Assembly: GCA_964291625.2 (NCBI GenBank) | Contig: OZ220089.1 | Location: 3,584,001-3,648,000, forward strand | Length of the DNA: 64,000 nt | Source of the DNA: Candidatus Latescibacterota bacterium | Lineage (GTDB): Bacteria; Latescibacterota; UBA2968; UBA8231 | Reading direction: 5' to 3' | Shown: one piece after another, positions 1 to 64,000 of the stretch | How the letters are laid out: every line of letters starts with the position of its first letter | How positions within the stretch are numbered: position 1 is the stretch's first letter | Notes under the pieces: generated by a model | The model's database searches: none | Told to the model about the DNA's origin: nothing | Seen by the model: only the letters and a program-made list of their open reading frames with translations | Made by a program: the position numbers and the translations under genes

Positions 1-381
1 TTCACCCTCAGCTTCAGCTGGTGGGACGCCGTCGAGGCCGAGATGCGGGAGTGGAGCGCCACCGACGAGCTGGTTGGTCACGGCGGCGAGTGGGAGACGG
101 CGGTGCAGCTGCACCTGCGGGCCCACATGGTCGACATGAGCCGCGCCGCCGCCGACAACTCCCTGACGGCCCCCTTCGAGGAGCTGCCCTTCGCCGTCTT
201 CGCCGAGCGCCGCCGCGACACCGCCGGGGGCACCGGCATCATGGGCGACGCCCTGGCCGCCTCGGCGGAGAAGGGCCGGCGGATCTACGAGCTGGCCTGC
301 GAGCGGCTGGAGGCGCTGGCCCGCCGCTACCACGAGCTGCCGGTCCGCCACTACCGCGACTTCGGCAGCTTCTGCCGCTAG
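1..381 (+). CDS. Creatininase/creatinine amidohydrolase family protein (5'-truncated by window edge)
   Basis: Open frame from base 1; motif GHGGEWETAVQLHLRAHMVDM and C-terminal G.MGDA.AASAEKG typical of creatininase family. Confidence 0.8.
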   Translation, partial: FTLSFSWWDAVEAEMREWSATDELVGHGGEWETAVQLHLRAHMVDMSRAAADNSLTAPFEELPFAVFAERRRDTAGGTGIMGDALAASAEKGRRIYELACERLEALARRYHELPVRHYRDFGSFCR

Positions 382-1712
382 GCGCTCCGAGCGCCCGCCC
401 CCCCGGGCTCCCCGCGCCGGAACAGGACACCGAGCAGCACCCAGAAGGCCCCCGCCGTGGCGGGCAGGTGCAGCGGGTAGCTCACCAGCCCGTGGACCAT
501 GACCGCGGCGCATCCGCCGAGGGCCGCCCAGGTCACCGGATCCCCCGAGCGCCAGGCGGGTCCGAGGGCGCCCAGGCCGCCCGCGGCGAGCAGGACGACC
601 AGCGGCAGCAGGCCCGCCAGGCCCGACTCGGCGGCCGTCTGCAGCAGCTCGTTGTGGGCGTGGCGGGGCAGGCCCCCCCTCACCGTGGCCAGCAGCCGCG
701 TCTCGGCCTCGTCCGCCAGGGCGCCCGCCGTCCGGAACTGCCCGGGTCCGGCGCCGAGCCAGGGGTCGGCGGCGAACATGCGCCAGGCGAGGCTCCGGAG
801 CACCCGCCGGTGCACCAGGGTGGCGTCCCGGTCGGCCTCATCCCCGGCCACGTTCAGCATCGCCTGCAGCCGCTGGCCGACCGAGGTCTCTCCCAGGCGG
901 TTGCTCATGACCGGCTCGTGGCGGAGCAGCAGCGCCAGCCCCGCCGCGCCGAGCAGCAGCGGCAGCCATCCCAGGGGCCGCGCCCGGAGCCGGCGCAGCC
1001 GCGCGCCACGGACGTAGCCGGCGAAGACCACGGTGGTCCCCGCCAGACAGCCGGCCAGCGCCCCGCGGCTGCCCGCCAGCAGCAGGATCCCGAGGATCAG
1101 CAGGACCGCCAGCCCCAGGCCCAGGGCCGGCCGCCAGCGGACCCCGCCCGGGGAGCTGCCCGCGCCAAGGCCGGCGGTCAGCAGCAGCGGCAGGGCCGCG
1201 GCCAGGAAGCCGGCGAGGTGGTTGGGGTTGGCGAAGGGCCCCACCACGCGGTCGGGAAAGAAGTCGGCCCGGGGGACCGGGTCCCAACCGGCGTGCTGGG
1301 CGGCGGCGTGCAGGGAGGCCGCCACGGCGCCGGCGCCGATGCCGGCCATGGCGACCGCGGCGTCGGGCCCGCGCCGGAGCTGCCAGCCCACGAAGAGGGC
1401 CGCCGTCCCCAGCAGGGGGGGCAGCAGGGAGGCCGGCTCGGAGGATCCGCCCAGGGCGAAGCTGATCACCAGGCCGGAGAGCCAGGCGGCGGCGGGCCAC
1501 AGCAGGCGGCGCGGAGGCCGTTCCGGGCAGCGGCGGAGCAGCCCCGCTGCGAGGAGGACCGCCGTCGCCGTCAACCCGGCGGCCAGGGGTCCGCGGGAGC
1601 CTGCCGCGGGGGGCAGGAGGGCGACGATTGCCAGGCAGAACGCGGCCCAGCGGGCGAGGCCGGAGGCCTGTCTCCATCGTTGACGGAGAGAGGCATGTTC
1701 CCTAGCTTCCAA
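378..1712 (-). CDS. O-antigen ligase (Wzy_C) family membrane protein
   Basis: Many TM segments; GPFANPNHLAGFL, AGSRGA, PWLGAGPGQF, HAHNELLQ motifs; start uncertain. Confidence 0.8.
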   Translation of the reverse strand: MEAREHASLRQRWRQASGLARWAAFCLAIVALLPPAAGSRGPLAAGLTATAVLLAAGLLRRCPERPPRRLLWPAAAWLSGLVISFALGGSSEPASLLPPLLGTAALFVGWQLRRGPDAAVAMAGIGAGAVAASLHAAAQHAGWDPVPRADFFPDRVVGPFANPNHLAGFLAAALPLLLTAGLGAGSSPGGVRWRPALGLGLAVLLILGILLLAGSRGALAGCLAGTTVVFAGYVRGARLRRLRARPLGWLPLLLGAAGLALLLRHEPVMSNRLGETSVGQRLQAMLNVAGDEADRDATLVHRRVLRSLAWRMFAADPWLGAGPGQFRTAGALADEAETRLLATVRGGLPRHAHNELLQTAAESGLAGLLPLVVLLAAGGLGALGPAWRSGDPVTWAALGGCAAVMVHGLVSYPLHLPATAGAFWVLLGVLFRRGEPGGAGARSA

Positions 1713-1776
1713 AGCTCACCTGCCGCATCGGCCCTCCCGCCGGCGGCCCCTCCACGCCGCACAGGAGCCAAGCGCC

Positions 1777-1998
1777 ATCGCCCGGGTCAATCGCAAAGAG
1801 TTCACGGCCAAGCTTAAGCCCGAAGAGATCGACTACAAGCGGCTCGACGTGCTGTCCCGCTTCCTCACTCCCTTCGGCAAGATCGAGCCGGCCCGCCGTA
1901 CCGGCGCCACCCGCTCCCAGCAGACCAGGATCGTGCGCGCCATCAAGCGGGCCCGCTATCTCGGGCTGCTGCCCTACAGCATCAACGATACGCGTTAG
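1777..1998 (+). CDS. rpsR: 30S ribosomal protein S18 (Cys-free type), apparent ATC start; missed by ORF track
   Basis: Translation (I)ARVNRKEFTAKLKPEEIDYKRLDVLSRFLTPFGKIEPARRTGATRSQQTRIVRAIKRARYLGLLPY; AGGAG at 1763-1767, 9 nt before ATC; no in-frame ATG/GTG/TTG after the TGA at 1681. Confidence 0.9.
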   Translation: MARVNRKEFTAKLKPEEIDYKRLDVLSRFLTPFGKIEPARRTGATRSQQTRIVRAIKRARYLGLLPYSINDTR

Positions 1999-2013
1999 CC
2001 CCTCTTTTCACCC

Positions 2014-2493
2014 GTGCCCGGGTCCGCTATCGGACTGATCGAGACCCGCGGCCTGGTCGGCGTCATCGAAGCCGCCGATACCGCGGCCAAGGCGGCCGAT
2101 GTCCGCCTGCTCGGGTTCGAACGCATCGGCGGCGGTTTCGTTTCCCTCAGCTTCCGGGGCGACACGGCGTCGGTGACCACCGCCGTCGAGGCCGCCCGCG
2201 CCGCGGCCGACCGTGTCGGTGAGGTCGTCAGCGCCCACGTCATCCCGTCGCCGCGGATCGACGTGGAGTCCCTGGCCCCGAGGGCCCCGGCCCCCCGGCC
2301 CGAAGGGGACGCGCCGGAGCCGGCGGAGCTTCCCCAGGATCTCGACGCGGTGCCGGTCAGCCGGCTGCGGCGGCTGGCCCGCCAGACCGCCGGTGTCGGC
2401 CTGAAGGGCCGGCAGGTATCGCGCGCCAACAAGGAGCAGCTGATCGAGGCGTTGCGCCAGGCCCTCGGCGCCCCCGGATCGGCGGGAGAGTGA
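2014..2493 (+). CDS. Bacterial microcompartment hexamer (BMC-H) shell protein with Pro-rich linker and C-terminal small helical (Rho-N/SAP-like) domain
   Basis: AIGLIETRGLVGVIEAADTAAKAADV...G.V...GD...V..AVEAA...VSAHVIP.P BMC signature. Confidence 0.88.
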   Translation: MPGSAIGLIETRGLVGVIEAADTAAKAADVRLLGFERIGGGFVSLSFRGDTASVTTAVEAARAAADRVGEVVSAHVIPSPRIDVESLAPRAPAPRPEGDAPEPAELPQDLDAVPVSRLRRLARQTAGVGLKGRQVSRANKEQLIEALRQALGAPGSAGE

Positions 2494-2867
2494 GCATGGA
2501 CAGGACGTGGGATTCCATCAAGCGCGGGTTCCAGGGCGGCGCCGCCGCCGCCGCCAACAAGGCCGGCAAGCTGACCCGCATCGGGCGGGCGCGGCTCGAC
2601 GTGGCCGCCGCACGGACGCGCCTGTCGCGCCTCTACACCGAGCTGGGGCAGAAGGTCTTCCGGCTTCTGGAGGAGGGCCGGGGCGCGGAGCTGAGCAGCG
2701 AGCACGGGGTCCGCGAGCTGCGCCAGCGCATCCGCGAGGCCGCGGCGGCGCAGCGCGACGCCGAGGCCGCGTACGAGCGCGTGCGCCGCGGCGAGCAGGA
2801 GGCCGAGGAAACCCCGCCGCCGGACGAAGGCCCGGAGGCGCCCGAGTCTCCCTCCAGGGCGGAGTAG
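2490..2867 (+). CDS. Hypothetical coiled-coil protein
   Basis: GTGA overlap with BMC gene (alternative ATG at 2496); helical RLSRLYTELGQKVF pattern. Confidence 0.65.
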   Translation: MSMDRTWDSIKRGFQGGAAAAANKAGKLTRIGRARLDVAAARTRLSRLYTELGQKVFRLLEEGRGAELSSEHGVRELRQRIREAAAAQRDAEAAYERVRRGEQEAEETPPPDEGPEAPESPSRAE

Positions 2868-3145
2868 CCGCGCCGGCCTCGCCGGCCGGTCCGGTCCCGC
2901 GGATTCAGCCTTCGGATCCCCCCCCGCCCGTGAGCAAGTGCCGGCGGGGACCACCCGACCCTCGCCGCCGCGCAAGTCCCCTTCGGGCCCGCCACAGCGC
3001 CCGCCGGAGCCGGCCGGGGGCTGGCTCCGGAGCCAGACTCGGCCCCCCTCGGGCGGGCTCAGCCGCGGACCCACCCCTTGTCGTCCCGGTTCCCGGCGCG
3101 CCCGCCGCACCGTGCCCAGGCGGGCGGCTCACGGCTGACCGGCGG

Positions 3146-4123
3146 TCAGCGGCCCAGCTCGCGGAAGAAGCGCACCGCGTTCCCCCAGAAGTGGTCCTCG
3201 ATCTCGGACCGCGTCAGCCCCAGCATCTCCGCCACCTGCCGCTCCTGGCGCAACTGCTCGTAGATCACCCACGTGGCCTCCGGATCGCAGTGGGGCAGGG
3301 CGGGGTCTCCGCCGTGGAAGTGCCAGGCGCCGGCGTAGGTGATGTACTTCCCGCGGCCGCATCCGGCGACGACGTTGTCGGAGCCGTACATCACCCGGCG
3401 GCGGTCCTCGTGCTTCATCAGCAGGTAGTGGGCGTACACGTCGTTCACCGCCGAGGTGTCGTACCAGATCCCCGGCAGCCCCTTGAGGAAATGGATCGCC
3501 TCCTCCAGGAAGACGGCGTTGAAGCCGCGGGCGCAGTGGGCGAGGATCCAGCGGACGCCGGGGTAGACGCGGGTGTAGCGCTCGAGGTCGGCCAGGTTCT
3601 CGAAGTCGGCGGGCCCGGCCCGCTTCGACAGGTGCATGGTCACCGCCAGGCGCCGCTGGTGGGCCACCTCGATGAGCGGCTCGGGCAGGAAGTCCCGGAT
3701 CGGCGCCTCCGCCGGGTCGGGGGCGAAGGTCCGGTAGGGCTTGAGGCCGACGAAGCCGTGGCGCTCCACCATGGCGTCCACGTACTCGGGGCTCATGGCG
3801 GGGGTGACCATCATGTTGACGCCCGAGCGCGGGTCGGCGGCCATCTCGGCCGCCATCCACTCGTTGTGCCCGTGGGCGTCCATGCCGACGATCGGCGTGG
3901 CCAGCACGAGGTAGTGGATCTCCCGCCCCGGGTACAGGGCCTCGGCCCAGGCCAGGTGGTCCCGGTAGTCGATCTCCCGCCGCAGACCGCTCATCTCCGA
4001 GTCGCCGGCGTGGGCCTCCGACCACATGTGCACGTGCATGTCGTAGAGCCGCCCCGGGACGTAGTCCTCCAGCTCCCCCTCCCAGATCCGGCGGTCGATG
4101 TCGCGGTGGTCGATGACGGTCAT
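3146..4123 (-). CDS. Amidohydrolase_2 family metal-dependent hydrolase
   Basis: DMHVH, GFVGLKPY, ILAHC, YDTSA, YGSD motifs; ATG at 4123 after AGGAG. Confidence 0.85.
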   Translation of the reverse strand: MTVIDHRDIDRRIWEGELEDYVPGRLYDMHVHMWSEAHAGDSEMSGLRREIDYRDHLAWAEALYPGREIHYLVLATPIVGMDAHGHNEWMAAEMAADPRSGVNMMVTPAMSPEYVDAMVERHGFVGLKPYRTFAPDPAEAPIRDFLPEPLIEVAHQRRLAVTMHLSKRAGPADFENLADLERYTRVYPGVRWILAHCARGFNAVFLEEAIHFLKGLPGIWYDTSAVNDVYAHYLLMKHEDRRRVMYGSDNVVAGCGRGKYITYAGAWHFHGGDPALPHCDPEATWVIYEQLRQERQVAEMLGLTRSEIEDHFWGNAVRFFRELGR

Positions 4124-4195
4124 TCGATTCCTCTCCTGGTGAGCGACGTAGTTTAGGGGCCGAACCGCCGCAAACCCAACCCGGGAGTTCCGCCC

Positions 4196-5083
4196 ATGCA
4201 TCACCGCCTCGGCCGCGACCGCATCGCCTACCGCTTCGACAAGGCCCTGGAGCCGGTCCTCGAGATCGACCCCGGCGACCGCGTCACCTTCGAGACCTTC
4301 GACGCCCGCACCGGCACCATCCGCTCCGACGAGGACCTCCTCGACCGGCCCCACCCGGCGGGCGCGAACCCGGCCACCGGCCCGGTCCTCGTGCGCGGCG
4401 CCGAGCCCGGGGACGGCCTGTGCGTCGAGATCGAGAGCATCGACCTGGCCGATGCCGGCTTCCTGGCGGTGAAGAAGGGGGAGGGGCTGCTGGCCGAGCG
4501 CGCCGGCCGCTACGCCACCCGCATCGTCCCCGTCTCGGACGGCGTGGCCCGCTTCGGCGATCTGCGCTTCCCGGTCCATCCGATGGTCGGCGTCGTCGGC
4601 ACGGCGCCGGCGGGGGAGCCGGTGTCGACCAGCTTCGCCGGACCCCACGGCGGCAACATGGACAACAAGCACGTCGGCCCCGGGGCACGGGTGCACCTGC
4701 CCGTGGCCGTTCCCGGCGCCCTCCTCGGCCTCGGGGACGTGCACGCCGCCATGGGCGACGGCGAGATCACCTTCATCGGCCTGGAGATCTGCGCCGAGGT
4801 CACGGTGCGGGTAGACCTGGTGAAGGGGGCGGAGACGAAGCGGCCCCTGGTGGAGACCGCCGACCACTGGATCACCACCGGGGAGGGCGACAGCCTGGCC
4901 GCCGCGGCAAGGCTCGCGGCCGGGGAGATGGTGGATCTCATGCAGCAGCGGCTCGGTCTCGGCTTCGAGGACGCCTACATGCTCTCCAGCGCCGTGGTGG
5001 ACGTGCAGATCTGCCAGTGCTGCGAGCCGGGGGCCTTCCCGGTGACGACGCGGGCGGTGGTGTCGAAGGAGGTCGTGCCCTGA
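4196..5083 (+). CDS. Acetamidase/formamidase family protein
   Basis: NPATGPV.V.GAEPGD, GPHGGNMDNK, GDVHAAMGDGE motifs. Confidence 0.9.
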   Translation: MHHRLGRDRIAYRFDKALEPVLEIDPGDRVTFETFDARTGTIRSDEDLLDRPHPAGANPATGPVLVRGAEPGDGLCVEIESIDLADAGFLAVKKGEGLLAERAGRYATRIVPVSDGVARFGDLRFPVHPMVGVVGTAPAGEPVSTSFAGPHGGNMDNKHVGPGARVHLPVAVPGALLGLGDVHAAMGDGEITFIGLEICAEVTVRVDLVKGAETKRPLVETADHWITTGEGDSLAAAARLAAGEMVDLMQQRLGLGFEDAYMLSSAVVDVQICQCCEPGAFPVTTRAVVSKEVVP

Positions 5084-5090
5084 GCGCGGC

Positions 5091-5840
5091 TTAGCGGGTG
5101 AAGACGGTGCCGCGCACGTACTCGCCGTCGTCGGAGGCCAGGAAGGCCAGCACTCTGGCGACGCCAGCCGGATCCCCCAGGGAGCGCCGCGCCGCGGCCA
5201 CGGCGGCCTCGGGGTCATCCCCCCGGGCCTCGGCGCCCTGGGCGATGTTGAGCAGCTTCAGGGGCGTGGCGATGCCGCCGGGGCAGATCACGTGGACGCG
5301 GGTGCCGTCCGGCCCCAGGTCGCTCTCGAAGTTGTACTGCATGCCGTGCATGCCCGCCTTGCTGGCGGCGTAGGCGTAGGAGGAGGAGGCGCCGCGCACG
5401 CCGGCGCCGGAGGAGACCAGGAGCAGCACCGAACGTCCCGCGGCCCTCAGCAGGGGGGCGGCGGAACGGACCGTCAGGTAGGTGCCCTTGAGGTTGGTGT
5501 CGATGGTGGCGTCCCACTCCTCCTCGGGCAGATCGGAGATGCTCCGGTAGGCGCCGTCGAGCACGCCGGCGCTGCACAGGAGCACGTCGACGCGGCCGTG
5601 GCGGGCGCCGATCTCGCCGAAGACGCCGGCCGCCTGCTCGTGGGAGCGCACGTCGAGGGGGTGGAACTCGGCCCGCCCCCCGGCGGCGTCGACCCGTTGC
5701 ACGGTGGCCCGGCCCTCCGACTCGTTGTGGTCGAGGATCACGCTCAGCGCGCCCTCGGCGGCGAAGCGCTCGGCGGCGGCGCCCCCGATGCCCGTGGCCC
5801 CCCCGGTAACCACGGCGACGCGGCCCTCCAGCCTACCCAT
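5091..5840 (-). CDS. SDR family oxidoreductase
   Basis: TGGATGIG, YAASK, V..ICPGGIAT. Confidence 0.9.
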   Translation of the reverse strand: MGRLEGRVAVVTGGATGIGGAAAERFAAEGALSVILDHNESEGRATVQRVDAAGGRAEFHPLDVRSHEQAAGVFGEIGARHGRVDVLLCSAGVLDGAYRSISDLPEEEWDATIDTNLKGTYLTVRSAAPLLRAAGRSVLLLVSSGAGVRGASSSYAYAASKAGMHGMQYNFESDLGPDGTRVHVICPGGIATPLKLLNIAQGAEARGDDPEAAVAAARRSLGDPAGVARVLAFLASDDGEYVRGTVFTR

Positions 5841-6429
5841 CGGCGCTCCCGGGAACCAGGCCCGGCAGGCCGCGGACGAAGGCTGCCACCGCCTCGCCGA
5901 GGAGCCGGCTGCCCTCGTCGGTGAAGTGGACGCCGTCGTCGCGCAGCAGCCGCCCCCGGCCGGCGGATTCGATCACGGCGAAGAGGTCGTTCACGGGCAC
6001 CCCCGCGGCCTCGGCGGCTTCGAGGGCGGCCTCGTTGTAGGCGTCGACGTCGGCCTCGAAGCGGTCGAAGCTCTTGTTGCGGTGGTGGAGGACCTCGTCC
6101 ACGGGGGTGATCGTGGCCCACACGGGGCGGATGCCGGCGGCCTGCACGCGCTCGAAGATGCGGGCCACGTTGCTCCCGTACTCCTCCAGCGGCACCCGCG
6201 CCAGGCCGGAGTCGAAGTCCTTCGCCAGGTCGTGGAGGCCGCAGTTGAGGTGGGCCACGACCGGGGGGCGGTCCAGCACCCACTCGTCGAGGTGCTCCAG
6301 CACCTTGCGGGAGGGCCCGCCGTTGGGCTCCGGCGAGCGGACGCGGATCCCCGGTTCCAGCTCGCGGCGCACCGTCTCCTGGTAACCCATGCGGATCGAG
6401 TCGCCGATGAGGGCGAGTTCCATGGTCAT
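5833..6429 (-). CDS. SGNH/GDSL hydrolase
   Basis: GDSI, NCGLHD, DGVHF blocks. Confidence 0.9.
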   Translation of the reverse strand: MTMELALIGDSIRMGYQETVRRELEPGIRVRSPEPNGGPSRKVLEHLDEWVLDRPPVVAHLNCGLHDLAKDFDSGLARVPLEEYGSNVARIFERVQAAGIRPVWATITPVDEVLHHRNKSFDRFEADVDAYNEAALEAAEAAGVPVNDLFAVIESAGRGRLLRDDGVHFTDEGSRLLGEAVAAFVRGLPGLVPGSADG

Positions 6430-6442
6430 GGTGAGCCCGCGC

Positions 6443-6913
6443 TCAGCGGCGCGGTTTCCACTCTTCGTGGTACTCCCACTGCACCACCAACTGCAGCGCC
6501 TCCAGCTCGCGGGTGCGCTCCTGCAGGGCGCTGCGGATGACGTCGCCGATGGAGAGGAGTCCGATGAACTCGCCGGCCCGATCGATGAGCAAGTGGCGCA
6601 GCCGCAGGCCGAGGAACTTGTCCATCAGCTCGTAGGCGTTGTCCGTGTGGGGGGCGAACTTCAGCCCCCGCGTCATGTAGTCGCCGATGCGGGCCGTCCC
6701 CGGGTCGAAGGAGGGATCGATGGTGTTGCGCATGAGGTCCCGCTCCGTGTAGATGCCCACCGGGCGGGTTCCCTCCGCCACCAGGGTGGACCCGACCTTG
6801 TTCTCCACCATGAGGCGCAGCGCCTCCAGAATGGTGGCGTCCTCTCCTACCGAGTAGAGCTCACCGCCCTTCTCCCGCAGGATCTGCTCGGCGGTCTTCA
6901 CGTCCTGGGCCAT
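6443..6913 (-). CDS. CBS-domain pair protein
   Basis: Tandem CBS motifs (VGIYTERDL, RHLLI...IGLLSIGDV); ATG at 6913. Confidence 0.88.
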   Translation of the reverse strand: MAQDVKTAEQILREKGGELYSVGEDATILEALRLMVENKVGSTLVAEGTRPVGIYTERDLMRNTIDPSFDPGTARIGDYMTRGLKFAPHTDNAYELMDKFLGLRLRHLLIDRAGEFIGLLSIGDVIRSALQERTRELEALQLVVQWEYHEEWKPRR

Positions 6914-7064
6914 GACAGGCTCCCTTCCGGCGCGGGTCGCGCCTGACGAGGGCGGGTCGGTGGAACGACCCGAAACCGCTGCAAGGACCGCTCCGGGGCC
7001 GGTCCGGCCCCGGGGGGCGCGCAAGATACGAACTGGGCGGGCCGGCTCCTACCGGGTGATTCCG

Positions 7065-10000
7065 TCAGACGTTGCGCAGCAGGATCAGGCTGTGGTGGTC
7101 GCGCCGCAGGTCGAACTGGGCGCCGAGGAGGTCGGCGAAGGGGCTGGAGGCGGCGGGTCCGCCGTCGATCGTCTCGATCTCCAGCTGGCGCACCGGCTGG
7201 CGGGCCCGGGTGAGGAGGTGATCGAGGGGCGCCAGGTACTCGGGGAGGCGCGGATCGTCGGGGGGGACGTGGAATACCAGCCGCCGGCCGTTTCGCCGGG
7301 ACTCCAGCACCAGCCGCGGCCCGTGGTAGACGAGATGGGTCCCCGCCACCCGGGGGGGCAGGGAGGATCGCAGGCCGTCCAGCCCGAGGCCGCAGGCGGA
7401 GGCCGGATCGGCCGCGGAGAGCCAGAACACGGCGTCCTCGGGCAGGCCTCGCGAGAGCAGGCGGAAGGCCCGGTGGCTGGCGAACTGCGGCCCCGGCACG
7501 CCCTCGAAGAAGTGGCCGGCCAGGATCTCGCCGGAGAGCTCCATGAGCCGCAGGGCGCGGAAGAGCCCCTTCCAGCGCAGGGCGGGCAGCTCCCGCTGCA
7601 GCAGCTCCCGGAAGAGGACGCCGTAGCGGTCGAGGAGGAGGCGCACGCGGTCCTTGTTGCGCTCCTCCTTCTCCAGCGGGTCCCCCGGCGGCGCCGGTTG
7701 CGGCAGCGGCTGCCAGCTTCCGGGGTAGACGGTGGACCCCCGCCAGCGCCCGGCGGCCCGGCGGGAGAGGCGGGCCCCGCGGGGACCCCGGTGGAGTCCG
7801 CCGGCGGGCCGGGAGCCCTCCGGGGCGGCGGGCGCCTCGGGCGGCTGGAAGCCGGTGTCCAGGCCGCGGCGCACGGCGGCGAAGGAGTCGTTGCCGACGC
7901 GGCCGGACCAGGCGCCCTGCCACAGGGCCGCGGCCAGGGCGGGAGCGTCGAGGCCGGCCAGCTCCTGGAGGGTGGAGAAGTCGTAGCGGCCGTGGGGGTC
8001 GGGGAAGAGGGAGGCGGCGCCGTTCCCGGAGCCGTCCGGCTCCTCCTCCTCGGCGGCGGGTCCGGCGAGCAGGTCGAGGTCGTGCTCGAAGCAGAAGGTC
8101 AGGCGCTCGCGGCCGCAGCCGACCCAGCGCAGCCCGCTCTCCTGCAGGACCCCGTCGAGGAGCGGCGTCTGGTAGGAGCGCATGCGCGCCGGCAGGATCT
8201 CGGTCTCCCACAGGCCGGCGGGGGCGCCGCAGCCGAGGAGGGGCTCGAGGCGGCGGCGCAACGCCTCGGGCGTGTCCCCCGGCTCGTGGAGGCCGTGGAA
8301 GACGGCCAGGAACAGGGGCAGCTGGTCCACCGGCAGGGCCTGGAAGGCCGGCGTCGCGTCGGCCCGGGCCATGCGCAGCAGGGACTCCAGGTTCTCCGCC
8401 TCGCAGACCTGGTCCTCGCCCTCGCCCTCGACCAGCGCCCCAATGACCACCGCCTGCTCGCCGGCCAGATCGTCGAGAACGGACGCCAGCAGCGGGTCCC
8501 CGAGGCCGAGGCTCCCCGCCAACTGGCCGCGGTCCACGGGGCCGTAGTACGACAGCCAGGAGGCCACGGCGGCCTCGAGGGGAGGCTCGTCCCGCGCTCC
8601 GGTGCCGTCCCCGGCGGTGCCGATTGCCGAAGCCGGGTCCTCCCGGGCTTCGTCCTCGGGCCCGACGCCGCCGCCGGCTTCATTCAGGCCCGGCTCCTCC
8701 CGTACAACCTCCGCGTCCGCAGCGGCTCGGGCGGCGACCTCCCGGCTCGGCACCTCCGGCCCCTCTTCCGCGTTCCCGCCGCCGCCGGCCTCGATCTCCA
8801 GGCCCGTGGCCCCGGGCCCCTCCTCTGCGTCCCCGCGAGCGCGGCCGTTCCCGGGCTCCACGCCCGGCCCCTCCTCCGCGTGCCCGCGAGCGCCGCCGTT
8901 CCCGGGCTCCACGCCCGGCTCCTCCCGCCCCTCCTCCGCGTCCGCAGCGGCTCGGGTGGCGACCTCCGGGCTCGGCACCTCCGGTCCTTCTGGCGCGTCC
9001 CCGCCGAGGCCCGGGGCGGCCTTGACCTCCACGGTCGCGCCGTCCAGCGTCCTCACCCGCGCCTCCGGCCACCAGGGGAATACGGCCAGCCGCTCCAGGG
9101 CCTGGCGCGCAACGGCCACCGGACCGGCCAGGGCCTCGGCCTCGATGCGCACGATCCGCCCCCGCCAGGCGCCCTCCTCGATCCATCCCTCCTCCCCGGC
9201 CTCGGCCGAGTCCCGCGCCGCGGCGGCGAGCAGGGCCTCCCACTCCTTCCACGGGACCAGCAGCCGCTCGTCCACCCAGTCGACCAGCTCGCGCGACTCG
9301 GACGGGGCGTACCCCGGGTGCAGGCGCTGGCGCTTCTCCTCGAAGCGCCGCACCACGTGGGCCGGGAGGGTGGGCCGCAGGTCGGGGGTGAAGACGACCT
9401 CGCGCAGCAGGTCGGAGCGCAGCTCGGAGGTCTGGCGGCCGGCGGCGGCGTCGCCGGCGTACATGTACTCGTTGACCTGTCCCCAGGCGACGGAGCGGGA
9501 GAACGGGCTCGGGCGGCTGGTGCGGCACTCCGACCACTCGATGGCGCCGGACTCCAGCTCGGAGAGGACGAGGCGCAGGGCGGGCAGGTCGAAGCCGTCC
9601 TGGAGGCAGGTGCGCCAGGCCTCGACGAGGATGGGGAAGTCCTCGTAGCGCATGACCGTGTCGAGGAGCCGCTGCGAGCGCAGACGGCTGAGCCACAGGG
9701 GCATGCGCTCGGTCAGACTGCGCCGGGTCAGGAGCAGGGAGCGCTGGGCGCACTCGCGGAAGCGGGCCCCGAAGTAGCCGGAGGCCTCGAGCCGCTGGCG
9801 CAGCAGCTCCTCGACGCGGCCCGAGGTGACCAGGCTGAGGATCTCCTCGGAGCCGGTCTCGGCGGGCAGGACGAGGACGATGCAGTCGTTGGAGGGATAG
9901 ACCTCGATGCGGCCGCCGAAGCGCTCCTCCCAGGCGGCGTCGAGGGCCATGGAGAAAGGCTGGTTGACGCACCCGCCCCAGAACGTGTGCAGCACCACCT

Positions 10001-11992
10001 GGCTGCCCATGTACCCGCCCGGGGCCGAGGCGACGTGCTCCACCAGCAGGTGGTGGCGGTGGGGCAGGGGGGCGCCGGTGGCCTCGCGCTGGCGCCGCAG
10101 GAAGTCGAGGAGCTGGCCGGCGGCGGTCTCGTCCATGTGATGCCGCTCGGTGAGCCGCTCCCGGAAGGCGGGGCTCTCGAGGGAGGCCTCGGCGTCCTCG
10201 AGGAAGCCGCCGATGGCGTTGGAGAAGTGGAAGTCGCGGTTGGCGCCCTCCCCCTTCCAGAAGGGCAGGTCCACGGTGCGGGCCGGCGCCGGGCTCACGA
10301 GGACGTCGTTGTGGGTGATCTTGCGGATCGTCCAGTTCTGGGTGCCCAGGGTGAAGGACTGCCCCTCGGACGACTCCCACACGAACTCCTCGTCCAGCTC
10401 GCCCAGCTTCGCGCCCGAGTCCTCCAGGCGCAGGTTGAAAAGGCCGCGGTCGGGGATCGTCCCGCCCGACATGTAGAGCTGGCTCATCGCCCCCCGGCGC
10501 GCCGCCACCGTGTTGTCCAGGCGGTCCACCGTGAGGCGCGGCCTCAGGTCGCGCACGCGGCTGCCGGCGTAGCGGCCGGCGAGCATGTCGACGACCAGGT
10601 CGAACTGCCGGCGGGCCAGGTGGCGGTAGGGGAAGCTGGCGCGGACCTCGTCGTAGAGCTCGTCGAGGTCCCAGCTCTCGGTGCCGGCCATGGAGACGAG
10701 CACCTGGGCGAGGACGTCGAGGGCGGCGGTGACGGGGTGGATCTCCTCGATGTCGTGGGCGTCGATCTGCGCTGCCAGGACCGCCGCCTCGAGGAAGTCG
10801 TGGCCGTGGGTGGGATAGAGGGTGGCCTTGCTCACCTCGCCGACCTGGTGGCCGGCGCGGCCGGCGCGCTGCACGGCGGAGGAGACCGAGGGCGGCGACT
10901 GCACGAGGACGACCTCGTCGAGGGCGCCGATGTCGATGCCCATCTCCAGGGAGTTGGTGGCCACGATCGCCTTGAGCCCGCCCTCCTTCAGGCGGCGCTC
11001 CACGACCTCGCGGATCTCGCGCGACAGGGAGCCGTGATGGGCATAGGCCAGGGGCTGCTCGCGGCCGTCGTTGAGGAAGCGGGTGATCTTCTCGCACAGG
11101 CGGCGGGCGTTGACGAAGAGCAGGGTCGAGCGGTTGCCGGCGATGATCTCCTCGAAGGCCTCGGCCATGGCCGGCCAGATCGAGTCGTCCTGGTTCTCCC
11201 CCTCCGCGTCGGCGGCCTCGGGGTAGCGCACGGAGACGTCGTAGCGCTTGGACGCCGCCGAGCGCAGGACCGCCACCGGCCGCGGCTCGTAGCGGGCGCC
11301 GCCCCGCCCCGGCAGCCGCCGGAAGCCGCCGACGAAGGCCGCCACCCGGTCGAGGGGCCGCACCGTCGCCGACAGGGAGATCCGCTGGAACTCCCCCGAC
11401 AGCCGCACCAGGCGGTCGACGGCGGTGATCAGGTGGACGCCGCGCTTGCTGCCGACGACGGCGTGGATCTCGTCGAGGATGACGCACCGCAGGCCGGTGA
11501 GCAGGCCGCGCCCCCCTGGGAGGAGAGCAGCAGGTTCAGCGACTCCGGGGTGGTGATGAGGATCTCCGGCGGCTGGCGCAGCATGCGGCGCCGGTCCTCC
11601 TGGGGCGTGTCCCCGGAGCGGGTGAGGGCGCGGATCGCGGGGAAGGGCTCGCCGGCGGCCTGGAAGCGCTGCTGCAGCTCCTCCAGCGGCCCCAGGAGGT
11701 TGCGCTGGATGTCGTTGTTGAGCGCCTTCAGGGGCGAGACGTAGAGGACGCTGGTGGCGCCCTCGGGCCAGTCGCCGCGGACCAGCCGGTCGAGGGCCCA
11801 GAGGAAGGCGGTGAGGGTTTTGCCGGAGCCGGTGGGCGCGGTGACCAGCAGGTGCTCGCCGGCGGCGATGCGCGGCCAGGCGGCGGCCTGCACGTCAGTC
11901 GGCTCGCCGACGCGCTCGGCGAACCAGCGGCGCACCAGGGGGTGGAACAGCTCGAGGGCTTCCTTCGCCCCCGGGGGCGCGGCGCCGCTCAC
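7065..11992 (-). CDS. lhr: Lhr-family DEAH-box helicase; one-base frameshift in the C6 run at 11511-11516
   Basis: APTGSGKT, ITTPESL, then in the shifted frame ILDEIH, SAT, HHGSLS, ATNSLEMGIDIG, QRAGRAGH; C-terminal Lhr domain (LLDRYGVLFRE); GTG at 11992 overlaps upstream stop. Confidence 0.85.
8600..9030 (-). repeat. Imperfect in-frame repeats (51-bp and 225-bp periods) encoding an acidic Gly/Glu/Pro-rich insert in Lhr
   Basis: Near-identical segments at 8834/8885 and 8711/8936; peptides EEGPGVEPGNG.ARG and EGPEVPS.EVA.RAAADAE each occur twice. Confidence 0.75.
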
Positions 11993-12828
11993 GGGGCCGC
12001 CAGGCGCGCCGCCTCGACGACGGCGCGGAACTCGTCGATGCCGGTGCCCACGCCCCGCACCCAGCGGTTGATCCACTCCTTCATGGCCACGGTGACCACG
12101 TGCTCCCGCTCCGGCTTCCCCTTCTCCCACGGGGCCACCGGCCACACGGCGTGGCCCTGCTTGTCGCAGAGCTGGTGGCGGCGGTCGTTCAGCCTCAGGC
12201 GCAGGCGCCGGCCGTCCAGCCACTGCGGGGTCAGGCGCGGCTGGAAGGTGGCGGCGCCGGTGCCGTCGTGGCACTCGAAGAGCCAGGCCTCGACGTCGCA
12301 GCCGGGCAGGGCCAGCGGCTCCCGGAGGCGCGCCCGGTGCAGGAAGCGGGAGTCGAACACGGTCATCTCGAAGCGCATCCGCGGCGCCTGCCGCAGTCCC
12401 AGCTGGTGGGCGAAGGCGCCGCCGTACCCGGGCACGCAGCCCTCGAAGGACTCGCCCCACAGCTCGGAGGTCGCCGCGGCCGGGTCGAGGGCCAGACCGT
12501 GGCGTCGCAGGTGCGCCAGGATCTCCTCCCTCAGCCTCCGGTAGTACTCGTCCAGACCGCCGCTCTCGGGGAAGGGGCTCCGCAGTTGCAGGGCGCCGCC
12601 CTCGCCGAGGGACTCGGCCGCCGCGTCGCGCAGGTACCCCGGCCCCCCGAGCTGCACGAAGAGCGCGCCCCCGCCCCGTCCGGCGAGATCGGCCAGCCAG
12701 CGCGCCTTCACCTCCTTCTCCCTCTCGAGGAAGAGCTGCATCCCCTCCCGCCGGATGCGCTCCGCCTCGATCGGCTCGTAGCAGCACGGGTGGATGAGGA
12801 AGATCAGATGCTCCACGGGCGCGGGCAT
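11989..12828 (-). CDS. Hypothetical protein
   Basis: Coherent ORF MPAPVEHLIFLIHPCCYE..., translationally coupled to lhr. Confidence 0.65.
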   Translation of the reverse strand: MPAPVEHLIFLIHPCCYEPIEAERIRREGMQLFLEREKEVKARWLADLAGRGGGALFVQLGGPGYLRDAAAESLGEGGALQLRSPFPESGGLDEYYRRLREEILAHLRRHGLALDPAAATSELWGESFEGCVPGYGGAFAHQLGLRQAPRMRFEMTVFDSRFLHRARLREPLALPGCDVEAWLFECHDGTGAATFQPRLTPQWLDGRRLRLRLNDRRHQLCDKQGHAVWPVAPWEKGKPEREHVVTVAMKEWINRWVRGVGTGIDEFRAVVEAARLAAP

Positions 12829-12879
12829 GGTCCTCACATCCTATTGCCAGGATCGAACCGCCGCCACAGGTTGAGGCCC

Positions 12880-14346
12880 ATGTCGACGACGCTCGTGCCC
12901 GCGCCCACGTCGGTGCTGCGCCTCGGCCACGCCCAGGGCGACATCACCCCGCCCGCGGGCATCTACCACCGCATGTGGGGCGCCGCCCGCCACGACCGCG
13001 CCACCGGCGTCCACCGGCCGCTGCTGGCGGACGTCCTCGTCCTCGAGCCCTTGGACCGGCCGGAGGAGCGCCTGGTGCGCGTGCAGCTCGACCACGTGCT
13101 GCTCGAGGACGGACAGACCGACGCGGCGGTGGCCGGCCTGGTGAAAGCCGCCGGCGTCGACCGCGACCGCGTCCACGTCACCTTCTCCCACACCCACGCC
13201 GCCGGGTTCCTCACGCGCGACCGTATCCCCCTGCCCGGAGGGGAGCACATCGAGCCCTACCTCGCCGGGCTCGGAGAAACCCTCGCCTCCCTCGCCCGGG
13301 CCGCCGTGGAGGACCTGGACGAGGCCGTGGTCACCTACGCCGAGGGCCGCTGCACCATGGCCGCCAACCGCGACTACCACGACGAGGAGCGCCGCCTCCG
13401 GGTCACCGGCTTCAACCCCGACGAGGCCGCCGACGACCTGGTGGTGACGGCGCGGGTCACCGCCCCCGACGGCACGCCCCGCCTGCACCTCGTGCACTAC
13501 GCCTGCCACCCCACGACCCTGTCGTGGGACAACAGCCTCCTGAGCCCGGACTTCGTCGGCGCCGCCCGCGAGGTGGTGAGCGACCACACGGGCACGCCCT
13601 GCGTCTACTTCCAGGGCCCGTGCGGCGAGCTGGGCCCCCGGGACGGATTCACGGGCGACACCGAGGTGGCCGACCGCAACGGCCGGCAGCTGGGCTTCGC
13701 CGCCCTGTCGGCCCTCGTCGGCCTGGGTCCGGCGGGACACGACTTCGCCTACCAGGGTCCGGTGCTCTCCGGCGCCACCATCGGCACCTGGGCGTGGACT
13801 CCCTTCGAGGACCCCCGCGCCGAGTCGGTGCGCCGCTGGTCCGGCGGAAACCACCAGGTCGACCTGCCCCTCAAGCCGCTGCCCGACGCAGATCAGCTTC
13901 GGTCGGATCTCGACCGCCACACGGGGGAGCAGGCTCGCGCCGACGCCGCCGGCGACACCCTGGCGGCCCGGGATGCCGGCGCGCGCGCCGAGCGCTGCCG
14001 CCGCTGGCTGCGGAGGCTGGCCGAGCTGCCCCCGGGGGACCGCTGTCCCTACCGGTTCTCGTTCCACGAGATGGGGGACGCCCTCTGGATCACCTGCGCC
14101 GCCGAGCCCTACAGCGTGCTGGCCGCGGAACTGCGGCGGCGGTTCCCCGAGCGGCCGGTGCTGATCTCGCCGGTGGCCGGGACCCCGCAGCTGGCCTACC
14201 TGCTGCCGCGGGACCGCTACGGCCTCGGGCTCTACCAGGAGGAGCCCTCGTGCCTGGCGCCCGGCTGCCTGGAGGCGGTCCTCGAAGCGATGACCGACGC
14301 CGTGCAGGAGCTCACCGGTTCCCGGGCGGTTCGTCCCGACGGGTAG
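12880..14346 (+). CDS. Neutral/alkaline ceramidase-like hydrolase
   Basis: DITPP, SHTHAA, NR, YACHPT, SPDFVG, FQGPCGE motifs. Confidence 0.8.
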   Translation: MSTTLVPAPTSVLRLGHAQGDITPPAGIYHRMWGAARHDRATGVHRPLLADVLVLEPLDRPEERLVRVQLDHVLLEDGQTDAAVAGLVKAAGVDRDRVHVTFSHTHAAGFLTRDRIPLPGGEHIEPYLAGLGETLASLARAAVEDLDEAVVTYAEGRCTMAANRDYHDEERRLRVTGFNPDEAADDLVVTARVTAPDGTPRLHLVHYACHPTTLSWDNSLLSPDFVGAAREVVSDHTGTPCVYFQGPCGELGPRDGFTGDTEVADRNGRQLGFAALSALVGLGPAGHDFAYQGPVLSGATIGTWAWTPFEDPRAESVRRWSGGNHQVDLPLKPLPDADQLRSDLDRHTGEQARADAAGDTLAARDAGARAERCRRWLRRLAELPPGDRCPYRFSFHEMGDALWITCAAEPYSVLAAELRRRFPERPVLISPVAGTPQLAYLLPRDRYGLGLYQEEPSCLAPGCLEAVLEAMTDAVQELTGSRAVRPDG

Positions 14347-14471
14347 CGGGCGGGACCGGTCCAACAACAACCGGCGGTGCCGCCGGGTCGCGGCGGGCTC
14401 ACCGGCGCCCGGCCGCTCGACAAGGGAATCCGCCCCGGCGGGCGTCGCCGGCGCACCAGGAGGAGAAGCCT

Positions 14472-15614
14472 GTGAACCTCGAGGAGATCCGCGCCCACTA
14501 CCCCGGCCTCGGCCGGGGGATCCAGCTCAACACCGGCGGCGTCGGGCTGCCGTCGAGGCAGGTGCACGCGGCCGTCCAGGCCGGCTTCGACCAGCTCTAC
14601 GAGGAGCACGTGCCGCCCATCGAGTGGTATACCCTCACGCGCCAGGCGGCCGACACGGCGCGGGCGAAGCTGGCCGCTTTCGTCGGGGCGGCGGAGAGCG
14701 AGATTACCCTCACCGTGAGTACCGCCGACGGCCTCGCGTCAGTCATCGGCGGCATGTCCTGGGAGCCGGGGGACGAGGTGCTGATCACCAGCGAGGAGCA
14801 CCCGGTGCCGCACCAGGCCGTCCTCGGCCTGAAGGAGCGCTACGGCGTCGTCCTCAAGAGCGTGGAGATCGACCACGATCCCGCCGTGGTGGTGGAGCGC
14901 ACGGGGGAGGCCCTGACGCCGCGGACACGCCTGATCTGCATGAGCCACGTCACCACCGACACCGGGCTGGTGATGCCGGCGGAGGAGATCTGCCGGCTGG
15001 CCCGGGAGCGCGGCGTCCCCACCCTGTGGGACGGCTGCCACGCCGTAGCCCAGATCCCCGTGAACCTCCGGGAGATGGGCTGCGACTACTACGCCTCGAA
15101 CTGCTACAAATGGATGCTCGGCCCCATCGGGACGGGCTTCCTCTACGTCAGCGTCGAGGCGCGCCAGGGCCTGAAGCCCCTCCTCCGTCCCCACGACCCC
15201 GAGGCCGGCGCCGCCCAGTACATCACCAGCACCCCCTCCTACGCCCTCTACGCCGGCGTGGCGGCGAGCCTCGACCTCATGGAGAGCATCGGCGGCGTCG
15301 AGGCGATCCAGCGGGAGTCCGCCCGCAAGGCGGAGGACCTCAAGGCGAGGCTGGACGCGGTGGCCGGGGTCTTGGTGCTCAGCTCACGGCGCCCCGACTC
15401 GCAGACCGGCACCGTGACCTTCGCCATCGAAGGCGTCGACGGCGGCCAGGTCTCGACGGCGCTGAAGGAGCGCTGGCAGATCGTGCAGCGGGCCACCTAC
15501 CTGACCGACCCGAGCGGCGTCCGGATCTCGGTGGCGTTCTACATCAGCGAGGCGGAACTGGATGCGCTGGTGGAGGCGGTGAAGGTGCTGGCGGCGGGGG
15601 CGGGGTGGGGGTGA
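14472..15614 (+). CDS. Class V PLP-dependent aminotransferase (cysteine desulfurase/isopenicillin-N epimerase-like)
   Basis: EEHP, SHVT..TG, DGCH, YKWMLGP.GTG; GTG after AGGAG. Confidence 0.85.
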   Translation: MNLEEIRAHYPGLGRGIQLNTGGVGLPSRQVHAAVQAGFDQLYEEHVPPIEWYTLTRQAADTARAKLAAFVGAAESEITLTVSTADGLASVIGGMSWEPGDEVLITSEEHPVPHQAVLGLKERYGVVLKSVEIDHDPAVVVERTGEALTPRTRLICMSHVTTDTGLVMPAEEICRLARERGVPTLWDGCHAVAQIPVNLREMGCDYYASNCYKWMLGPIGTGFLYVSVEARQGLKPLLRPHDPEAGAAQYITSTPSYALYAGVAASLDLMESIGGVEAIQRESARKAEDLKARLDAVAGVLVLSSRRPDSQTGTVTFAIEGVDGGQVSTALKERWQIVQRATYLTDPSGVRISVAFYISEAELDALVEAVKVLAAGAGWG

Positions 15615-15629
15615 GGTCCGGGGGTGGAG

Positions 15630-16694
15630 TCAGGTTCGGTGGCTGTCGATGAGATCGGCGACTTCTCGGAGACGGTTCGCGACGGCCTTGAGCACGTCGT
15701 CGTACTCGACTCCGGTCGGGAGGGCAATGGGCACGAGGAGCGCCTGATTTTCTTCCAGGCACCCGGGCGGGTCGGTACGCTTGAGCGGCTCAAGGGCCCT
15801 GCGCGTTTCCGGCCAGCGGGCTTTGTGCCGCTCATCTCGCCATTGCTCGAAGAAGAGCCAGAGAGGGGTATCCGGATAGGCCCCCCGGGCCCACCAGTTC
15901 TGGCCGATGCCAAACCAGGCGCCCGCGCCTTTCAACGAGAGATACCGTCCATAGCCACGAGCGAGCGGGGTGACAATCAACCCCTTGATGTTGGCATGGC
16001 CTTGGGCCACGGCGCGCTCCGTGGCATCGTCCACGAGACGGCGCAGGCTGAGCAGCCGACGGGGGATCTCCGGCGCCAGTTCCTCCGGCCGGAGCGGCGG
16101 AAACCCACTCTCGTCATCCACCCGATGTGTCAGACCCCGCAACTGCTGTATCTCGTCTCTTGAGGCGGAATCGGCTGCAGCTTCGAGGCGGGCGAGCAGT
16201 TGCGTCCAGCTGATCAGCACCAGGTGCTTCCCCTCATCGGTCGCGCCGCTCTTGAGGGCAGCCTTGTCGAGGATGGAGAGCAGGCCGTCAGCGCCGGCCC
16301 GGCGGCACAGCTCCGGCCAGAGCGTCTCAAGCCTCGATTCAGGCGCGACGAAGAGAAGTGCCTTGCCTGGGGCCAACCTGTCGAGGTAGGCCTTCGGCTG
16401 GTTGGCAGTGAGCCCGGCCCAGAACTTGGCTTCGATTAGAAGGCACTCCTCGCCTTGTGCATCGAGAGCGACCAGGTCGGGCCGCGTCTCTCCCTCGCCG
16501 CTGACCTGGGTCTGGACCCTGGCAATCGTTCCGACATCCGCTCCCCCATCCCTGAGCAGATCCTCCATCACACGGAGCAACGGCTCGGACTTCAGGATGT
16601 AGCCGAGGGCTTCGACCGCGATGTCTTCGTGACTCTTCGCGAGTTTCCACGCGAGATGGGCGAGTAGTGTGTCGCCCTCAGTCTTGTGTTCCAT
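15630..16694 (-). CDS. PD-(D/E)XK superfamily nuclease-like protein
   Basis: RPDLV...LLIEAKFWAGLTANQP..Y catalytic pattern; AAGGAG SD. Confidence 0.7.
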   Translation of the reverse strand: MEHKTEGDTLLAHLAWKLAKSHEDIAVEALGYILKSEPLLRVMEDLLRDGGADVGTIARVQTQVSGEGETRPDLVALDAQGEECLLIEAKFWAGLTANQPKAYLDRLAPGKALLFVAPESRLETLWPELCRRAGADGLLSILDKAALKSGATDEGKHLVLISWTQLLARLEAAADSASRDEIQQLRGLTHRVDDESGFPPLRPEELAPEIPRRLLSLRRLVDDATERAVAQGHANIKGLIVTPLARGYGRYLSLKGAGAWFGIGQNWWARGAYPDTPLWLFFEQWRDERHKARWPETRRALEPLKRTDPPGCLEENQALLVPIALPTGVEYDDVLKAVANRLREVADLIDSHRT

Positions 16695-16736
16695 TGTGCT
16701 CCTTCACCTCAGCGGGGCCGGCGGAGGACGATCCGT

Positions 16737-19448
16737 TCACCCCTGTGCCCGCGTGTGCAAATCCCTCAGAATCGCCAGGTTCCGCCGGATGTCCCGCGCA
16801 ACCTCGGCGACCTCCTGAGCTACCAGGGGCGTGCGGCCGAGTTCCTGTTCCAGCGCGGTGGTCAACGGCAGGAAGAGCTTCGCTGATGGAGAGCCCTGGA
16901 GAAGCTCGATCATGGGCTCCGGGCCGAGCCTGATGCTGAAGTGCATCAGTTCGTAGGAGCATTCTTCAGGCAGAGTCTCAAACTGGGGAAGGATCTGGAG
17001 GATCTCCTTGATCTCCCTCAGGCAGCAGGTCGGATCACCGCTACGCAGGCTGGCCTTGGCCCGGGTGAGGTGACCGCGCCAGCGGTTCTCCAGCGATTGC
17101 GTGTTGCTCTCGGCGAGCACCCGGCCAGCGGTAGACGCGGCTGCATCGTACCGCCGGCAATCCAGCTCGAGGTCGGCTTTCTCGAGGAGCGCCTGCTCTA
17201 CCCGGCCACGCAGTGAGGGTGAATCATCTCCTCCGAAGCGCCGCACCACTTCCTCCAAGACAGCCAGGCCTTCCTCCTCCCGGTTCTGTTCCCCGAGTGT
17301 CATCCCCTTGTAGGTCAAGGCCACTGCCAGCGGCTCGATGAGGGCGGGGTTCTTGCTCTCACCGAAGCGCTGTATCACCTCCTCATAGGCGGCCAGCTCT
17401 TCCTCCGGTCGGTGCAGCTCGCCAAGTGTGGCGCCCCTGTTGACAAGAGCATTGGCAACCATCTGCAGATTGTCCGGTGTTTCGCTCTCCTCGAATCGGC
17501 GCACCACCTCCTCGTAGACGACCAGCGACTCCTGGGTCCGGCCCAGCGCGCCGAGGGCAGCACCCTTGTTGAGGAGGGCCCTGGCGAGCAACGCCAGATG
17601 TTCCTCCGTTGCGCTCTCTCCGAGCCGCCGTTCCACCTGCTCATACGCGGCCAGTGCCTCCTCCGGTCGGTTCAGGATGGCGAGGGCGACGCCCATGCAG
17701 AAGAGAGCTGCGGCGACCTGCTCAAGAACCTCTGGCAAGGGACACCCGCCGAATCGCCGCACCACCTCCTCAAAGACGGCCAGGGATTCCTCCGTCCGGT
17801 CCAGTTGGGCGAGAGTGACCCCCTTGCTGAGGAGGGCGCCGGTGACCATCTCCACATCCACCTCCGTATCCCCGCCGAATCGCCGTTCCACCTCCCCATA
17901 GGCAGCCAGTGCTTCCTCATGTCCCGCAAGTGCTTCCTCCCATCGGCCCAGTTCTCCAAGAGCCTCCCCTCTGCAGTAGTGGGCTATGGCGACCACTTGG
18001 GAGACCTCGGGTGACCGGCTGTTCCCTAACCGCCGCACGACCTCGTCCCAAGCGGCCAGCGACTCTTCCGGGTCTTTGGCCTGCAGCTCGAACGCTCTGT
18101 GCAACAGCGGCCTCGCAGCCGCCAGCTCTTCGAATTCGTCTTCGGGAAGGAGAGCAAGCAACTCTTCTCGGTGCCTGGCCAGGACCGGCAGTTGCGCCAG
18201 TTGGTCAAGTGCCGTCCAGTACAGCGATCGACGCTCCCCGTCCAGACCGTGCGCCTCCCGGGCGATTCCCTCGCCAATCTCCTTCAACTCGGACCGGGAG
18301 TAGAACGATTCCATGAACTTGATGAGGGCCTGGATCAGGGAATCCGGACCGCCATTGCGGCGCAACAGGTAGTAGATGTTGTACAGGCGCTCGGTCAGGT
18401 AGTACTGCTTGCGCCGGAGGGTGCCGCCCGTCACCTGGACGACGCCCCGCTCGGCGAGGCGGGTGAGCTGGGCGCTGCACTTGCTCGTGTCGACGCGGGA
18501 GCGCTCCGCGATCTCCCTCGTGGTCGCGGGCTTCCACAGGTCGGCCAGCGCTAGGTAGACCCGCCGCTCCTGGGCGGGGAGAGCCTCTATGTGGCCCTTG
18601 AAGTACTCCGTGTGCTCGTCCACGAGATCGAGGAGGTCGTCCATCAGCTCGCGGAAGGAGAGCCCCGCGCCGAAGCGGGCCACGATGGCGACGAGGCGGG
18701 GGCTGCCGCCGGTGAGGATCTCCAGAGGGCGGATCGTCTGGCGCGGGGGAGGCGAGCCGGAGAGCGTTGTCCACAGCTCGGTGCACTCCTCGGTGTGGAG
18801 AGGTTGCAGCGTGCGCACGCGGAACAGGTCGTAGAGGGCGTGGTCCGGTTCGTCGATCTCGGCGAAGCGGCTGGTGGCGCTGGCGAGCAGGATGATGCGC
18901 GGCTCGGTCTGGAGGATCTTGCGCAGCCGCCAGCTGGCGTCGCGGTCCGACATGTCACGGAAAATCGAATTCAGGTTTTCGACCATCAGTACGAGCCGCT
19001 TGCCCTCGCGGTCGGAGAAGTCGAGGAGAGCGCCGAGGCAGCGGTCGCCGAGCGTCTGTTCGTCCCGGATGGTGCGCAGGTCCTCCAGGGTGCGGTGCAA
19101 TTCCGGGGCATCGTCCCCGTCCGGCGCCTGATCCGCCAACCGGGAAAGGGCTTCGAGCCAGAACTCCCCGGCGCTGGTGACCTCGTAGCTCTCCTCGGCG
19201 AAGACGACGGGGAAGAAGTTGCGCGATAACTCCGGATCCCGGCGAACCTCGGCCGCCACGCGCAGGAGCAGGCTGGTCTTGCCGCTGCCGCGCGGGCCGA
19301 TGACGATCTGATGCTGGTTCGACGTGCCGGTGCATCCGCGCAGCATCTCGACCAGGGAGTCGAACTCGGCGGTGCGTACGCAGAACGAGGCCGCCAACTC
19401 CTCGTCGGTGAGGAAGCCCGGGTTGTACTTCCTGACGGGGGCGGTCAT
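16737..19448 (-). CDS. STAND-like P-loop ATPase + winged HTH + TPR array (904 aa)
   Basis: GPRGSGKT Walker A, VLMVEN Walker B, LTGGSPR, wHTH (ATTREIAERSR...CSAQLTRL), many ALxNKG..L..L.R.EE.L..YEEV.RRF TPR repeats; ATGA overlap with upstream gene. Confidence 0.85.
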   Translation of the reverse strand: MTAPVRKYNPGFLTDEELAASFCVRTAEFDSLVEMLRGCTGTSNQHQIVIGPRGSGKTSLLLRVAAEVRRDPELSRNFFPVVFAEESYEVTSAGEFWLEALSRLADQAPDGDDAPELHRTLEDLRTIRDEQTLGDRCLGALLDFSDREGKRLVLMVENLNSIFRDMSDRDASWRLRKILQTEPRIILLASATSRFAEIDEPDHALYDLFRVRTLQPLHTEECTELWTTLSGSPPPRQTIRPLEILTGGSPRLVAIVARFGAGLSFRELMDDLLDLVDEHTEYFKGHIEALPAQERRVYLALADLWKPATTREIAERSRVDTSKCSAQLTRLAERGVVQVTGGTLRRKQYYLTERLYNIYYLLRRNGGPDSLIQALIKFMESFYSRSELKEIGEGIAREAHGLDGERRSLYWTALDQLAQLPVLARHREELLALLPEDEFEELAAARPLLHRAFELQAKDPEESLAAWDEVVRRLGNSRSPEVSQVVAIAHYCRGEALGELGRWEEALAGHEEALAAYGEVERRFGGDTEVDVEMVTGALLSKGVTLAQLDRTEESLAVFEEVVRRFGGCPLPEVLEQVAAALFCMGVALAILNRPEEALAAYEQVERRLGESATEEHLALLARALLNKGAALGALGRTQESLVVYEEVVRRFEESETPDNLQMVANALVNRGATLGELHRPEEELAAYEEVIQRFGESKNPALIEPLAVALTYKGMTLGEQNREEEGLAVLEEVVRRFGGDDSPSLRGRVEQALLEKADLELDCRRYDAAASTAGRVLAESNTQSLENRWRGHLTRAKASLRSGDPTCCLREIKEILQILPQFETLPEECSYELMHFSIRLGPEPMIELLQGSPSAKLFLPLTTALEQELGRTPLVAQEVAEVARDIRRNLAILRDLHTRAQG

Positions 19449-20701
19449 CGCTGCGCGAGGGGGACGAAGTGCCCGCCGTGCCGGCCGCGCCACCAGTCTT
19501 CGAGCAGGCCGGAAACAAACCGGTAGCCGTCTCCGTGCCGCTCCAGGTACCCATCGTGTTCGAGCACGCGGAGCACGTCTTCGAGTGGGACCGGATCCGC
19601 CTCCGCCTCGTCCTTGGAGCCGCCTTGGAGATACTCGTGATACCGGCGGATCGTATCGCCACTCAGCAAGCCGTCATTGACGGCGGCTTCGGTCAGAATC
19701 TCCAGGGCGATCCGATACCCCTCCCTTCCGAGCACCATCCTCAGCCGGCCCTCGTAGTGCTCCAGGTCCATCTGCCCGCGGACGCCGAGCATCTCGTTGG
19801 TGTACACGCGCTCCACGTCTTCCATCGTGGCTTCGCGCCGGCCGGTGCGGCGCAGGTCGTCGTGGAGGTTGTCGAAGAACTGCTGCACGTGATGGGGGAT
19901 CAGACACCGCAGCCGCCGGCACATCTCCCGGCGGATGTCGAGGGGAAGGTCGAGGCCGTAGGTCCGAGCCAGTTCCGCGAGGCAGGCGGCTGCCGTCTCC
20001 TCGTCCCAGGGCTTCAGGTCGAAGGCCGAGTGGATGTTGGCGTGAGCGCTGAGCCCCGCCTGTTCCAGGATCGGCTCCAGGCTGACACTGCCGGCGAGGA
20101 TCAGGATGACCCGGTCCCGATGGGTCTGGCCGTTCTTGCGGAGCCAGGCCATGAACTCGTCCACCGCCTGCCGCCGCTCCGGGGTGATGCGGTGGTCAGG
20201 CCCCTTGAGCAGCCTGTTCACGAGGATCGGCAGCTCGTCGATGGCCAGCACCACAGGCCGGTCGCTCTCGGCCAGGGCGGCGAAGACCTCGTCCCCCTTC
20301 TGGCGCCAGCTTCCGGCGTCGATCCCAGCGCGGAGCTTGACCTGGATCTCACCGACGGCCACCGAGTCGACTCGATCGCCGATGTCTCTCAGGGTGTTGG
20401 CGAATCCGGCCTTGATTCCCGGCCAGGCGCCCCTCACCGACCTTGACCGGGCCCCGATCTCGGCGATGGCGTCGGCCGGGGCGACGGCGTCCTCCAGATC
20501 GACGAAGACCGTCTCGAAGCGGCCATCTTCGTCCAGGCGGCGCAGCAGCTCCCGGACAAGGCTCGTCTTTCCCATCCGCCGCTGGGCTGTCAGCAGGGTA
20601 TGCGTGCCGTTCCTGACCCGCTCGGCCAGGGCTTCGAGCTCCACCTCCCGGTCGAAGAACCGGTCCCCGTCCACCCAGTTGGCCCCTGCTTTCCTCAGCA
20701 T
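19445..20701 (-). CDS. AAA/archaeal-type P-loop ATPase (418 aa) with C-terminal winged-helix-like region
   Basis: FFDREVE, AQRRMGKTS Walker A, LAIDELP Walker B, LILAGS; C-terminal L..LEHDGYL...GYRF. Confidence 0.85.
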   Translation of the reverse strand: MLRKAGANWVDGDRFFDREVELEALAERVRNGTHTLLTAQRRMGKTSLVRELLRRLDEDGRFETVFVDLEDAVAPADAIAEIGARSRSVRGAWPGIKAGFANTLRDIGDRVDSVAVGEIQVKLRAGIDAGSWRQKGDEVFAALAESDRPVVLAIDELPILVNRLLKGPDHRITPERRQAVDEFMAWLRKNGQTHRDRVILILAGSVSLEPILEQAGLSAHANIHSAFDLKPWDEETAAACLAELARTYGLDLPLDIRREMCRRLRCLIPHHVQQFFDNLHDDLRRTGRREATMEDVERVYTNEMLGVRGQMDLEHYEGRLRMVLGREGYRIALEILTEAAVNDGLLSGDTIRRYHEYLQGGSKDEAEADPVPLEDVLRVLEHDGYLERHGDGYRFVSGLLEDWWRGRHGGHFVPLAQR

Positions 20702-20715
20702 CTCCGTGCCCTTCC

Positions 20716-20779
20716 CAACGTATCCGTTGGCAACGATCTTGTTGGCAACGAATTTGTTGGTAAGGCCGGGAAATGTCAA
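20716..20779 (-). promoter_or_regulatory. Sigma70-like promoter (TTGACA-17-CAAATT) overlapped by three tandem CAAC-N6-GTTG palindromes
   Basis: tgtcaa at 20774-20779; palindromes at 20716-20729, 20731-20744, 20746-20759 (15-bp period), just upstream of the ATPase start. Confidence 0.7.
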
Positions 20780-20849
20780 GGGGGGCTATTGCCCGCGTCC
20801 CGAGAATTCGCAGCAGCTGCCCGAATCGGCCGCAGGGCGCGGCCGTGGA

Positions 20850-21601
20850 TCAGATCCAGTCCTGGGGATCTTGTGCCAGGATGACTTCGCTCAACGGGGC
20901 AAAGAGGACCGGCCGGTAGTGTAGAAAGGGACCAGCCGGCCCGTCTCATCCGGCTTCAGTTCAGAGCGCATCCAGTCACTCAGCATCTCCGGATCGCCGG
21001 CATCCTCGACTTGCCTCCACTCTTCCCCCAGGCCGTTCCATCGTTTCTCGCGCGCCGACCGGAGCCGTTCCGAGTTGAGGTTCAGAATCTCGATGGTGCG
21101 AGTCACGCGGTCGGGGGGAAAGCCGGCCGTGCCGCATGCGCTTTCATCGGCCTCGATCAACCCGTTGTCGATCACCCGCAGAAGCGACGGCAACGCGGGA
21201 AGGCCCCGGGGGTCGACAAAGCGCTCGTCGCTCTGATTCCCCTTCGCCTGGCCGCAGCTCGGTTTCCCGCGCTTGCGATTGCCCTCCTCCGAGTCGGGAA
21301 CCGAAAGGGCTGTACCAGGACAGCAGGCGACCATGTTGGCTATGTCGAGGGCCTTGGCTTGGCCCGATTCGGCGTCGCTCTGCGGGATCACGTGCTCCAC
21401 CTGACGATGCCGTCCACCAATCGCAATCTCGCAGTAGGCGCAGAGGCCGCGCTGGCTCAGGGTCAGTGATTCCCTGAGTTCCTCGTACGATGCTCCGGAA
21501 GTGTGAGAACGGAACTCGACCCAGTTTGCCTTCGCGCCGACGGAAGCGAGGTATGCGGCCAGGCCGGGAGTCGGGTCGTTGACTTCGCGGATCTTCTTCA
21601 C
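20850..21601 (-). CDS. ptuB: PtuB/TIGR02646-type HNH endonuclease; probable one-base frameshift near 20905
   Basis: Q.GLCAYCE, VEHVIPQS, NMVACC, SCGQAK; GTGA overlap with ATPase; as written stops at 20891, shifted frame continues FAPLSEVILAQDPQDWI* to 20850. Confidence 0.75.
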
Positions 21602-22899
21602 CTCGACTCGAACCGCTGGCTGAACAGCTTGCGCCGCCGGATCTCGAGGTCGGCACGATCGAGGGCCGGATCCTGGGGGGACATGTCCTCCAAGCGCGTC
21701 CGCAAGTCCTGGGCTTCCTTGGATTCCCATTGTTCCTCCCTGATCAGATGCCGGTAACGATCCAGGGTCTTTGTGAAGTCGTTCTCTGGCGGCCGTTCGC
21801 CTACGCCCATCACCACGGATAGAACGTCGCCGGCCTCGGCTCCGAACGTCGGCCCGGCCGGGGCCCCGGCGACGACGCGGTCGCCGTCGTGAGAGAGTTC
21901 CACGATCCCGTGAGGCTCGACAGTAGTCAGTACCTGCGGGCTGTGGGTTGATACGATGAACTGGGAGTTCGGAAACGTGCGCCTGAGATCGCCAAGGATC
22001 CGCTGCTGCCAGCTCGGATGCAGATGCAGTTCCACCTCGTCGATCAGGACGATCGCTTCGGATTCGAGGGGGTCGTCGAGATGGGGGTTTCCCTGGGCCA
22101 TTCGGCGAGCGAGGTCCGCGGCGAGGGCAAGCATTATGCGGTAGCCGCCGCTCAACTGGTCGAGGGAGAGCTTCTTCATCCCTCCTTGTTGCGGTCTCAC
22201 GGATACTACAAGCTGGAGCGGATTCAGCTCGGTGCGCGGTTCGGACACCTCAGGGAGCATGGAGGTAATCGCCTGGCGAACCGTGGACAGATCGTCCAAC
22301 TGGTATTCGAAATCGCGCCGCTCCTTCTGTTCCCTCAGCTCCTCGTCTTCCTTGATAAAAAACCAGCCCAGGAGGCCCTTGAAGTCCGTGCGGGCAGACA
22401 AGGCTCCTTCCAAGGCAGCGAACCGGACGAATGGACTGACAGTCTTGGGTTACCGTGGCGCCTTCCGCACACCCGAGACGTTGCGGTCGGTGCTGTAGAA
22501 GGCAACGATCGGCAGATCGCCAACTGGCTCTTGTACGTCCGCATTCCGGGGCAGGCCCATGCTTTCCAGCAACCTGCCAAGGCCAACCAGTCTCTTGGCC
22601 ACCGCCCTGTCATCACCCTGCTTTCCCCCTTGTCGTTCCCAGGTGGTTCCATCGGTTGCGGTGAGCGATACGCGCGGAGCCTCCGCGCCAGTGCGTTGAT
22701 CCTCCTCGGAGAAGTCAAGGCCCGATCTGTCCTGAGGCAGCAAGTCCGAGATCGCCCCCAGGCCCACGGCGATCGCGCTCAAGACACTTGTCTTGCCCTG
22801 TCCATTGGGGCCGTAGAAGACCGTCAGGGACGGGTCGAGGGGGAGCGTGAGCTGCTCGATGGCGCGGTAGTTCTCGATCTCCACGGATTTCAGCTTCAC
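21598..22899 (-). pseudogene. ptuA: PtuA-like ABC/AAA_21 ATPase (Septu-like) with in-frame TAA at 22450-22452
   Basis: IENYRAI, GPNGQGKT, LSGGYR signature, LIDEVELHLHPSWQ, STHSP; both halves lie in the same frame. Confidence 0.8.
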
Positions 22900-22990
22900 G
22901 GTAGCCTCTCTTCCGCTCGGCGCTCGGTCAGAAACCGCTATATCCGCCCACCAGGATAGGCGAGATGGGCCATGAGAAAGATAACCACCC

Positions 22991-23719
22991 TCACTCCACC
23001 GAGCCCTGCCCCAGCGGCTTGACCACCAACTCCGAGATCACCACCCGCGGAGGCAGCGCCGCTACGTAGATCACCACGTCGGCGATGTCCTCGGGTTGCA
23101 GGATCCGCGCCTTGTGCTCGTCGGAGACCTTCACCGGCCGCTGGTCGAGGATGGGGGTGTTGATCTCGCCGGGGGAGATGACGCTGGCGCGGATGCCGTG
23201 CTTCGCCTCCTCGAGGTTGACGGTCTGGGTGACGACGGACATGGCGTGCTTGGCGGCGGAGTAGGCGGCGCCGGCGAGGACGCCGGGGGCGGTGCCGGCC
23301 ACGGAGGAGATGGCGATCACGAGGCCGTCCCGCTGGCGGCGCATGATGGGCAGGACCTCGTGGAGGGTGTTGAAGGCGCCGGTGGCGTTGACGTCCATCT
23401 GCAGGTCCCAGTTCTCCGGGGAGAGCTTCTCCAGGGAGCGGTCGACGACGTTGACGCCGGCGTTGTTGACGAGCACGTCGACGCGGCCGAACTCGCCCAG
23501 GGTCCAGTCGACGACCTCCTTCACGCGGGCCCGGTCCCGGACGTCGCCGGCCATGGGGTGGGCGCCGTCGCCGGCCTTGTCGCAGGCGGCCCTCAGCCGG
23601 GTCTCGTCGCGGCCCATGGTCACCACCTGGGCGCCCTCGCGCACGCAGCCCTCGACGATGGCGGCGCCGGCGCCGGAGCCGCCGCCGGTGACGATGAATA
23701 CCTGGTCCTTGAGCTTCAT
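22991..23719 (-). CDS. SDR family oxidoreductase
   Basis: TGGGSGAG, NNAG, YSAAK, ISPGEINT. Confidence 0.9.
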   Translation of the reverse strand: MKLKDQVFIVTGGGSGAGAAIVEGCVREGAQVVTMGRDETRLRAACDKAGDGAHPMAGDVRDRARVKEVVDWTLGEFGRVDVLVNNAGVNVVDRSLEKLSPENWDLQMDVNATGAFNTLHEVLPIMRRQRDGLVIAISSVAGTAPGVLAGAAYSAAKHAMSVVTQTVNLEEAKHGIRASVISPGEINTPILDQRPVKVSDEHKARILQPEDIADVVIYVAALPPRVVISELVVKPLGQGSVE

Positions 23720-24555
23720 TCCACCACCTCCTCGCCGAAGATCTGGGTGCGGTTCATGATGCGGCGCTGATCGTCGGGGAAGGGCAGACGCCGGTGGCTG
23801 GTGGGGCGGTTGTCCCACATCACCAGGTCGCCCACCCGCCACTGGTGGGTCCAGACGAACCGCGGCTGGTCCATGTGGGCGTAGAGTTCGGCGAGGATGG
23901 CGCGGCTCTCCTCCTCGCTCACCCCGTGGATGTGGTGGGTCAGGTGAGGGCTCACGTAGAGGGACGGCCGCCCGGTCTCGGGATGGCGCCGCACCACGGG
24001 ATGGATCGTCGGCTCGGGGGGGTTCTGCTCGTCCACGTGGTGGCGGTGCACGGCGCGCAGCTTGCGCACCTCGGCCTGGCGCTCCGGCGGCAGGGCGTCG
24101 TACGCGGCGCGGCCGTCGCACCACTGGGTGTCGCCGCCGGCGGGGGGGATCTCCACGGCGTAGAGCAGCGAGATCGTCCCCGGCCTGGGCAGGTAGGAGA
24201 GGTCGGAGTGGAAGTCGATCAGCTCGCTGCCGAGGGCGCCGATGGGCTCGCCGTTCTCCTTCACGTTGGAGATGATGAAGATCTCCTTGACGCGGCGCTC
24301 GCGCTGCTTGCGCACGTGCTCCACGGGCCGGCCGAAATACGACGTGAAGCGCACCTGGTCCTCGTCGGTGATGCGCTGGTCGCGGAAGACGAGGACGCAG
24401 TGTTCGAGCAGGGCGGCGCGCACCTGCTTCACCTGCTCCGGGGTCAGCTCGCGGCCGAGGTCGAGGCCGCGGATCTCGGCGCCGAGAGCGCCGCCGGAGG
24501 GCCGAACGCGCAGCTCCGCGCCGGTGGTGACGGTCATGCCGTTCTCCTCAGACAT
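23716..24555 (-). CDS. TauD/TfdA Fe(II)/2-oxoglutarate dioxygenase
   Basis: LGAEI.G.DL, FHSD, GGDT, HPVV..HPETGR, WDNR..SHR. Confidence 0.9.
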   Translation of the reverse strand: MSEENGMTVTTGAELRVRPSGGALGAEIRGLDLGRELTPEQVKQVRAALLEHCVLVFRDQRITDEDQVRFTSYFGRPVEHVRKQRERRVKEIFIISNVKENGEPIGALGSELIDFHSDLSYLPRPGTISLLYAVEIPPAGGDTQWCDGRAAYDALPPERQAEVRKLRAVHRHHVDEQNPPEPTIHPVVRRHPETGRPSLYVSPHLTHHIHGVSEEESRAILAELYAHMDQPRFVWTHQWRVGDLVMWDNRPTSHRRLPFPDDQRRIMNRTQIFGEEVVE

Positions 24556-25309
24556 GGCAGGTGGCGAAGGTGGTCTTCAGGGACTCGATGGGGTCGCCCT
24601 TGGGCGAGTACTCGTGGCCCACGTAGCCGTTGTAGCCGGTGGCGGCGATGGCCCGCATGACGGCGGGGTAGTAGATCTCCTGGGTGTCGTCGGGATCGTT
24701 GCGCCCCGGGTTGCCGGCGGTGTGGAAGTGGGAGATCCACTCGATGTTGTCGGTGATCGTGCGGATCAGGTCGCCCTCCATGATTTGCATGTGGTAGATG
24801 TCGTAGAGCAGCTTCACCCGCGGCGAGTCGACGGTCCGGCACAGACGCGCCCCCCACTCGGTGCGGTCGCACTGGTAGTCGGGGTGGTTGACCCGGCTGT
24901 TGAGCAGCTCCATGCACAGGTTGACGCCCTTCTCCTCGGCGTAGCCCTTCACCCGCAGCAGGCCCTCCACGCAGTTGTCGAAGCCCTCCTCGTCGGACCG
25001 GTCCTCGAGGTTGCCGGAGAACGTGATGAGCGACGGGATGCCGTGCTCGACGGCCTTGTCGATGCTCTCCTTCAGCTCCGCCTCGATGCGGCCGTGGTTG
25101 CCGCGGTTGTTGAGGCCGTCGGGCAGGGAGGCGTGGCCGGAGACGATGGCGATGTCGAGGCCGTGATCCCGCACCAGCGGCCAGTGCTCCTCGGGAAGCA
25201 TCTCGACGGAGACGAAGCCGATCCCGGCGGCGGCGGCGATGCCCTCCGCCGGGTTGTCGAAACCGCGGGCGAGGGGGCCGTAGCAGACGGACTGACGGAT
25301 CGAGGTCAC
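24548..25309 (-). CDS. hyi: Hydroxypyruvate isomerase family (AP endonuclease 2 TIM barrel)
   Basis: ELLNSRVNHPDY, LYDIYHMQIMEGD, HTAGNPGR, GYVGHEY. Confidence 0.8.
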   Translation of the reverse strand: MTSIRQSVCYGPLARGFDNPAEGIAAAAGIGFVSVEMLPEEHWPLVRDHGLDIAIVSGHASLPDGLNNRGNHGRIEAELKESIDKAVEHGIPSLITFSGNLEDRSDEEGFDNCVEGLLRVKGYAEEKGVNLCMELLNSRVNHPDYQCDRTEWGARLCRTVDSPRVKLLYDIYHMQIMEGDLIRTITDNIEWISHFHTAGNPGRNDPDDTQEIYYPAVMRAIAATGYNGYVGHEYSPKGDPIESLKTTFATCHV

Positions 25310-25358
25310 GGGCAAACTCCCTTCGGAGACGGGTGAGCGTCGGAGGGAAAGAGGATGG

Positions 25359-26540
25359 TCAATCGGCGGAGGCCCGCAAGTAGCCGAGCTGAAAGCGGGC
25401 GACCTCGTCCTCGGGATCGAGCTCCAGTACCTGGTGGTAGCGGCGGGCGGCGGCCTCGGCGTCACCCTTCACCCGGGCCAGGCTCGCCAGGCCGTGGAGC
25501 AGTTCCTTGCGCTGCGGCAGCCGCTCCTCCAGCGCCAGCAGCTGCATCTCCGCGTCCACCAGGAAGTCGGGCACGTGGGGCTGCCCCGCGCCGCTGCCGA
25601 GGCGGCCCAACGTCCGAGCCACGGCGCCGCCCAGGCCGCCTCCACCGCCCACCCCACCGCCGCCCGGGGCGAGACGGGCTTCCATGCGCTCGATCCCGCG
25701 GCCGGCGCAGCGCAGGAAGGCGGCGGCCGCCTCCTCGGTCCGTCCCAGCTCGAGGAGCACGGCGCCGCGGTTGTAGTGGACGGCGGGATTGCCGGCGTCG
25801 GTCTCGGCCAGCTCGTCGTACACGGCCAGCTCGCCGTTGCGGTCGCCGGCCTCGTCGCGCTCCCGGGCCAGCCGGTGGAGGCGCCGCACCGAGCGGCGTC
25901 CGGTGCCGGTGGTCTCCATCGCCTCCTCGCGGCGCTCGGGGGGCACCAGCAGGGAGGTGGTGGGATCGCCCTCCGGCGTGAAGGGGGGACCCCGCAGGAC
26001 GTGGGGGATGCCGGCCTCGGCGAGACGGTCGGCCAGGGCCCGCACGTCGTCGGCCTCCTCGCTGCGGACGACGATCTCCCATTCGTCGAGGTGGTGGCCC
26101 TCGCCCGCCTGGTCCCGCCAGTCCCGCAACGCCAGGAAGGTCTCCAGGAGGGCCCGCGCCGCATCGGTCTCGTCCACCAGGTACGAGAGGCCGTAGCTCT
26201 CCCCCTCGTAGTTGTGGGCCACCCAGCCCCAGGCCTCGCGCTGCAGGATCAGGGTCTCGCCGAGGCAGTCGGTGAAGGCGGCCACGGCGCCGCGCGGGAC
26301 TTCGTCGTTGATCAGGGCCGCCGCCTCGGCCGCGGTCAGGGTGGTCTCGCGGTCGCGGCCGAGCCGCACGGAGACCCGGTCCATCACCGCCTCCACGGTG
26401 AGGCCGCGGCGGTCCAGCTCGCGGCCGGCCTCGTCGATGAGGGCGGCCGAGTTGGTCTCGCGGTCGACGGTGAGGGCGCGCACGAGAGCGGCGTCGTCGA
26501 GGCTGGCGCAGTGCTCGCGGATGGCCTGGCGTTCCTGCAT
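25359..26540 (-). CDS. TPR-containing protein with DUF2007-like domain
   Basis: LAEAGIP DUF2007-like motif; TPRs (VHYNRGAVLLELGR; YHQVLELDP). Confidence 0.7.
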   Translation of the reverse strand: MQERQAIREHCASLDDAALVRALTVDRETNSAALIDEAGRELDRRGLTVEAVMDRVSVRLGRDRETTLTAAEAAALINDEVPRGAVAAFTDCLGETLILQREAWGWVAHNYEGESYGLSYLVDETDAARALLETFLALRDWRDQAGEGHHLDEWEIVVRSEEADDVRALADRLAEAGIPHVLRGPPFTPEGDPTTSLLVPPERREEAMETTGTGRRSVRRLHRLARERDEAGDRNGELAVYDELAETDAGNPAVHYNRGAVLLELGRTEEAAAAFLRCAGRGIERMEARLAPGGGGVGGGGGLGGAVARTLGRLGSGAGQPHVPDFLVDAEMQLLALEERLPQRKELLHGLASLARVKGDAEAAARRYHQVLELDPEDEVARFQLGYLRASAD

Positions 26541-26544
26541 GCGG

Positions 26545-26715
26545 CTACAGGGGCAGGCGCCGGCGGGGCCGGTCCTCGGCGGGAGCCTTGCCGCGGAAGA
26601 GGCCGACCACCCGGCTGGCCGCCCACCAGATGAGGACGAAGAGGGCGGCGAGGCTGTACTCGAAGAAGTCGGACTGGATCCAGCGGGAGAACTGCCGGTA
26701 GAGGTCCTCGATCAC
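26545..26715 (-). CDS. Small single-TM membrane protein (56 aa)
   Basis: GTG start; MIEDLYRQFSRWIQSDFFEYSLAALFVLIWWAASRVVGLF...; fills the gap in a co-oriented run of genes. Confidence 0.5.
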   Translation of the reverse strand: MIEDLYRQFSRWIQSDFFEYSLAALFVLIWWAASRVVGLFRGKAPAEDRPRRRLPL

Positions 26716-26723
26716 GGGAAGCC

Positions 26724-28373
26724 TCAGGCGGCGCGGGCGGAGGAGAACCCGGTCAGCAGCCGCACCAGGGCCGGCTCCGGGCGGCCGCGGCGGGAGAGCA
26801 GGGCGTCGAGGGGGGTCCGGCCGCGGCGGTCCCGCCGACCCGGGTCGGCCCCCTCCAGCAGCAGGAAGGCGACCGCGTCGGCGTCGCGCCGGGCCGCGGC
26901 CCGGTGCAGGACCGTGGCGCCCGCGTCTCCGGCGGCGTCGATGTCGGCGCCGGCCTCCAGCAGCAGCTGCATGGCGGCGATCACGTCGGCGCCGCGGCCT
27001 CCCTTCAGGGTGTGGTGCAGGGGCGTCTCCCCCTGACGGTCGCGGGCGTCGACGCGGGCCCCGCGGTCGAGGAAGAGCGCCATCGTCTCGAGGAACCCGG
27101 CCTTGGCCGCCGCGTGCAGCGGACAGCGCCCGTCGGCCTGCGGGGCGTTGACGTCGGCGCCGAAGTCGAGGAATGCCCGGGCCAGGGCGGGGCCGCCGCC
27201 GCGGCTGCGGATGTCGGCGGAGCACGAGAGCCGCACCCAGCGCGAGTCCCCCATGTTGGCGGCGCTCGCCGCCAGCAGCCTGGCGATGGCGCCGTCGACC
27301 ACCCAGGGGCCGGGGATCACCTCGGCCGGGTCGGCGCCGTGATCGATCAGCAGCCTCACCAGGTCGGCGCGCCGGATGCGGGCGGCGCGGTCGAGCAACC
27401 CGCGGCTGTGGGGGCGCACCTCGGCGCCCCGGTCCAGCAGCAGCTCCGCCGCCTCGGCGCGGCCGGCGCCCACGGCGTGGGCCAGCGGCGTCACCGGCCA
27501 CACGTCCTCGGCGCGCTGGGTCTCGTGGACGCGGGCCGGGGTCGGCGTCGAGAAGGCGGCGCAACTCGGCGATGTCCCCGAGGAAGGCGGCGGTGTGGAC
27601 GTCGATCCGGGCGCCGCGGGAGATCAGCAGGTCCGCCGTCTCGCGGTGGCCCCGCCAGAGGGCGGCGCAGAGGGGGGTCAGCATCAGGTCGGCGCCCACG
27701 GCGTCCAGCCGGGAGGCCGTCGAGCTGAGGCCCGGCTCGCAAGGGTCGGCGCCGCTGATCGAGAAGGAAGCGGGCGATCCGCAGCCGCCCGCGCCAGGCC
27801 GCCTCCCAGAGCAGGGTGCGGCCGCCGGGACCGCTGATCTTCGGCATCAGGGGATCGTCCTCGAGGGCGGCCTCCAGCCCCGGCCGGTCGTCCGCGGCGA
27901 TGCGGGCGACAGGCTCGCGGAAGAGCCTGGGAGCGCACGCAGCGCAGGTCCCGCGGCATCAGGGGCCGGCGCTCCTCCTGGTCGTTGACCACGTGCCCGG
28001 CCAGCCGGCGCAGGGCGGCCATCACCTCGGCGGCGGCATCGGCGGGCGCGCCCACCTGCCGCAGGGCCGCCTCGAAATGCTCCAGCCAGCGCTCCGAGTG
28101 CCCGGGGGTGATGAACAGGTGGCCGTGGAAGCGGCGCATGCCGGTGCGGGCGGTGCGGGAGTAGCCCGGGGGCCCGCCCAGCCACTCGACGAAGAACTCC
28201 TTCACCCGCTCCCGGCCCTGGCGCAGGTGGAAGTCGTGGAAGAGGGGCTTCAGCTCGCCGTCGGCGGCGATGGCGTCGTAGAAGGCGTCGATCAGGCGGT
28301 GCACGCCCCCGGCGCCTCCGAGGCGGCCCAGCAGCGACGGGTCGGGGTGGAAGGGGGTGCGGCGGGCGGTCAC
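26724..28373 (-). pseudogene. Group II truncated haemoglobin fused to ankyrin repeats; three frameshifts (~27925, ~27755, ~27540), pseudogene or read errors
   Basis: LGGAGGVHRLIDAFY, EWLGGPPGYS, MRRFH, WLEHF globin motifs, then TLLWEAA, TPLCAA, TPLAHA, CPLHAAA, TPLHH, TVLHRAA ankyrin repeats in successive frames. Confidence 0.75.
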
Positions 28374-28375
28374 GC

Positions 28376-29334
28376 TCAGTCCCGGCGCAGCCACAGGCGG
28401 ACGTAGTGGCGCCGCTCGGCCGCCTCCGGGTGATCGGTGAAGGCGGTGCGGTTGTGCAGGATCCAGTGGTTGTTGGTGAACAGCATCTGCCCCGGCCGCA
28501 GGTCGAACTCGACGCGCATCCCGGGCCGCGCCAGGACCTCCTCCACGGCCTCGAGAAGCTGGCCCTGGCCGGGGGACAGGGCCTCGCCGGCGCGCTCCTG
28601 GCCGACCTCGATGTAGTAGGCCATGTAGCGCATGGAGAGCTCGCCGTCGTCGCGGGCGAAGAGCCGGCGGCGGGCGATGGGAGGCTCCCCCGGGCCCTCC
28701 TGGCCGCGGCGGTCGAACCAGAAGGCGCCGTGGAGGGTTTCGGGGTCGACGTCGGGCAGCAGCTCGTTGTAGAGGGTCAGGGCGTTGACCAGCTGGCTGC
28801 GGCCCCCCTCGAGGGCGGCGCGCCGGCAGAGGAGGCCCACGAAGTCGGGCAGCAGGTCGTTGAAGGCGTTGTCCGTGTGGAAGGTGCTCTCGGCGCGGGT
28901 CACCGAGAACCGGGCGCCGTCGGTGACGGAGCGGCCGGTGTCGCGCACGTCGTAGAGCAGGGTGCCGGCCACGTCCTGGGCGAAGGGGCGGCCGAGGAGC
29001 CGGCCGAGGGCCCAGTAGGCGGAGACGGCGGCGCCGCCGAAGCGGGACTCGTCGAGGCCTTCGACGATGGCGAACCCGCGGCCCTGGTCCAGCTCCTCGC
29101 GCACCGGGGCCAGCTGACGAGCGCAGGAGGGCAGCCGGGGGCGGTCGAGGCTCGGCGAGCCGGAGAGGGCCTCGCGCGACGGGTCCGGCTGCTCGGCGCA
29201 GGACGGCAGGGGGAGGCCCTCCAGCTCGCGCAGGGAGTCCTCGCCGAGGACGGTGGTCCAGGCCGAGGCGTCGCCGGCGGTGGCCGCGGTCCACACGCGG
29301 GGCCGCGGATCGGCTCCAGGGTCTGGCTCTGCAT
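28376..29334 (-). CDS. TauD/CAS-like Fe(II)/2OG dioxygenase; one-base frameshift near 29300
   Basis: FHTD, VGLLC, GGRSQ, NNHWILHNRT, RHYVRLWL; ATG at 29334 is out of frame by one base at a G/C run. Confidence 0.8.
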
Positions 29335-29446
29335 GGGGTGAGAAGATAGGGAGGCGCGTTGCCTTCGGCTCGAACGGTCCGGTGGTGCGCCGCCGGCAGG
29401 AGCCGGCTATCTTCAGGCCCCACGCACCCACGGATCGAGGGCGGAA

Positions 29447-30577
29447 ATGACCACGCCAGCCGAGCAGACCATCCCACCCGGGGCCGCGCCCTGCCGCGAT
29501 CTCCTGCGGCCCGAGGTCCTGGCCGCCTTCGACCGCGACCGCTTCGAGCGCGAGGGTTACTGGGTCTGGGACGGGGTCCTCACCGACGAGGGCCGCCGCC
29601 GCTGGACGGCCTCCCTGCAGCGGCTCCAGGCGATGAACGACGCCCTCCTCACCGGCACCGACTGGGGCGCCGTCGACTACGCCGCCCGCGGCCTCCCGGC
29701 CCCCGATCCGAAGACCTGTACCCCGGAATCCCTGGCCGCCTGCTGCGGCGGCTCCGAGCAGATGCGGGTCATCCAGCTCACCCCCGGCCTGCGCGACTAC
29801 ATGAAGGACCAGGGCCTCTTCGGGCCCGGCACCGTCCCCGGGGCCGACGGCCGCGAGTGGCAGGGGGTCATGCCCGAGTACTTCTCCCCCGCCTACGACG
29901 ACTTCATCCTCGACGCGACCACCACCCATCCGCAGATGATGGACCTCCTCGGCAAGCTCCTGGGGCCGCGGGTCCTGCTCGATCACATCCTGATGCTGAA
30001 CCGCCCGCCGGGGTCGACGGGCCGTCGCTGGCACGCCCACGGCTACCGCCAGGGCCAGCACGAGACCGAGGACGTCCAAGGCCGCGACAACGACCGCCCG
30101 CCGAGCCGGGAGTACTTCCCGCTCCAGTGCGTGCGCACCCTCTGCTATCCCGAGGGCATGGGCGCCGACGACGGGGGCGGCGAGCTGGCCGTGGTCCCCG
30201 GCGCCCACCTCTACCGCAGCCCCTACCTGTGGAACACCGGGCGCAGCGAGTTCGACGAGGAGTTCCAGGCCGGCTGGATGCGGGGCCGGGTCCACGCCTT
30301 CACCGGCGAGCCCCTGCGCATCGAGGTCCTCTCCCTGAACCCGGGCAGCATGGTCTCCTTCGTCCACCACATGCCCCACCGCGTCGGCTTCCGCGACGAC
30401 GACGCCCCCACCCGCTGGGGGCTGCTGATGGCCTACCGCACGCCCGACCCGGACGAGGCGGAGACGGCCCGCTGGAACGAGGGGGTCCCGGTCCACTGGG
30501 CCGATCGCCAGGAGGCCGCCGGCCGGATCACCGAACCGATGCGCCGCGTCTTCGAGGGAGACAACCCGCCGGCCTGA
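29447..30577 (+). CDS. Phytanoyl-CoA dioxygenase (PhyH)-like protein with variant HxH motif
   Basis: FEREGY.V.DGVL, WHAH, GGELAVVPGAH, PGSMV....PHR. Confidence 0.75.
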   Translation: MTTPAEQTIPPGAAPCRDLLRPEVLAAFDRDRFEREGYWVWDGVLTDEGRRRWTASLQRLQAMNDALLTGTDWGAVDYAARGLPAPDPKTCTPESLAACCGGSEQMRVIQLTPGLRDYMKDQGLFGPGTVPGADGREWQGVMPEYFSPAYDDFILDATTTHPQMMDLLGKLLGPRVLLDHILMLNRPPGSTGRRWHAHGYRQGQHETEDVQGRDNDRPPSREYFPLQCVRTLCYPEGMGADDGGGELAVVPGAHLYRSPYLWNTGRSEFDEEFQAGWMRGRVHAFTGEPLRIEVLSLNPGSMVSFVHHMPHRVGFRDDDAPTRWGLLMAYRTPDPDEAETARWNEGVPVHWADRQEAAGRITEPMRRVFEGDNPPA

Positions 30578-30660
30578 CCGGCGCCCGCGGCGCCCGGTCC
30601 GGCACCCGCCGGCCTGAGGCGCCGGCGGACTACCCGAACGTCACATCAGGAGCGAGAGCG

Positions 30661-31530
30661 ATGGACACTTCCTTCACCAATCCAAAGGAGAGCCTGGCCG
30701 GGGCGCGGCGGGACGAGCGCGACTACGCCAGCCTGACGCGGGCCGAGCAGATCCGCTGCATCGAGCTGGAGGGCTACGTGGTGCTGCCCGACCTGCTGCC
30801 GCCGGAGACGGTGGAGACTCTGCGCCAGGAGTTCTCCCGCCTGCCGACCCGCGGCGTCGACTACAGCCCCCACCAGCGCGGCGCCCGCGACGTGCAGTGG
30901 ACGGACTCGCCGGTGGCGATCGAGACGATCGCCCATCCGCCGACGGTGGAGTTCCTGCGCGATCTCTTCGGCGACGACATGATCTGCACCTCCTGCGGCT
31001 TCGGAGTGTCGGAGCCCGGACACCCGGGCATCGCCGTGCACACCGACGCCCAGCCCTACGGCTCCAAGATCTTCGGCGTCCAGTCGAGCGCGCCGGTGCT
31101 GGCGCGGGTCCTCTACTACCTCGACGACCAGACCCCGGAGCGCTCGCCCTTCAAGGCGATCCCGCGCTCCCACCTGTCGATGCACCGCAACGCCAACCCC
31201 TACCTGCGCTACCTGAGCCACCCCGAGGAGGTGATGGTCTGCTGCAAGGCGGGCTCGGCGGTGGTCATCAACCAGAAGCTCTTCCACGGCAACTACCCCA
31301 ACCACTCCGACTCGGTGCGGCGCATGTTCGCCATCGCCTACCGGCCCGACTGGGCCGGCCCCATCGGCGAGGTGGAGGACTACGACCCGGCCCAGGTGGC
31401 CACCCTGCCGGAGCACATCCAGCCCTTCTTCCGCAGCCTGAACACGCGGGAGATCGAGTTCGACCTGCCCAACCGCCCCGACGGCATGGCACGCGACGCG
31501 GCGGGGGTCGGACCCAGCCGCTGGGGGTGA
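30661..31530 (+). CDS. Phytanoyl-CoA dioxygenase (PhyH) family protein
   Basis: EGYVVLPDLL, HTD, YLDD, IPRSH, AGSAV...FHGN.PN...RR. Confidence 0.85.
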   Translation: MDTSFTNPKESLAGARRDERDYASLTRAEQIRCIELEGYVVLPDLLPPETVETLRQEFSRLPTRGVDYSPHQRGARDVQWTDSPVAIETIAHPPTVEFLRDLFGDDMICTSCGFGVSEPGHPGIAVHTDAQPYGSKIFGVQSSAPVLARVLYYLDDQTPERSPFKAIPRSHLSMHRNANPYLRYLSHPEEVMVCCKAGSAVVINQKLFHGNYPNHSDSVRRMFAIAYRPDWAGPIGEVEDYDPAQVATLPEHIQPFFRSLNTREIEFDLPNRPDGMARDAAGVGPSRWG

Positions 31531-31544
31531 CCGACTGTCGAATG

Positions 31545-31893
31545 GTTGGGTTCTCGGTGTCGTCGCCCGGCTAGCGGCGGAGGTTCACACCACGGTGCGC
31601 ACCTGCCCCGGGCTCACCGAGTGTCCCGGACCCCCCGGCCGCTGAGTTCCAGCCCGCCCTCCTTCTCCTCCAGGTAGGAGTGAGCCACCTGCCCAGTCCG
31701 GTGACGCACCGGCACTCCCAGGAAGTCTTCATCAGCACCGGGCCGGCGGAAGTCCCCGCGACCTGACGTGCGCCGACAGGTCCGGCGCCCGCAGCGGCCC
31801 GGGCCCGCGACACGCTGGCTGCCCTCGCTCAGTCGGGACAGTCGCTCCCGAAGCGCGGCGACTGCCTTCAGGGGGTTCCTCGGCAGGTCTCAT
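31545..31893 (-). pseudogene. Internally deleted copy of the hybrid kinase-regulator at 35382-37799
   Basis: 5' end MRPAEE...AALRERLSRLSE (31810-31893), a GAF fragment, and 31545-31635 matching the wHTH-coding 35475-35570. Confidence 0.8.
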
Positions 31894-31962
31894 CCGTCAC
31901 CTCGGTCTGTAGCTGATCCGGGTCTCAGGACCGATTCCGCCCCGATTTTCCAGCAAGCCGCC

Positions 31963-32031
31963 CAAGACACACAAGAAAACACCCCCTTCGGCCAGGAGGC
32001 ACACAAGAACCACATATCCGTTAGGTAGAAT
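31963..32031 (+). promoter_or_regulatory. Divergent promoter copy 1: two CACACAAGAA boxes plus TAGAAT -10
   Basis: Boxes at 31968 and 32000; TAGAAT at 32026; same geometry in two other copies. Confidence 0.7.
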
Positions 32032-32188
32032 AGAGAGCCAAGCCCGGGAGGTATTTGCCTGGCCTTCGGCAGGCTGGCATCTGAGCTCGGCACAGCATGC
32101 GCACGAGGCGCAACGATGTTGCCGGCGACAAGTCCCCCTGGCAAGCGGCCTACTTCTCGACCGCACCAGGAACACTCCTCAGAAAGCC

Positions 32189-35100
32189 ATGGCTGAAAGA
32201 GAAAGCAAGGGTGTCCCGCTTGGCCTGTGCATGGCGGTACTCTGCCTCCTGCTCTGGCCGCCGGGGAGTGTCCGGGGCACCCCTTCGTCTGTCGACGGCG
32301 TGCCTTTCTACCTGAATCCCGGCCCATGGGAGCGGGACCCAGCCGGGCTCCCGGCGGCCAAGCCGCTGGCCGGTCTGAACGCGGGCGAACCGCGCACCGT
32401 GCGGATGATCTACTTCCTGCCCAACGACCGCCAAGCCCGGCCGGACATAGACGCGACCTTCGATACCCTGATCAGGCAAGTTCAACAATCCTATGCCGAG
32501 CAGATGGAAAACCACGGGTTCGGCAGAAGAACCTTCAGGTTCGAAACCGACGGCGATGGAAGGGCCTTGGTGCATCATGTGAAGGGCGAGTTCGACGATG
32601 GGCACTACCGTACGAACATGTGGGACACAGTATGGGAAGAAGTGACCGAACTTTTCGATCTGACAGAGAACATCTACCTCGTATCTCTGGATGTAAGTGA
32701 CGCCCCCTATTGCGGACTAGGGGCGTCTTGGGGACCCGAAGGTGGCATCGTAGTGATTCCCTACGACATTTTTGAGAACGAGCATCCCTGGGCTTGTGGC
32801 AATGTCGCTGTCATTGCCCATGAGCTCGGTCACACTTTTGGTGTGGCCCACGATTACTTCAGAGATGCTGTTCGCAGCCCGTCTTCCTACCATACGGACT
32901 GGATGGTCAATTCCTTTGCCGCCGCGGAATGGTTGGCCGCCCACCGCTATTTCAATGTCGGCCGGAGCTATCCCCACCGGGACAGACCAACCACGATCAG
33001 GATGCTTACCCCAAGTGCCGCTCCCCCGAGGTCAATTCGCCTTCGCTTCGAGGTAACCGACTCTGACGGGCTCCACCAGACGCAATTGTTCAACAGCACG
33101 GGTGAGGCATGTGATTTTGAAGGGGTCAGCGGGGAGAGGGCTACGGTTGAGTTTGTCACTACTGAGGTTACAGAAGCCCCTGGAAATGAGGTCGAGTTGC
33201 GTGTTGTCGACGTGCATGGGAATGTCGTCAGTGACAGGTTTTCGATTGATATTCTACCCCTGCTTGACCCTGAGGACGTGTCGATTCCCGACGCGAATCT
33301 GGCGGCGGTGGTACTGGAAACGCTCGACTTGCCACTGGGGAATTCCGTAACTCAACTTGATATGTTGAGAGTGAGGAGACTCCAAGGATCCTCTCGGCAG
33401 ATAACTGACCTTGCCGGACTCGAACATGCGGTTAATATGATAGACTTGGACCTCGGCGGGAATGAGATCCACGACATCACACCCCTGGCTGGTTTGATCA
33501 TCCTGGAAGTGTTGGGCCTTTGGTACAACCGGATATCCGATGTTCAATCGCTGATGCAGATGAACAGTCTGCAACGGCTGTGGTTGAGTGGAAACTCGGT
33601 GTCGGATCTCTCCCCCATTGCGGGGTTGACAAACCTGAAAGTGATCCGCCTCGAAGGGAATCCGATTGCGGAGAAGTGGCCGCTTTACAGACTGTTGCAA
33701 CGGAACCGGTTCCTGGAAATTGATATTGACACGCGCACGCTGGGGATGGTCTCGGGAGACGGGCAGGAGGGTGCGGCTGGAGCGGCGCTGGCCGAGCCCC
33801 TCTCCATCCTTGTGCTGGACCGATACGGGGACCCCCTGGCCAGGACAGAGGTCACCTTCGCGGTGACAGGCGGCGGCGGGACCCTCTCGGTAACCACGGC
33901 CACCACCGACGATGACGGCCGTGCATCCACTACCTTGGCCCTGGGGAGCCGACCGGGTACCAACACCGTCGAGGCCCGGGTGTCAGGTTTGGAGCCGGTG
34001 ACCTTCAGCGCCGTCGGCCTGGCGGTTCTCACCGCTGTTGTCGGAATATCCGGCGACGAGCAGCAGGGAGCAGCAGGAGCGCAGCTGCCCGAGCCGTTCG
34101 TTGTCGAAGCGAGAGATCAGAACAACAACCCACTCACGGGGGTCGAGGCCACCTTTGCGGTCAGCGCCGGCGGGGGGACCCTGTCCGTGGAGACCGCCAC
34201 CACCGACGCCCATGGCCGCGCCACCACCACCCTGACCCTGGGCAGCGGTCCGGGGATAAACACCGTCACTGCAAGGGTAGGCGAGCTGCAACCAGTAACC
34301 TTCAGCGCCACCGGACTGGCGATTCCCACGACCCTTTCCGGGATATCCGGCGACGAGCTGCAGGGAGCGGCAGGAGCCCCGCTGGACGAACCTTTCTTTG
34401 TTGAAGTCAGAGATCAGAACGGCAACCTACTCGCGGGGATCGAGGTCGCCTTCGAGATCACCTCGGGAGATGGGATGCTCTCCGCAGCCACGGTCATCAC
34501 CGATGATGACGGCCGTGCGTCCACTACCTTGACCTTGGGAAGCCGACCGGGCACCAACACCGTCGAGGCCAGCGTGTCAGGTTTGGAGCCGGTGACCTTT
34601 ACCGCCACGGGACAGGCGGTTCCTCAGACCCTGGCCATCGTCTCCGGCGACGAGCAGCAGGGAACGGTCGGGGCGGCGCTGGCCGAGGGGCTTGTCGTTT
34701 CGGTACGAGACCAGAACGGAGACCCGTTTGCCGGGGCCACCGTCACCTTCGAAGTCACCTCTGGCGACGGGATGCTATCCGCAGCTACCGCCGCCACCGA
34801 TGAAGACGGCCGGGCTTCTACCACCCTGACCCTGGGGCGCGACCCGGAGACCGTCACCGTGGCGGCGGCCGTTGCCGGACTGGAGCCGGTCACCTTCACC
34901 GCCACCGCCAAGGCCTCCCCGGACTTCGACGGCGACGGCGAGATCGGCTTCTCCGACTTCTTCCTGTTCGCGGAGGCCTTCGGGGGCGACGACCCCAGCT
35001 TCGACCTGGACGGCAGCGGCGCGGTGGACTTCGCCGACTTCTTCCTCTTCGCCGAGCGCTTCGGCCGGCCGGAGCGGTCCAAGCTGCTGGCCCTGGCCCG

Positions 35101-35398
35101 GGAGCGGCTCGGGCTGCCCGAAGGCCCCCAGTTGCAGCAGAACGCCCCCAATCCCTTCAACAGCGGCACCGTGATCTCCTGGTTCCTGCTGCAACCGGGG
35201 TTGGCGCGCCTGGAGGTGTTCGCCCTGACCGGGCAGCGGGTGGCGGTGCTGCACCAGGGGCCGAAGAAGCCGGGGATGCACCGCGTCCACTGGGACGGCC
35301 GCGACGAGCAGGGCCGGCCTCTGGCCAGCGGGATCTACTTGTACCGGCTGGTGACGGCCGGGTCCGTGCAGACGCGCAAGCTCACCCTGCTGAGGTAG
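32189..35398 (+). CDS. Secreted metzincin-like protease with LRRs, four Big_1-like Ig domains, dockerin-like EF-hands and FlgD/T9SS-like CTD
   Basis: Signal peptide; HELGHTFGVAH; internalin-like LRRs; SGDxQxG...V.V.DQNG repeats; DFDGDGEIGFSDF; NAPNPFN...GIYLYRL...TRKLTLLR. Confidence 0.85.
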   Translation: MAERESKGVPLGLCMAVLCLLLWPPGSVRGTPSSVDGVPFYLNPGPWERDPAGLPAAKPLAGLNAGEPRTVRMIYFLPNDRQARPDIDATFDTLIRQVQQSYAEQMENHGFGRRTFRFETDGDGRALVHHVKGEFDDGHYRTNMWDTVWEEVTELFDLTENIYLVSLDVSDAPYCGLGASWGPEGGIVVIPYDIFENEHPWACGNVAVIAHELGHTFGVAHDYFRDAVRSPSSYHTDWMVNSFAAAEWLAAHRYFNVGRSYPHRDRPTTIRMLTPSAAPPRSIRLRFEVTDSDGLHQTQLFNSTGEACDFEGVSGERATVEFVTTEVTEAPGNEVELRVVDVHGNVVSDRFSIDILPLLDPEDVSIPDANLAAVVLETLDLPLGNSVTQLDMLRVRRLQGSSRQITDLAGLEHAVNMIDLDLGGNEIHDITPLAGLIILEVLGLWYNRISDVQSLMQMNSLQRLWLSGNSVSDLSPIAGLTNLKVIRLEGNPIAEKWPLYRLLQRNRFLEIDIDTRTLGMVSGDGQEGAAGAALAEPLSILVLDRYGDPLARTEVTFAVTGGGGTLSVTTATTDDDGRASTTLALGSRPGTNTVEARVSGLEPVTFSAVGLAVLTAVVGISGDEQQGAAGAQLPEPFVVEARDQNNNPLTGVEATFAVSAGGGTLSVETATTDAHGRATTTLTLGSGPGINTVTARVGELQPVTFSATGLAIPTTLSGISGDELQGAAGAPLDEPFFVEVRDQNGNLLAGIEVAFEITSGDGMLSAATVITDDDGRASTTLTLGSRPGTNTVEASVSGLEPVTFTATGQAVPQTLAIVSGDEQQGTVGAALAEGLVVSVRDQNGDPFAGATVTFEVTSGDGMLSAATAATDEDGRASTTLTLGRDPETVTVAAAVAGLEPVTFTATAKASPDFDGDGEIGFSDFFLFAEAFGGDDPSFDLDGSGAVDFADFFLFAERFGRPERSKLLALARERLGLPEGPQLQQNAPNPFNSGTVISWFLLQPGLARLEVFALTGQRVAVLHQGPKKPGMHRVHWDGRDEQGRPLASGIYLYRLVTAGSVQTRKLTLLR

Positions 35399-37799
35399 GG
35401 AGGGTGCCGGCCGAGCTCTCCGCCGTCTGCGCTGTCGCCATGCGGTAGCCGACCCTCTGCTCGGTGAAGATCCAGGTCGGGTTCCCGGTGTCGTCGCCCA
35501 GCTTGCGGCGGAGGTTCTTCACCACGGTGCGCACCTGCCCTGGGCCCACCGAGTGTCCCGGACCCCACACCCGCTGCAGCAGATAGTCGTGGGTCAACAC
35601 CCGACCGGCCTTGACCGAGAGCTCCAGGAGCAGCCGGTACTCCAGGTCCGTCAACCGGACGGGGCGGTTCGCCACCGTCACCCGGTTGTGGGTGTAGTCG
35701 ATGCTCAGCTCGCCCAGCCGGTAGGGATCGGACGGCTCCGCCCGAACCGGCGCGGCCTGTCGGCGCAGGACCGTCTGGATCCTGGCTACCAGCTCCGTCG
35801 GCGAGAAGGGCTTGACGATGTAGTCGTCGGCCCCGGCTGAAAGCGCCCTGGCAACGGTCTGGTCCCGGCCGTAGCCGGACAGGAAGATCACCGGCACGTC
35901 GGCAAGCTGCGGCACGCTCTCCAACAGCTCGATCCCGTCGCTCCCGGGCAGCACCAGGTCCAGCAGCACCAGGTGCGGCTTCTCCTCCTCGATGAGGCGC
36001 CCCACCGCCTCCGGGTCGGCGGTAACGATCGGCGCGTAGCCCGCCGCCGTGAGCGCGTCCCGAACGGACCTGAGCGCCTGCGGGTCGTCGTCCACCGCGA
36101 GAACGCGCGTGGGCTCGTCCCCCGTCCGTGGAGAGCTGACGGAGGTTGGCGCGGGGCCGTGGGGTACGGCGTACACCCCCTCCTCGACGGCGGGAAGGGT
36201 GAAGATGAACCGCGCGCCCATGCCGGGCCCTTCGCTCTCGGCCCAAATCCGGCCCCCGTGGGCCTCCACGATCCCCTTGCATATCGCCAGGCCCAGGCCC
36301 GACCCCGCTATCCCGCTCCGGCCGTCGCCGTCGATCCGCGAGTGTTTCCTGAACAGATGGGGGAGAAGCTCGCCAGACACCCCGATGCCGTCGTCGACGA
36401 CGGAGAAGGCCACGTCCACTCCCTCTCGCCCGGCAGCCAGCCGGATGGTCGAGGTCTCAGGCGAGTGCCGGGCCGCGTTCGACAGCAGGTTGCCCAGCAC
36501 CTGCCCGACGCGCCGACTGTCGGCCAGGACCGGGGGCAGGCCGGGCTCCAGGTCGAGGTGCAGGTTGTGGCGGCCCCCTGCGGTCAGGAAGGCATTCCTC
36601 GCCCGGTCCACCACCTCTGCCGCCTCCGCGGGCTCCGGCGCCACCGACAGTGTACCCGACTCGATGCGCGCCACGTCCAGCAGGTCCTTGATCAGGCCCT
36701 GCATATGGTCGGCCTGCTGCTCGATGATGCGGTGGAACTGAAGCCTCTCGGCCGGGTCCAGCGACTCCCCCGACCCGATCAGCGTGGCGGCCGAGCCCTT
36801 GATGGAGGTCAGCGGCGCCCGGAGCTCGTGGCTGACCATGCCCAGGAACTCGGCCCGCAGCCGCTCGAGCTCCTCCACCGGCGTCATGTCCTGCAGGGTG
36901 ACGATCATCGACTCGACCTCGCCCTCCAGTGAACGCATGGGCGTGGCGTTGATCAGGAGGGTGACGGAGCGGCCGTCCGGGACCTGCAGGACCACCTCCT
37001 CGGCCCGCACCGTCTCGGCGGGGCTCAGGGCCTGGACCAGGGACACTTCCTCCAGGGAGATCTCCCGGCCGTCCGCGCGCCGCACGGTCAGTTCCTCCAG
37101 CATCCGCTCGGGGGGGTTGTCCCCGGTCCGAAGGCCCTCGGCGATCCTTCTCGCCTCCCGGTTGAACGACAGCGGCGCTCCCGACTTGGCGTCGAAGACC
37201 ACGACTCCCACCGGCGAGGTGTCGATCAGCGTCTCCAGGTCGGCCCTGGCCCTCCGCTCGTCTCGGTGCCGCCGGGCATTGGCAATGACCAAGGCCGCCT
37301 GGGATGCGAACATCACCAGGGTCTCCTCGTCCTCCCGGCTGAACTCGGGGCCTCCCCCCTCCTTGGCCAGGTAGATGTGGCCCATGCTCTCCTGATGATG
37401 GCGTACGGGCGCGGACAGAAAGGCCCCCGGCTGTACTGGAAAACGCATCTCGGGCAGTCCCTGCCCCCGGATGTAGCCCAGCAGATCCCCCACCCGTATC
37501 GGACCGGCAGTATGGCCCAGGTACTCGTAGAGCCGCATCACCCCGGGCATGGCCGGCAACTGCACGGCCTCCCCGGCGCTGAAGCCGGAGGTGAGATGGT
37601 CCTCCACCTCTCCTTGGGCCCCCAACAGGGTGATCAACCCGTAGCGCGCTCTCGTCAGAGCGCGCGCCGAGTCCAGGACATCCTGGAGCACGGTGTTCAG
37701 GTCGAGGCTCTCGTTGATGCGCTGGCTGGCCTCGCTCAGCCGGGACAGGCGCTCCCTGAGGGCGGCGACGTCTTCGGGGAGTTCCTCGGCTGGTCTCAT
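35382..37799 (-). CDS. Cytoplasmic hybrid sensor-regulator GAF-PAS-HisKA-HATPase-REC-OmpR/PhoB wHTH (805 aa)
   Basis: SHELRAPLTSI H-box, NLLSNA, GSGLGL, VDDD...LLDL...KPF receiver, LTDLEYRLL...LRRKLG...GYR wHTH; ATG at 37799. Confidence 0.9.
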   Translation of the reverse strand: MRPAEELPEDVAALRERLSRLSEASQRINESLDLNTVLQDVLDSARALTRARYGLITLLGAQGEVEDHLTSGFSAGEAVQLPAMPGVMRLYEYLGHTAGPIRVGDLLGYIRGQGLPEMRFPVQPGAFLSAPVRHHQESMGHIYLAKEGGGPEFSREDEETLVMFASQAALVIANARRHRDERRARADLETLIDTSPVGVVVFDAKSGAPLSFNREARRIAEGLRTGDNPPERMLEELTVRRADGREISLEEVSLVQALSPAETVRAEEVVLQVPDGRSVTLLINATPMRSLEGEVESMIVTLQDMTPVEELERLRAEFLGMVSHELRAPLTSIKGSAATLIGSGESLDPAERLQFHRIIEQQADHMQGLIKDLLDVARIESGTLSVAPEPAEAAEVVDRARNAFLTAGGRHNLHLDLEPGLPPVLADSRRVGQVLGNLLSNAARHSPETSTIRLAAGREGVDVAFSVVDDGIGVSGELLPHLFRKHSRIDGDGRSGIAGSGLGLAICKGIVEAHGGRIWAESEGPGMGARFIFTLPAVEEGVYAVPHGPAPTSVSSPRTGDEPTRVLAVDDDPQALRSVRDALTAAGYAPIVTADPEAVGRLIEEEKPHLVLLDLVLPGSDGIELLESVPQLADVPVIFLSGYGRDQTVARALSAGADDYIVKPFSPTELVARIQTVLRRQAAPVRAEPSDPYRLGELSIDYTHNRVTVANRPVRLTDLEYRLLLELSVKAGRVLTHDYLLQRVWGPGHSVGPGQVRTVVKNLRRKLGDDTGNPTWIFTEQRVGYRMATAQTAESSAGTLPTSAG

Positions 37800-37865
37800 A
37801 TTGCTCGCCTCGGTCCTGGGTCTGATTCGGGGTGAAGGGGCCGAACACGTTTGAAAAATAGGCCG

Positions 37866-37933
37866 AGACACACAAGAAAACACCCCCTGTCCCCCGGAGG
37901 GCACACAAGAATCACACACCCATGGGGTAGAAT
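37866..37933 (+). promoter_or_regulatory. Divergent promoter copy 2: two CACACAAGAA boxes plus TAGAAT
   Basis: Boxes at 37869 and 37902; TAGAAT at 37928. Confidence 0.7.
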
Positions 37934-38082
37934 GGAGGGCCGAGGAGCCCTGGAGGTTTGACCTGGCCTTCGGCAGGCTCGCATCTGCGTTCGGACAGCA
38001 GGCGCCCGAGGCGCACGTTGCTGCGGGCGCCAAGGGGGCTGCACCCCATGCGAAACGACAAAAAAAGAAAAGCGACATGAAA

Positions 38083-38625
38083 GCGGCCCCCAGGCGCGGA
38101 CGGCCCACCGAGCGACCGATGGACCCAGACCGCGACCCCGCTTCCCGCAGGGGCACGTGGACGCCGTCCCAACTGACCACCAAGGTGTCGGCCTCGGCCT
38201 TCAGCGGCGCCGCGTCCAGCAAGGCCAGCTCCAGTTGCTCGGCGTGGTCTTCGGCATACTGTCCGATGGTGGTCAACAGATGCTGAATGGCGGTGCGCGA
38301 CGGGGGCTCCGGCAGCAGCTCGGTCAAGGTGGTCTCGACTTCGGCCGGGACCAGATGGGCGCCCAGAAGGACCGTGACCCGCTCCAGGGGCGGTACCATG
38401 AGTCGTTGGCCCATGCCGCAGCGTTCATCCAAGGGCACCCAGCTGGGGCCGCCCCGGTCCGGCTGATAGAGCCGACGTGGCACTTGGACCTACAAGTTCG
38501 AGGCGAGAGTCAGGGACGAGGAAGGAAAGAGCAAGATCGGGGAGCAACTGACCTCCCACACGACCTGCGCGATGAGTAAGCGGCGGCGAGGTGGACGACG
38601 TCGTCACAATCATGTTCCCGCACCC
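38083..38625 (-). mobile_element. ISKra4-family remnant (left end and N-terminal transposase fragment)
   Basis: VPLDERCG...VVSWDGVHVPLRE fragment; end GGGTGCGGGAACATGATTGTGA resembles the IR of the complete IS. Confidence 0.6.
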
Positions 38626-38796
38626 GGAGGCACCGCGAGCACTGGAGCCTCGACAACCAGCCCTACCTATAGGGCGCCGGCGGGTTCAACTCGGCCAGTT
38701 GCCGGTGCTCTACCGGGCTCAGACCGCGGCTGACGAATTCCCTAAGCAAATGCCTCGCGCCATCCATCCAGATCATCTCTCAAAGAGGAGATCGCA

Positions 38797-39621
38797 ATGA
38801 TCGGTCGAATCGCAATATCCTTCCTGTTCGCCGTGCCGCTGGCGGCGCAGACCAAGAACGTCCAGGACTACCTGCCCCTGGCTGTGGGCAACTCCTGGAC
38901 CTACGAGCATGAATACTGGAACGACAGACCGGGGCAGGAAGCCCCGCTTCAGATCACCGAGTTCACGATCTCCATCCTGCGTACGGAGGTCATCGATGGG
39001 GACACGTACTATGTGTTCTCAAGCCCGAGCGTCACCCTGCCGGGCGATTCTCCGAAGCACTTCATCGCCGGCAAGAAGCTGCGGTGGGATGGCAACAACC
39101 TGGAAGAACACGACGGCACCTCGTCGTCCTCTGTGTATCGGTTCGAGGTGCCAACGAGTAGCACTGATGCAACCGTCAGTGAGTATTCCATCTCCGCTCA
39201 TGGAGATACTCTGGCAAGGGCGATGGCCTATCTGAGACACCACAGCAGATTGATGTACCAGAGCTTCAGCTTCCTTGGCAACATGCCTGCTGACAACTGG
39301 CCTCCAACCAGAGGCGTCCTCTTCACGGAGCAGTATGGACTCCAATGGGCGATTGAAATCTGGATGGCCGGCGATGTGGGATCCAAAGCGATCACGATAT
39401 CCCCTGTACGAGCTGTGCTTCAGACCGCCTCCTCCTCATCCTCCACGTCTCGCGACAGGGATATCCCTGCCGAGACCTCCTCTGTCACTATCGAATGGGA
39501 TGACTACAACTGCTATTCCAGCGGCAATCACATCAAGTACGGCTCCACCTGCAACTATCCCCCCACCTCGTCCTCCTCGGCCTCTTGGGGCCTCATTAAG
39601 GCTGGGAGATCCAGTCGATAA
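38797..39621 (+). CDS. Secreted 'LPLAVGNSWTY' family protein 1 with C-terminal SWGxxK motif
   Basis: Signal peptide; paralog of 39657, 42127, 46313; ends SASWGLIKAGRSSR. Confidence 0.8.
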   Translation: MIGRIAISFLFAVPLAAQTKNVQDYLPLAVGNSWTYEHEYWNDRPGQEAPLQITEFTISILRTEVIDGDTYYVFSSPSVTLPGDSPKHFIAGKKLRWDGNNLEEHDGTSSSSVYRFEVPTSSTDATVSEYSISAHGDTLARAMAYLRHHSRLMYQSFSFLGNMPADNWPPTRGVLFTEQYGLQWAIEIWMAGDVGSKAITISPVRAVLQTASSSSSTSRDRDIPAETSSVTIEWDDYNCYSSGNHIKYGSTCNYPPTSSSSASWGLIKAGRSSR

Positions 39622-39656
39622 AACCTCTTGTCACAGACTCCAAAAGGGAGATTGCC

Positions 39657-40454
39657 ATGATCGCGCGCACTGCAGTCCTCCTACTCACCGCGCTGGCTCC
39701 ACTGGCAGCGCAGACGAGGAGTGTGCAGGACTACCTGCCCTTGGCTGTCGGTAACTCGTGGACCTATGCCCATCTATTCCTCGACGCCAGAGGCCGCAAT
39801 GAGATCGCTTTTCAGGGCGAGATCACCATCTCGATTCTGCGTACTGAAGTAATCGATGGAGACACGTACTACGTCTTCTCGGACGTGTCTACGGATGCTC
39901 CAGAGGGTGTCCCCAAGCACTTTCTGGCCGGCAAGAAGCTGCGGTGGGACGGCAACAATCTCACTGAGCATGATGGGGCCTCGTCACTCTCACTTTATCG
40001 CTTCGATGTCCCTACGGGAACTGATGGAGTAAGCCGGGAGTATTCCATACCAGAGACGCACGGACACACTTCGGTGAAGTCCTACGCCTTCATCGTATCG
40101 GATCGGTTGATGCTCCAGAGTTTTCAGTTCTCTGGAGAAGGTGCTCGTGGGGCTGTGATCGCCTTCTCCGAGGACTTCGGCCTACAGGAGGCCATCGAGG
40201 GCGAGGCCGCTGGAGACATGCTGGTCATGCAACACACTCTCACCCCAATCCGGGCGGTCTTCCAGACCGGCTCCCAGGACGCTTCCGCTCGTGATGCACA
40301 CACGTCTTCCTCCGCTGTCACAGTCGAGTGGGATGATTACCTCTGCTACTTTGGCAACGATGATGTCTTTCTTGGCGTTAGCTGCAACTACCCTCCCACA
40401 TCCACCTCCTCCAACTCCTGGGGATTGATAAAGGAAGGAAGTGATACCCGATGA
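39657..40454 (+). CDS. Secreted 'LPLAVGNSWTY' family protein 2
   Basis: Same conserved blocks (RTEVIDGDTYYVFS, GKKLRWDGNNL); ends SNSWGLIKEGSDTR. Confidence 0.8.
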   Translation: MIARTAVLLLTALAPLAAQTRSVQDYLPLAVGNSWTYAHLFLDARGRNEIAFQGEITISILRTEVIDGDTYYVFSDVSTDAPEGVPKHFLAGKKLRWDGNNLTEHDGASSLSLYRFDVPTGTDGVSREYSIPETHGHTSVKSYAFIVSDRLMLQSFQFSGEGARGAVIAFSEDFGLQEAIEGEAAGDMLVMQHTLTPIRAVFQTGSQDASARDAHTSSSAVTVEWDDYLCYFGNDDVFLGVSCNYPPTSTSSNSWGLIKEGSDTR

Positions 40455-40922
40455 GAGTCCTCGTCATCCTGATGGCTTCAATGTTGACCTCTCAGGTAGC
40501 ATATGCTCAATCGCGGGTGACAGACCTTACAACCCTCAGTGTTGTCCTGGTGACCTTTGCGGACGATGTGCCCCACGGGTACACCCGACGGCAACCCACA
40601 GCCGGTATGCCACACACGCTGGTTGCAGGAGATCACGCCTACACCATGGACGACTTCGAGATCAAATTCGGCGTGTCGGGGACGTTCGACAACGAAGAAG
40701 GCATCACCCTTGACAAGGACGAGGAGTTGCCAGCCGTCTACGGTAGTGTCAAGGATTACTTTGATGAGATGTCCGGGGGGAGAGCTTGACTTCGATGTCC
40801 GGATTGTCAATAAGGAAGATCCCAGCGATACGGATCACCCAGAGTGGATTGAGATGCCTGAAGACCGGGCATATTACACAGCCCAAGGCATCAATCAGTC
40901 GGAATTCTTGACCCATGCCTTA
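40451..40922 (+). pseudogene. Truncated M6-like protease head (frameshift in the G run at 40775-40780, cut at ~40922)
   Basis: VVLVTFADD.P.G, YTMDDFE, YGSVKDYFDEMSGG match the N-termini of 42942 and 47234; ATGA-coupled to upstream partner. Confidence 0.8.
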
Positions 40923-41269
40923 GTCCGCAGGCCCTCGACGATCCTCCTGGTCTCCCGGTTGAAGGACACCGGCGCCCCCGACTTGGCGTCGAAGACCACC
41001 ACCCCCACCGGCGAGGTGTCGATCAGCGTCTCCAGGTCGGCCCTGGCCCTCCGCTCCTCCCGGTGGCCGGGCATTGGCGATGACCAGGGCCGCCTGCGAT
41101 GCGAACATCACCAGGGTCTCCTCGTCCTCCCGGCTGAACTCGGGGCCTCCCCCCTCCTTGGCTAGGTAGTCGAGGCTCTCGTTTGATGCGCAGCTGGCCT
41201 CGCTCAGCCGGGACAGTCGCTCGCTGAGCGCGGCGACGTCTTCAGGGCGATCTCCTCGGCAGGTCTCAT
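40923..41269 (-). pseudogene. Second internally deleted copy of the hybrid kinase-regulator
   Basis: 40923-41165 matches 37126-37370; 41170-41269 matches 37700-37799. Confidence 0.85.
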
Positions 41270-41332
41270 CCGCTGATCTCCGGTCTGAGGGCGATGCCGG
41301 CTCTCAGGGACCGAATTCGAGCAAAAAACCAA

Positions 41333-41401
41333 CAAGACACACAAGAAAACACCCCCGAAGGGGCAAGGAGACACAAAAGCCACACATCCACAAGGTAAAT
41401 T
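41333..41401 (+). promoter_or_regulatory. Divergent promoter copy 3: CACACAAGAA / GACACAAAAG boxes plus TAAATT
   Basis: Boxes at 41338 and 41370; -10-like hexamer at 41396. Confidence 0.65.
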
Positions 41402-41739
41402 GGACCCCGAAAGTCAGCGCGTCGCGATGACCGGCCTCCGGTCGTCTGCCTTGGACACCGACTTGAATCCCCGACCCGACGACGAAGTAGCGACCAACCG
41501 AGGAGCTGGCATGATAGCTGCAATCGTTCGTCTCATCGGGCTGGTTCTCGCGTTTCCGTGTCGGCGGATCCCCTTCTGGAAGCCCGCGTGCGGCTTCCCT
41601 CCGGTGCACCGGTTCCCGGGCGCAGGTGCTGCGTTCGATCTGACGGATCTGCGCGCCCCGCCGCTGGCGGTGACCACGGACCGCTCTGCGCATTTTCACC
41701 CTGCCCCTGGCCTCCTTGGCGGGAGCCCTGCCGGCTGGG

Positions 41740-42103
41740 CCGGACAGGGCCTGATCCGCTCCCTGGCCTACACCGGCGGAAACTTCGAAAAGGCGCCGAA
41801 CGCCATCGTCCGCTGACCACCGAGATGGGCTACTTCCGGAGCACCGCGACAAATGGACTACGCGCGCTATCACGCGGCCGGGCTGATCCTCTCCAGCGGT
41901 CCCGTGGAGCGCCGCCGCCAAAGCCCTGGTCGGCCATCTACTCAAACGCAGCGGCATGCGCTGGACCCGAGAGGGAGGCCAGCAGATCCTCAATCTCCGA
42001 GTCCAGGTGCAATCCAACCGATGGGAGGCTTTCTGGAAGTGGTACCTGCTCCAGACGACGCACCAGACCTACAAGAGGGCTGCACAGAGCCGAGGCAACA
42101 CCC
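41740..42103 (+). mobile_element. ISKra4-family remnant (frameshifted C-terminal transposase fragment and right end)
   Basis: MDYARYHAAGLILSSGPVE...LKRSGMRWTREGGQQILNLRV; ends ...CACCC at 42103. Confidence 0.7.
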
Positions 42104-42126
42104 GAAACCAACCAAGGAGGCTCCTC

Positions 42127-42945
42127 ATGATCGCTCGTCGTATCGCATTGATCGTGCTGGCGACGCTGGCTCCCCTGGCGTCTCAGACGACGACCTTCGC
42201 AGTGTCCGACCACCTGCCTCTGGCCGTCGGCAACTCATGGACCTACGAAGTGTGGTTCTATGACCATGAGCCGGATGCGGTGACTTACACGGGGTATCGG
42301 GACTCTGAGTCGAAGAGAGTCACGCTTACCATCCTCAAAACAGAGGTATTGGACGGGGAGACCTACTATGTCTTCTCCGACATGCCTACTGGCTGGCCTC
42401 CCGCGCCTGTGCACTCTGTGGCCGGGAAGAAGCTGCGCTGGAACGGAAACAACCTGACCGAGCACAACGGCACATCCTCCTTCTCGGTGCTTCAATTCAG
42501 AGAAGGCCCGGAGGACGGTTCTGTCTTCTATGAATACACGGTGAGTCCTTCGGAGGCTGATGGTAATACGAAGGTAAAGATGTATGTAGCCGCCGACGCC
42601 AACGGCATGTACTCTTCGGGGTTTGACTTACGGGGCGGGACGATCTCTCCTTTTTCGGCAAGAATCGTGAGATTCATCACTGGCTACGGAATGACCTATG
42701 CCCAAGAATCCTACGTCCCAGAGGCAGACATGATGTACCCCACAAGAGAAACTTTCCTGCGCCCAGTAGAAGCTCGTCTTGCTTCGGATGATGACGACGC
42801 CAGAAGACAGACGACGTATCGGATCTATACGTATAAGGAAATCACTAGGGCTTCTTGGGGAGATACTGGCTTCCCCGAAGGGACCTCAGAGACTTCCACT
42901 GATCGGTCTTCTTGGGGTCAGGTCAAGGAGAGGGACCTGCGATGA
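42127..42945 (+). CDS. Secreted 'LPLAVGNSWTY' family protein 3
   Basis: AAGGAGG SD; signal peptide; ends SSWGQVKERDLR; ATGA overlap with downstream protease. Confidence 0.8.
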   Translation: MIARRIALIVLATLAPLASQTTTFAVSDHLPLAVGNSWTYEVWFYDHEPDAVTYTGYRDSESKRVTLTILKTEVLDGETYYVFSDMPTGWPPAPVHSVAGKKLRWNGNNLTEHNGTSSFSVLQFREGPEDGSVFYEYTVSPSEADGNTKVKMYVAADANGMYSSGFDLRGGTISPFSARIVRFITGYGMTYAQESYVPEADMMYPTRETFLRPVEARLASDDDDARRQTTYRIYTYKEITRASWGDTGFPEGTSETSTDRSSWGQVKERDLR

Positions 42946-45900
42946 TGACTCGGGTTGGTGTGCTGGTTGTGATCTTCCTGTGGATCGGGTCACCGGTCCA
43001 CGGCCGGAAGAACGACACCTGGGTGGAGGATACGAACCTCTATGTGGTGCTTGTGAAGTTCGGCTCGGACCTGCCGCATGGATGGGTGGCTGGGTCTCCT
43101 CCGACTCCTGGCGATGACGCCTACACCATGGAGGACTTCGAGCGCCTGTTTGGCGTCGAGGACGCACCAGGGTTTGGAGAGACGGACACACAGTCGGTTG
43201 CGGACGGCAACGAACCGCTGCCCGAGTTGTACGGAAGCATCAAGGACTACTTTGATCATCTGTCGGGCGGCGAGTATGACCTGACCATCAAAATCCTCAA
43301 TCCAGAGGACAGCGAGGGGTATCCCAAGTGGCTTACCATCAACCGTGCAAAGTCGCACTATCTCAACTTGTTCCACCCAGACCGCCAATTCTATGAACAC
43401 AGCATCGAGAAGCTGGAAATGATGATGCCTCGCTGGTATCCCGGCGATCACCTGGACTATGTGATACCGGGATTGCTCCCTCATCCTCCAACCACCGGAA
43501 CCCCAAGTCCAGGCACTCCAGCTCAACGACGCACCAACAAGGTCGCGTTCGTGTATGCTGGGTTCACCTCCGCCAAGGATGCCAATTTCACGGCTCTGCA
43601 TCCGCGAGCAGAAAGCGTGTCCAGCCCCACACCGAGATCAGGGACCGGAGTGGCGTCCTATGCGACATGGTACCAGACGGGTGCGAGGCAAGGGGACGGC
43701 CTCGGTGGTACCGATCCGGCTGAGAAATTCTCGGGTATCGGTATTCACATCCACGAGATCGGCCACATCCTCGGCCTGAGCCATGGAAGAGGCCGGTCCA
43801 ATGTCACCAACCCGTATACCACCGTGAACAGGACACGAGGAACAGCCAACTTCCTGTCTTGGGGTCCCATGTCCTCGAACTCCCAAGGGCCTCACTCCCA
43901 AGGATCAGAGCACCCTACCGATGCGGACTATGCGTATCTGTACCAGTTCCAATCCTGCCCTGCTCCGTACAACCCCGCCTACATGAAGTTCCTTGGATGG
44001 GGAGACCATCATCGAATCACGAGGACCCAGAGCCAGCCCTTCCTCCCGTCTCCCGATGACTACTACTACATCGAGGGAGAGAACGACTCCAGATATCACT
44101 TCGACTTCCGCTCTGCGGACGACTTCGGTCATTACGTGCTCTCTCATGCGTTTGAAGATGCTCCTGGTCTGATGATCTGGAAGCACCGACAAGAGCCCCC
44201 GAGTGCGTACATATCCGCTACTGCACCCCGTGTCATCCCGGCCGACGGCCGATCCATATACAATGCCTTGCCGAACACAAAGAGCGGAGCCACGGTCAAG
44301 GAATTCAGCAGCACGGCGACCTACGCCTGGCTCGATCTCCTGTCGGACCCGTTCGGGGCTCTGCCCGACAACGGATCCGAGCAGACGATCCGAGCCTTAC
44401 CGCATTCGGTGGACAATCCCACCGAGCTGCCCTCGGTGCTGACCTATCGAAATCCCGAGCACCGATGGACGCCCGACTGGGCGACGGATGCGTCTCTGTT
44501 TCGGCAGAGGAACAGTGCAGGGCAGGACCGGCCATCCCATGTCGCCGTCCGCAACATCCACATCCTCCGCGATGAAGAGGGGTCCGGGTCTGCCGTAGCC
44601 AACGTCTACAAGAATTACCAGGAGGGCCCTCTCCATGAGGACATGGTCGAGTGGAGCGGAGACGTCTACGTCGGAGCGGACGTGACCATCGGAGAAGACC
44701 AGACCCTGGACATTGCCGATGACGCCGTCGTCCATTTCCTGGCACCTCGAAGTGCCGGCCCGACCTCGGAGCATCCCCACGGGGTGGACCCCAACGGTAC
44801 GAACATCACAGAGCTTATCGTCCAGGATAGTGGCACCCTCAACATCGGCAGGAACGTGACCTTTCGGTCCATGCGGGAGGAGTATACGGACTCTGACGGG
44901 GATCGAGTGGAGCAAGACGATGTCGATCCGGAGGGTCATGGCCTCATCGTCGAGTCGGGGGGCGAGGTCACCATCCAGGGCCTGACCATCACCGATGGCG
45001 ATCACTACCTGTACAGCGAGGGGGAGGTGACTCTGGCCGGGGACCTGAGGATCTCAGGCAAGCACTCCTCGTTGAACCTGCGTCGGAGCCCGTCCACTGC
45101 GGACGCCGCCGACGAGGCCGTGACGATCAAGATCGCATCCGGTGACGCGGCCATGGACGGCAGGGACGAAACCAAGGTGGAGATCATCGTGGACGGAGCG
45201 AAGTGGAAGGGTCAGACCCTCGTCGAGGCGGCCGAGCTGAACGCCCTCAACGACACCTTCGAGCCCGCCGATGACAACACGTCCGGATGGCAGGGCATCG
45301 AGATCAACGCCAACTCCGGCGGACGGGTGCACCTGACGGGAGCGACCCTGAAGGAAGGGGATTGGTGTCTGCGTGTGCCCTACCCGGAGCACGTCACGCT
45401 GGGCAACGCCACCTTCACCAACTACGGCCTGATGAAGCCGGTCGGGGATCACGACGTGCGCGAGTTCGAGAAGCTCGGCGACGACTACTGGACCGCCGGC
45501 TACAAGGTCCGGAGTTCCGTCACCGGCCCCAAAGACTCCCCGGCGAGTGTGGCCTGGTCCCTGTCCGGAGACGATGCCGGCCAGCTCGAGATCCATGCCG
45601 GCAGCGGTGTCCTGACGTTCGCGGATCCCGGGGCCGACTTCGAGGCTCGCTCGGACCGCGTCTACACGGCCACGGTCCAGGCCATCGTTGGACCGCCCGC
45701 CGTTCCTCTCGCCACGGTCGAGCAGGACGTGAAGATCACGGTCCTGGACGTCCCGGCTCCCGATGCGCCGGCCGTCACCCTGGATCCCGACAGCGGCCGT
45801 GAGACGGCGGGTGCGACGGTCACCCTGGACAACGACCAGGGAATGCGGGTGAGGCAGGTCCTGGCCCGGCTGTCGTCGGTGCCGGCGGAGGACCCGGACG

Positions 45901-46316
45901 GCACGCGCCAGTGGCACCCGCTGGGCCGGCCCAACGCGCCCGGCGCCCCGAGCGAGGCGGACGGGTACTACGAGACCTCGATCGCGTACACGAACGACAA
46001 CACCTACGAGTCCTGGAAGGAGTCCGGCACGGCGTACGAGTGGAGCGTATCGCCCAACCGGACCTACCGGTTCGAGGCGAAACTCGAGAACCTCGAAGGA
46101 GAGAGCGAGGTCGGGAGCGTCTCGTACACCCCCCCGCCGAGGGATCCTCTGACCATCTCGGGCCCGTCCACGCCGTTCTACTATATCGACTGGACGGCTC
46201 CCATCGGGACGTACAAGGAATGGCCCCGAGTTGTCTCGGTCCACTACACCTTCGACACAAATGACTCTCACATCCCGCATCTCGCCGGCTCAGCCGGCGC
46301 AAGGAGATGGCAATGA
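42942..46316 (+). CDS. Secreted M6 (immune inhibitor A)-like metalloprotease A; homology to copy B ends at 46215, lacks tail and CTD
   Basis: YGSIKDYFDHLSGG, HEIGHILGLSH, WGPMS Met-turn, P.YNP...LGW; stalk near-identical to copy B. Confidence 0.8.
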   Translation: MMTRVGVLVVIFLWIGSPVHGRKNDTWVEDTNLYVVLVKFGSDLPHGWVAGSPPTPGDDAYTMEDFERLFGVEDAPGFGETDTQSVADGNEPLPELYGSIKDYFDHLSGGEYDLTIKILNPEDSEGYPKWLTINRAKSHYLNLFHPDRQFYEHSIEKLEMMMPRWYPGDHLDYVIPGLLPHPPTTGTPSPGTPAQRRTNKVAFVYAGFTSAKDANFTALHPRAESVSSPTPRSGTGVASYATWYQTGARQGDGLGGTDPAEKFSGIGIHIHEIGHILGLSHGRGRSNVTNPYTTVNRTRGTANFLSWGPMSSNSQGPHSQGSEHPTDADYAYLYQFQSCPAPYNPAYMKFLGWGDHHRITRTQSQPFLPSPDDYYYIEGENDSRYHFDFRSADDFGHYVLSHAFEDAPGLMIWKHRQEPPSAYISATAPRVIPADGRSIYNALPNTKSGATVKEFSSTATYAWLDLLSDPFGALPDNGSEQTIRALPHSVDNPTELPSVLTYRNPEHRWTPDWATDASLFRQRNSAGQDRPSHVAVRNIHILRDEEGSGSAVANVYKNYQEGPLHEDMVEWSGDVYVGADVTIGEDQTLDIADDAVVHFLAPRSAGPTSEHPHGVDPNGTNITELIVQDSGTLNIGRNVTFRSMREEYTDSDGDRVEQDDVDPEGHGLIVESGGEVTIQGLTITDGDHYLYSEGEVTLAGDLRISGKHSSLNLRRSPSTADAADEAVTIKIASGDAAMDGRDETKVEIIVDGAKWKGQTLVEAAELNALNDTFEPADDNTSGWQGIEINANSGGRVHLTGATLKEGDWCLRVPYPEHVTLGNATFTNYGLMKPVGDHDVREFEKLGDDYWTAGYKVRSSVTGPKDSPASVAWSLSGDDAGQLEIHAGSGVLTFADPGADFEARSDRVYTATVQAIVGPPAVPLATVEQDVKITVLDVPAPDAPAVTLDPDSGRETAGATVTLDNDQGMRVRQVLARLSSVPAEDPDGTRQWHPLGRPNAPGAPSEADGYYETSIAYTNDNTYESWKESGTAYEWSVSPNRTYRFEAKLENLEGESEVGSVSYTPPPRDPLTISGPSTPFYYIDWTAPIGTYKEWPRVVSVHYTFDTNDSHIPHLAGSAGARRWQ
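44680..46215 (+). repeat. ~1.5 kb near-identical direct repeat (stalk); second copy at 49001-49621 + 51204-52119
   Basis: Line-by-line near identity from GACGTGACCATCGGAGAAGACCAG to CCATCGGGACGTACA. Confidence 0.9.
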
Positions 46317-47233
46317 TCGCTCGCATCGCAGTGCTCGTCCTAGGTGCGCTTCCACTGAGAGCACAGACGATAGACCCAACCGCCGACGGCTCCAGCTACA
46401 CCGTGCAGGACTCCTATACGATCCAGGACTTCATGCCGATGGCCGTCGGCAACTCATGGACCTTCGAGCATCTGTACATGGACCAACGCCACTTCTACGA
46501 TCCGGACCACACGGAGAATCTGCATCTCACGGATAGTATCCACCATGGCTCTGGGTACTTCCCCACCTGGGATGCTTCTGACAAACGTCTGACGATCTCC
46601 ATTGTCCGCACGGAAGTGCACGATGGGAACACGTACTACGTGTTCTCGGCCACCCTGCCCTCAGGCAGCTGGCCGCCGGCCCCCGGGTTCACGGAGTCCA
46701 GCACCACAAAGCTCCTGCTCGGGATGAAACTTCGATGGGATGGGGACACTATCATGATGTGGGACGGAGTGTCCGCTGTAGAGCTGCTTCGGTTCCCTGC
46801 TCTTCCCAGCAATTCTGACCTTAGAGTCGAAGATACTGCCTATAACGCCTCGATTGACGGTCAGTCCTACCCCGTCAGCACATATAGTAGACTGAGTCGT
46901 CTCAACGACATTCCCGAGATTGGATTCGCTTTCTCTTCGCACGGATTCGGATCCGGGATAGGGTTCGTCGGCGGATTCGGAGTCATCGGCACTACCCTAT
47001 CCAGCGACCGCATTGACATAGATGTTGGTCCTCCTTTTTGGAACGAGCTTTTCGGAGTGGAGGCCACTCTTGTGGTGGATGGCGACGGCGGTAGCCGAGA
47101 CTCCTCCGACATCTCAGACAGTCAAGAGACTATCACCATTGACAGGTCTGACCTCCGGTATTGGCAACGCAGGGGTCGCCGATCCACCTCCCTCACAAAC
47201 TCATCTTGGGGTGCCGTAAAGGAGACCGACTGA
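46313..47233 (+). CDS. Secreted 'LPLAVGNSWTY' family protein 4
   Basis: AAGGAG SD; QDFMPMAVGNSWTF; ends NSSWGAVKETD; stop abuts next ATG. Confidence 0.8.
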   Translation: MIARIAVLVLGALPLRAQTIDPTADGSSYTVQDSYTIQDFMPMAVGNSWTFEHLYMDQRHFYDPDHTENLHLTDSIHHGSGYFPTWDASDKRLTISIVRTEVHDGNTYYVFSATLPSGSWPPAPGFTESSTTKLLLGMKLRWDGDTIMMWDGVSAVELLRFPALPSNSDLRVEDTAYNASIDGQSYPVSTYSRLSRLNDIPEIGFAFSSHGFGSGIGFVGGFGVIGTTLSSDRIDIDVGPPFWNELFGVEATLVVDGDGGSRDSSDISDSQETITIDRSDLRYWQRRGRRSTSLTNSSWGAVKETD

Positions 47234-49621
47234 ATGACACGGAGCTGCGCCACAGCCATGGCCATCCTGGCGTTTCTCGTGGAGGATGGCATGGCCCAGA
47301 GATTGCGTTGGACTCGCAACACGACGCTGAACGTAGTCCTTGTAACCTTCCCGGACGATCTGCCCCAGGGCCATACCCGGAGCGACGACGGGGATGATTC
47401 CACCTACGATCTGGTGCCGGGGTCCACGGCCTACAAGATCAGCGACTTCGAGCGTCTCCTCGGTGTAGACGAAGCCGATGACTTCGGCAGTTTCGCTAAT
47501 CCGACAGGGGTTAGAGTGGGCACGGACGAAGACCTCCCCGAGACCTATGGCAGCCTGAAGAAGTACTTCGATGACATCTCTGGAGGAGACTACAACCTCA
47601 CTGTGAGGATCCTCAACCCCCCTCATCCTGATTCGGATCACGACGAGTATCCTCGCTGGATGGAGATGGCTCTAAACAAGAGCCACTACAGAGCAATCCC
47701 CATCCGCAATACTCCCCCGCCGTATACAAGGCGCGAATTCTTCATAGATGCCACAGCCATCCTGCACAGTGGCACGATAGATCTCTCATCGTTTTCGGAC
47801 GTGCCCAGCAATGACTCTGGGCGATCTCTGACAACCGCAAACAAAATCGTCTTCATCCACTCGGGAACGTCCATTTCAGATGGATCTGTATTGCATCCTC
47901 AGGTGGACGCCTTCAGAGGATATCGGTATGTCATCGGCGAGCGGATGGGTCTTGCCTCTGATCGAGAGAGAGCTGACGATGCCATCCGGTTTGGTGGACT
48001 CAGTCTCCATGCCCACGAGATCGGTCATCTGTTGGGGTTCCGCCATCCTGGAGGATTCTCAACGGTAGAGAATGTCTACCGGATGCAGACTCCAGGAGAC
48101 ACCTACAGGGACGGGGACGGCAATCGGCAAACCTATGAGCGATGGGGTGGGGCGGACATGGCGGGATGGGGCCTCATGCAAGGAGATGAGAACGGACCCG
48201 CCCTGGAGAGCAGCTTGCCGAGAGACACAGATTATGCCTATGTGGCCTCTCACAGATCATGCCCTCAGTATTACAATGGCATCTTCATGAGAGACCTTGA
48301 TTGGGGCACCCATACTCCCATCACCACGACAACGCAGAGCCAGAGGGTTGATCCGGCGCCGGATGACTTCTATCACATTGAGTACCAGCACACCGTCATC
48401 CATGGGGTTCAGCGACCGCGATGGATCGTGCTGGACTTTCGCACGGCGGTCGATTGGGGACAGTATGTGAGTTGGTACCGCTTCGCGCAGCCAGCGGGGC
48501 TGTTGGTCTGGAGAGGAGACTTCTGGAGTGCACAGTTGCTCCCTGCCGATGGACGGCCCCTCAGCAATGCCCTGGGTGTGCATGCTGGGTACTCCTCTCG
48601 TGAATTCAGCACGACGGACATCTATCCCTGGATGGAGAGATTGTCCGATCCGTTTGGGGCAATTGAAGGCAACGGACTTCGGCAGACCATTCTCTCGATG
48701 AAAGCCTACAAGGAAGACGGCGAGACTCTGACGGACGATCCGCTGGTATTGACGGGGGGCACCCATCGGTGGACGCCCGATTGGGCGACGGATGACAATC
48801 TGCTGACCCTGATAAACCAAACGGATGTTGATTCTGACTTGATCACGGAGACCTCCGACACCCATATCGCTCTGAGAAACATACATGTGGTGCGCGGCGG
48901 AGCCTCGGGGTATGCTTTGGTGAATGTCTACCTCAACTACCAGGAAGGGCCTCTCCCGGATGATGCGGTAGAGTGGAGTGGCAGTGTCTACGTCGGTGCC
49001 GACGTGACCATCGGAGAAGACCAGACCCTCGACATTGCCGATGACGCCGTCGTCCATTTCCTGGCACCTCGAAGTGCCGGCCCGACCTCCGAGCATCCCC
49101 ACGGGGTGGACCCCAACGGTACGAACATCACAGAGCTTATCGTCCAGGATAGTGGCACTCTCAACATCGGCAGGAACGTGACCTTTCGGTCGATGCGGGA
49201 GGAGTATACCGACTCTGACGGCGATCGAGTGGATCAAGAGGATGTCGATCCGGAGGACCACGGCCTCACCGTCGAGTCGGGGGGCGAGGTCACCATCCAG
49301 GGCCTGACCATCACCGATGGAGATCACTACCTGTACAGCGAGGGGGAGGTGACTCTGGCGGGGGACTTGAGGATCTCAGGCAGGAACTCCTCGTTGAACC
49401 TGCGTCGGAAACCGTCCACCGCGGCCGGTACCGACGAGGCCGTGACGATCAAGATCGCATCCGGTGACGCGACCATGGGGGGAGAGAACACCTCCAAGGT
49501 GGAGATCATCGTGGCCGGAGCGAAATGGGACGACAAGACCCTTGTCGAGGCGGCCGAGCTCAACGCTGTCAACGACACCTTCGAGCCCGCCGATGACAAC
49601 ACGTCCGGATGGCAGGGCATC

Positions 49622-51195
49622 GGGCACCTTAGGCGATTGTTATAGCGGGATTTGGGGACGTATGTGTATGTTTTCCAGTGACTTGCTGTCGGTGGCCGCC
49701 TCCCCCGCGGCCGGCTCCCCTGCCTTGACGAAGGAGGGGAGCGATGACCGCGATTCTCTCTCTGGCGCCCTTTCAGCGGCGGCCGCTGTGGGAGCGCTTC
49801 CGAGATCAAGCGCATGAAGCCCTGGATGCGTTGCTGGATCGGCTGGAAGCCGGCATGACCCAACCCGGAAGTTGTGCGCCGACGTTGATGGAGATCACCG
49901 ACGCGGTGTCCCAAGAGCGCGCCGGACTCACCGCGGCCCTGGTGGAAGGCTTCGTCGAACGCCGCCATGGCCCGTTGCTGACGCAACAAGAGGCGGCTTG
50001 CCCCCAGTGTGAGCGCCTCTTGCCGGCGCGGGCTTCGCGCTCTCGCACGGTGGAAACCCTCTTGGGGCCGGTGACCTTGGAGCGGCCCTATTTCTACTGC
50101 GCGGCCTGTCACCACGGGTTCTATCCGCTGGACGAGGCCTTGGCTTTGTCGGGGCACCGCAAGCAGACGGACGTGCAGCAGGCCGGAGTCAAGCTGGCGC
50201 TGGAGATGCCCCACCAGCGCGCCTCGAAGCTGTTGGACGAGCTGACCGACGCGTCGATGAGCGACCGTGTGATTCACGAGGTGCTGCAACAGACCGGGGC
50301 CTTGGACGTGCTGCAGGTGTGTCCAGACGCGGCCGACATCCAGGATCGCATTGCCCGGGCCGCCGCCGGCCGCAAGTGGCGGCCGATCGTGGTGTTGGCC
50401 ATCGACGCGGCCGACGTGCCCAGCCGTCCCGAGACCGCCAAAGGGACGCGTCCCGGGCGCAAGAAGAGCCGGGCCCGGCGAAGGCGCTGGCAGGGGGAAT
50501 ACCACGAGGCCAAGGGCTTTCGCTTCTACCTGGTCGACGACGACCGCATCGAGCAGTTGATCTCCTGGCACCAGATGGGCGACGAACAGGCTTTCGGTGC
50601 GGCTTTGCGCCAAGTCCAGGAGGCGGGCCTGATCCCGGAGGACCAGGTGCGCTTGTGTGCCATCGCCGATGGCGCCCCGTGGATCTGGAAGTGGGTGGAA
50701 GAGCTGTTCCCGAAGGCCCGTCAGATCCTCGACTACTACCATTGCAGCGGCTACCTGCACGCGGTGGCCGAGGCGCAATACGGTGCCGACGGGACCCGGG
50801 CCGCTCATTGGCTGGAGGCGGCCCTGGCCCGCCTGTTCTGCGGCGAGGCGGCGGGCGTGGTCTGGGGTCTGCAGCGCATGCAGCCGGTCTCGGACGAGGC
50901 CGAAGAGGCGATCGGCGCGGCCGTGACGTACCTGCACAAGCGGCTGCACCAAGTCGACTTCGGCAGTCATCGGAAGGGGGGCTACCCGATCGGCTCCGGG
51001 GCGATCGAGTCGGCCCATCGTTTCATCGGCCATGTTCGCCTGAAGCGATCCGGCGCCTGGTGGTATCAGGAAAACAGCAACGCCATCCTGGCCCTGCGCT
51101 GCGCCCTCTACAACGGTACCCTCGATCGCGTCTTCCAGAAGCACCAAGATCACCTCACAAAATCACCGGAACCGTAACAATCACCTAATGCACCC
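49622..51195 (+). mobile_element. Complete ISKra4-family insertion sequence (1574 bp) with 8-bp TSD AGGGCATC
   Basis: IRL GGGCACCTTAGGCGATTGTTA vs reverse-complemented IRR GGGTGCATTAGGTGATTGTTA; TSD at 49614-49621 and 51196-51203; empty site seen in copy A (~45292). Confidence 0.92.
49744..51177 (+). CDS. ISKra4-family transposase
   Basis: CPQC/YFYC..C zinc ribbon, PLDEAL, ADGAPWIW, ILDYYH, IGSGAIESAH, RLKRSGAWW. Confidence 0.9.
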   Translation: MTAILSLAPFQRRPLWERFRDQAHEALDALLDRLEAGMTQPGSCAPTLMEITDAVSQERAGLTAALVEGFVERRHGPLLTQQEAACPQCERLLPARASRSRTVETLLGPVTLERPYFYCAACHHGFYPLDEALALSGHRKQTDVQQAGVKLALEMPHQRASKLLDELTDASMSDRVIHEVLQQTGALDVLQVCPDAADIQDRIARAAAGRKWRPIVVLAIDAADVPSRPETAKGTRPGRKKSRARRRRWQGEYHEAKGFRFYLVDDDRIEQLISWHQMGDEQAFGAALRQVQEAGLIPEDQVRLCAIADGAPWIWKWVEELFPKARQILDYYHCSGYLHAVAEAQYGADGTRAAHWLEAALARLFCGEAAGVVWGLQRMQPVSDEAEEAIGAAVTYLHKRLHQVDFGSHRKGGYPIGSGAIESAHRFIGHVRLKRSGAWWYQENSNAILALRCALYNGTLDRVFQKHQDHLTKSPEP

Positions 51196-52664
51196 AGGGC
51201 ATCGAGATCAACGCCAACTCCGGCGGACGGGTGCACCTGACGGGAGCGACCCTGAAGGAAGGGGATTGGTGTCTGCGTGTGCCCTACCCGGAGCACGTCA
51301 CGCTGGGCAACGCCACCTTCACCAACTGCGGCCTGATGAAGCCGGTCGGGGATCACGACGTGCGCGAGTTCGAGAAGCTCGGCGACGACTACTGGACCGC
51401 CGGCTACAAGGTCCGGAGTTCCGTCACCGGCCCCAAAGACTCCCCGGCGAGTGCGGCATGGTCCCTGTCCGGAGACGATGCCGGCCAGCTCGAGATCAAC
51501 GCCGGCAGCGGCGTCCTGACGTTCGCGGATCCCGGGGCCGACTTCGAGGCTCGCTCGGACCGCGTCTACACGGCCACCATCCAGGCCGTCGTTGGACCGT
51601 CCGCAGCTCCTCTTGCCACGGTCGAGCAGGACGTGAAGATCACGGTCCTGGACGTCCCGGCCCCCGATGCGCCGGCCGTCACCCTGGATCCCGACAGCGG
51701 CCGTGAGACGGCGGGGGCGACGGTCACCCTGGACGACGACCAGGGAATGCGGGTGAGGCAGGTCCTGGCCCGGCTGTCGTCCGTGCCGGTGGATGACCCG
51801 GAAGGCACGCGCCAGTGGCACCCGCTGGGCCGGCCCAACGCGCCCGGCTCGCCGAGTGAGGCGGACGGGTTCCACGAGACCTCGATCGCGTACACGAACG
51901 ACAGCACCTACGAGTCCTGGAAGGAGTCCGGCACGGCGTACGAGTGGAGCGTATCGCCCGACCGGACCTACCGGTTCGAGGCGAAACTCGAGAACCTCGA
52001 AGGAGAGAGCGAGGTCGGGAGCGTCTCGTACACCCCCCCGCCGAGGGATCCTCTGACCATCTCGGGCCCGGCCACGCCCTTCTACTACATCGACTGGACG
52101 GCTCCCATCGGGACGTACACCGCGGCCGACAGCGACGGCGACGCGGTGACGGGTCTCTCCTGGACGGCCTCGGACGACAAGTTCGTCATCAGCGAGGCCG
52201 GGCAACTGAGCTGGGCCACCGGCCAGAGGCCCGCCTACAGCGAGAGCGGCCGCAACGAGTACGAGGTGAACGTCGAGGCCAGCAGCTCGACCCACGAGTC
52301 GCCCGAGTACGCCGTCACGGTAACCCTCCGGCGCAATACCGCCGGGCAGGTCTCCCTGACGAATTCCGATCCGCCGACCTCGGGGGAGACGATGGTGGCC
52401 AGTCTCACCGATCCCGATGATCCCAAGACCATCCTGTCGTGGACTTGGGCCCGGATCTCCGGGGACGACGAGACGCCGCTGACGGGCACGGACTCCGAGG
52501 ATGGTCTGACATCGAAGTACCAGATGGACAGCGAGGACGTAGGCGCCCGGGTCCGCGCCACGGTTACCTACGACGACGCTCACCAGGACGGGGCGACGGC
52601 CGCCCGCACGACGGCGGCTGTGGAGCCGGGGAACAGTGCGCCGACGATCTCGGGCGAAGCGACG

Positions 52665-54420
52665 GTCACCATGGACGAGCATAGCACCACGGTGGCCTCC
52701 TACGAGGCCGATGATCCCGACGCAGTCGACACGATCACGTGGCAGGCTCTGGAGGGCGCGGACGCCGACAGCTTCGAGGTGGAAGGCACGGGGAACACCC
52801 GCACCCTGAGGTGGCGGAACGCCCCCGACTACGAGAAACTGCCCAAGTATCAGTTCACGGTGGTCCTGAAGGTCCGCGACAACCACGGGGCCCTGAGCGA
52901 CCCGAAGACCGTCACCGTCAAGGTGCGCAACATCGACGAACCGGGCACCGTCACCCTTTCCACCTATCCTCCCAAGCCCTGCGCGCCCGTCTCCGCAACC
53001 CTCAGGGATCCGGATGGGGGCATCACCTTGGAGGGAAGAGACACCTACGGCTGGATGTGGCCGATCCAGGATTCCCCGCCGTCGCCGGCCCGTGCGCCCC
53101 CGCGTCCTTTGGTTGCCACCCGAACCTACACGCCGAAGAACCGGGACGTGGGCAAGACCATTCAGGCAACGGTCCAGTACGGAGACGCTCAGGGCCCCAA
53201 CAAGAGCGCCACGTCCGCCTCCAGCACCACCGTGGTCGCCAACATCCCACGAGCTCCCGGACGCTACATGGTGACGGGTGGGGTGGAGTCGGTCCGCCTG
53301 GCCTGGACCAAGCCGGACGATTGTGGCTCGGAGATCACCGAGTACCAGTACAAGTATCGGCGGGGCACCGGCGACTGGACGACCGGCACGATCGACAAGA
53401 GCCAGACCTCCCATACGATCAGCGGGCTGGATGGAGGCGTCGAGTACCAGGTGCAACTGCGAGCCCGCAACGGCGTGTCTCACAACTCGGGCTACAGCGC
53501 GGCGGTCACCAGCTCCGCCACGACGATTGACGGGAATGATCCTCCCACACTGGAAGGCCCCGGGGAGGTCACCATGGACGAGCATAGCACCACGGTGGCC
53601 TCCTACGGGGCCGATGATCCCGACGCAGGCGACACGATCACGTGGGAGGCTCTGGAGGGCGCGGACGCCGACAGCTTCGAGGTGGAAGGCACGGGAAACA
53701 CCCGCACCCTGAGGTGGCGGAACGCTCCCAACTACGAGGAACTGCCCAAGTATCAGTTCACGGTGGCCCTCAAGGTCCGCGACAACCACGGGGCCCTGAG
53801 CGACCCGAAGAGCGTCACCGTCAAGGTGCGCAACATCGACGAACCGGGCACGGTCACCTTCTCCACGACGGTCCCCAAGGCCTGCGGGTCCGTCACGGCC
53901 ACTCTGCGAGATCCGGACGGCGGCATCAACCTGGAGAACACGGACGAGACCTATGGATGGGCGTGGACCGCTCAGGATTCGCCGCCGGCCCGTGCACCGC
54001 TCATACCGGTGTCCGTCACCGAGTCCTACGAGGTCCGGAACCGAGACGTGGGCAAGACGCTTCGGGCCTCGGTCTTGTATGGGGACTCTCAAGGTCCCGA
54101 CAAGTCCGCCGCTGCCACTACTCTGACCATACTGGCCAATGTCCCGAAGGCCCCTGGGGGCTACGATGTCACCGGTGGGGTGGAGTCGGTCCGCCTGGCC
54201 TGGACCAAGCCGGACGATTGTGGCTCGGCGATCACTGAGTACCAGTACAAGTATCGGCGGGGCACCGGGAACTGGACGACCGGCACGGTCGGCAAGAGCC
54301 AGACCTCCCATACGATCAGCGGGCTGGATGGAGGCGTCGAGTACCAGGTGCAACTGCGAGCCCGCAACGGCGCGTCTCACAACTCGGGCTACAGCGCGGC
54401 GGTCACCAGATCCGCCACGA
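52665..54420 (+). repeat. Intragenic tandem duplication, 903-bp period (cadherin-like + linker + FN3 unit)
   Basis: ACCATGGACGAGCATAGCACC recurs with ATG at 52671 and 53574; near-identical FN3-coding blocks. Confidence 0.85.
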
Positions 54421-55934
54421 CACAGCATGGGAATCGCGGTCCCACACTCGACGACGGCACGGCCTCCGTGGCGGAGAACTCCACTGCTGTCGGCACCTAC
54501 ACGGCGACCGACCCCGACGCAGGAGATGTCCTCCGATGGAGCCTGAGCGACGAAACGACGTTCAGCATCACGGCCTCGTCGGACACGCGCAGTGGTACCC
54601 TGGTCTTCGACAACGCTCCCAACTACGAGACCAAGAGCAGTTACTCGGTCGTCATCACGGTAACGGATCAGGCCGGGGCCACGGACACGGGCACCATCGG
54701 CATCACGGTCACCAACGAGGACGATCCCGGTGTCGTCATCCTCACCCCGTCGTCGCCTCGTGTCGGAGATACCGTCCGGGCGGCCTTGACCGACGAAGAT
54801 GGGGTCACCAACGCCCAGGGCTGGGCGTGGTCTACCGAATCGAGTGCCTCTTCCGCCTCGGGCGAGGGCTCGGACCGCACGCCCCGGTTCAACACGGAAT
54901 TCGACGTCACCAGTGCTCATGTCGGCCAGTACATCAAGGCCTCTCGGAGCTATGACGACAATCACGGGTCGGGCAAGTCCGCGACCGGCACCACCGGGAG
55001 CGTCCGCGCCAACAAGCCCAAGGCGCCGCCCAACCTCCGCGCGGCTCGCGGCGATGGGGAGGTCACCCTGACGTGGGATGCGGCCGATGACCAGGGAGCC
55101 ACCATCGACCGCTACAACTACCGCTACAAGACCCGTGACGGCACGTACGGCAACTACAAGCGTGTCTACTCCCGGAGCAAGACCATCGACGGTCTCACCA
55201 ACGGCACCGAGTACGATTTCCAGGTGAGGGGGCACAACTCCGAGGGCTTCGGGCCTCCCTCGTCCACCTCCGCCACTCCGGCCGGCAAGCCCGATGCCCC
55301 GAGCGGCTTCAGCCATGGGCGCAGCGGGGCCAACTCGGTCACCGTCTCGTGGGACGAGCCGGAGGACAACGGCTCGGCCATCACGGGGTACTACTGGTAC
55401 AAGAGACAGGGGCCGACGTGGAGTGCTCCGACATGGGTGACGGACAGAGAGTTCACGGACGACAATTCCTGGAACGCCCGGTCGCATAGATACGCGGTCA
55501 GGTCCAAGAACGGCGTCGGAGAAAGCGACATGGCCGAGTACACCGTGCCCGCAGAGGAGCAGAGGAGGTCGGCCAAGCCTGTGGCCGACTTCGCGGACTC
55601 GACCGGCTTCGGGGTCATGGCGGCCCCCAATCCGTTCAACCCGGAGACCGCGATCTTCCTGGCTCTCCCCGAGGCGATGGCGGTGAGTCTGACCGTCTAC
55701 GGCATCACCGGCCAGGAGGTCGCCAGTCTCCGCGAGGGGCAGGTGCTGGAGGCTGGGCTACACAGCATCCGGTGGGCCGGGAGAGACGACCAGGGACGGC
55801 CTGTGGGCTCAGGAATCTATCTGTACAGACTCCTCGCTGGGACCGAAGCGAGGGTTGGGAAGATGCTGCTGATTCGGTGAGGCGGCGGTGACATGAGGCG
55901 GGTCGCAGACCGGAACTCAAAAGGAGTTGAAGCG

Positions 55935-58900
55935 ATGAAGGGACTCATGGCCACTCTCATTCTTGCGCCCTTGGCTGTCTGCCATGCCTCTCCTTCGCCC
56001 TCCGACAGCCTGCACTCCTGTCTGCTCCGCGAGCCGGAACTGGAGCCGCCCGCCGGCCGCGTGGCCGGCAAGCGGCTGGCGGACCGGGACGCGGGCGAGC
56101 CCCGCACCGTCCGGATGTTCTACTTCCTGCCCAACGACCGTCCATTCCGCCGGGCCGTGGTGCAGAGGATCAAGGACGAGATGCTTGGCATGCAGGCCTG
56201 GTACGGCGAGCAGATGGAGGGCCACGGGTACGGGTACAAGACCCTCCGCCTGGAGACCGATGACAACGGCGATCCGCTGGTTCACCGCGTGAATGGGCAG
56301 CACCCCGACAGTCGATATCTCGCCAGGACCTGGATCACCGTGCTCGACGAGATAGAGGCATCCTTCGATCTGTCGAAGAGTATCGTCGTCGTCGTGGTCG
56401 ACAACAGCAACAACCTGATCGACCAGTCCGTGGCCGGAGCGGCGGCCTGGAACGGGAAGGAGGGCGGCATCGCCATGGTGGGAGGTGAGTTCGCCTGGGA
56501 TACCCTGGCCCATGAACTGACCCACACCTTCGGCTTGGGACACGATTACCGCGATGACAGATACATCCTGTCCTACGGCCTGGATGTCAGGAGCGTGCTG
56601 TCGGCGTGCAGCGCCGGCGTCCTGGCCGTTCATCCCTACTTCAATCCCGATGTCGGCCTCGAGTGGGGCCAGGGGCCGGCCATCGAGCTCCTCTCGGCGA
56701 CGACCTATCGCGAGGGCTCGCAGAGCGTTCCCATCCGGCTGAGAGTCAGCGACGCCGACGGGCTTCAGACAGTGCGCGTGAGAGTTCGCACCAGGGAGAC
56801 CCACGACGCCCGGATCGGGGGAGGTTGGGAAACGAAGACCTGCCGGGGATTGACGGGCGAAGAAGAAGCCGTCGTGGAAATCGACTACGACGGCGTGATC
56901 CCTTCGGGCAGTGCCTGGGGGTTCTCGGATCTCTCCGATCCCAAGGTGCATCCGATCAGCATCATCGTGATCGACAGGGACGGCAACCGGTCAGGTCACA
57001 GGTTCCAGTTGTGGGAACTGTCCCGGCAGCATCTGGCCACCTTGGAGCTGGCGCAGGAGGTCCATGGGTTGGCCTTTGTGCCGGGTGCCACCACACTCGC
57101 CTCGGGGTCGGGAGAGGGAGTGAAGCTGTGGGACCCGGCGAGGCGGACAAGGACCACGACCCCTCTGGCCGTCGACGTCACGGCCCTGGCCGTTTCCTCG
57201 GACGGGGCGACCCTGGCCTCGGGCTCCCGCAGCGGTCAGGTCCAGCTCTTTGATCTGCGGGGCCGCCGGGTGATCGCAACCCTCACCGGGCCTGCTCACC
57301 CGATCCGCTCCTTGGCCTTCACCCGCGACGGCAGGACCCTTGCCTCGGGGGCCCCGGACGCCATCCGGCTGTGGGACGTGGAGATGCGGACCCGCACCGC
57401 GACCCTGCCGGCGGGGGCCTTGTCGGTAGCCTTCTCGCCCGACGGCGCGACTCTCGCCTCCGGCTCGGAAGATGGCGTGCGCCTCTGGGATGTGGAGAGG
57501 CAGACCGAGATTGCGACCTACCAGCACAGCGGTGACGAATGGGGGCCCGGGGTCAACACCGTGGCTTTCTCCCCGGATGGAATCCTGGTCGCCTCCGGCG
57601 GGGACGATACCACCGTGCGGCTGTGGGACGTGGCGGCAGGCGAGAACGCCGCGGTCCTGGAGGGGCATGAGCGCCCCGTCCGATCGGTGTCGTTCTCGGC
57701 CGACGGGACCCTGCTCGCTTCCGGGGCGGACCTGGTCGTGAACTTGTGGGACCCGGTGGCGAAGGAGAGGCTCGTCACCCTGCGGGGTGAGGGCCGGGAG
57801 GTCAAGACCGTTGCCTTCTCGCCGGATGGCACGACGCTTGCCGCGGGAAGCGAGGATGGCAGGATCGGACTGTGGGACGTGTCCGAGTGGCGGGCTTCCC
57901 GGCCTCAGAGGCTGGTGGTGATCTCCGGCGACGCTCAGCAGGGGATGAGCGGCGAGCCACTGGCCGAGCCGCTGGTGGTGGAGGTCCGGGATCAGTACGG
58001 CAATCCCCTGCCAGGTGTCGAGATCGACTTTGTGGTCGCGGAGGGAGATGGCAGGGTCGGCGCGCGGTTCACGCTGGAAAGAACGACGAGCGATCCCGAC
58101 GGACGGGCCGAGGTCGTGCTCACGCTGGGCCCGGCTCAGGGAACGAACACCGTGGAGGTATCGGTTCCCGGGCTCGAGGCCGTCTCCTTCCGTGCCGCCG
58201 GGATCGGAGAACCGCAGACCACACCCATGGAGGGGGATATCAGTACCTGGCAACTACCCGACGCCGCGATCACCCGGCTGGGCAAGGGGGATATCAAGGA
58301 TGTCGCCTTTTCCCCGAATGGGGAACTCCTCGCTGTGCCGACGGACATCGGCATCTGGCTCTACGATGTGGCGACATCCCGGGAGGTCGCTCTTCTGCCT
58401 ACGCGTCGGCTATGGGACATAGCTTTTTCGCCTGATGGGCGAACCCTCGCGTCCTGCGGGGCCTACAAGGACCCTATCAGGCTTTGGGAAGTGGCCACGG
58501 GTGAAGAGACTGCAACCATTGACTACGACGCTACCGCCCTGGCCTTCTCTCCGGACGGCAAGACCCTGGCTTCCGGATCGAACTACGGGATCGAGGTGTG
58601 GGACGTGGAGACGAGGTCTCAGAGGGCGACGATGTCCACCGCGGAGGGTACCTGGGGCATCCACTCGGTGGCCTTTTCGCCCGATGGCAGAACGATGGCG
58701 GCCGGGTCGTGGTTGGATTACTCGGTGCAACTGTGGGACGTGGAGACAACGACAAAGCTCGCAACCATGGAGGGGCACAGGGATGAAGTCAATTCCGTGT
58801 CTTTCGCCCCTGACGGGAGGACGGTTGCCTCCGCGTCGCAGGACCACACGGTCAGGCTTTGGGATGTGGCCACCCAGTCCATCGCCGCCATCTTCGAGGG

Positions 58901-61421
58901 ACATGACAGCTGGGTCCGCTCCGTGGACTTTTCTCCCGACGGAGCCTTCCTCGCCTCGGCATCGACGGATGTCAAGCTGTGGGACGTCGCTACGGGCCAC
59001 GCTACCACCTTCTCCGCCGCAGGTGGTCGTGTGGCCTTTTCCCCTGATGGGAGGAGACTGGCTTCGCTCTCAAGGGGTGGAGTCGCCATCTGGGACCTGG
59101 CCACGGGCAACGCCGCCGCCATCGGGGGCGGTCACTTCGGTGGGGGTTCCCTTTCGGTGGCCCTCTCGCCGGATGGCGCGACGCTCGCGTCGGTAAGCTA
59201 TCTGGATGTCTACCTGTGGGACGTGGCGACCGCGACCAACACCGCCGTTCTCGAGGGACATGAGGGCAGGCTCAATTCCGTGGTCTTTTCACCGGATGGT
59301 GCCACCCTGGCCTCCGGGGCCTCGGATCAGACGATCAGATTGTGGGACGTGGCGACTGGCGCCGCCCTGGCCACTCTCGAAGCGAGGGGCCGCAGGGCAT
59401 GGACCAGCGTCGTGGCCTTTTCGCCGGACGGCCGGAGGATCGCATCGGGGCACGGCAATGGCACAGTCAAGGTCTGGGACCTGGAGACGGGGACAAACAC
59501 CGTGACTCTGGAGGGAGGGCATACCTACGCCGTCGGCTGGCTGGCGTTTTCCCCTGATGGCGAAACCTTGGCTACCTCCTCGGCAGAACTGGCCATGTGG
59601 GACCTGGCGACGGAGACCAATATCCTCACTCAGGAGGATGCTCCGGAGGGGATCTACACGGTCTCCTTTGCTCCCGATGGGACCGCTCTCGTTCTTGCAA
59701 GGCCGTCTGAGGACCCCGAGTCCCCCGTTTCGATATGGGAAGTCCCGGCGGGGGAGGAGACGGCTGCGCTGTCCGTCGAGTACCCGGGCTGGCCCTCTTC
59801 CGGGGCCTTTTCCCCTGATGGTTCGATCGTCCTTTCGGGAAACTCGCCCTACAATGTCGACGTGGTGGAGGTGCGGGACGTTGCGACGGGCACCTTGATC
59901 GCCGCCCTCGAAGGGCACGGAGAGCAGGTCGGGGCCCTGGCCTTTTCGGGTGACGGATCGACCTTCGCCTCCACGTCCTACGACGGCACGGTACTGGTTT
60001 GGGAACTTCAACGTGCGCTGCTTCACCCGAGGAGCTTGACGGGGCTGTCCGGCGATGACCAGGAGGGGTTGCCCAACGCGGCTTTGCCCGAGCCTCTTGT
60101 CGTCGAGGTGCGGGATCAGCACGGAGATCCGCTGCCGGGCGTCGAGGTTGTCTTCAGGGTCATCCACGGCGGTGGGAACCTCTCGGTGGAGACCACCGAG
60201 ACCGACGACCACGGCCGGGCAGCCAGCACCCTGACCCTGGGCGGCGCACCGGGACGAAACACCGTGCTGGCCATCTTGAGCGATCGCGTGCTGGCCATGG
60301 TGAGAGATATCGAGGCCGTGGTCTTCACTGCCGAGACCCGGTCGACTCCCACGACCCTGGACAAGCTCGGGGGCGATGAACAGCAGGGGCCGAGCGGCTC
60401 CCCCCTGGACGAGCCTTTCGTCGTCTCTCTGCTCGACCAGGTCGGTTCCCCCTATGCCGGGGCGACGGTCACCTTTGCGGTGACCGCCGGCGACGGCACC
60501 CTCTCGGCGGCCACGGCCACCACGGACGCCCGGGGCCGCGCCTCCAGCACCCTGACCCTGGGCCGCACTCCGGGGCCCGTCACGGTCGAGGTGACGGTGG
60601 CCGGGCTGGAGCCGGTGACCTTCACCGCACTCGGCATGGCCATCCCCCGGAGCCTGGCCAAGCCTTCCGGCGACGAGCAGCAGTCCGAGCCGGGCGCGCA
60701 ACTGTCGGAGCCCCTGGTGGTCTCCGTGCTCGACCAGCACGGGGAAGCCTATCCCGGCGCCGTGGTCACCTTTGCTCTCGCCGGCGACGGCGGAACCCTC
60801 TCGGCCCTCACCGACACCACCGACGCCGAGGGCCTGGCCGCCACCACCCTGACCCTGGGCGAGGAGCCGGGGACCTACACGGTCGTGGCCACGGTGACCG
60901 ATCTCGAGCCGGTGACCTTCACCGCCAGCGCCGAGGCGAGCCCCGACTTCGACGACGACGGCGAGGTCGGCTTCTCGGACTTCTTCCTCTTCGCCGAGGC
61001 CTTCGGGGGCAGCGATCCCCGCTTCGACCTGGACGCCAGCGGCGAGGTGGACTTCGCCGACTTCTTCCTCTTGGCCGAGCACTTCGGGCAGCCGGCGCGG
61101 GCCAAGCTGGTAGCCTTGGCCCGGGAGATGATCGGCCTGCCGGAGGGTCCGCAGCTGAGGCAGAACGCCCCCAATCCCTTCAACAGCGGAACGGTCATCT
61201 CCTGGTTCCAGCTGCAGTCCGGTGCGGCGCGTCTGGAGGTGTTCGCGCTGACCGGCCAGCGGGTGGCGGTGCTGCACCACGGTCCGCGCAAAGCCGGGTT
61301 CCACCACCTGCGCTGGGACGGGCGCGACCAGCGGGGCCGCCTGCTCGCCAGCGGCGTCTACCTCTACCGTCTGGTGACAACCGAGGCCGTGCAGACGCGC
61401 AAGCTCACCCTGCTGCGATAG
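55935..61421 (+). CDS. Secreted metzincin-like protease with multiple WD40 propellers, Big_1-like domains, dockerin-like EF-hands and FlgD/T9SS-like CTD
   Basis: AAGGAG SD; HELTHTFGLGH; ~20 AFSPDG..LAS...LWDV repeats; DFDDDGEVGFSDF; NAPNPFN...TRKLTLLR. Confidence 0.88.
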   Translation: MKGLMATLILAPLAVCHASPSPSDSLHSCLLREPELEPPAGRVAGKRLADRDAGEPRTVRMFYFLPNDRPFRRAVVQRIKDEMLGMQAWYGEQMEGHGYGYKTLRLETDDNGDPLVHRVNGQHPDSRYLARTWITVLDEIEASFDLSKSIVVVVVDNSNNLIDQSVAGAAAWNGKEGGIAMVGGEFAWDTLAHELTHTFGLGHDYRDDRYILSYGLDVRSVLSACSAGVLAVHPYFNPDVGLEWGQGPAIELLSATTYREGSQSVPIRLRVSDADGLQTVRVRVRTRETHDARIGGGWETKTCRGLTGEEEAVVEIDYDGVIPSGSAWGFSDLSDPKVHPISIIVIDRDGNRSGHRFQLWELSRQHLATLELAQEVHGLAFVPGATTLASGSGEGVKLWDPARRTRTTTPLAVDVTALAVSSDGATLASGSRSGQVQLFDLRGRRVIATLTGPAHPIRSLAFTRDGRTLASGAPDAIRLWDVEMRTRTATLPAGALSVAFSPDGATLASGSEDGVRLWDVERQTEIATYQHSGDEWGPGVNTVAFSPDGILVASGGDDTTVRLWDVAAGENAAVLEGHERPVRSVSFSADGTLLASGADLVVNLWDPVAKERLVTLRGEGREVKTVAFSPDGTTLAAGSEDGRIGLWDVSEWRASRPQRLVVISGDAQQGMSGEPLAEPLVVEVRDQYGNPLPGVEIDFVVAEGDGRVGARFTLERTTSDPDGRAEVVLTLGPAQGTNTVEVSVPGLEAVSFRAAGIGEPQTTPMEGDISTWQLPDAAITRLGKGDIKDVAFSPNGELLAVPTDIGIWLYDVATSREVALLPTRRLWDIAFSPDGRTLASCGAYKDPIRLWEVATGEETATIDYDATALAFSPDGKTLASGSNYGIEVWDVETRSQRATMSTAEGTWGIHSVAFSPDGRTMAAGSWLDYSVQLWDVETTTKLATMEGHRDEVNSVSFAPDGRTVASASQDHTVRLWDVATQSIAAIFEGHDSWVRSVDFSPDGAFLASASTDVKLWDVATGHATTFSAAGGRVAFSPDGRRLASLSRGGVAIWDLATGNAAAIGGGHFGGGSLSVALSPDGATLASVSYLDVYLWDVATATNTAVLEGHEGRLNSVVFSPDGATLASGASDQTIRLWDVATGAALATLEARGRRAWTSVVAFSPDGRRIASGHGNGTVKVWDLETGTNTVTLEGGHTYAVGWLAFSPDGETLATSSAELAMWDLATETNILTQEDAPEGIYTVSFAPDGTALVLARPSEDPESPVSIWEVPAGEETAALSVEYPGWPSSGAFSPDGSIVLSGNSPYNVDVVEVRDVATGTLIAALEGHGEQVGALAFSGDGSTFASTSYDGTVLVWELQRALLHPRSLTGLSGDDQEGLPNAALPEPLVVEVRDQHGDPLPGVEVVFRVIHGGGNLSVETTETDDHGRAASTLTLGGAPGRNTVLAILSDRVLAMVRDIEAVVFTAETRSTPTTLDKLGGDEQQGPSGSPLDEPFVVSLLDQVGSPYAGATVTFAVTAGDGTLSAATATTDARGRASSTLTLGRTPGPVTVEVTVAGLEPVTFTALGMAIPRSLAKPSGDEQQSEPGAQLSEPLVVSVLDQHGEAYPGAVVTFALAGDGGTLSALTDTTDAEGLAATTLTLGEEPGTYTVVATVTDLEPVTFTASAEASPDFDDDGEVGFSDFFLFAEAFGGSDPRFDLDASGEVDFADFFLLAEHFGQPARAKLVALAREMIGLPEGPQLRQNAPNPFNSGTVISWFQLQSGAARLEVFALTGQRVAVLHHGPRKAGFHHLRWDGRDQRGRLLASGVYLYRLVTTEAVQTRKLTLLR

Positions 61422-61835
61422 AGGCCACAGATTCGGAGGGCTATGACTGACAGGAGATGCTGTCCCGACGGCGCCCAGGTGGTAGGGCGTGTCAATTGTC
61501 GCCCGAAATGGCGCCAGGTGCTCTCGGCCAAAGGAGACCACTCGGCGGCGGACTCCTGGAGGCTTCGAATCAGGCGTCGTCGGTGTCGATGCGCTACCCG
61601 TCTGACAGACAGCAAGGCACGACCTGATCGATTGTGGAGACGACCTCGCCCATGACACGGATACAGTGTGCCACCTTGGCGTTGATCGCACTGGGGCCTT
61701 CCCAAGCCGAGGAGACCGAGATCTCCTTCGCTGCAGGAACGAACGACGAAGGCGTGGCGTATGCGGTCAGCGATTCTATCGGACGGGTGATGACGACCTG
61801 GTCCGAGAGTATTCCCCCCACCAGGAGCACGGATC

Positions 61836-64000
61836 ATGAAACCTGCCGTTCATCACCTGGCCTGTCTTGCCTTCCTTGGCTTGATCTCTCCGCCAATCTC
61901 GAAGGTTCACGCGTCACCGCCTCCCCCGGACAGCTTGCACTTCTGCCAAGTCCTCGATCTCGGTCTCGAGGATCTCGATATCCACCCAGCGGGCAAGCGA
62001 CTGGGGGATCTGAACGCCGGCGAGCCCCGCACGGTTCGGATGCTCTACTTCGTGCCCAATGACCGTCCTGTGCGCGAGGAAATCATCCAGAAGATGAAGG
62101 ATGAGATTCGCGGCATTCAGACCTTCTTCGGCGAGCAGATGCAGGCGCACGGGTACGGCTACAGGACCTTCCGGTACGAGACCGACGACGAGGGAGAGCC
62201 GCTGGTCCACCGCCTGCGCGGGGTGTATCCGGACAGCCACTATGTCGAGGACACGTTCTTGAAATTGAAGGAAGAGATCGATCAGATCTTTGATCCGTAT
62301 ATCCAGATTCTCGTCGTTGACAATGCCTCAGGTCTGCTCAGCGGATACGCCTTGGGTAGGGCCCTTGTGTTTTCAAAACAGAGAGGTACCGGGGTAGTGA
62401 CAGCAGGAGGAGCTTGGCGGACGACGGCCCATGAACTCGGCCATGCCTTCGGATTGCAGCACAACTTCCAAAAGAGTACCTACATCATGTCCTATGGATC
62501 ACATGGACCCGCTCTGTCCGCATGCGCCGCCGCATATCTGGCCGTGCATCCGTACTTCGACCCCGAGGTTGGATTGGAGGAAGGCCAGCCCCCGGCCATC
62601 GAGCTCATTTCGTCACGTGCCTATCCAGCAGGGTCGGAGAGCGTCCCGGTTCGACTCAGGGTCAGCGATGCTGACGGGCTCCACCTGGTGAAGATGTTCG
62701 TTCTCACGCACGACCCCGGCATCGAGCTGAAGACCTGCCAGGGATTGACGGGTGAGAAGGAGACCGTCGTGGAGTTGGCCTACGACGGTGTGGTTCCAGG
62801 TGATGTGACCTGCTGTCCGACCGATCTATCCGACCCGCCCGTGCATCCGATCTACATTGCAGCCACGGACAAGAACGGGGACGATGGGTGGTTGAGTTTC
62901 GATCTGTGGGAGATCTCCCCATCGCATGTCTCCACTCTGGAGGCAGGCCACGTGCACTCGTTGGCCTTTTCACCCGACGGCACGCTGGCTTCGGCCTCCG
63001 GTGGTGTACTGGCCTACCCCCGAGCTGGCCCCCACCGTGAGATCAGGCTGTGGGACATTGACAGGCAGACGGCAATCACCTTGTCCGGAAGGGCGAACGA
63101 TCTCGCCCTTTCGCCCGGCAGCACAACCCTCGCCGCCGCATCGCGGGACATCGCTCTGTGGAACGCCGAAACGGGCCAGTTCCTCGCCTCTCTCCCCGGA
63201 CCCGGGAGCCATGCCCGTTCCGTGGCCTTTTCACCCGACGGCACGGTCCTCGCCGCCGCGTACCCCGATGAGATCCGACTGTGGGACATGGACACACACA
63301 CCCGTACGGCCACCCTGCCCGCCGGCGCCACCGTGGTGGCCGTCTCCGCTAACGGTATCCTCGCCTCGGCCGATCGTTTTGAACAGATCACCCTGTGGGA
63401 CATGGAGACGCTGACAAGTACCGCGGTGGAGACAGCGACAAGCACTCATGGCTGGGGCCCGGACGTCAAGGCCTTGGCCTTCTCACCCGACGGCAGCATG
63501 TTCGCTTCCGGGGCTTTTTCTTCGCGGGTCCAGCTGTGGAATGCGTACACGGGGGAAAGCGTGAGTGTCCTTGGAGTACATTACGGGGCTCCTGTCAGCT
63601 CGGTGGTCTTCTCGCCCGACGGGAGCCTGCTCGCTTCCGGTGCACCCGGAAGTGGGGTCCTGCTCTGGGACGTTGGGCGAGGCCGCGGGCCGGTCGCCCT
63701 CCGGGCGCCGACCAAGGCTGTCAATGCCCTGGCCTTTTCGCCCGATGGGCGTTTCCTCGCTGCCGGGTCGGATGGCACGATCGAACTGTGGGACATGGCC
63801 GAGTGGCTCCAGCCCCGCCCCACGAGGCTGGTCGTCGTTTCAGGTGACACTCAGGAGGGCCCGGCAGGCGCTCAATTGGATGACCCGTTGGTCCTCGAGG
63901 TGAGAGACCAGTACGACAACCCGCTGCCAGGAGTCCGGGTCACCTTTACCGTCACCGACGGCGACGGCCACTTCGTCGACAGGTATCATCTCAACAGGAG
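61836..64000 (+). CDS. Third paralogous secreted metzincin-WD40-Big_1 protein (runs off window; absent from ORF track)
   Basis: AGGAG SD; MKPAVHHLACLAFLGL...GKRLGDLNAGEPRTVRMLYFVPNDR, HELGHAFGLQH..YIMSYG, WD40 repeats; frame appears open to the end. Confidence 0.85.
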   Translation, partial: MKPAVHHLACLAFLGLISPPISKVHASPPPPDSLHFCQVLDLGLEDLDIHPAGKRLGDLNAGEPRTVRMLYFVPNDRPVREEIIQKMKDEIRGIQTFFGEQMQAHGYGYRTFRYETDDEGEPLVHRLRGVYPDSHYVEDTFLKLKEEIDQIFDPYIQILVVDNASGLLSGYALGRALVFSKQRGTGVVTAGGAWRTTAHELGHAFGLQHNFQKSTYIMSYGSHGPALSACAAAYLAVHPYFDPEVGLEEGQPPAIELISSRAYPAGSESVPVRLRVSDADGLHLVKMFVLTHDPGIELKTCQGLTGEKETVVELAYDGVVPGDVTCCPTDLSDPPVHPIYIAATDKNGDDGWLSFDLWEISPSHVSTLEAGHVHSLAFSPDGTLASASGGVLAYPRAGPHREIRLWDIDRQTAITLSGRANDLALSPGSTTLAAASRDIALWNAETGQFLASLPGPGSHARSVAFSPDGTVLAAAYPDEIRLWDMDTHTRTATLPAGATVVAVSANGILASADRFEQITLWDMETLTSTAVETATSTHGWGPDVKALAFSPDGSMFASGAFSSRVQLWNAYTGESVSVLGVHYGAPVSSVVFSPDGSLLASGAPGSGVLLWDVGRGRGPVALRAPTKAVNALAFSPDGRFLAAGSDGTIELWDMAEWLQPRPTRLVVVSGDTQEGPAGAQLDDPLVLEVRDQYDNPLPGVRVTFTVTDGDGHFVDRYHLNR

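Follow-up and report, generated by a model that had tools for sequence, protein, structure and literature searches.

Do the genes that share a low-GC stretch of this Candidatus Latescibacterota contig form one defense system, and what might the two ATPases encoded there do? The window, the whole 64,000-nt stretch of DNA analyzed here, carries an ATPase gene (A), a gene for an ATPase–wHTH–TPR protein (B), and a nuclease gene (C) next to Septu genes (Table 1), and a preliminary description had read A, B, and C as a candidate NLR-like sensor/helper operon. The drop in GC content that it reported is evident, with values of 0.61–0.69 between 15 and 23 kb of the window and 0.72–0.77 in the flanks. 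Across the genus, the same SDR–aminotransferase slot holds different cargo in the genomes compared (G160, G166, and G167): an MBL-fold gene and a remnant of the 3′ end of C in G160, which lacks A–B, AbiEii-like and Mrr_cat genes in G166, and a PIN gene in G167. Our best overall explanation, which we hold with slightly better than even confidence, is that the segment from 15.6 to 22.9 kb is a variable defense hotspot with three independent modules (Septu, A–B, and C), and that A–B is a self-contained, horizontally mobile operon that brings along a promoter and an operator array of its own and works as proposed below.

Table 1. Features of the low-GC stretch, in window coordinates.
Feature	Position	Strand	Basis
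-35-like TTGACA box of A–B operon	20774..20779	-	read from sequence
Candidate operator, four units, 15-bp period	20715..20764	-	repeat survey of related loci
Gene A, 418 aa, ATPase_2-type AAA+ ATPase	19445..20701	-	Pfam, AlphaFold model, Foldseek, alignment
Gene B, 903 aa, ATPase–wHTH–TPR	16737..19448	-	Pfam, homolog alignment
Gene C, 354 aa, N-terminal PD-(D/E)xK-type nuclease domain	15630..16694	-	motif and weak fold matches
Septu PtuB, HNH endonuclease	20891..21598, exact start uncertain	-	PADLOC, NCBIfam, TIGR02646
Septu PtuA, ABC-type ATPase, interrupted	21598..22899	-	PADLOC matches to both halves

The product of gene A belongs to Pfam family ATPase_2 (PF01637; 34.5 bits, gathering cut-off 33.2) and combines canonical Walker A (G44–K45) and Walker B (D155–E156) motifs, invariant among 40 sequences, with a very conserved C-terminal winged helix. 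When its AlphaFold model (pLDDT 88.6) was searched with Foldseek, 2qen was the first match (E 2.4e-11, TM 0.56/0.65), followed by 2fna (1.3e-9) and by the archaeal Orc1/Cdc6 structures 2qby, 2v1u, 1w5s, and 1fnn. These archaeal ATPase_2 and Orc1/Cdc6 proteins share with A an AAA+ core that leads into a winged helix at the C terminus, at 11–17% sequence identity to A; unlike them, the A family is bacterial, has a TPR-bearing paralog as its partner, and shows no link to replication origins. Orc1/Cdc6 binds repeated origin boxes. More than 2,216 homologs of A were found, with 70–91% identity among the best 120. At E ≤ 1e-30, the count is 573 clusters (50% identity), which span at least 10 phyla and are for the most part uncultured. 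Within its own phylum A occurs in 35 of 168 genomes, in 3 of 10 within the genus, and in up to four copies per genome. A 444-aa open reading frame with a TTG start was rejected for A, as it starts within the TTGACA box and homologs begin at the ATG at 20701, which gives 418 aa.

That length of A and its coupling to B through an ATGA overlap (B ATG on A TGA, 19448–19445) had been described before and stand, with B itself shortened from the earlier 904 to 903 aa. The B protein scores above the Pfam cut-offs for AAA_16 (37.1 bits, cut-off 32.6) and for ORC-CDC6-like (33.7 bits, cut-off 27, over residues 4–70 only) and below them for nSTAND1 (22.4 bits, cut-off 27.1) and nSTAND_NTPase5 (18.4 bits, cut-off 34). 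The ATPase is accompanied by a TrmB-type wHTH (~18384–18572), a hypervariable TPR array (~17169–18131; TPR_12 at 1.7e-16, with TPR_1, TPR_2, and others over their cut-offs), and a conserved C-terminal tail (~16749–16928). In an alignment of 69 B proteins, both the Walker A motif GxxGxGKT (codons at 19275–19298) and the residues V156–E157–N158 (codons at 18975–18983) are invariant, the latter also in 34 of 34 sequences of a second alignment; the atypical VEN Walker B pointed out previously is present throughout both alignments. Mean identity of B to 68 homologs is 0.49–0.83 for residues 1–390, 0.26–0.43 for residues 391–840, and 0.51–0.61 for residues 841–900, and the listed homologs range in length from 513 to 1252 aa. 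With a conserved ATPase–wHTH module and a hypervariable TPR array, B looks, from its sequence, like a sensor, in which the TPR array would bind the ligand. In agreement with the earlier reading, no effector is fused to it, either in B itself or in the Pfam lists of 120 listed relatives. The genome from which the window is taken abounds in TPR, ankyrin, WD40, and cadherin-type repeat proteins.

Our sample of related loci numbered 80, drawn from at least 10 phyla; 79 of them were used for leader counts. B follows A in 78 of the 80, and no other gene cluster occurs in more than 10, so that the neighborhood comparison called for in the preliminary description leaves A–B as a conserved coupled pair. 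A and B are distant paralogs of the ORC/Cdc6-like (ATPase_2/AAA_16) kind, and hhalign relates their ATPase domains with a probability of 70% (E 4e-5). Structure prediction of the A–B complex gave a median score of 0.45 (best control 0.00), in a range, at or below 0.60, into which only 18 of the 157 solved complexes of a benchmark fell, together with both mismatches that passed. At least 79% of the predicted contacts were common to runs and partner pLDDT was at least 73; the prediction, which could stem from a resemblance to ORC-type assemblies already solved, gives weak support to a contact between A and B.

Upstream of A, the TTGACA box is followed, after a 17-nt spacer, by a weak −10-like CAAATT (20751–20756), and 58 of 79 related loci have a TTGACA in the 150 nt that precede A; a generic promoter scan of the A–B leader region returned nothing. 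The same region holds a 15-bp repeat array whose core reads GTTG(C/G)CAAC and which had gone unmentioned in the preliminary description. Its units are CTTACCAAC (20756–20764), GTTGCCAAC (20741–20749), and again GTTGCCAAC (20726–20734), with a fourth, the half-site GTTGG (20715–20719), adjoining the ribosome-binding site. An array of this kind lies in front of A, close to the promoter, at almost every locus and keeps a constant distance from the start codon: 78 of 79 contain at least one site with no more than one mismatch, and a pair of sites exactly 15 bp apart was found in 45 of 79 compared to 4 of 16,576 control windows. Within the 5.9-Mb genome the tandem pattern is found a single time, and single sites are not enriched (16 versus 12 for a control pattern). 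The leader had no match in Rfam, and 40 leaders yielded no consensus RNA structure. Because the tandem array is unique in the genome, it suggests regulation by a DNA-binding protein encoded in the operon, for which the array would be a candidate operator, and the portability of this operator array points to sequence-specific DNA binding.

The defense context of A–B is partial. Named defense genes lie near the pair in 25 of 80 loci, a raw tally from a scan that covered 136 of 171 selected neighbors and, elsewhere, clusters present in at least two loci. The pair is embedded in another system in 10 of 80 loci (HmaC–HmaB in seven, type I R-M in two, and BrxC–PglX in one), and in the window it sits in the low-GC island next to Septu, which bears out the proposed placement beside defense genes. 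No named defense gene was present in the flanks of 55 of 80 loci, and xanthine dehydrogenase, sulfatase, PQQ dehydrogenase, ankyrin, and other housekeeping neighbors are found in many. Searches of PADLOC (PADLOC-DB, 2023 release), NCBIfam, Pfam, and PHROGs matched neither A nor B to a named system. Phage records contained no relative and plasmids gave one weak match (25% identity), a result that is neutral as to defense. As the pair travels across phyla as a unit with its own control site and frequently has anti-phage neighbors, it is probably an unnamed defense system, and we regard it as a candidate new two-gene defense module, although it may already be among the 198 defense-associated STAND clades that Lee et al. 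reportedly described in 2026.

Among known systems, A–B invites comparison with Avs/AVAST, whose STAND–TPR proteins sense phage proteins and usually carry a fused effector. B shares with these and other antiviral STAND NTPases a P-loop ATPase, a winged helix, and a long TPR-like array, its own C-terminal sensor region varying in both sequence and length, and the genes of both kinds occur in defense islands. The likeness ends with the effector (a nuclease, protease, SIR2, or TIR domain in Avs/AVAST), the AAA_16/ORC-CDC6-like character of the B ATPase with its invariant V-E-N, and the obligate second, paralogous ATPase gene; against the PADLOC Avs models neither A nor B had a match at E ≤ 0.01, and only weak P-loop matches to mad8 were seen. 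Plant paired NLRs also consist of adjacent related NTPases, one a diversified sensor and one conserved; however, they belong to another ATPase clade, and A–B lacks their CC or TIR signaling domains; we retain the NLR-like sensor/helper label as an analogy only. BrxC/PglY and HmaC (DUF499) are described in PMC12839542 as ORC/Cdc6-like ATPases with wHTH domains, the same broad class as A and B; neither A nor B matches BrxC or HmaC in PADLOC, and most A–B loci, unlike BREX and Hma, lack a methyltransferase, PglZ, or helicase partner. The HEC and PDC candidates were proposed on the same kind of evidence, embedding inside Hma, and HEC-01 to HEC-09 comprise, according to Payne et al. 2024 (bioRxiv 10.1101/2024.01.29.577857), ABC ATPases with TOPRIM, NERD, or PIN partners, GmrSD-like proteins, and RNases. 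Neither A nor B matches a PADLOC HEC/PDC model, save for a non-significant match of A to PDC-S01 (E 0.0086, 13.2 bits).

We propose that, at rest, a winged-helix protein (A, B, or an A–B complex) would occupy the 15-bp-spaced GTTG(C/G)CAAC repeats, which overlap the −10 box, the ribosome-binding site, and the start of transcription, and would thereby keep expression low. Capture of a phage or other mobile-element protein by the TPR array of B would shift the nucleotide state of its ATPase, in which Walker A is intact but V-E-N replaces hhhhDE and which probably acts as a slow or non-hydrolyzing switch. B would then join the catalytically competent A to form an ORC-like hetero-oligomer on DNA. 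The output would most likely be not a fused enzyme but ATP-driven DNA binding or remodeling to stop the invader from replicating or being transcribed, or arrest of cell growth, a step at which we can only guess because neither A and B nor the listed relatives carry an effector domain. A bolder version, which strikes us as distinctly improbable, would make A–B a novel type of immune module with the ORC-like heteromeric ATPase itself as the effector, a sequence-specific loader or clamp that binds iterons and is parked at rest on the promoter array as a decoy, which TPR capture would release or re-target onto invader DNA (phage or plasmid iterons, origins) for a nuclease-free block of replication.

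If instead A, B, and C were one system, the TPR sensor would signal through the partner ATPase to the PD-(D/E)xK nuclease, as the preliminary description had envisaged. C is indeed co-oriented with B, begins 42 bp past its stop codon (close to the ~40 bp first given), has its own ribosome-binding site (GAAGGAG), and follows with no obvious terminator in between; A–B–C stays together in three members of the genus (G000, G166, and G167). As for its nuclease character, all 34 of 34 homologs, at 33–85% identity, retain residues P72–D73, E88, and K90 (D73 at 16476–16478, E88-x-K90 at 16425–16433), which corresponds to a PD-(D/E)xK motif, and the fold comprises an N-terminal domain apparently of that type and a C-terminal alpha/beta domain. 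The best VIA-align matches of the N-terminal domain were R.BspD6I, EcoT38I, N.BspD6I, FokI, PaqCI, Can2, and McrC, all at Z 5.2–7.9 and thus below the tool's caution line of Z 8; Foldseek gave weak matches only (MspJI, YaeQ, and EcoT38I, E 6e-3 to 5e-2), ESM Atlas offered PDDEXK_4 as a lead, on 12% of the members of one cluster, and Pfam, PADLOC, NCBIfam, and PHROG had no match at E ≤ 0.01. Nevertheless, C adjoins A–B in just 2 of 80 loci, and within the phylum A is carried by 35 genomes and C by 16, with the two adjacent in only three, all of one genus; in G142, G123, G102, G050, G061, and G048 the two are far apart or on different contigs. Homologs of C stand alone in other defense islands in 7 of 10 loci examined, with LeoA/BC, type I R-M, Hhe/PDC-S37, and mad3 as neighbors, and in G160 the remnant of C persists where A–B is missing. 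C is a separate stand-alone neighbor and not a core part of A–B, and we rate a tripartite system as very unlikely.

Equally hard to credit is that A–B serves as an accessory ORC-like sensor of methylation-based systems (Hma/DUF499, BREX, and type I R-M) rather than standing alone. Its presence inside such systems at 10 of 80 loci, and the ORC/Cdc6-like or STAND-like nature of HmaC, BrxC, and BrxB-type proteins themselves (PMC12839542), speak for this role, but the other 70 loci, the window included, lack any host system of this kind within 8 kb, A–B brings its own promoter and operator in nearly all loci, and Hma commonly harbors unrelated, independent defense genes, as reported by Payne et al. 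2024. A function outside defense seems unlikely, if less so than either of these: A–B might act as a selfish or addiction-type module under its own regulation, or as a signal-transducing MalT/LAL-kind regulator whose TPR array senses a cellular or host-derived ligand. Operator arrays overlapping their own promoter are typical of toxin–antitoxin and regulator operons, and this possibility would also suit the housekeeping flanks in more than half of the loci, the missing effector domain, and the wealth of repeat proteins in the window's genome. Set against it are the lack of conserved neighboring target genes and the single genomic occurrence of the tandem operator, which argues that there is no regulon; immunity genes are the better fit for the hypervariable TPR array, for a patchy distribution with multiple copies, and for the recurrent embedding in defense systems.

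If the favored autonomous A–B operon does protect against phages or plasmids, it would be a widespread system, with 573 clusters in at least 10 phyla, and its logic would be unlike that of Avs, with two paralogous ORC-like ATPases, no enzymatic effector, and a portable operator array. The array offers an experimental handle, and the invariant V-E-N lends itself to testing whether labor is divided between a "switch" and a "motor" ATPase. For C, the comparison reveals a large family that lacks a Pfam model and itself lives in defense islands.

The annotation of the locus is corrected accordingly, with the nuclease and Septu as separate tenants of the hotspot. The Septu-like neighbors noted at the outset were recognized as PtuB (PADLOC 9.3e-48; TIGR02646 61 bits, cut-off 52; NCBIfam PtuB 1e-21 and 77.8 bits, under its 150-bit cut-off) and PtuA (PADLOC 6e-90, both halves matched). 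PtuA and PtuB lie near A–B in 7 of 80 loci. Here PtuA carries a nonsense codon: the two genes are not both intact, as an in-frame TAA (22450–22452) breaks the PtuA reading frame in the assembly as read. The two PtuA halves align colinearly with an intact PtuA from another locus in the sample (L003), with 51% and 72% identity.

Most 1-kb bins of the window have a GC content of 0.72–0.77, and this value dips to 0.61–0.69 at about 15–23 kb, where five co-oriented minus-strand genes are located. The preliminary description read three of these genes, a coupled pair of ATPases (A and the ATPase-wHTH-TPR protein B) and a nuclease-like gene (C), as an NLR-like sensor/helper defence operon beside the Septu genes ptuA and ptuB. 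Its account of the locus was correct overall, except that B contains 903 rather than 904 residues and that ptuA is cut by a single in-frame TAA (22450–22452, minus strand), which may be a sequencing error; the gene is otherwise colinear with intact relatives. A 444-aa version of A beginning at a TTG proved to be an artefact, as that TTG belongs to a TTGACA box and the ATG at 20701 is where homologues start. A generic scan found no promoter-like sites, and terminator-like sites were no more frequent than expected by chance.

Features of the A–B locus and its leader, in window positions
Feature	Position	Strand	Description
C	15630–16694	minus	354 aa; start 42 bp past the stop of B; GAAGGAG ribosome-binding site
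B	16737–19448	minus	903 aa; ATG overlaps the TGA of A as ATGA (19448–19445)
A	19445–20701	minus	418 aa
TTGACA box	20779–20774	minus	upstream of A; followed by a 17-nt spacer, then CAAATT
Four-unit array		minus	after CAAATT, exact 15-bp period: CTTACCAAC, GTTGCCAAC, GTTGCCAAC, half-site GTTGG abutting the ribosome-binding site
PtuB	about 20891–21598	minus	upstream of A–B; PADLOC 9e-48
PtuA	21598–22899	minus	upstream of A–B; PADLOC 6e-90

A genome scan for A returned 80 loci, which by record titles belong to Latescibacterota, Binatia, Acidobacteriota, Gemmatimonadota, Alpha- and Gammaproteobacteria, Chloroflexota, Thermodesulfobacteriota and other 'delta' lineages, Rhodothermales, Spirochaetia, and Opitutales. 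B follows A in 78 of the 80 loci, and A is truncated in the two exceptions. When the 1,070 called neighbour ORFs were clustered, no family besides A and B recurred in more than 10 loci, indicating that A–B is self-contained. Of 168 genomes in the phylum, 35 carry A, and a single genome can hold up to four copies; in the genus, 3 of 10 genomes have it. Truncated A or split B genes, recognized as partial tblastn matches or as two B pieces, were observed at L038, L059, L062, L073, L076, L026, L027, L052, and L080, which suggests frequent decay of the pair.

The proposal that the nuclease is a component of the same system did not survive this comparison, as C adjoins A–B in only 2 of the 80 loci. 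C is present in 16 of 168 phylum genomes and lies next to A in three genomes of the same genus only; in 7 of the 10 other loci examined (L101–L110), it is found beside LeoA/BC, type I R-M, Hhe/PDC-S37, GmrSD-like, or mad3 genes. Thus, C is not part of the A–B unit and looks like a separate, stand-alone single-gene defence nuclease candidate. Its family comprises 1,063 homologues and has no Pfam model. In 34 of 34 sequences, P72-D73, E88, and K90 are retained, and the N-terminal domain of the predicted structure (pLDDT 82) aligns best to restriction-enzyme catalytic domains (Z 5.2–7.9; R.BspD6I, EcoT38I, N.BspD6I, FokI, PaqCI, Can2, and McrC). Foldseek alone gave weak matches for this model, a sequence search of solved structures gave none, and the ESM Atlas returned PDDEXK_4 on 12% of the members of one cluster. 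Together, these results make PD-(D/E)xK nuclease a reasonable label for C.

A passes the Pfam ATPase_2 profile (34.5 bits against a cut-off of 33.2), and its fold, predicted from an alignment of 40 sequences with a mean pLDDT of 88.6, is matched best in Foldseek by 2qen (E 2.4e-11) and 2fna, both archaeal ATPase_2 structures, with archaeal Orc1/Cdc6 proteins next. Walker A (G44-K45) and Walker B (D155-E156) are invariant in the same alignment, as are numerous positions in the C-terminal winged helix. By sequence, the search of solved structures yielded a marginal match of A to 2qen (E 0.079) and TPR matches for B. More than 2,216 homologues of A were found, the best 120 listed being 68–91% identical to it, and a profile search against 1.84 billion representatives gave 573 clusters at E ≤ 1e-30, nearly all of 400–430 aa. 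Look-ups of A among mobile elements returned one plasmid match (25% identity), one partial phage match (27% identity), and no relative on viral contigs, which were searched with two peptide patterns.

B passes the Pfam AAA_16 and ORC-CDC6-like profiles, scores under the cut-offs of the nSTAND profiles, and carries a TrmB-type wHTH at residues 293–350, with TPR repeats beginning near residue 466. The Walker A motif of B is invariant, and V-E-N occupies the Walker B position in 69 of 69 sequences; this is a fixed deviation rather than decay. Conservation is high across residues 1–390 (mean identity 0.49–0.83 per 30-residue window), poor and interrupted by many gaps across the TPR array at residues 391–840 (0.26–0.43), and high again in the last 60 residues (0.51–0.61). 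Relatives of B range from 513 to 1252 aa, with extra Pfam domains, among the 120 listed, that are of TPR type or none; no tandem repeats were found at the DNA level in the TPR region. By hhalign comparison (probability 70%, E 4e-5, 188 columns), the ATPase domains of A and B are distant paralogues. Complex prediction weakly supports a direct contact between the two proteins: the median contact score was 0.45, in a range (≤0.60) in which only 18 of 157 solved complexes passed, together with both of the mismatched pairs that did, compared to 0.00 for the best control, with at least 79% of contacts common to runs and a partner pLDDT of at least 73.

The preliminary description missed the array of GTTG(C/G)CAAC repeats in the leader upstream of A. 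The same leader layout precedes A nearly everywhere, including relatives with 47% identity, and the four-unit array begins 59–69 nt ahead of the start codon in most loci. At least one site with no more than one mismatch lies within 150 nt upstream of A in 78 of 79 loci, and a pair of sites exactly 15 bp apart is present in 45 of 79, compared to 4 of 16,576 control windows from the same loci. The candidate operator occurs in several variants (GTTGCCAAC, GTTGGCAAC, GTTTGCAAAC, and GATGGCAAC), and has grown to 5–6 almost identical 15-bp units of the AAATTCGTTGGAAAC type in L004 (about 7910–8000) and of the GGAATCGATGGCAAC type in L017 (about 7920–8000), showing that the copy number of this operator-like unit varies between lineages. 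The repeat core is palindromic, and in some lineages one unit has been turned into another palindrome, for example GTTTGCAAAC in L044, L046, and L047; both features would fit a dimeric DNA-binding protein.

Were the repeats instead an RNA element, the fold of the single leader (−22.3 kcal/mol, z −2.9) might be cited for it, but palindromic repeats give as much anyway. This reading is unsupported, as Rfam returned no family for the leader (four matches at E 0.3–0.8, all eukaryotic and well below gathering scores) and RNAalifold found no consensus pairs in 40 leaders. The tandem pattern occurs once in the 5.9-Mb genome, at the A–B leader, and single sites are not enriched in the genome (16 compared to 12 for a reversed control pattern). 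Because the array accompanies the operon in different phyla and no second copy exists in the genome, the factor that binds it is most simply encoded by the operon, and would then lie in A's winged helix, in B's wHTH, or in both.

Defence context was counted from tblastn and PADLOC results in 8-kb flanks, with part of the neighbours scanned. Named-system proteins were present in the flanks of 25 of 80 loci, a raw count without a matched control, and this number rises to 36 once lone methyltransferases, HNH/NYN genes, PDC candidates, and one PtuA remnant are counted in. L031 and L057, labelled as PtuA loci by neighbour clustering, were removed from the counts when tblastn found no PtuA. In seven loci (L008, L009, L012, L026, L033, L045, and L065), HmaC and HmaB flank the pair; in two (L016 and L028), it is found inside a type I R-M operon with AbiE adjoining, and in one (L017), between BrxC and PglX. 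According to Payne et al. (bioRxiv 10.1101/2024.01.29.577857), a position within Hma served as the criterion for nominating and validating new defences. Weighing against this picture, 55 of the 80 loci lack a named defence neighbour, and many of them are flanked by housekeeping genes. The possibility that Septu belongs to the A–B system was rejected, as PtuA and PtuB are near the pair in only 7 of 80 loci and on either side of it.

The preliminary description had left the arrangement without a named system and proposed a PADLOC search; in agreement, PADLOC, NCBIfam, PHROGs, and Pfam gave no named system for A, B, or C. For A and B, PADLOC gave only P-loop-level mad8 matches and a non-significant PDC-S01 match, and NCBIfam and PHROGs gave nothing useful. 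In outline A–B resembles a STAND/Avs-type sensor, but it matches no Avs profile, has no fused effector, and requires a second ATPase. Its ATPase class is shared with BrxC and HmaC, as far as the text of PMC12839542 describes them, although the models of these proteins give no match, and by profile match the pair is not among the HEC/PDC candidates of PADLOC 2.0.0. The literature searched contained no publication on the pair or its operator, and the clade of B may already carry a label, for example in the clade tables of Lee et al. A–B is a well-supported candidate with a probable defence function.

The pair consists of two translationally coupled, paralogous ORC-like ATPases, with canonical motifs in A and an intact P-loop and fixed V-E-N in B, winged-helix domains in both, a variable sensor region, and a portable operator-like array; neither an effector domain in Pfam nor a conserved third gene across the 80 loci was found. 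By analogy with Avs proteins as described in the text of Lee et al. (2026), the TPR array of B may bind an invader protein. B would then serve as a nucleotide-dependent switch, either recruiting A or activating it, and the resulting assembly might act on DNA. At rest, A–B could repress its own promoter. The output is the weakest step in this model.

Within the genus, one slot, bounded by the same SDR and aminotransferase genes, carries cargo that differs from genome to genome. The slot contains A–B–C and an apparently decaying Septu in the genome of the window and in G167, which also has a PIN gene; in G166 it additionally contains an AbiEii-like gene and a Mrr_cat gene; and in G160 it measures only 2.7 kb and holds an MBL-fold gene together with a 25-residue remnant of C. 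The G160 remnant (L111, G160:C18:5500-12000, about 4297–4371) is the 3' end of C and lies next to the conserved aminotransferase gene, with the MBL-fold gene and two unknown ORFs beside it and A–B absent; this locus supports a replacement of cargo at the hotspot. Such turnover is as expected of a defence hotspot. Only remnants of PtuA (29 aa in L001/G167 and residues 80–271 in L002/G166) are left of Septu in the two same-genus relatives. Septu seems to be decaying at the hotspot, whereas A–B–C remain intact.

Elsewhere in the window, eight consecutive plus-strand ORFs at 38797–49645 (274, 265, 202, 138, 329, 1134, 308, and 803 aa) form a second foreign-looking island, mostly of 56–61% GC per 1-kb bin and with no Pfam match at E ≤ 1e-5 for any ORF; a UPF0236 gene follows at 49744–51177. 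Large eukaryote-like repeat proteins are encoded at 26724–27503 (ankyrin), 32189–35398 (LRR/Big_1/invasin-like), 51231–55880 (fn3/cadherin, 1549 aa), and 55893–61421 (many WD40 repeats and Big_1, 1842 aa), and two TauD-family dioxygenase genes are located at 23716–24555 and 28376–30496.

Follow-up and report, generated by a model that had tools for sequence, protein, structure and literature searches.

The array described here belongs to the 5.9 Mb genome of an uncultured sponge-associated bacterium, a Latescibacterota-type symbiont, and lies within the window, by which we mean the whole 64,000-nt stretch of DNA that was analysed. Its unit is a two-gene module, in which a partner gene, P, is followed by a translationally coupled gene for a giant surface protease. 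The array has the following parts:

38138..38491, no strand assigned: ISKra4-family IS fragment upstream of P0, by nucleotide identity to an IS elsewhere in the genome.
38797..39621, + strand: P0, a headless partner-family gene of 274 aa with signal peptide and SWG C-terminal tag.
39657..40454, + strand: P1, a partner-family gene of 265 aa, with 54% aa identity to P0.
40451..40930, + strand: protease-head stump, about 160 codons long and frameshifted near 40780 (tblastn, three-frame translation).
40923..41169, no strand assigned: duplicated piece of the neighbouring hybrid histidine-kinase gene.
41737..42103, + strand: 3' remnant of an ISKra4-family IS, abutting the P2 ribosome-binding site.
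42127..42945, + strand: P2, 272 aa, the partner gene of head A, to which its product is predicted to bind.
42942..46316, + strand: gene A, 1124 aa, ending on the P3 start codon.
46313..47233, + strand: P3, partner of head B, 306 aa.
47234..49622, + strand: 5' part of gene B, comprising head B (47234-48922) and the stalk's first half.
49623..51194, + strand: ISKra4-family IS inside the gene B stalk, transposase 49744-51177 (NF033572, inverted repeats).
51195..55880, + strand: 3' part of gene B, with the second half of the stalk (to 52119), cadherin/FN3 tail and FlgD-Ig / T9SS-type CTD.

The P proteins form a predicted secreted family of about 270 aa (members of about 250-300 aa) without earlier description, and no Pfam, NCBIfam or PDB entry was found to resemble them. 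Its members share a conserved N-terminal half, a variable C-terminal half and the terminal tag SWG-x-[IV]-K; P0 covers profile positions 7-268 of 270, while P2 and P3 are only 31-36% identical (aa). The tag is not a private mark of the family. The genome has 58 matches to the motif, and in 54 of them it forms the very C-terminal end; by open frame, the proteins concerned range from 106 to about 1500 aa. About 40 tagged proteins are not partner-family copies, and P may itself play some part at the surface. The genes are tightly coupled. ATGA overlaps join P1 to the head stump (at 40451), P2 to gene A (at 42942) and likewise the end of gene A to P3, gene B starts at 47234 immediately after the P3 stop (46313-47233), and the Shine-Dalgarno sequence of the head gene lies within the V-K-E codons of the partner's tag. 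The original prediction had counted three couplings of a small secreted gene to a protease gene. These hold for P1, P2 and P3, but there are four partner genes, P0 being headless, and the first of the supposed protease genes is a frameshifted pseudogene, reduced to about 160 codons, that matches the N-terminal ends of paralogous heads at 41-48% identity (tblastn).

From N- to C-terminus, the predicted product of the module's second gene comprises a signal peptide, a metzincin head distantly like M6, a stalk (about 540 aa), a cadherin/FN3 tail and a T9SS-type CTD. The metzincin signature is clear, with H271, E272, H275, H281 and M310 invariant in 32 sequences and H281 as third histidine of the invariant HExxHxxGxxH motif. 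The likeness to M6 is weak: TIGR03296 gives 27 bits against a cut-off of 110.8 and no PF05547 match at E 0.01 or better was found; atlas feature scores reach up to 0.96 for clusters carrying Peptidase_M6. FlgD_ig matches the C-terminus of B at 32.6 bits (cut-off 27). The genome encodes two PorU homologues above cut-off; a further 49 matches to the PorU model are confined to its C-terminal end (about positions 970-1089), one of them in the B tail. Gene A opens with signal peptide and metzincin head (42942-44600), continues into the stalk (44672-46215) and closes with 33 unrelated codons; both the tail and the C-terminal export domain are missing. The gene B tail contains internal repeats of about 900 nt, and its FlgD-Ig / T9SS-type CTD lies at about 55614-55838. 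In line with the earlier statement that only the last cassette has a tail and export CTD, cadherin, fn3 and FlgD_ig domains occur in the array only in the 51231-55880 product. Gene B is broken in the present assembly, since an ISKra4-family IS sits in its stalk. This 1572-bp element (NF033572 243.2 bits, cut-off 205) has terminal inverted repeats and a duplicated target, CAGGGCATCG (8-10 bp), and its sole other copy in the genome is degenerate. Other signs of decay are the frameshifted stump, the kinase-gene fragment (92.8% identity over 249 nt to window positions 37126-37374) and the IS remnants. The one at 41737..42103 shares 81-85% nt identity with an IS in paralogous locus III, its last 23 residues matching the end of NF033572 (17.7 bits, E 0.0015). 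The fragment at 38138..38491 shares 95.8% identity over 354 nt with the IS interrupting a paralogous protease at G000:C1:1564.8-1566.2k; the transposase of that IS gives 198.9 bits with NF033572. In the assembly, both A and B fall short of an intact full-length gene, and the locus as it stands may be non-functional.

The central observation is that two strongly diverged heads run into nearly the same stalk. Heads A and B are 35-46% identical in protein (tblastn; 43% by MAFFT) and their partners no closer, as had been proposed, and the nearest head to A is that of locus II (45-49%), not head B. The stalk copies (1.54 kb in A, 44672-46215) share 92-97% DNA identity, differ at about 78 positions and show a synonymous divergence of 0.06-0.15; their pN/pS of 0.38-0.44 indicates that they diverged under constraint. 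Positions 45291-46215 and 51195-52119 are 96.8% identical over 925 nt (30 mismatches, no gaps), and 44601-45300 and 48923-49622 are 90.7% identical over 702 nt. High identity starts near 44672, 44601-44671 being only about 75% identical, and the homology stops exactly at 46215/52119. The repeat was thus correctly recognised beforehand, although the interval given for copy B, 49001-52119, includes the 1572-bp IS. Also correct was the abrupt stop of copy A, which lacks tail and export domain because it ends exactly where its homology to B ends. GC3 is 0.65-0.70 for P and the heads and steps up to 0.86 for the stalk. A contig from run X3 is 95% identical to the head A orthologue until 44713; its next 705 nt do not reach 85% likeness to the stalk. 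The identity step, the GC3 step and this relative's contig, which leaves the stalk at 44713, all indicate head exchange: recombination brought two different heads onto one stalk sequence at least once. As predicted, joining 46215 to 52120 gives 3274 + 3761 = 7035 nt in frame, because the copy offset of 5904 equals 3 x 1968, and also removes the IS at 49623-51194. A single homologous crossover between the 1.54-kb stalk copies would yield an intact head A-tail gene, losing P3, head B and the IS.

The module is not confined to this locus: with a head it is present at seven loci of the genome, which holds 14 partner genes. A profile search recovers the partner family in 37 of the 168 genomes searched in the phylum and 29 of 75 of the same family, and partner-head synteny is kept across genera. 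A head or stump lies directly 3' of the partner at 13 of 18 strong partner loci of other genomes and at 21 of the 33 loci L060-L092, a set that overlaps in genomes with the former. Partner and head distances co-vary (Mantel r 0.84 over 16 pairs, 0 of 2000 permutations as high). In the complex model P2 and head A reach an ipSAE of 0.80 (median of three runs), against 0.00 for the best of three controls. This ipSAE mark is attained in 116 of 157 complexes of solved structure and in 2 of 215 mismatched pairs, rates that apply only roughly here (own alignments were used). The runs share at least 53% of contacts and the partner pLDDT is at least 82. Confident contacts involve head residues 134-160, 215-216, 227-228, 281, 285 and 300 and partner residues 131-246, and the modelled interface includes the zinc-ligand histidine H281. 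Conservation is below average in the interface columns, at 0.23 against 0.51 for P and 0.36 against 0.46 for the head. Synteny, start/stop overlaps, co-variation and complex model together bear out the view of small gene and protease as a cognate module, in which P probably binds its own protease head.

We read the region, with a probability of about 0.6, as a row of tandem copies of a conserved two-gene module, decayed in part and shaped by domain-boundary recombination in a fast-turnover paralog family, and not as a dedicated swapping device with Rhs-like regular exchange. P would bind its own head through variable surfaces beside the zinc site, and would probably keep the protease latent or guard the cell envelope until export. 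Recombination brought A and B, P+head cassettes unrelated to each other, onto one stalk sequence with a sharp head/stalk boundary; copy A is without tail and export domain since it ends where the B homology ends, and copy B is complete apart from being split by the IS. Older upstream cassettes persist as intact P0, and as intact P1 with a head stump, amid IS and gene fragments. One feature sits less comfortably with this reading. Intact partners beside truncated upstream heads recur at loci II and V of the same genome and in genomes G122, G156 and G019, a pattern that random decay alone does not predict and that a displacement or immunity-like model fits better. Such a model is the mirror image of Rhs/CDI loci, in which one resident stalk-tail-export module receives new P+head cassettes again and again by recombination, old heads are pushed upstream and decay, and partners are retained as an immunity-like or inhibitor repertoire. 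We consider it unlikely. In its favour, decay is graded toward the tail, from P0 alone over P1 with its 160-codon stump and P2 with head A and stalk to P3 with the full gene B. Tagged intact partners next to truncated upstream heads, with the longest gene last, are found at locus II and in G122 (L044), G156 (L045) and G019 (L046), and of the 7 partner genes without a full head, 6 carry the tag and have, by profile coverage, their full length. The lower GC3 of P and heads, the X3 contig joining head A to a different downstream sequence, neighbouring genes in G160 with unlike N-termini and tails 89-91% identical, and the intact head A-tail gene expected from a single crossover also speak for it. 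However, the stalk is common to one pair only. The stalks of the other five or six loci are 27-39% identical to it at the protein level, too little for exchange with these six, and in all other paralog pairs stalk conservation does not exceed that of the head. The stumps (87-290 codons) are no usable reservoir because they carry no stalk homology and therefore cannot recombine onto the tail, and a swap, being a deletion, would go one way only. Between the cassettes lie pieces of a kinase gene, of IS and of a region adjoining a CTD, which suggest whole genes broken by IS activity and deletion, and IS elements and gene pieces show the array to be rearranged and decaying. A search of 5.8 billion clusters and of 40 related genomes found no close stalk relative with another head, and neither a recombinase nor a specific repeat is present at the array. 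Repeated or programmed swapping is not borne out by the other loci, the remnants and the IS decay.

Two other origins of the shared stalk are very unlikely. Tandem duplication of one P+protease gene, with heads and partners diverging fast in place over a conserved stalk, would suit the common orientation of the copies and the shared motifs in the partner N-terminal halves; it is nevertheless the least credible explanation, being at odds with a stalk synonymous divergence as low as stated beside heads that align poorly as DNA, with an identity jump within about 70 nt, with the head/stalk GC3 difference of about 0.17 and with the closer relationship of head A to locus II. Scarcely more probable is a repeat-induced chimeric join in the assembly, through which a copy of the B stalk came to follow head A. 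The assembly is metagenome-derived with 6.6% estimated contamination, and no single Logan contig crosses the whole region. Yet the assembly consists of 2 contigs, the differences between the stalk copies mark them as distinct sequences, and contigs from a separate assembly of run X4 bridge with zero mismatches from head A into the stalk (41852-44738) and from the stalk end over P3 and head B into B's stalk (46186-48922 and beyond); run X4 is possibly the source sample, so that this is read support for the junctions rather than independent support. A different question is what P does. That it is no inhibitor is conceivable, if doubtful: P would then be a chaperone for export or folding, or an adaptor at the surface, reaching its place by a separate SWG-tag route and docking the protease. 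The extreme C-terminal position of the tag in proteins of very different size, the fusion of certain family members to FlgD_ig or LRRs and the strongly conserved N-terminal half, as for a common docking function, agree with it. Against it, the modelled interface lies on the variable half and touches a zinc-ligand histidine, which suits pair-specific active-site blocking, and the heads apparently have no propeptide, a gap that latency in trans would fill.

Several known systems share parts of this organization. Rhs/CDI polymorphic toxin loci combine a variable enzymatic module with a small cognate protein, keep displaced or partial modules beside the full-length gene, and have a conserved segment that gives homology for exchange. 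All three traits recur here, as a likeness of gene layout of which interbacterial toxicity is no part. In contrast, the polarity is reversed, with the variable part N-terminal and partner and remnants upstream, the array has no Rhs/YD or FHA repeats, and its remnants, except copy A, do not carry the conserved segment. AprI/Inh proteins are periplasmic inhibitors of secreted metzincins, the serralysins, and are thought to guard the producer against premature activity. There too, the gene for a secreted binding protein adjoins that for a secreted metzincin, but size and sequence are unrelated, the secretion route is another, and tandem arrays and shared stalks are not known from those systems. 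With immune inhibitor A and peptidase family M6 (TIGR03296, PF05547) the head has in common a zinc metalloprotease HExxH core, a weak sequence likeness and a feature-level likeness, yet it falls far below the family cut-off and has its third ligand histidine in HExxHxxGxxH.

The closest published logic is that of the potempin/KLIKK-peptidase arrays of Tannerella forsythia. Potempins are encoded directly upstream of KLIKK-peptidases, with the stop overlapping or near the peptidase start, and bind the downstream peptidase specifically; they are lipoproteins of 98-132 residues with a lipobox, and the peptidases, from five families, have prodomains and a conserved C-terminal extension with a T9SS domain (PMC9890683, PMC4404884). 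Differences from these accounts are evident. P has an SWG tag, no cysteine lipobox and twice the potempin size, the heads come from one metzincin family and have no recognised prodomain, the proteins reach 2300-2700 aa with stalk and adhesin-like tail, and the host is an uncultured Latescibacterota-type sponge symbiont instead of a Bacteroidota pathogen. Since no sequence likeness of P to a described family and no homology to potempins was found, its role as inhibitor of its protease is suggested by analogy. Common to both are the upstream gene for a small secreted protein, tandem pairs at few loci, 'orphan' partner-like ORFs, different catalytic domains on a conserved C-terminal extension with T9SS domain, and specific partner binding, shown for potempins and modelled for P. 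An upstream cognate inhibitor paired with disparate catalytic domains on a conserved export module was thus already described for potempin/KLIKK arrays (PMC9890683, PMC4404884), and the mirror-image Rhs arrangement is to that extent less new than first proposed.

The locus is built from genes for small secreted partner proteins, P0 to P3, and from protease genes with an N-terminal head that follow them. Its features are listed here.

Features of the partner/protease locus in window positions
38797-39621, + strand: partner gene P0
39657-40454, + strand: partner gene P1
40451 to about 40930, + strand: head stump behind P1, with a frameshift near 40780
40923-42103, + strand: mosaic of fragments
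42127-42945, + strand: partner gene P2
42942-46316, + strand: protease gene A (head A and stalk, without tail)
46313-47233, + strand: partner gene P3
47234-49622, + strand: 5' part of protease gene B (head B, stalk and tail; split by an insertion sequence, IS)
49623-51194, + strand: ISKra4-family IS
51195-55880, + strand: 3' part of gene B
39583-39600, 40416-40433, 42910-42927 and 47204-47221: C-terminal SWG tag

An ATGA overlap joins P1 to the stump, P2 to gene A and gene A to P3, while the start of gene B directly abuts the P3 stop, and the Shine-Dalgarno sequence of each head gene sits within the terminal V-K-E codons of its partner. The three coupled pairs described in the original prediction are therefore correct, and its observation of the locus as a whole is confirmed. 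A scan for promoters and terminators gave fewer sites than in shuffled sequence. The region is an island of surface proteases. The flanking genes at 32189-35398, 55893-61421 and 61836-63998 encode other giant secreted metalloproteases with weak reprolysin-like or Metallopep matches, and carry LRR or WD40 propellers; Big_1 repeats occur in both complete ones (32189-35398 and 55893-61421), a FlgD-Ig match is listed only for 32189-35398, and none of the three has a partner gene.

The partners are proteins of 265-306 aa with signal peptides that end in ...PLA(A/S)Q and have no lipobox cysteine. Their N-terminal half is strongly conserved (motifs LPLAVGNSWTY, TEVIDGxTYYV and AGKKLRW), the C-terminal half is variable, and an invariant W-G-x-x-K lies a few residues before the end. 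Among open reading frames of at least 100 aa in the genome, the motif [STAN]WG-x-[IVLM]-K lies ≤10 residues from the stop in 54 of 58 matches, with 2-10 residues following it and T-x-V often preceding it. Apart from this SWG tag the proteins are unrelated, with open frames of 106 to about 1500 aa, and the tag is present in 11 of the genome's 14 partner genes. Motif strings of the tag were not found in a literature search, and the tag looks like an undescribed, putative sorting signal distinct from the FlgD-Ig/T9SS-type domain. Database searches gave the partners no name: Pfam returned no family for P0-P3 and just four single chance matches (E at least 0.08) for 47 family members, NCBIfam returned no match, and a profile search of the PDB hit antibody chains alone (E at least 0.36). 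A DUF3108_like assignment (atlas score 0.77) was rejected, with PF21347 unmatched at E ≤0.01 throughout the genome, partner genes included. Literature on Latescibacteria, sponge, metalloprotease and T9SS yielded nothing relevant.

An extended HExxHxxGxxH zinc motif followed by a downstream conserved methionine, the Met-turn, is the hallmark of metzincins. In an alignment of 32 sequences, H271, E272, G274, H275, H281 and M310 of the head are invariant and G278 is conserved in at least 90%. The motif is thus HExxHxxGxxH with an invariant methionine 29 residues behind its last histidine, H281, which identifies the head as a metzincin; M310 presumably acts as the Met-turn. The description of the heads as M6-like is fair as a distant likeness and fails as family membership, since TIGR03296 (M6) scores 27.2 bits on head A and 27.0 bits on head B, below its cut-off of 110.8, and PF05547 has no match at E ≤0.01. 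Atlas features of up to 0.96 for clusters that partly carry Peptidase_M6 (27% of members with PF05547) were taken as a lead only. All heads of the module belong to one metzincin family, on proteases of roughly 2300-2700 aa.

The tail of gene B holds three fn3 and three cadherin matches and ends in a FlgD_ig domain (32.6 bits against a cut-off of 27; residues 1482-1533 of the product of the 3' part). Within this tail, 52664-54425 is a tandem duplication of about 900 nt (cadherin, one further domain and an fn3 unit) at 90-96% identity. The genome encodes two PorU homologues (571.7 and 536.7 bits, cut-off 420), and a further 49 matches, the gene B tail among them, cover nothing but the C-terminal end of this model. 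T9SS cargo was judged by a C-terminal sorting domain together with T9SS components in the genome, the component searched being PorU; gene B has the one and the genome the other, so that T9SS-type export of its product is plausible.

Do the partners touch the proteases they precede? Residues 21-272 of P2 and 24-553 of head A were modelled as one pair, each with its own alignment. The median ipSAE is 0.80 (runs at 0.77, 0.80 and 0.85), with 0.00 for the best of three controls, at least 53% contact agreement between runs and a partner pLDDT of at least 82; 116 of 157 solved complexes attain the ipSAE mark, as do 2 of 215 mismatched pairs, counts that hold only roughly for P2/head A because custom alignments were used. 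Confident contacts fall on head A residues 134-160, 215-216, 227-228, 281, 285 and 300 and on P2 residues 131-246, with the zinc ligand H281 among them, and in partner and head alike it is variable columns that form the interface. The model supports binding of P2 to head A but is no demonstration of it. Across 16 adjacent pairs, partner and head distances co-vary (Mantel r 0.84, reached by none of 2000 permutations), which shows co-inheritance and not by itself co-evolution. Both results support a cognate module of partner and protease.

The partner/protease module is a family and not a local curiosity. By tblastn, the genome (5.9 Mb on two contigs, 69.5% GC) holds 14 partner genes and seven head-bearing loci, I to VII. 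A partner with an intact giant gene is present in loci I, II and VII; the gene of locus III is split at the head/stalk border by another ISKra4-family IS (G000:C1:1564780-1566250), locus IV is frameshifted, and locus VI (G000:C1:3994000-4011999) has three intact partners and head fragments only, with no complete head. The remaining one is the locus studied here. Locus VI is interleaved with a YWTD-propeller/LRR surface protein and with WD40 fragments without a protease domain, and upstream of locus I (C1:710288-710521) lies a piece with 83% identity to a histidine-kinase fragment of the present locus. In loci III (C1:1568k) and VII (C2:1107k) the partners are 91% and the heads 71% identical, and both partners are without the SWG tag, a hint of a further recombination or conversion event and of a possible tag-less partner subtype. 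Partner genes and heads in 38797-49000 have 55-59% GC against 69.5% for the genome; those of loci II, III, VI and VII are likewise low in GC, while loci I and IV lie near the genome value. The low GC is compatible with a horizontal origin of some cassettes.

Beyond this genome, the partner family comprises at least 289 clusters at 90% identity (E ≤0.001), none with a functional name and almost none with a Pfam domain. Of the 168 genomes of the phylum searched, 37 match its profile; most of these belong to a single family, in which 29 of 75 genomes match, and tandem copies are frequent. Heads form a small family, with 122 representative clusters at 50% identity (E ≤0.001) among 1.84 billion proteins. 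In other genomes, the partner is immediately followed by a head or stump at 13 of 18 strong partner loci (1.5-kb flanks) and at 21 of 33 loci of a further set (3-kb flanks), two sets that are not independent because their genomes overlap. A scan of JGI metagenomes with head A gave just two weak loci, each with 43% identity over 42 aa. Runs holding parts of the present locus are labelled sponge metagenome.

What sets the present locus apart is its stalk. Two unrelated cassettes have come to lie on one stalk sequence through one or more recombination events at the border of the head and stalk domains. Positions 45291-46215 and 51195-52119 are 96.8% identical (925 nt, 30 mismatches, no gaps) and 44601-45300 and 48923-49622 are 90.7% identical; the high identity begins near 44672, from where the ungapped 5' part is 92.2% identical, and the homology ends exactly at 46215/52119, after which copy A runs through 33 unrelated codons to the P3 start. 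In all other paralog pairs, conservation of the stalk does not exceed that of the head (gene A against locus II: head 45%, stalk 31% identity), and the A/B pair alone reverses this. GC3 steps up at the same border, from 0.65-0.70 in partners and heads to 0.86 in stalk A, near the 0.82-0.86 of neighbouring genes. Between the two stalks, pS drops from 0.147 in the 5' part to 0.056 in the 3' part, with pN/pS about 0.4 in both, and thus the copies diverged under constraint and are themselves mosaic. Close relatives of the stalk beyond the genome's own copies were absent among proteins of 943-2690 aa (10 matches, next best 29%), and no close stalk with a different head was found in 40 related genomes (best 50% over 164 aa).

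Assembled contigs of other sequencing runs bear on these junctions. A contig of 1167 nt from run X3 follows a head A orthologue at 95% identity to 44713, and its next 705 nt fail to fit the stalk at a likeness of at least 85%; hence, in a related population, head A is joined to a different sequence no more than about 40 nt from where identity jumps. Run X4, in which 97% of sampled words are present, may be the source sample, and its mismatch-free contigs bridge 41852-44738 as well as 46186-48922, the latter continuing into the stalk of B, so the unusual junctions exist in reads. Coverage gaps were not taken as evidence, neither in run X1 (depth nil over 42328-43719, P2/head A) nor in X3 (nil over the stalk, almost nil over P3/head B). 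Nor was any conclusion on population heterogeneity drawn from X4 depths (P0-P1 23.4, P2-head A 19.1, P3-head B 12.7; one figure per contig), and the X4 depth of 22-23 on stalk A arises because its k-mers are common to stalk B.

The two-headed stalk could have arisen by integration via a single crossover within the stalk, in which case the segment taken up would span 46216 to the stalk end; alternatively, a tandem duplication might have been followed by replacement of one head. Gene B was in addition interrupted by the element at 49623-51194. Transposase above cut-off, terminal inverted repeats and target-site duplication define ISKra4-family membership, and the element is such an insertion sequence (NF033572, 243.2 bits against a cut-off of 205; imperfect terminal inverted repeats of about 21 nt; duplicated target CAGGGCATCG, 8-10 bp). 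By arithmetic, gene B minus the IS and one target copy encodes 2354 aa, a usual length for the intact paralogs, whose open frames have 2453-2695 codons. The predicted join of head A to the tail, 7035 nt long, is in frame because the stalk copies are offset by 5904 nt.

How far recombination at this border amounts to a system is a separate matter. The original prediction proposed a possible mirror-image system in which variable N-terminal heads and their partners are exchanged onto one display stalk. In a fuller form of this reading, cassettes of an inhibitor- or immunity-like partner and an N-terminal head would be acquired horizontally, and recombination at the border of head and stalk would join each to a resident module of stalk, tail and T9SS display; the old head, displaced upstream, would decay, while its partner would persist and guard against proteases made by neighbours. 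The present state would be an intermediate before the switch, in which one stalk-stalk crossover would restore an intact head A gene and discard the IS-damaged head B. The low GC3 of the cassettes fits horizontal acquisition, and arrays in which the partners are intact, the upstream heads truncated and the last gene is the longest are found again at loci II and V as well as in genomes G122, G156 and G019. Six of seven partners without a full head are full-length and tagged. In G160, another Latescibacterota genome, adjacent giant genes differ in their N-termini, while tail segments of 2.8-3.3 kb match at 89-91% identity (L049, 4794-8070 and 15595-18883; L050, 4407-7217 and 10706-13503); one gene of the pair has a family head behind a partner, the other encodes an HExxH protein undetected by head queries.

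Dedicated swapping is nevertheless unlikely, at perhaps one chance in four by our judgement. The shared stalk is unique to the A/B pair, the other loci having diverged stalks; stumps retain 87-290 codons and no stalk homology; neither a recombinase nor a specific site is present at the locus; and any stalk-stalk swap would be an irreversible deletion. The spacer between stump and P2 contains a histidine-kinase piece, the 3' end of an ISKra4-type IS and a piece resembling sequence beside other C-terminal domains. The kinase piece (40923-41169) duplicates 37126-37374 in the GAF/PAS region of the neighbouring hybrid kinase gene (249 nt, 92.8%), and kinase genes may travel with these loci; the IS remnant (41737-42103) sits right against the P2 ribosome-binding site and another fragment precedes P0 (38138-38491), both of the IS type that splits the gene of locus III. 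ISKra4-family ISs interrupt two of the seven protease genes of the genome. The interpretation in the original prediction is thus supported in part: recombination at the head/stalk border stands, dedicated swapping is less likely, and the locus looks like the product of rapid birth, breakage and recombination of surface-protein genes.

Through the module, a secreted protein family without a name is tied to giant surface metzincins of a rare family, and the modelled contact between partner and head offers a testable candidate mechanism. Because the locus catches domain-boundary recombination part-way, it is a natural test of head change in modular surface enzymes. The partners are also further carriers, with functional context, of the undescribed SWG C-terminal tag.

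In Rhs and CDI loci the N-terminal core is conserved and the C-terminal tip varies, the immunity gene lies downstream, and orphans retain core homology. In the module studied here the polarity is reversed, Rhs/YD or haemagglutinin repeats are absent from the Pfam matches, and copy A alone keeps stalk homology whereas the stumps do not. The nearest published system is the network of potempins and KLIKK peptidases of Tannerella forsythia. There the stop of the upstream ORF overlaps the peptidase start or lies within 5 bp of it (PMC9890683), and the two genes of a pair are transcribed together. Potempins are lipoproteins of 98-132 residues with a lipobox cysteine, each a specific inhibitor of the peptidase encoded behind it; the six peptidases belong to five families at two loci and share a conserved C-terminal region with a T9SS domain (PMC9890683, PMC4404884). 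The overlaps of P1/stump and P2/A and the abutment of P3/B likewise place stop and start ≤5 bp apart. The partners, however, are twice as large as potempins (265-306 aa), are not lipoproteins, end in the SWG tag and are without detectable relatives in Pfam, NCBIfam or PDB. Unlike the KLIKK peptidases, all heads here are of one metzincin family on proteases of roughly 2300-2700 aa. As to a near-identical C-terminal extension, A and B have a common stalk of 92-97% DNA identity, with tail and C-terminal domain in B alone, and stalks at other loci are diverged. For potempin-style inhibition, a putative role here, the P2/head A complex model gives an ipSAE of 0.80 (best control 0.00) and a contact at H281. 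Should the partners prove to be cognate inhibitors, the potempin principle would reach beyond one oral pathogen, to uncultured sponge symbionts in a different phylum, carried by proteins without similarity found to any described family, and a protease with an in-cis guard would be suggested as a general solution for T9SS-type cargo. The module studied here follows the logic of the potempin network with different parts.
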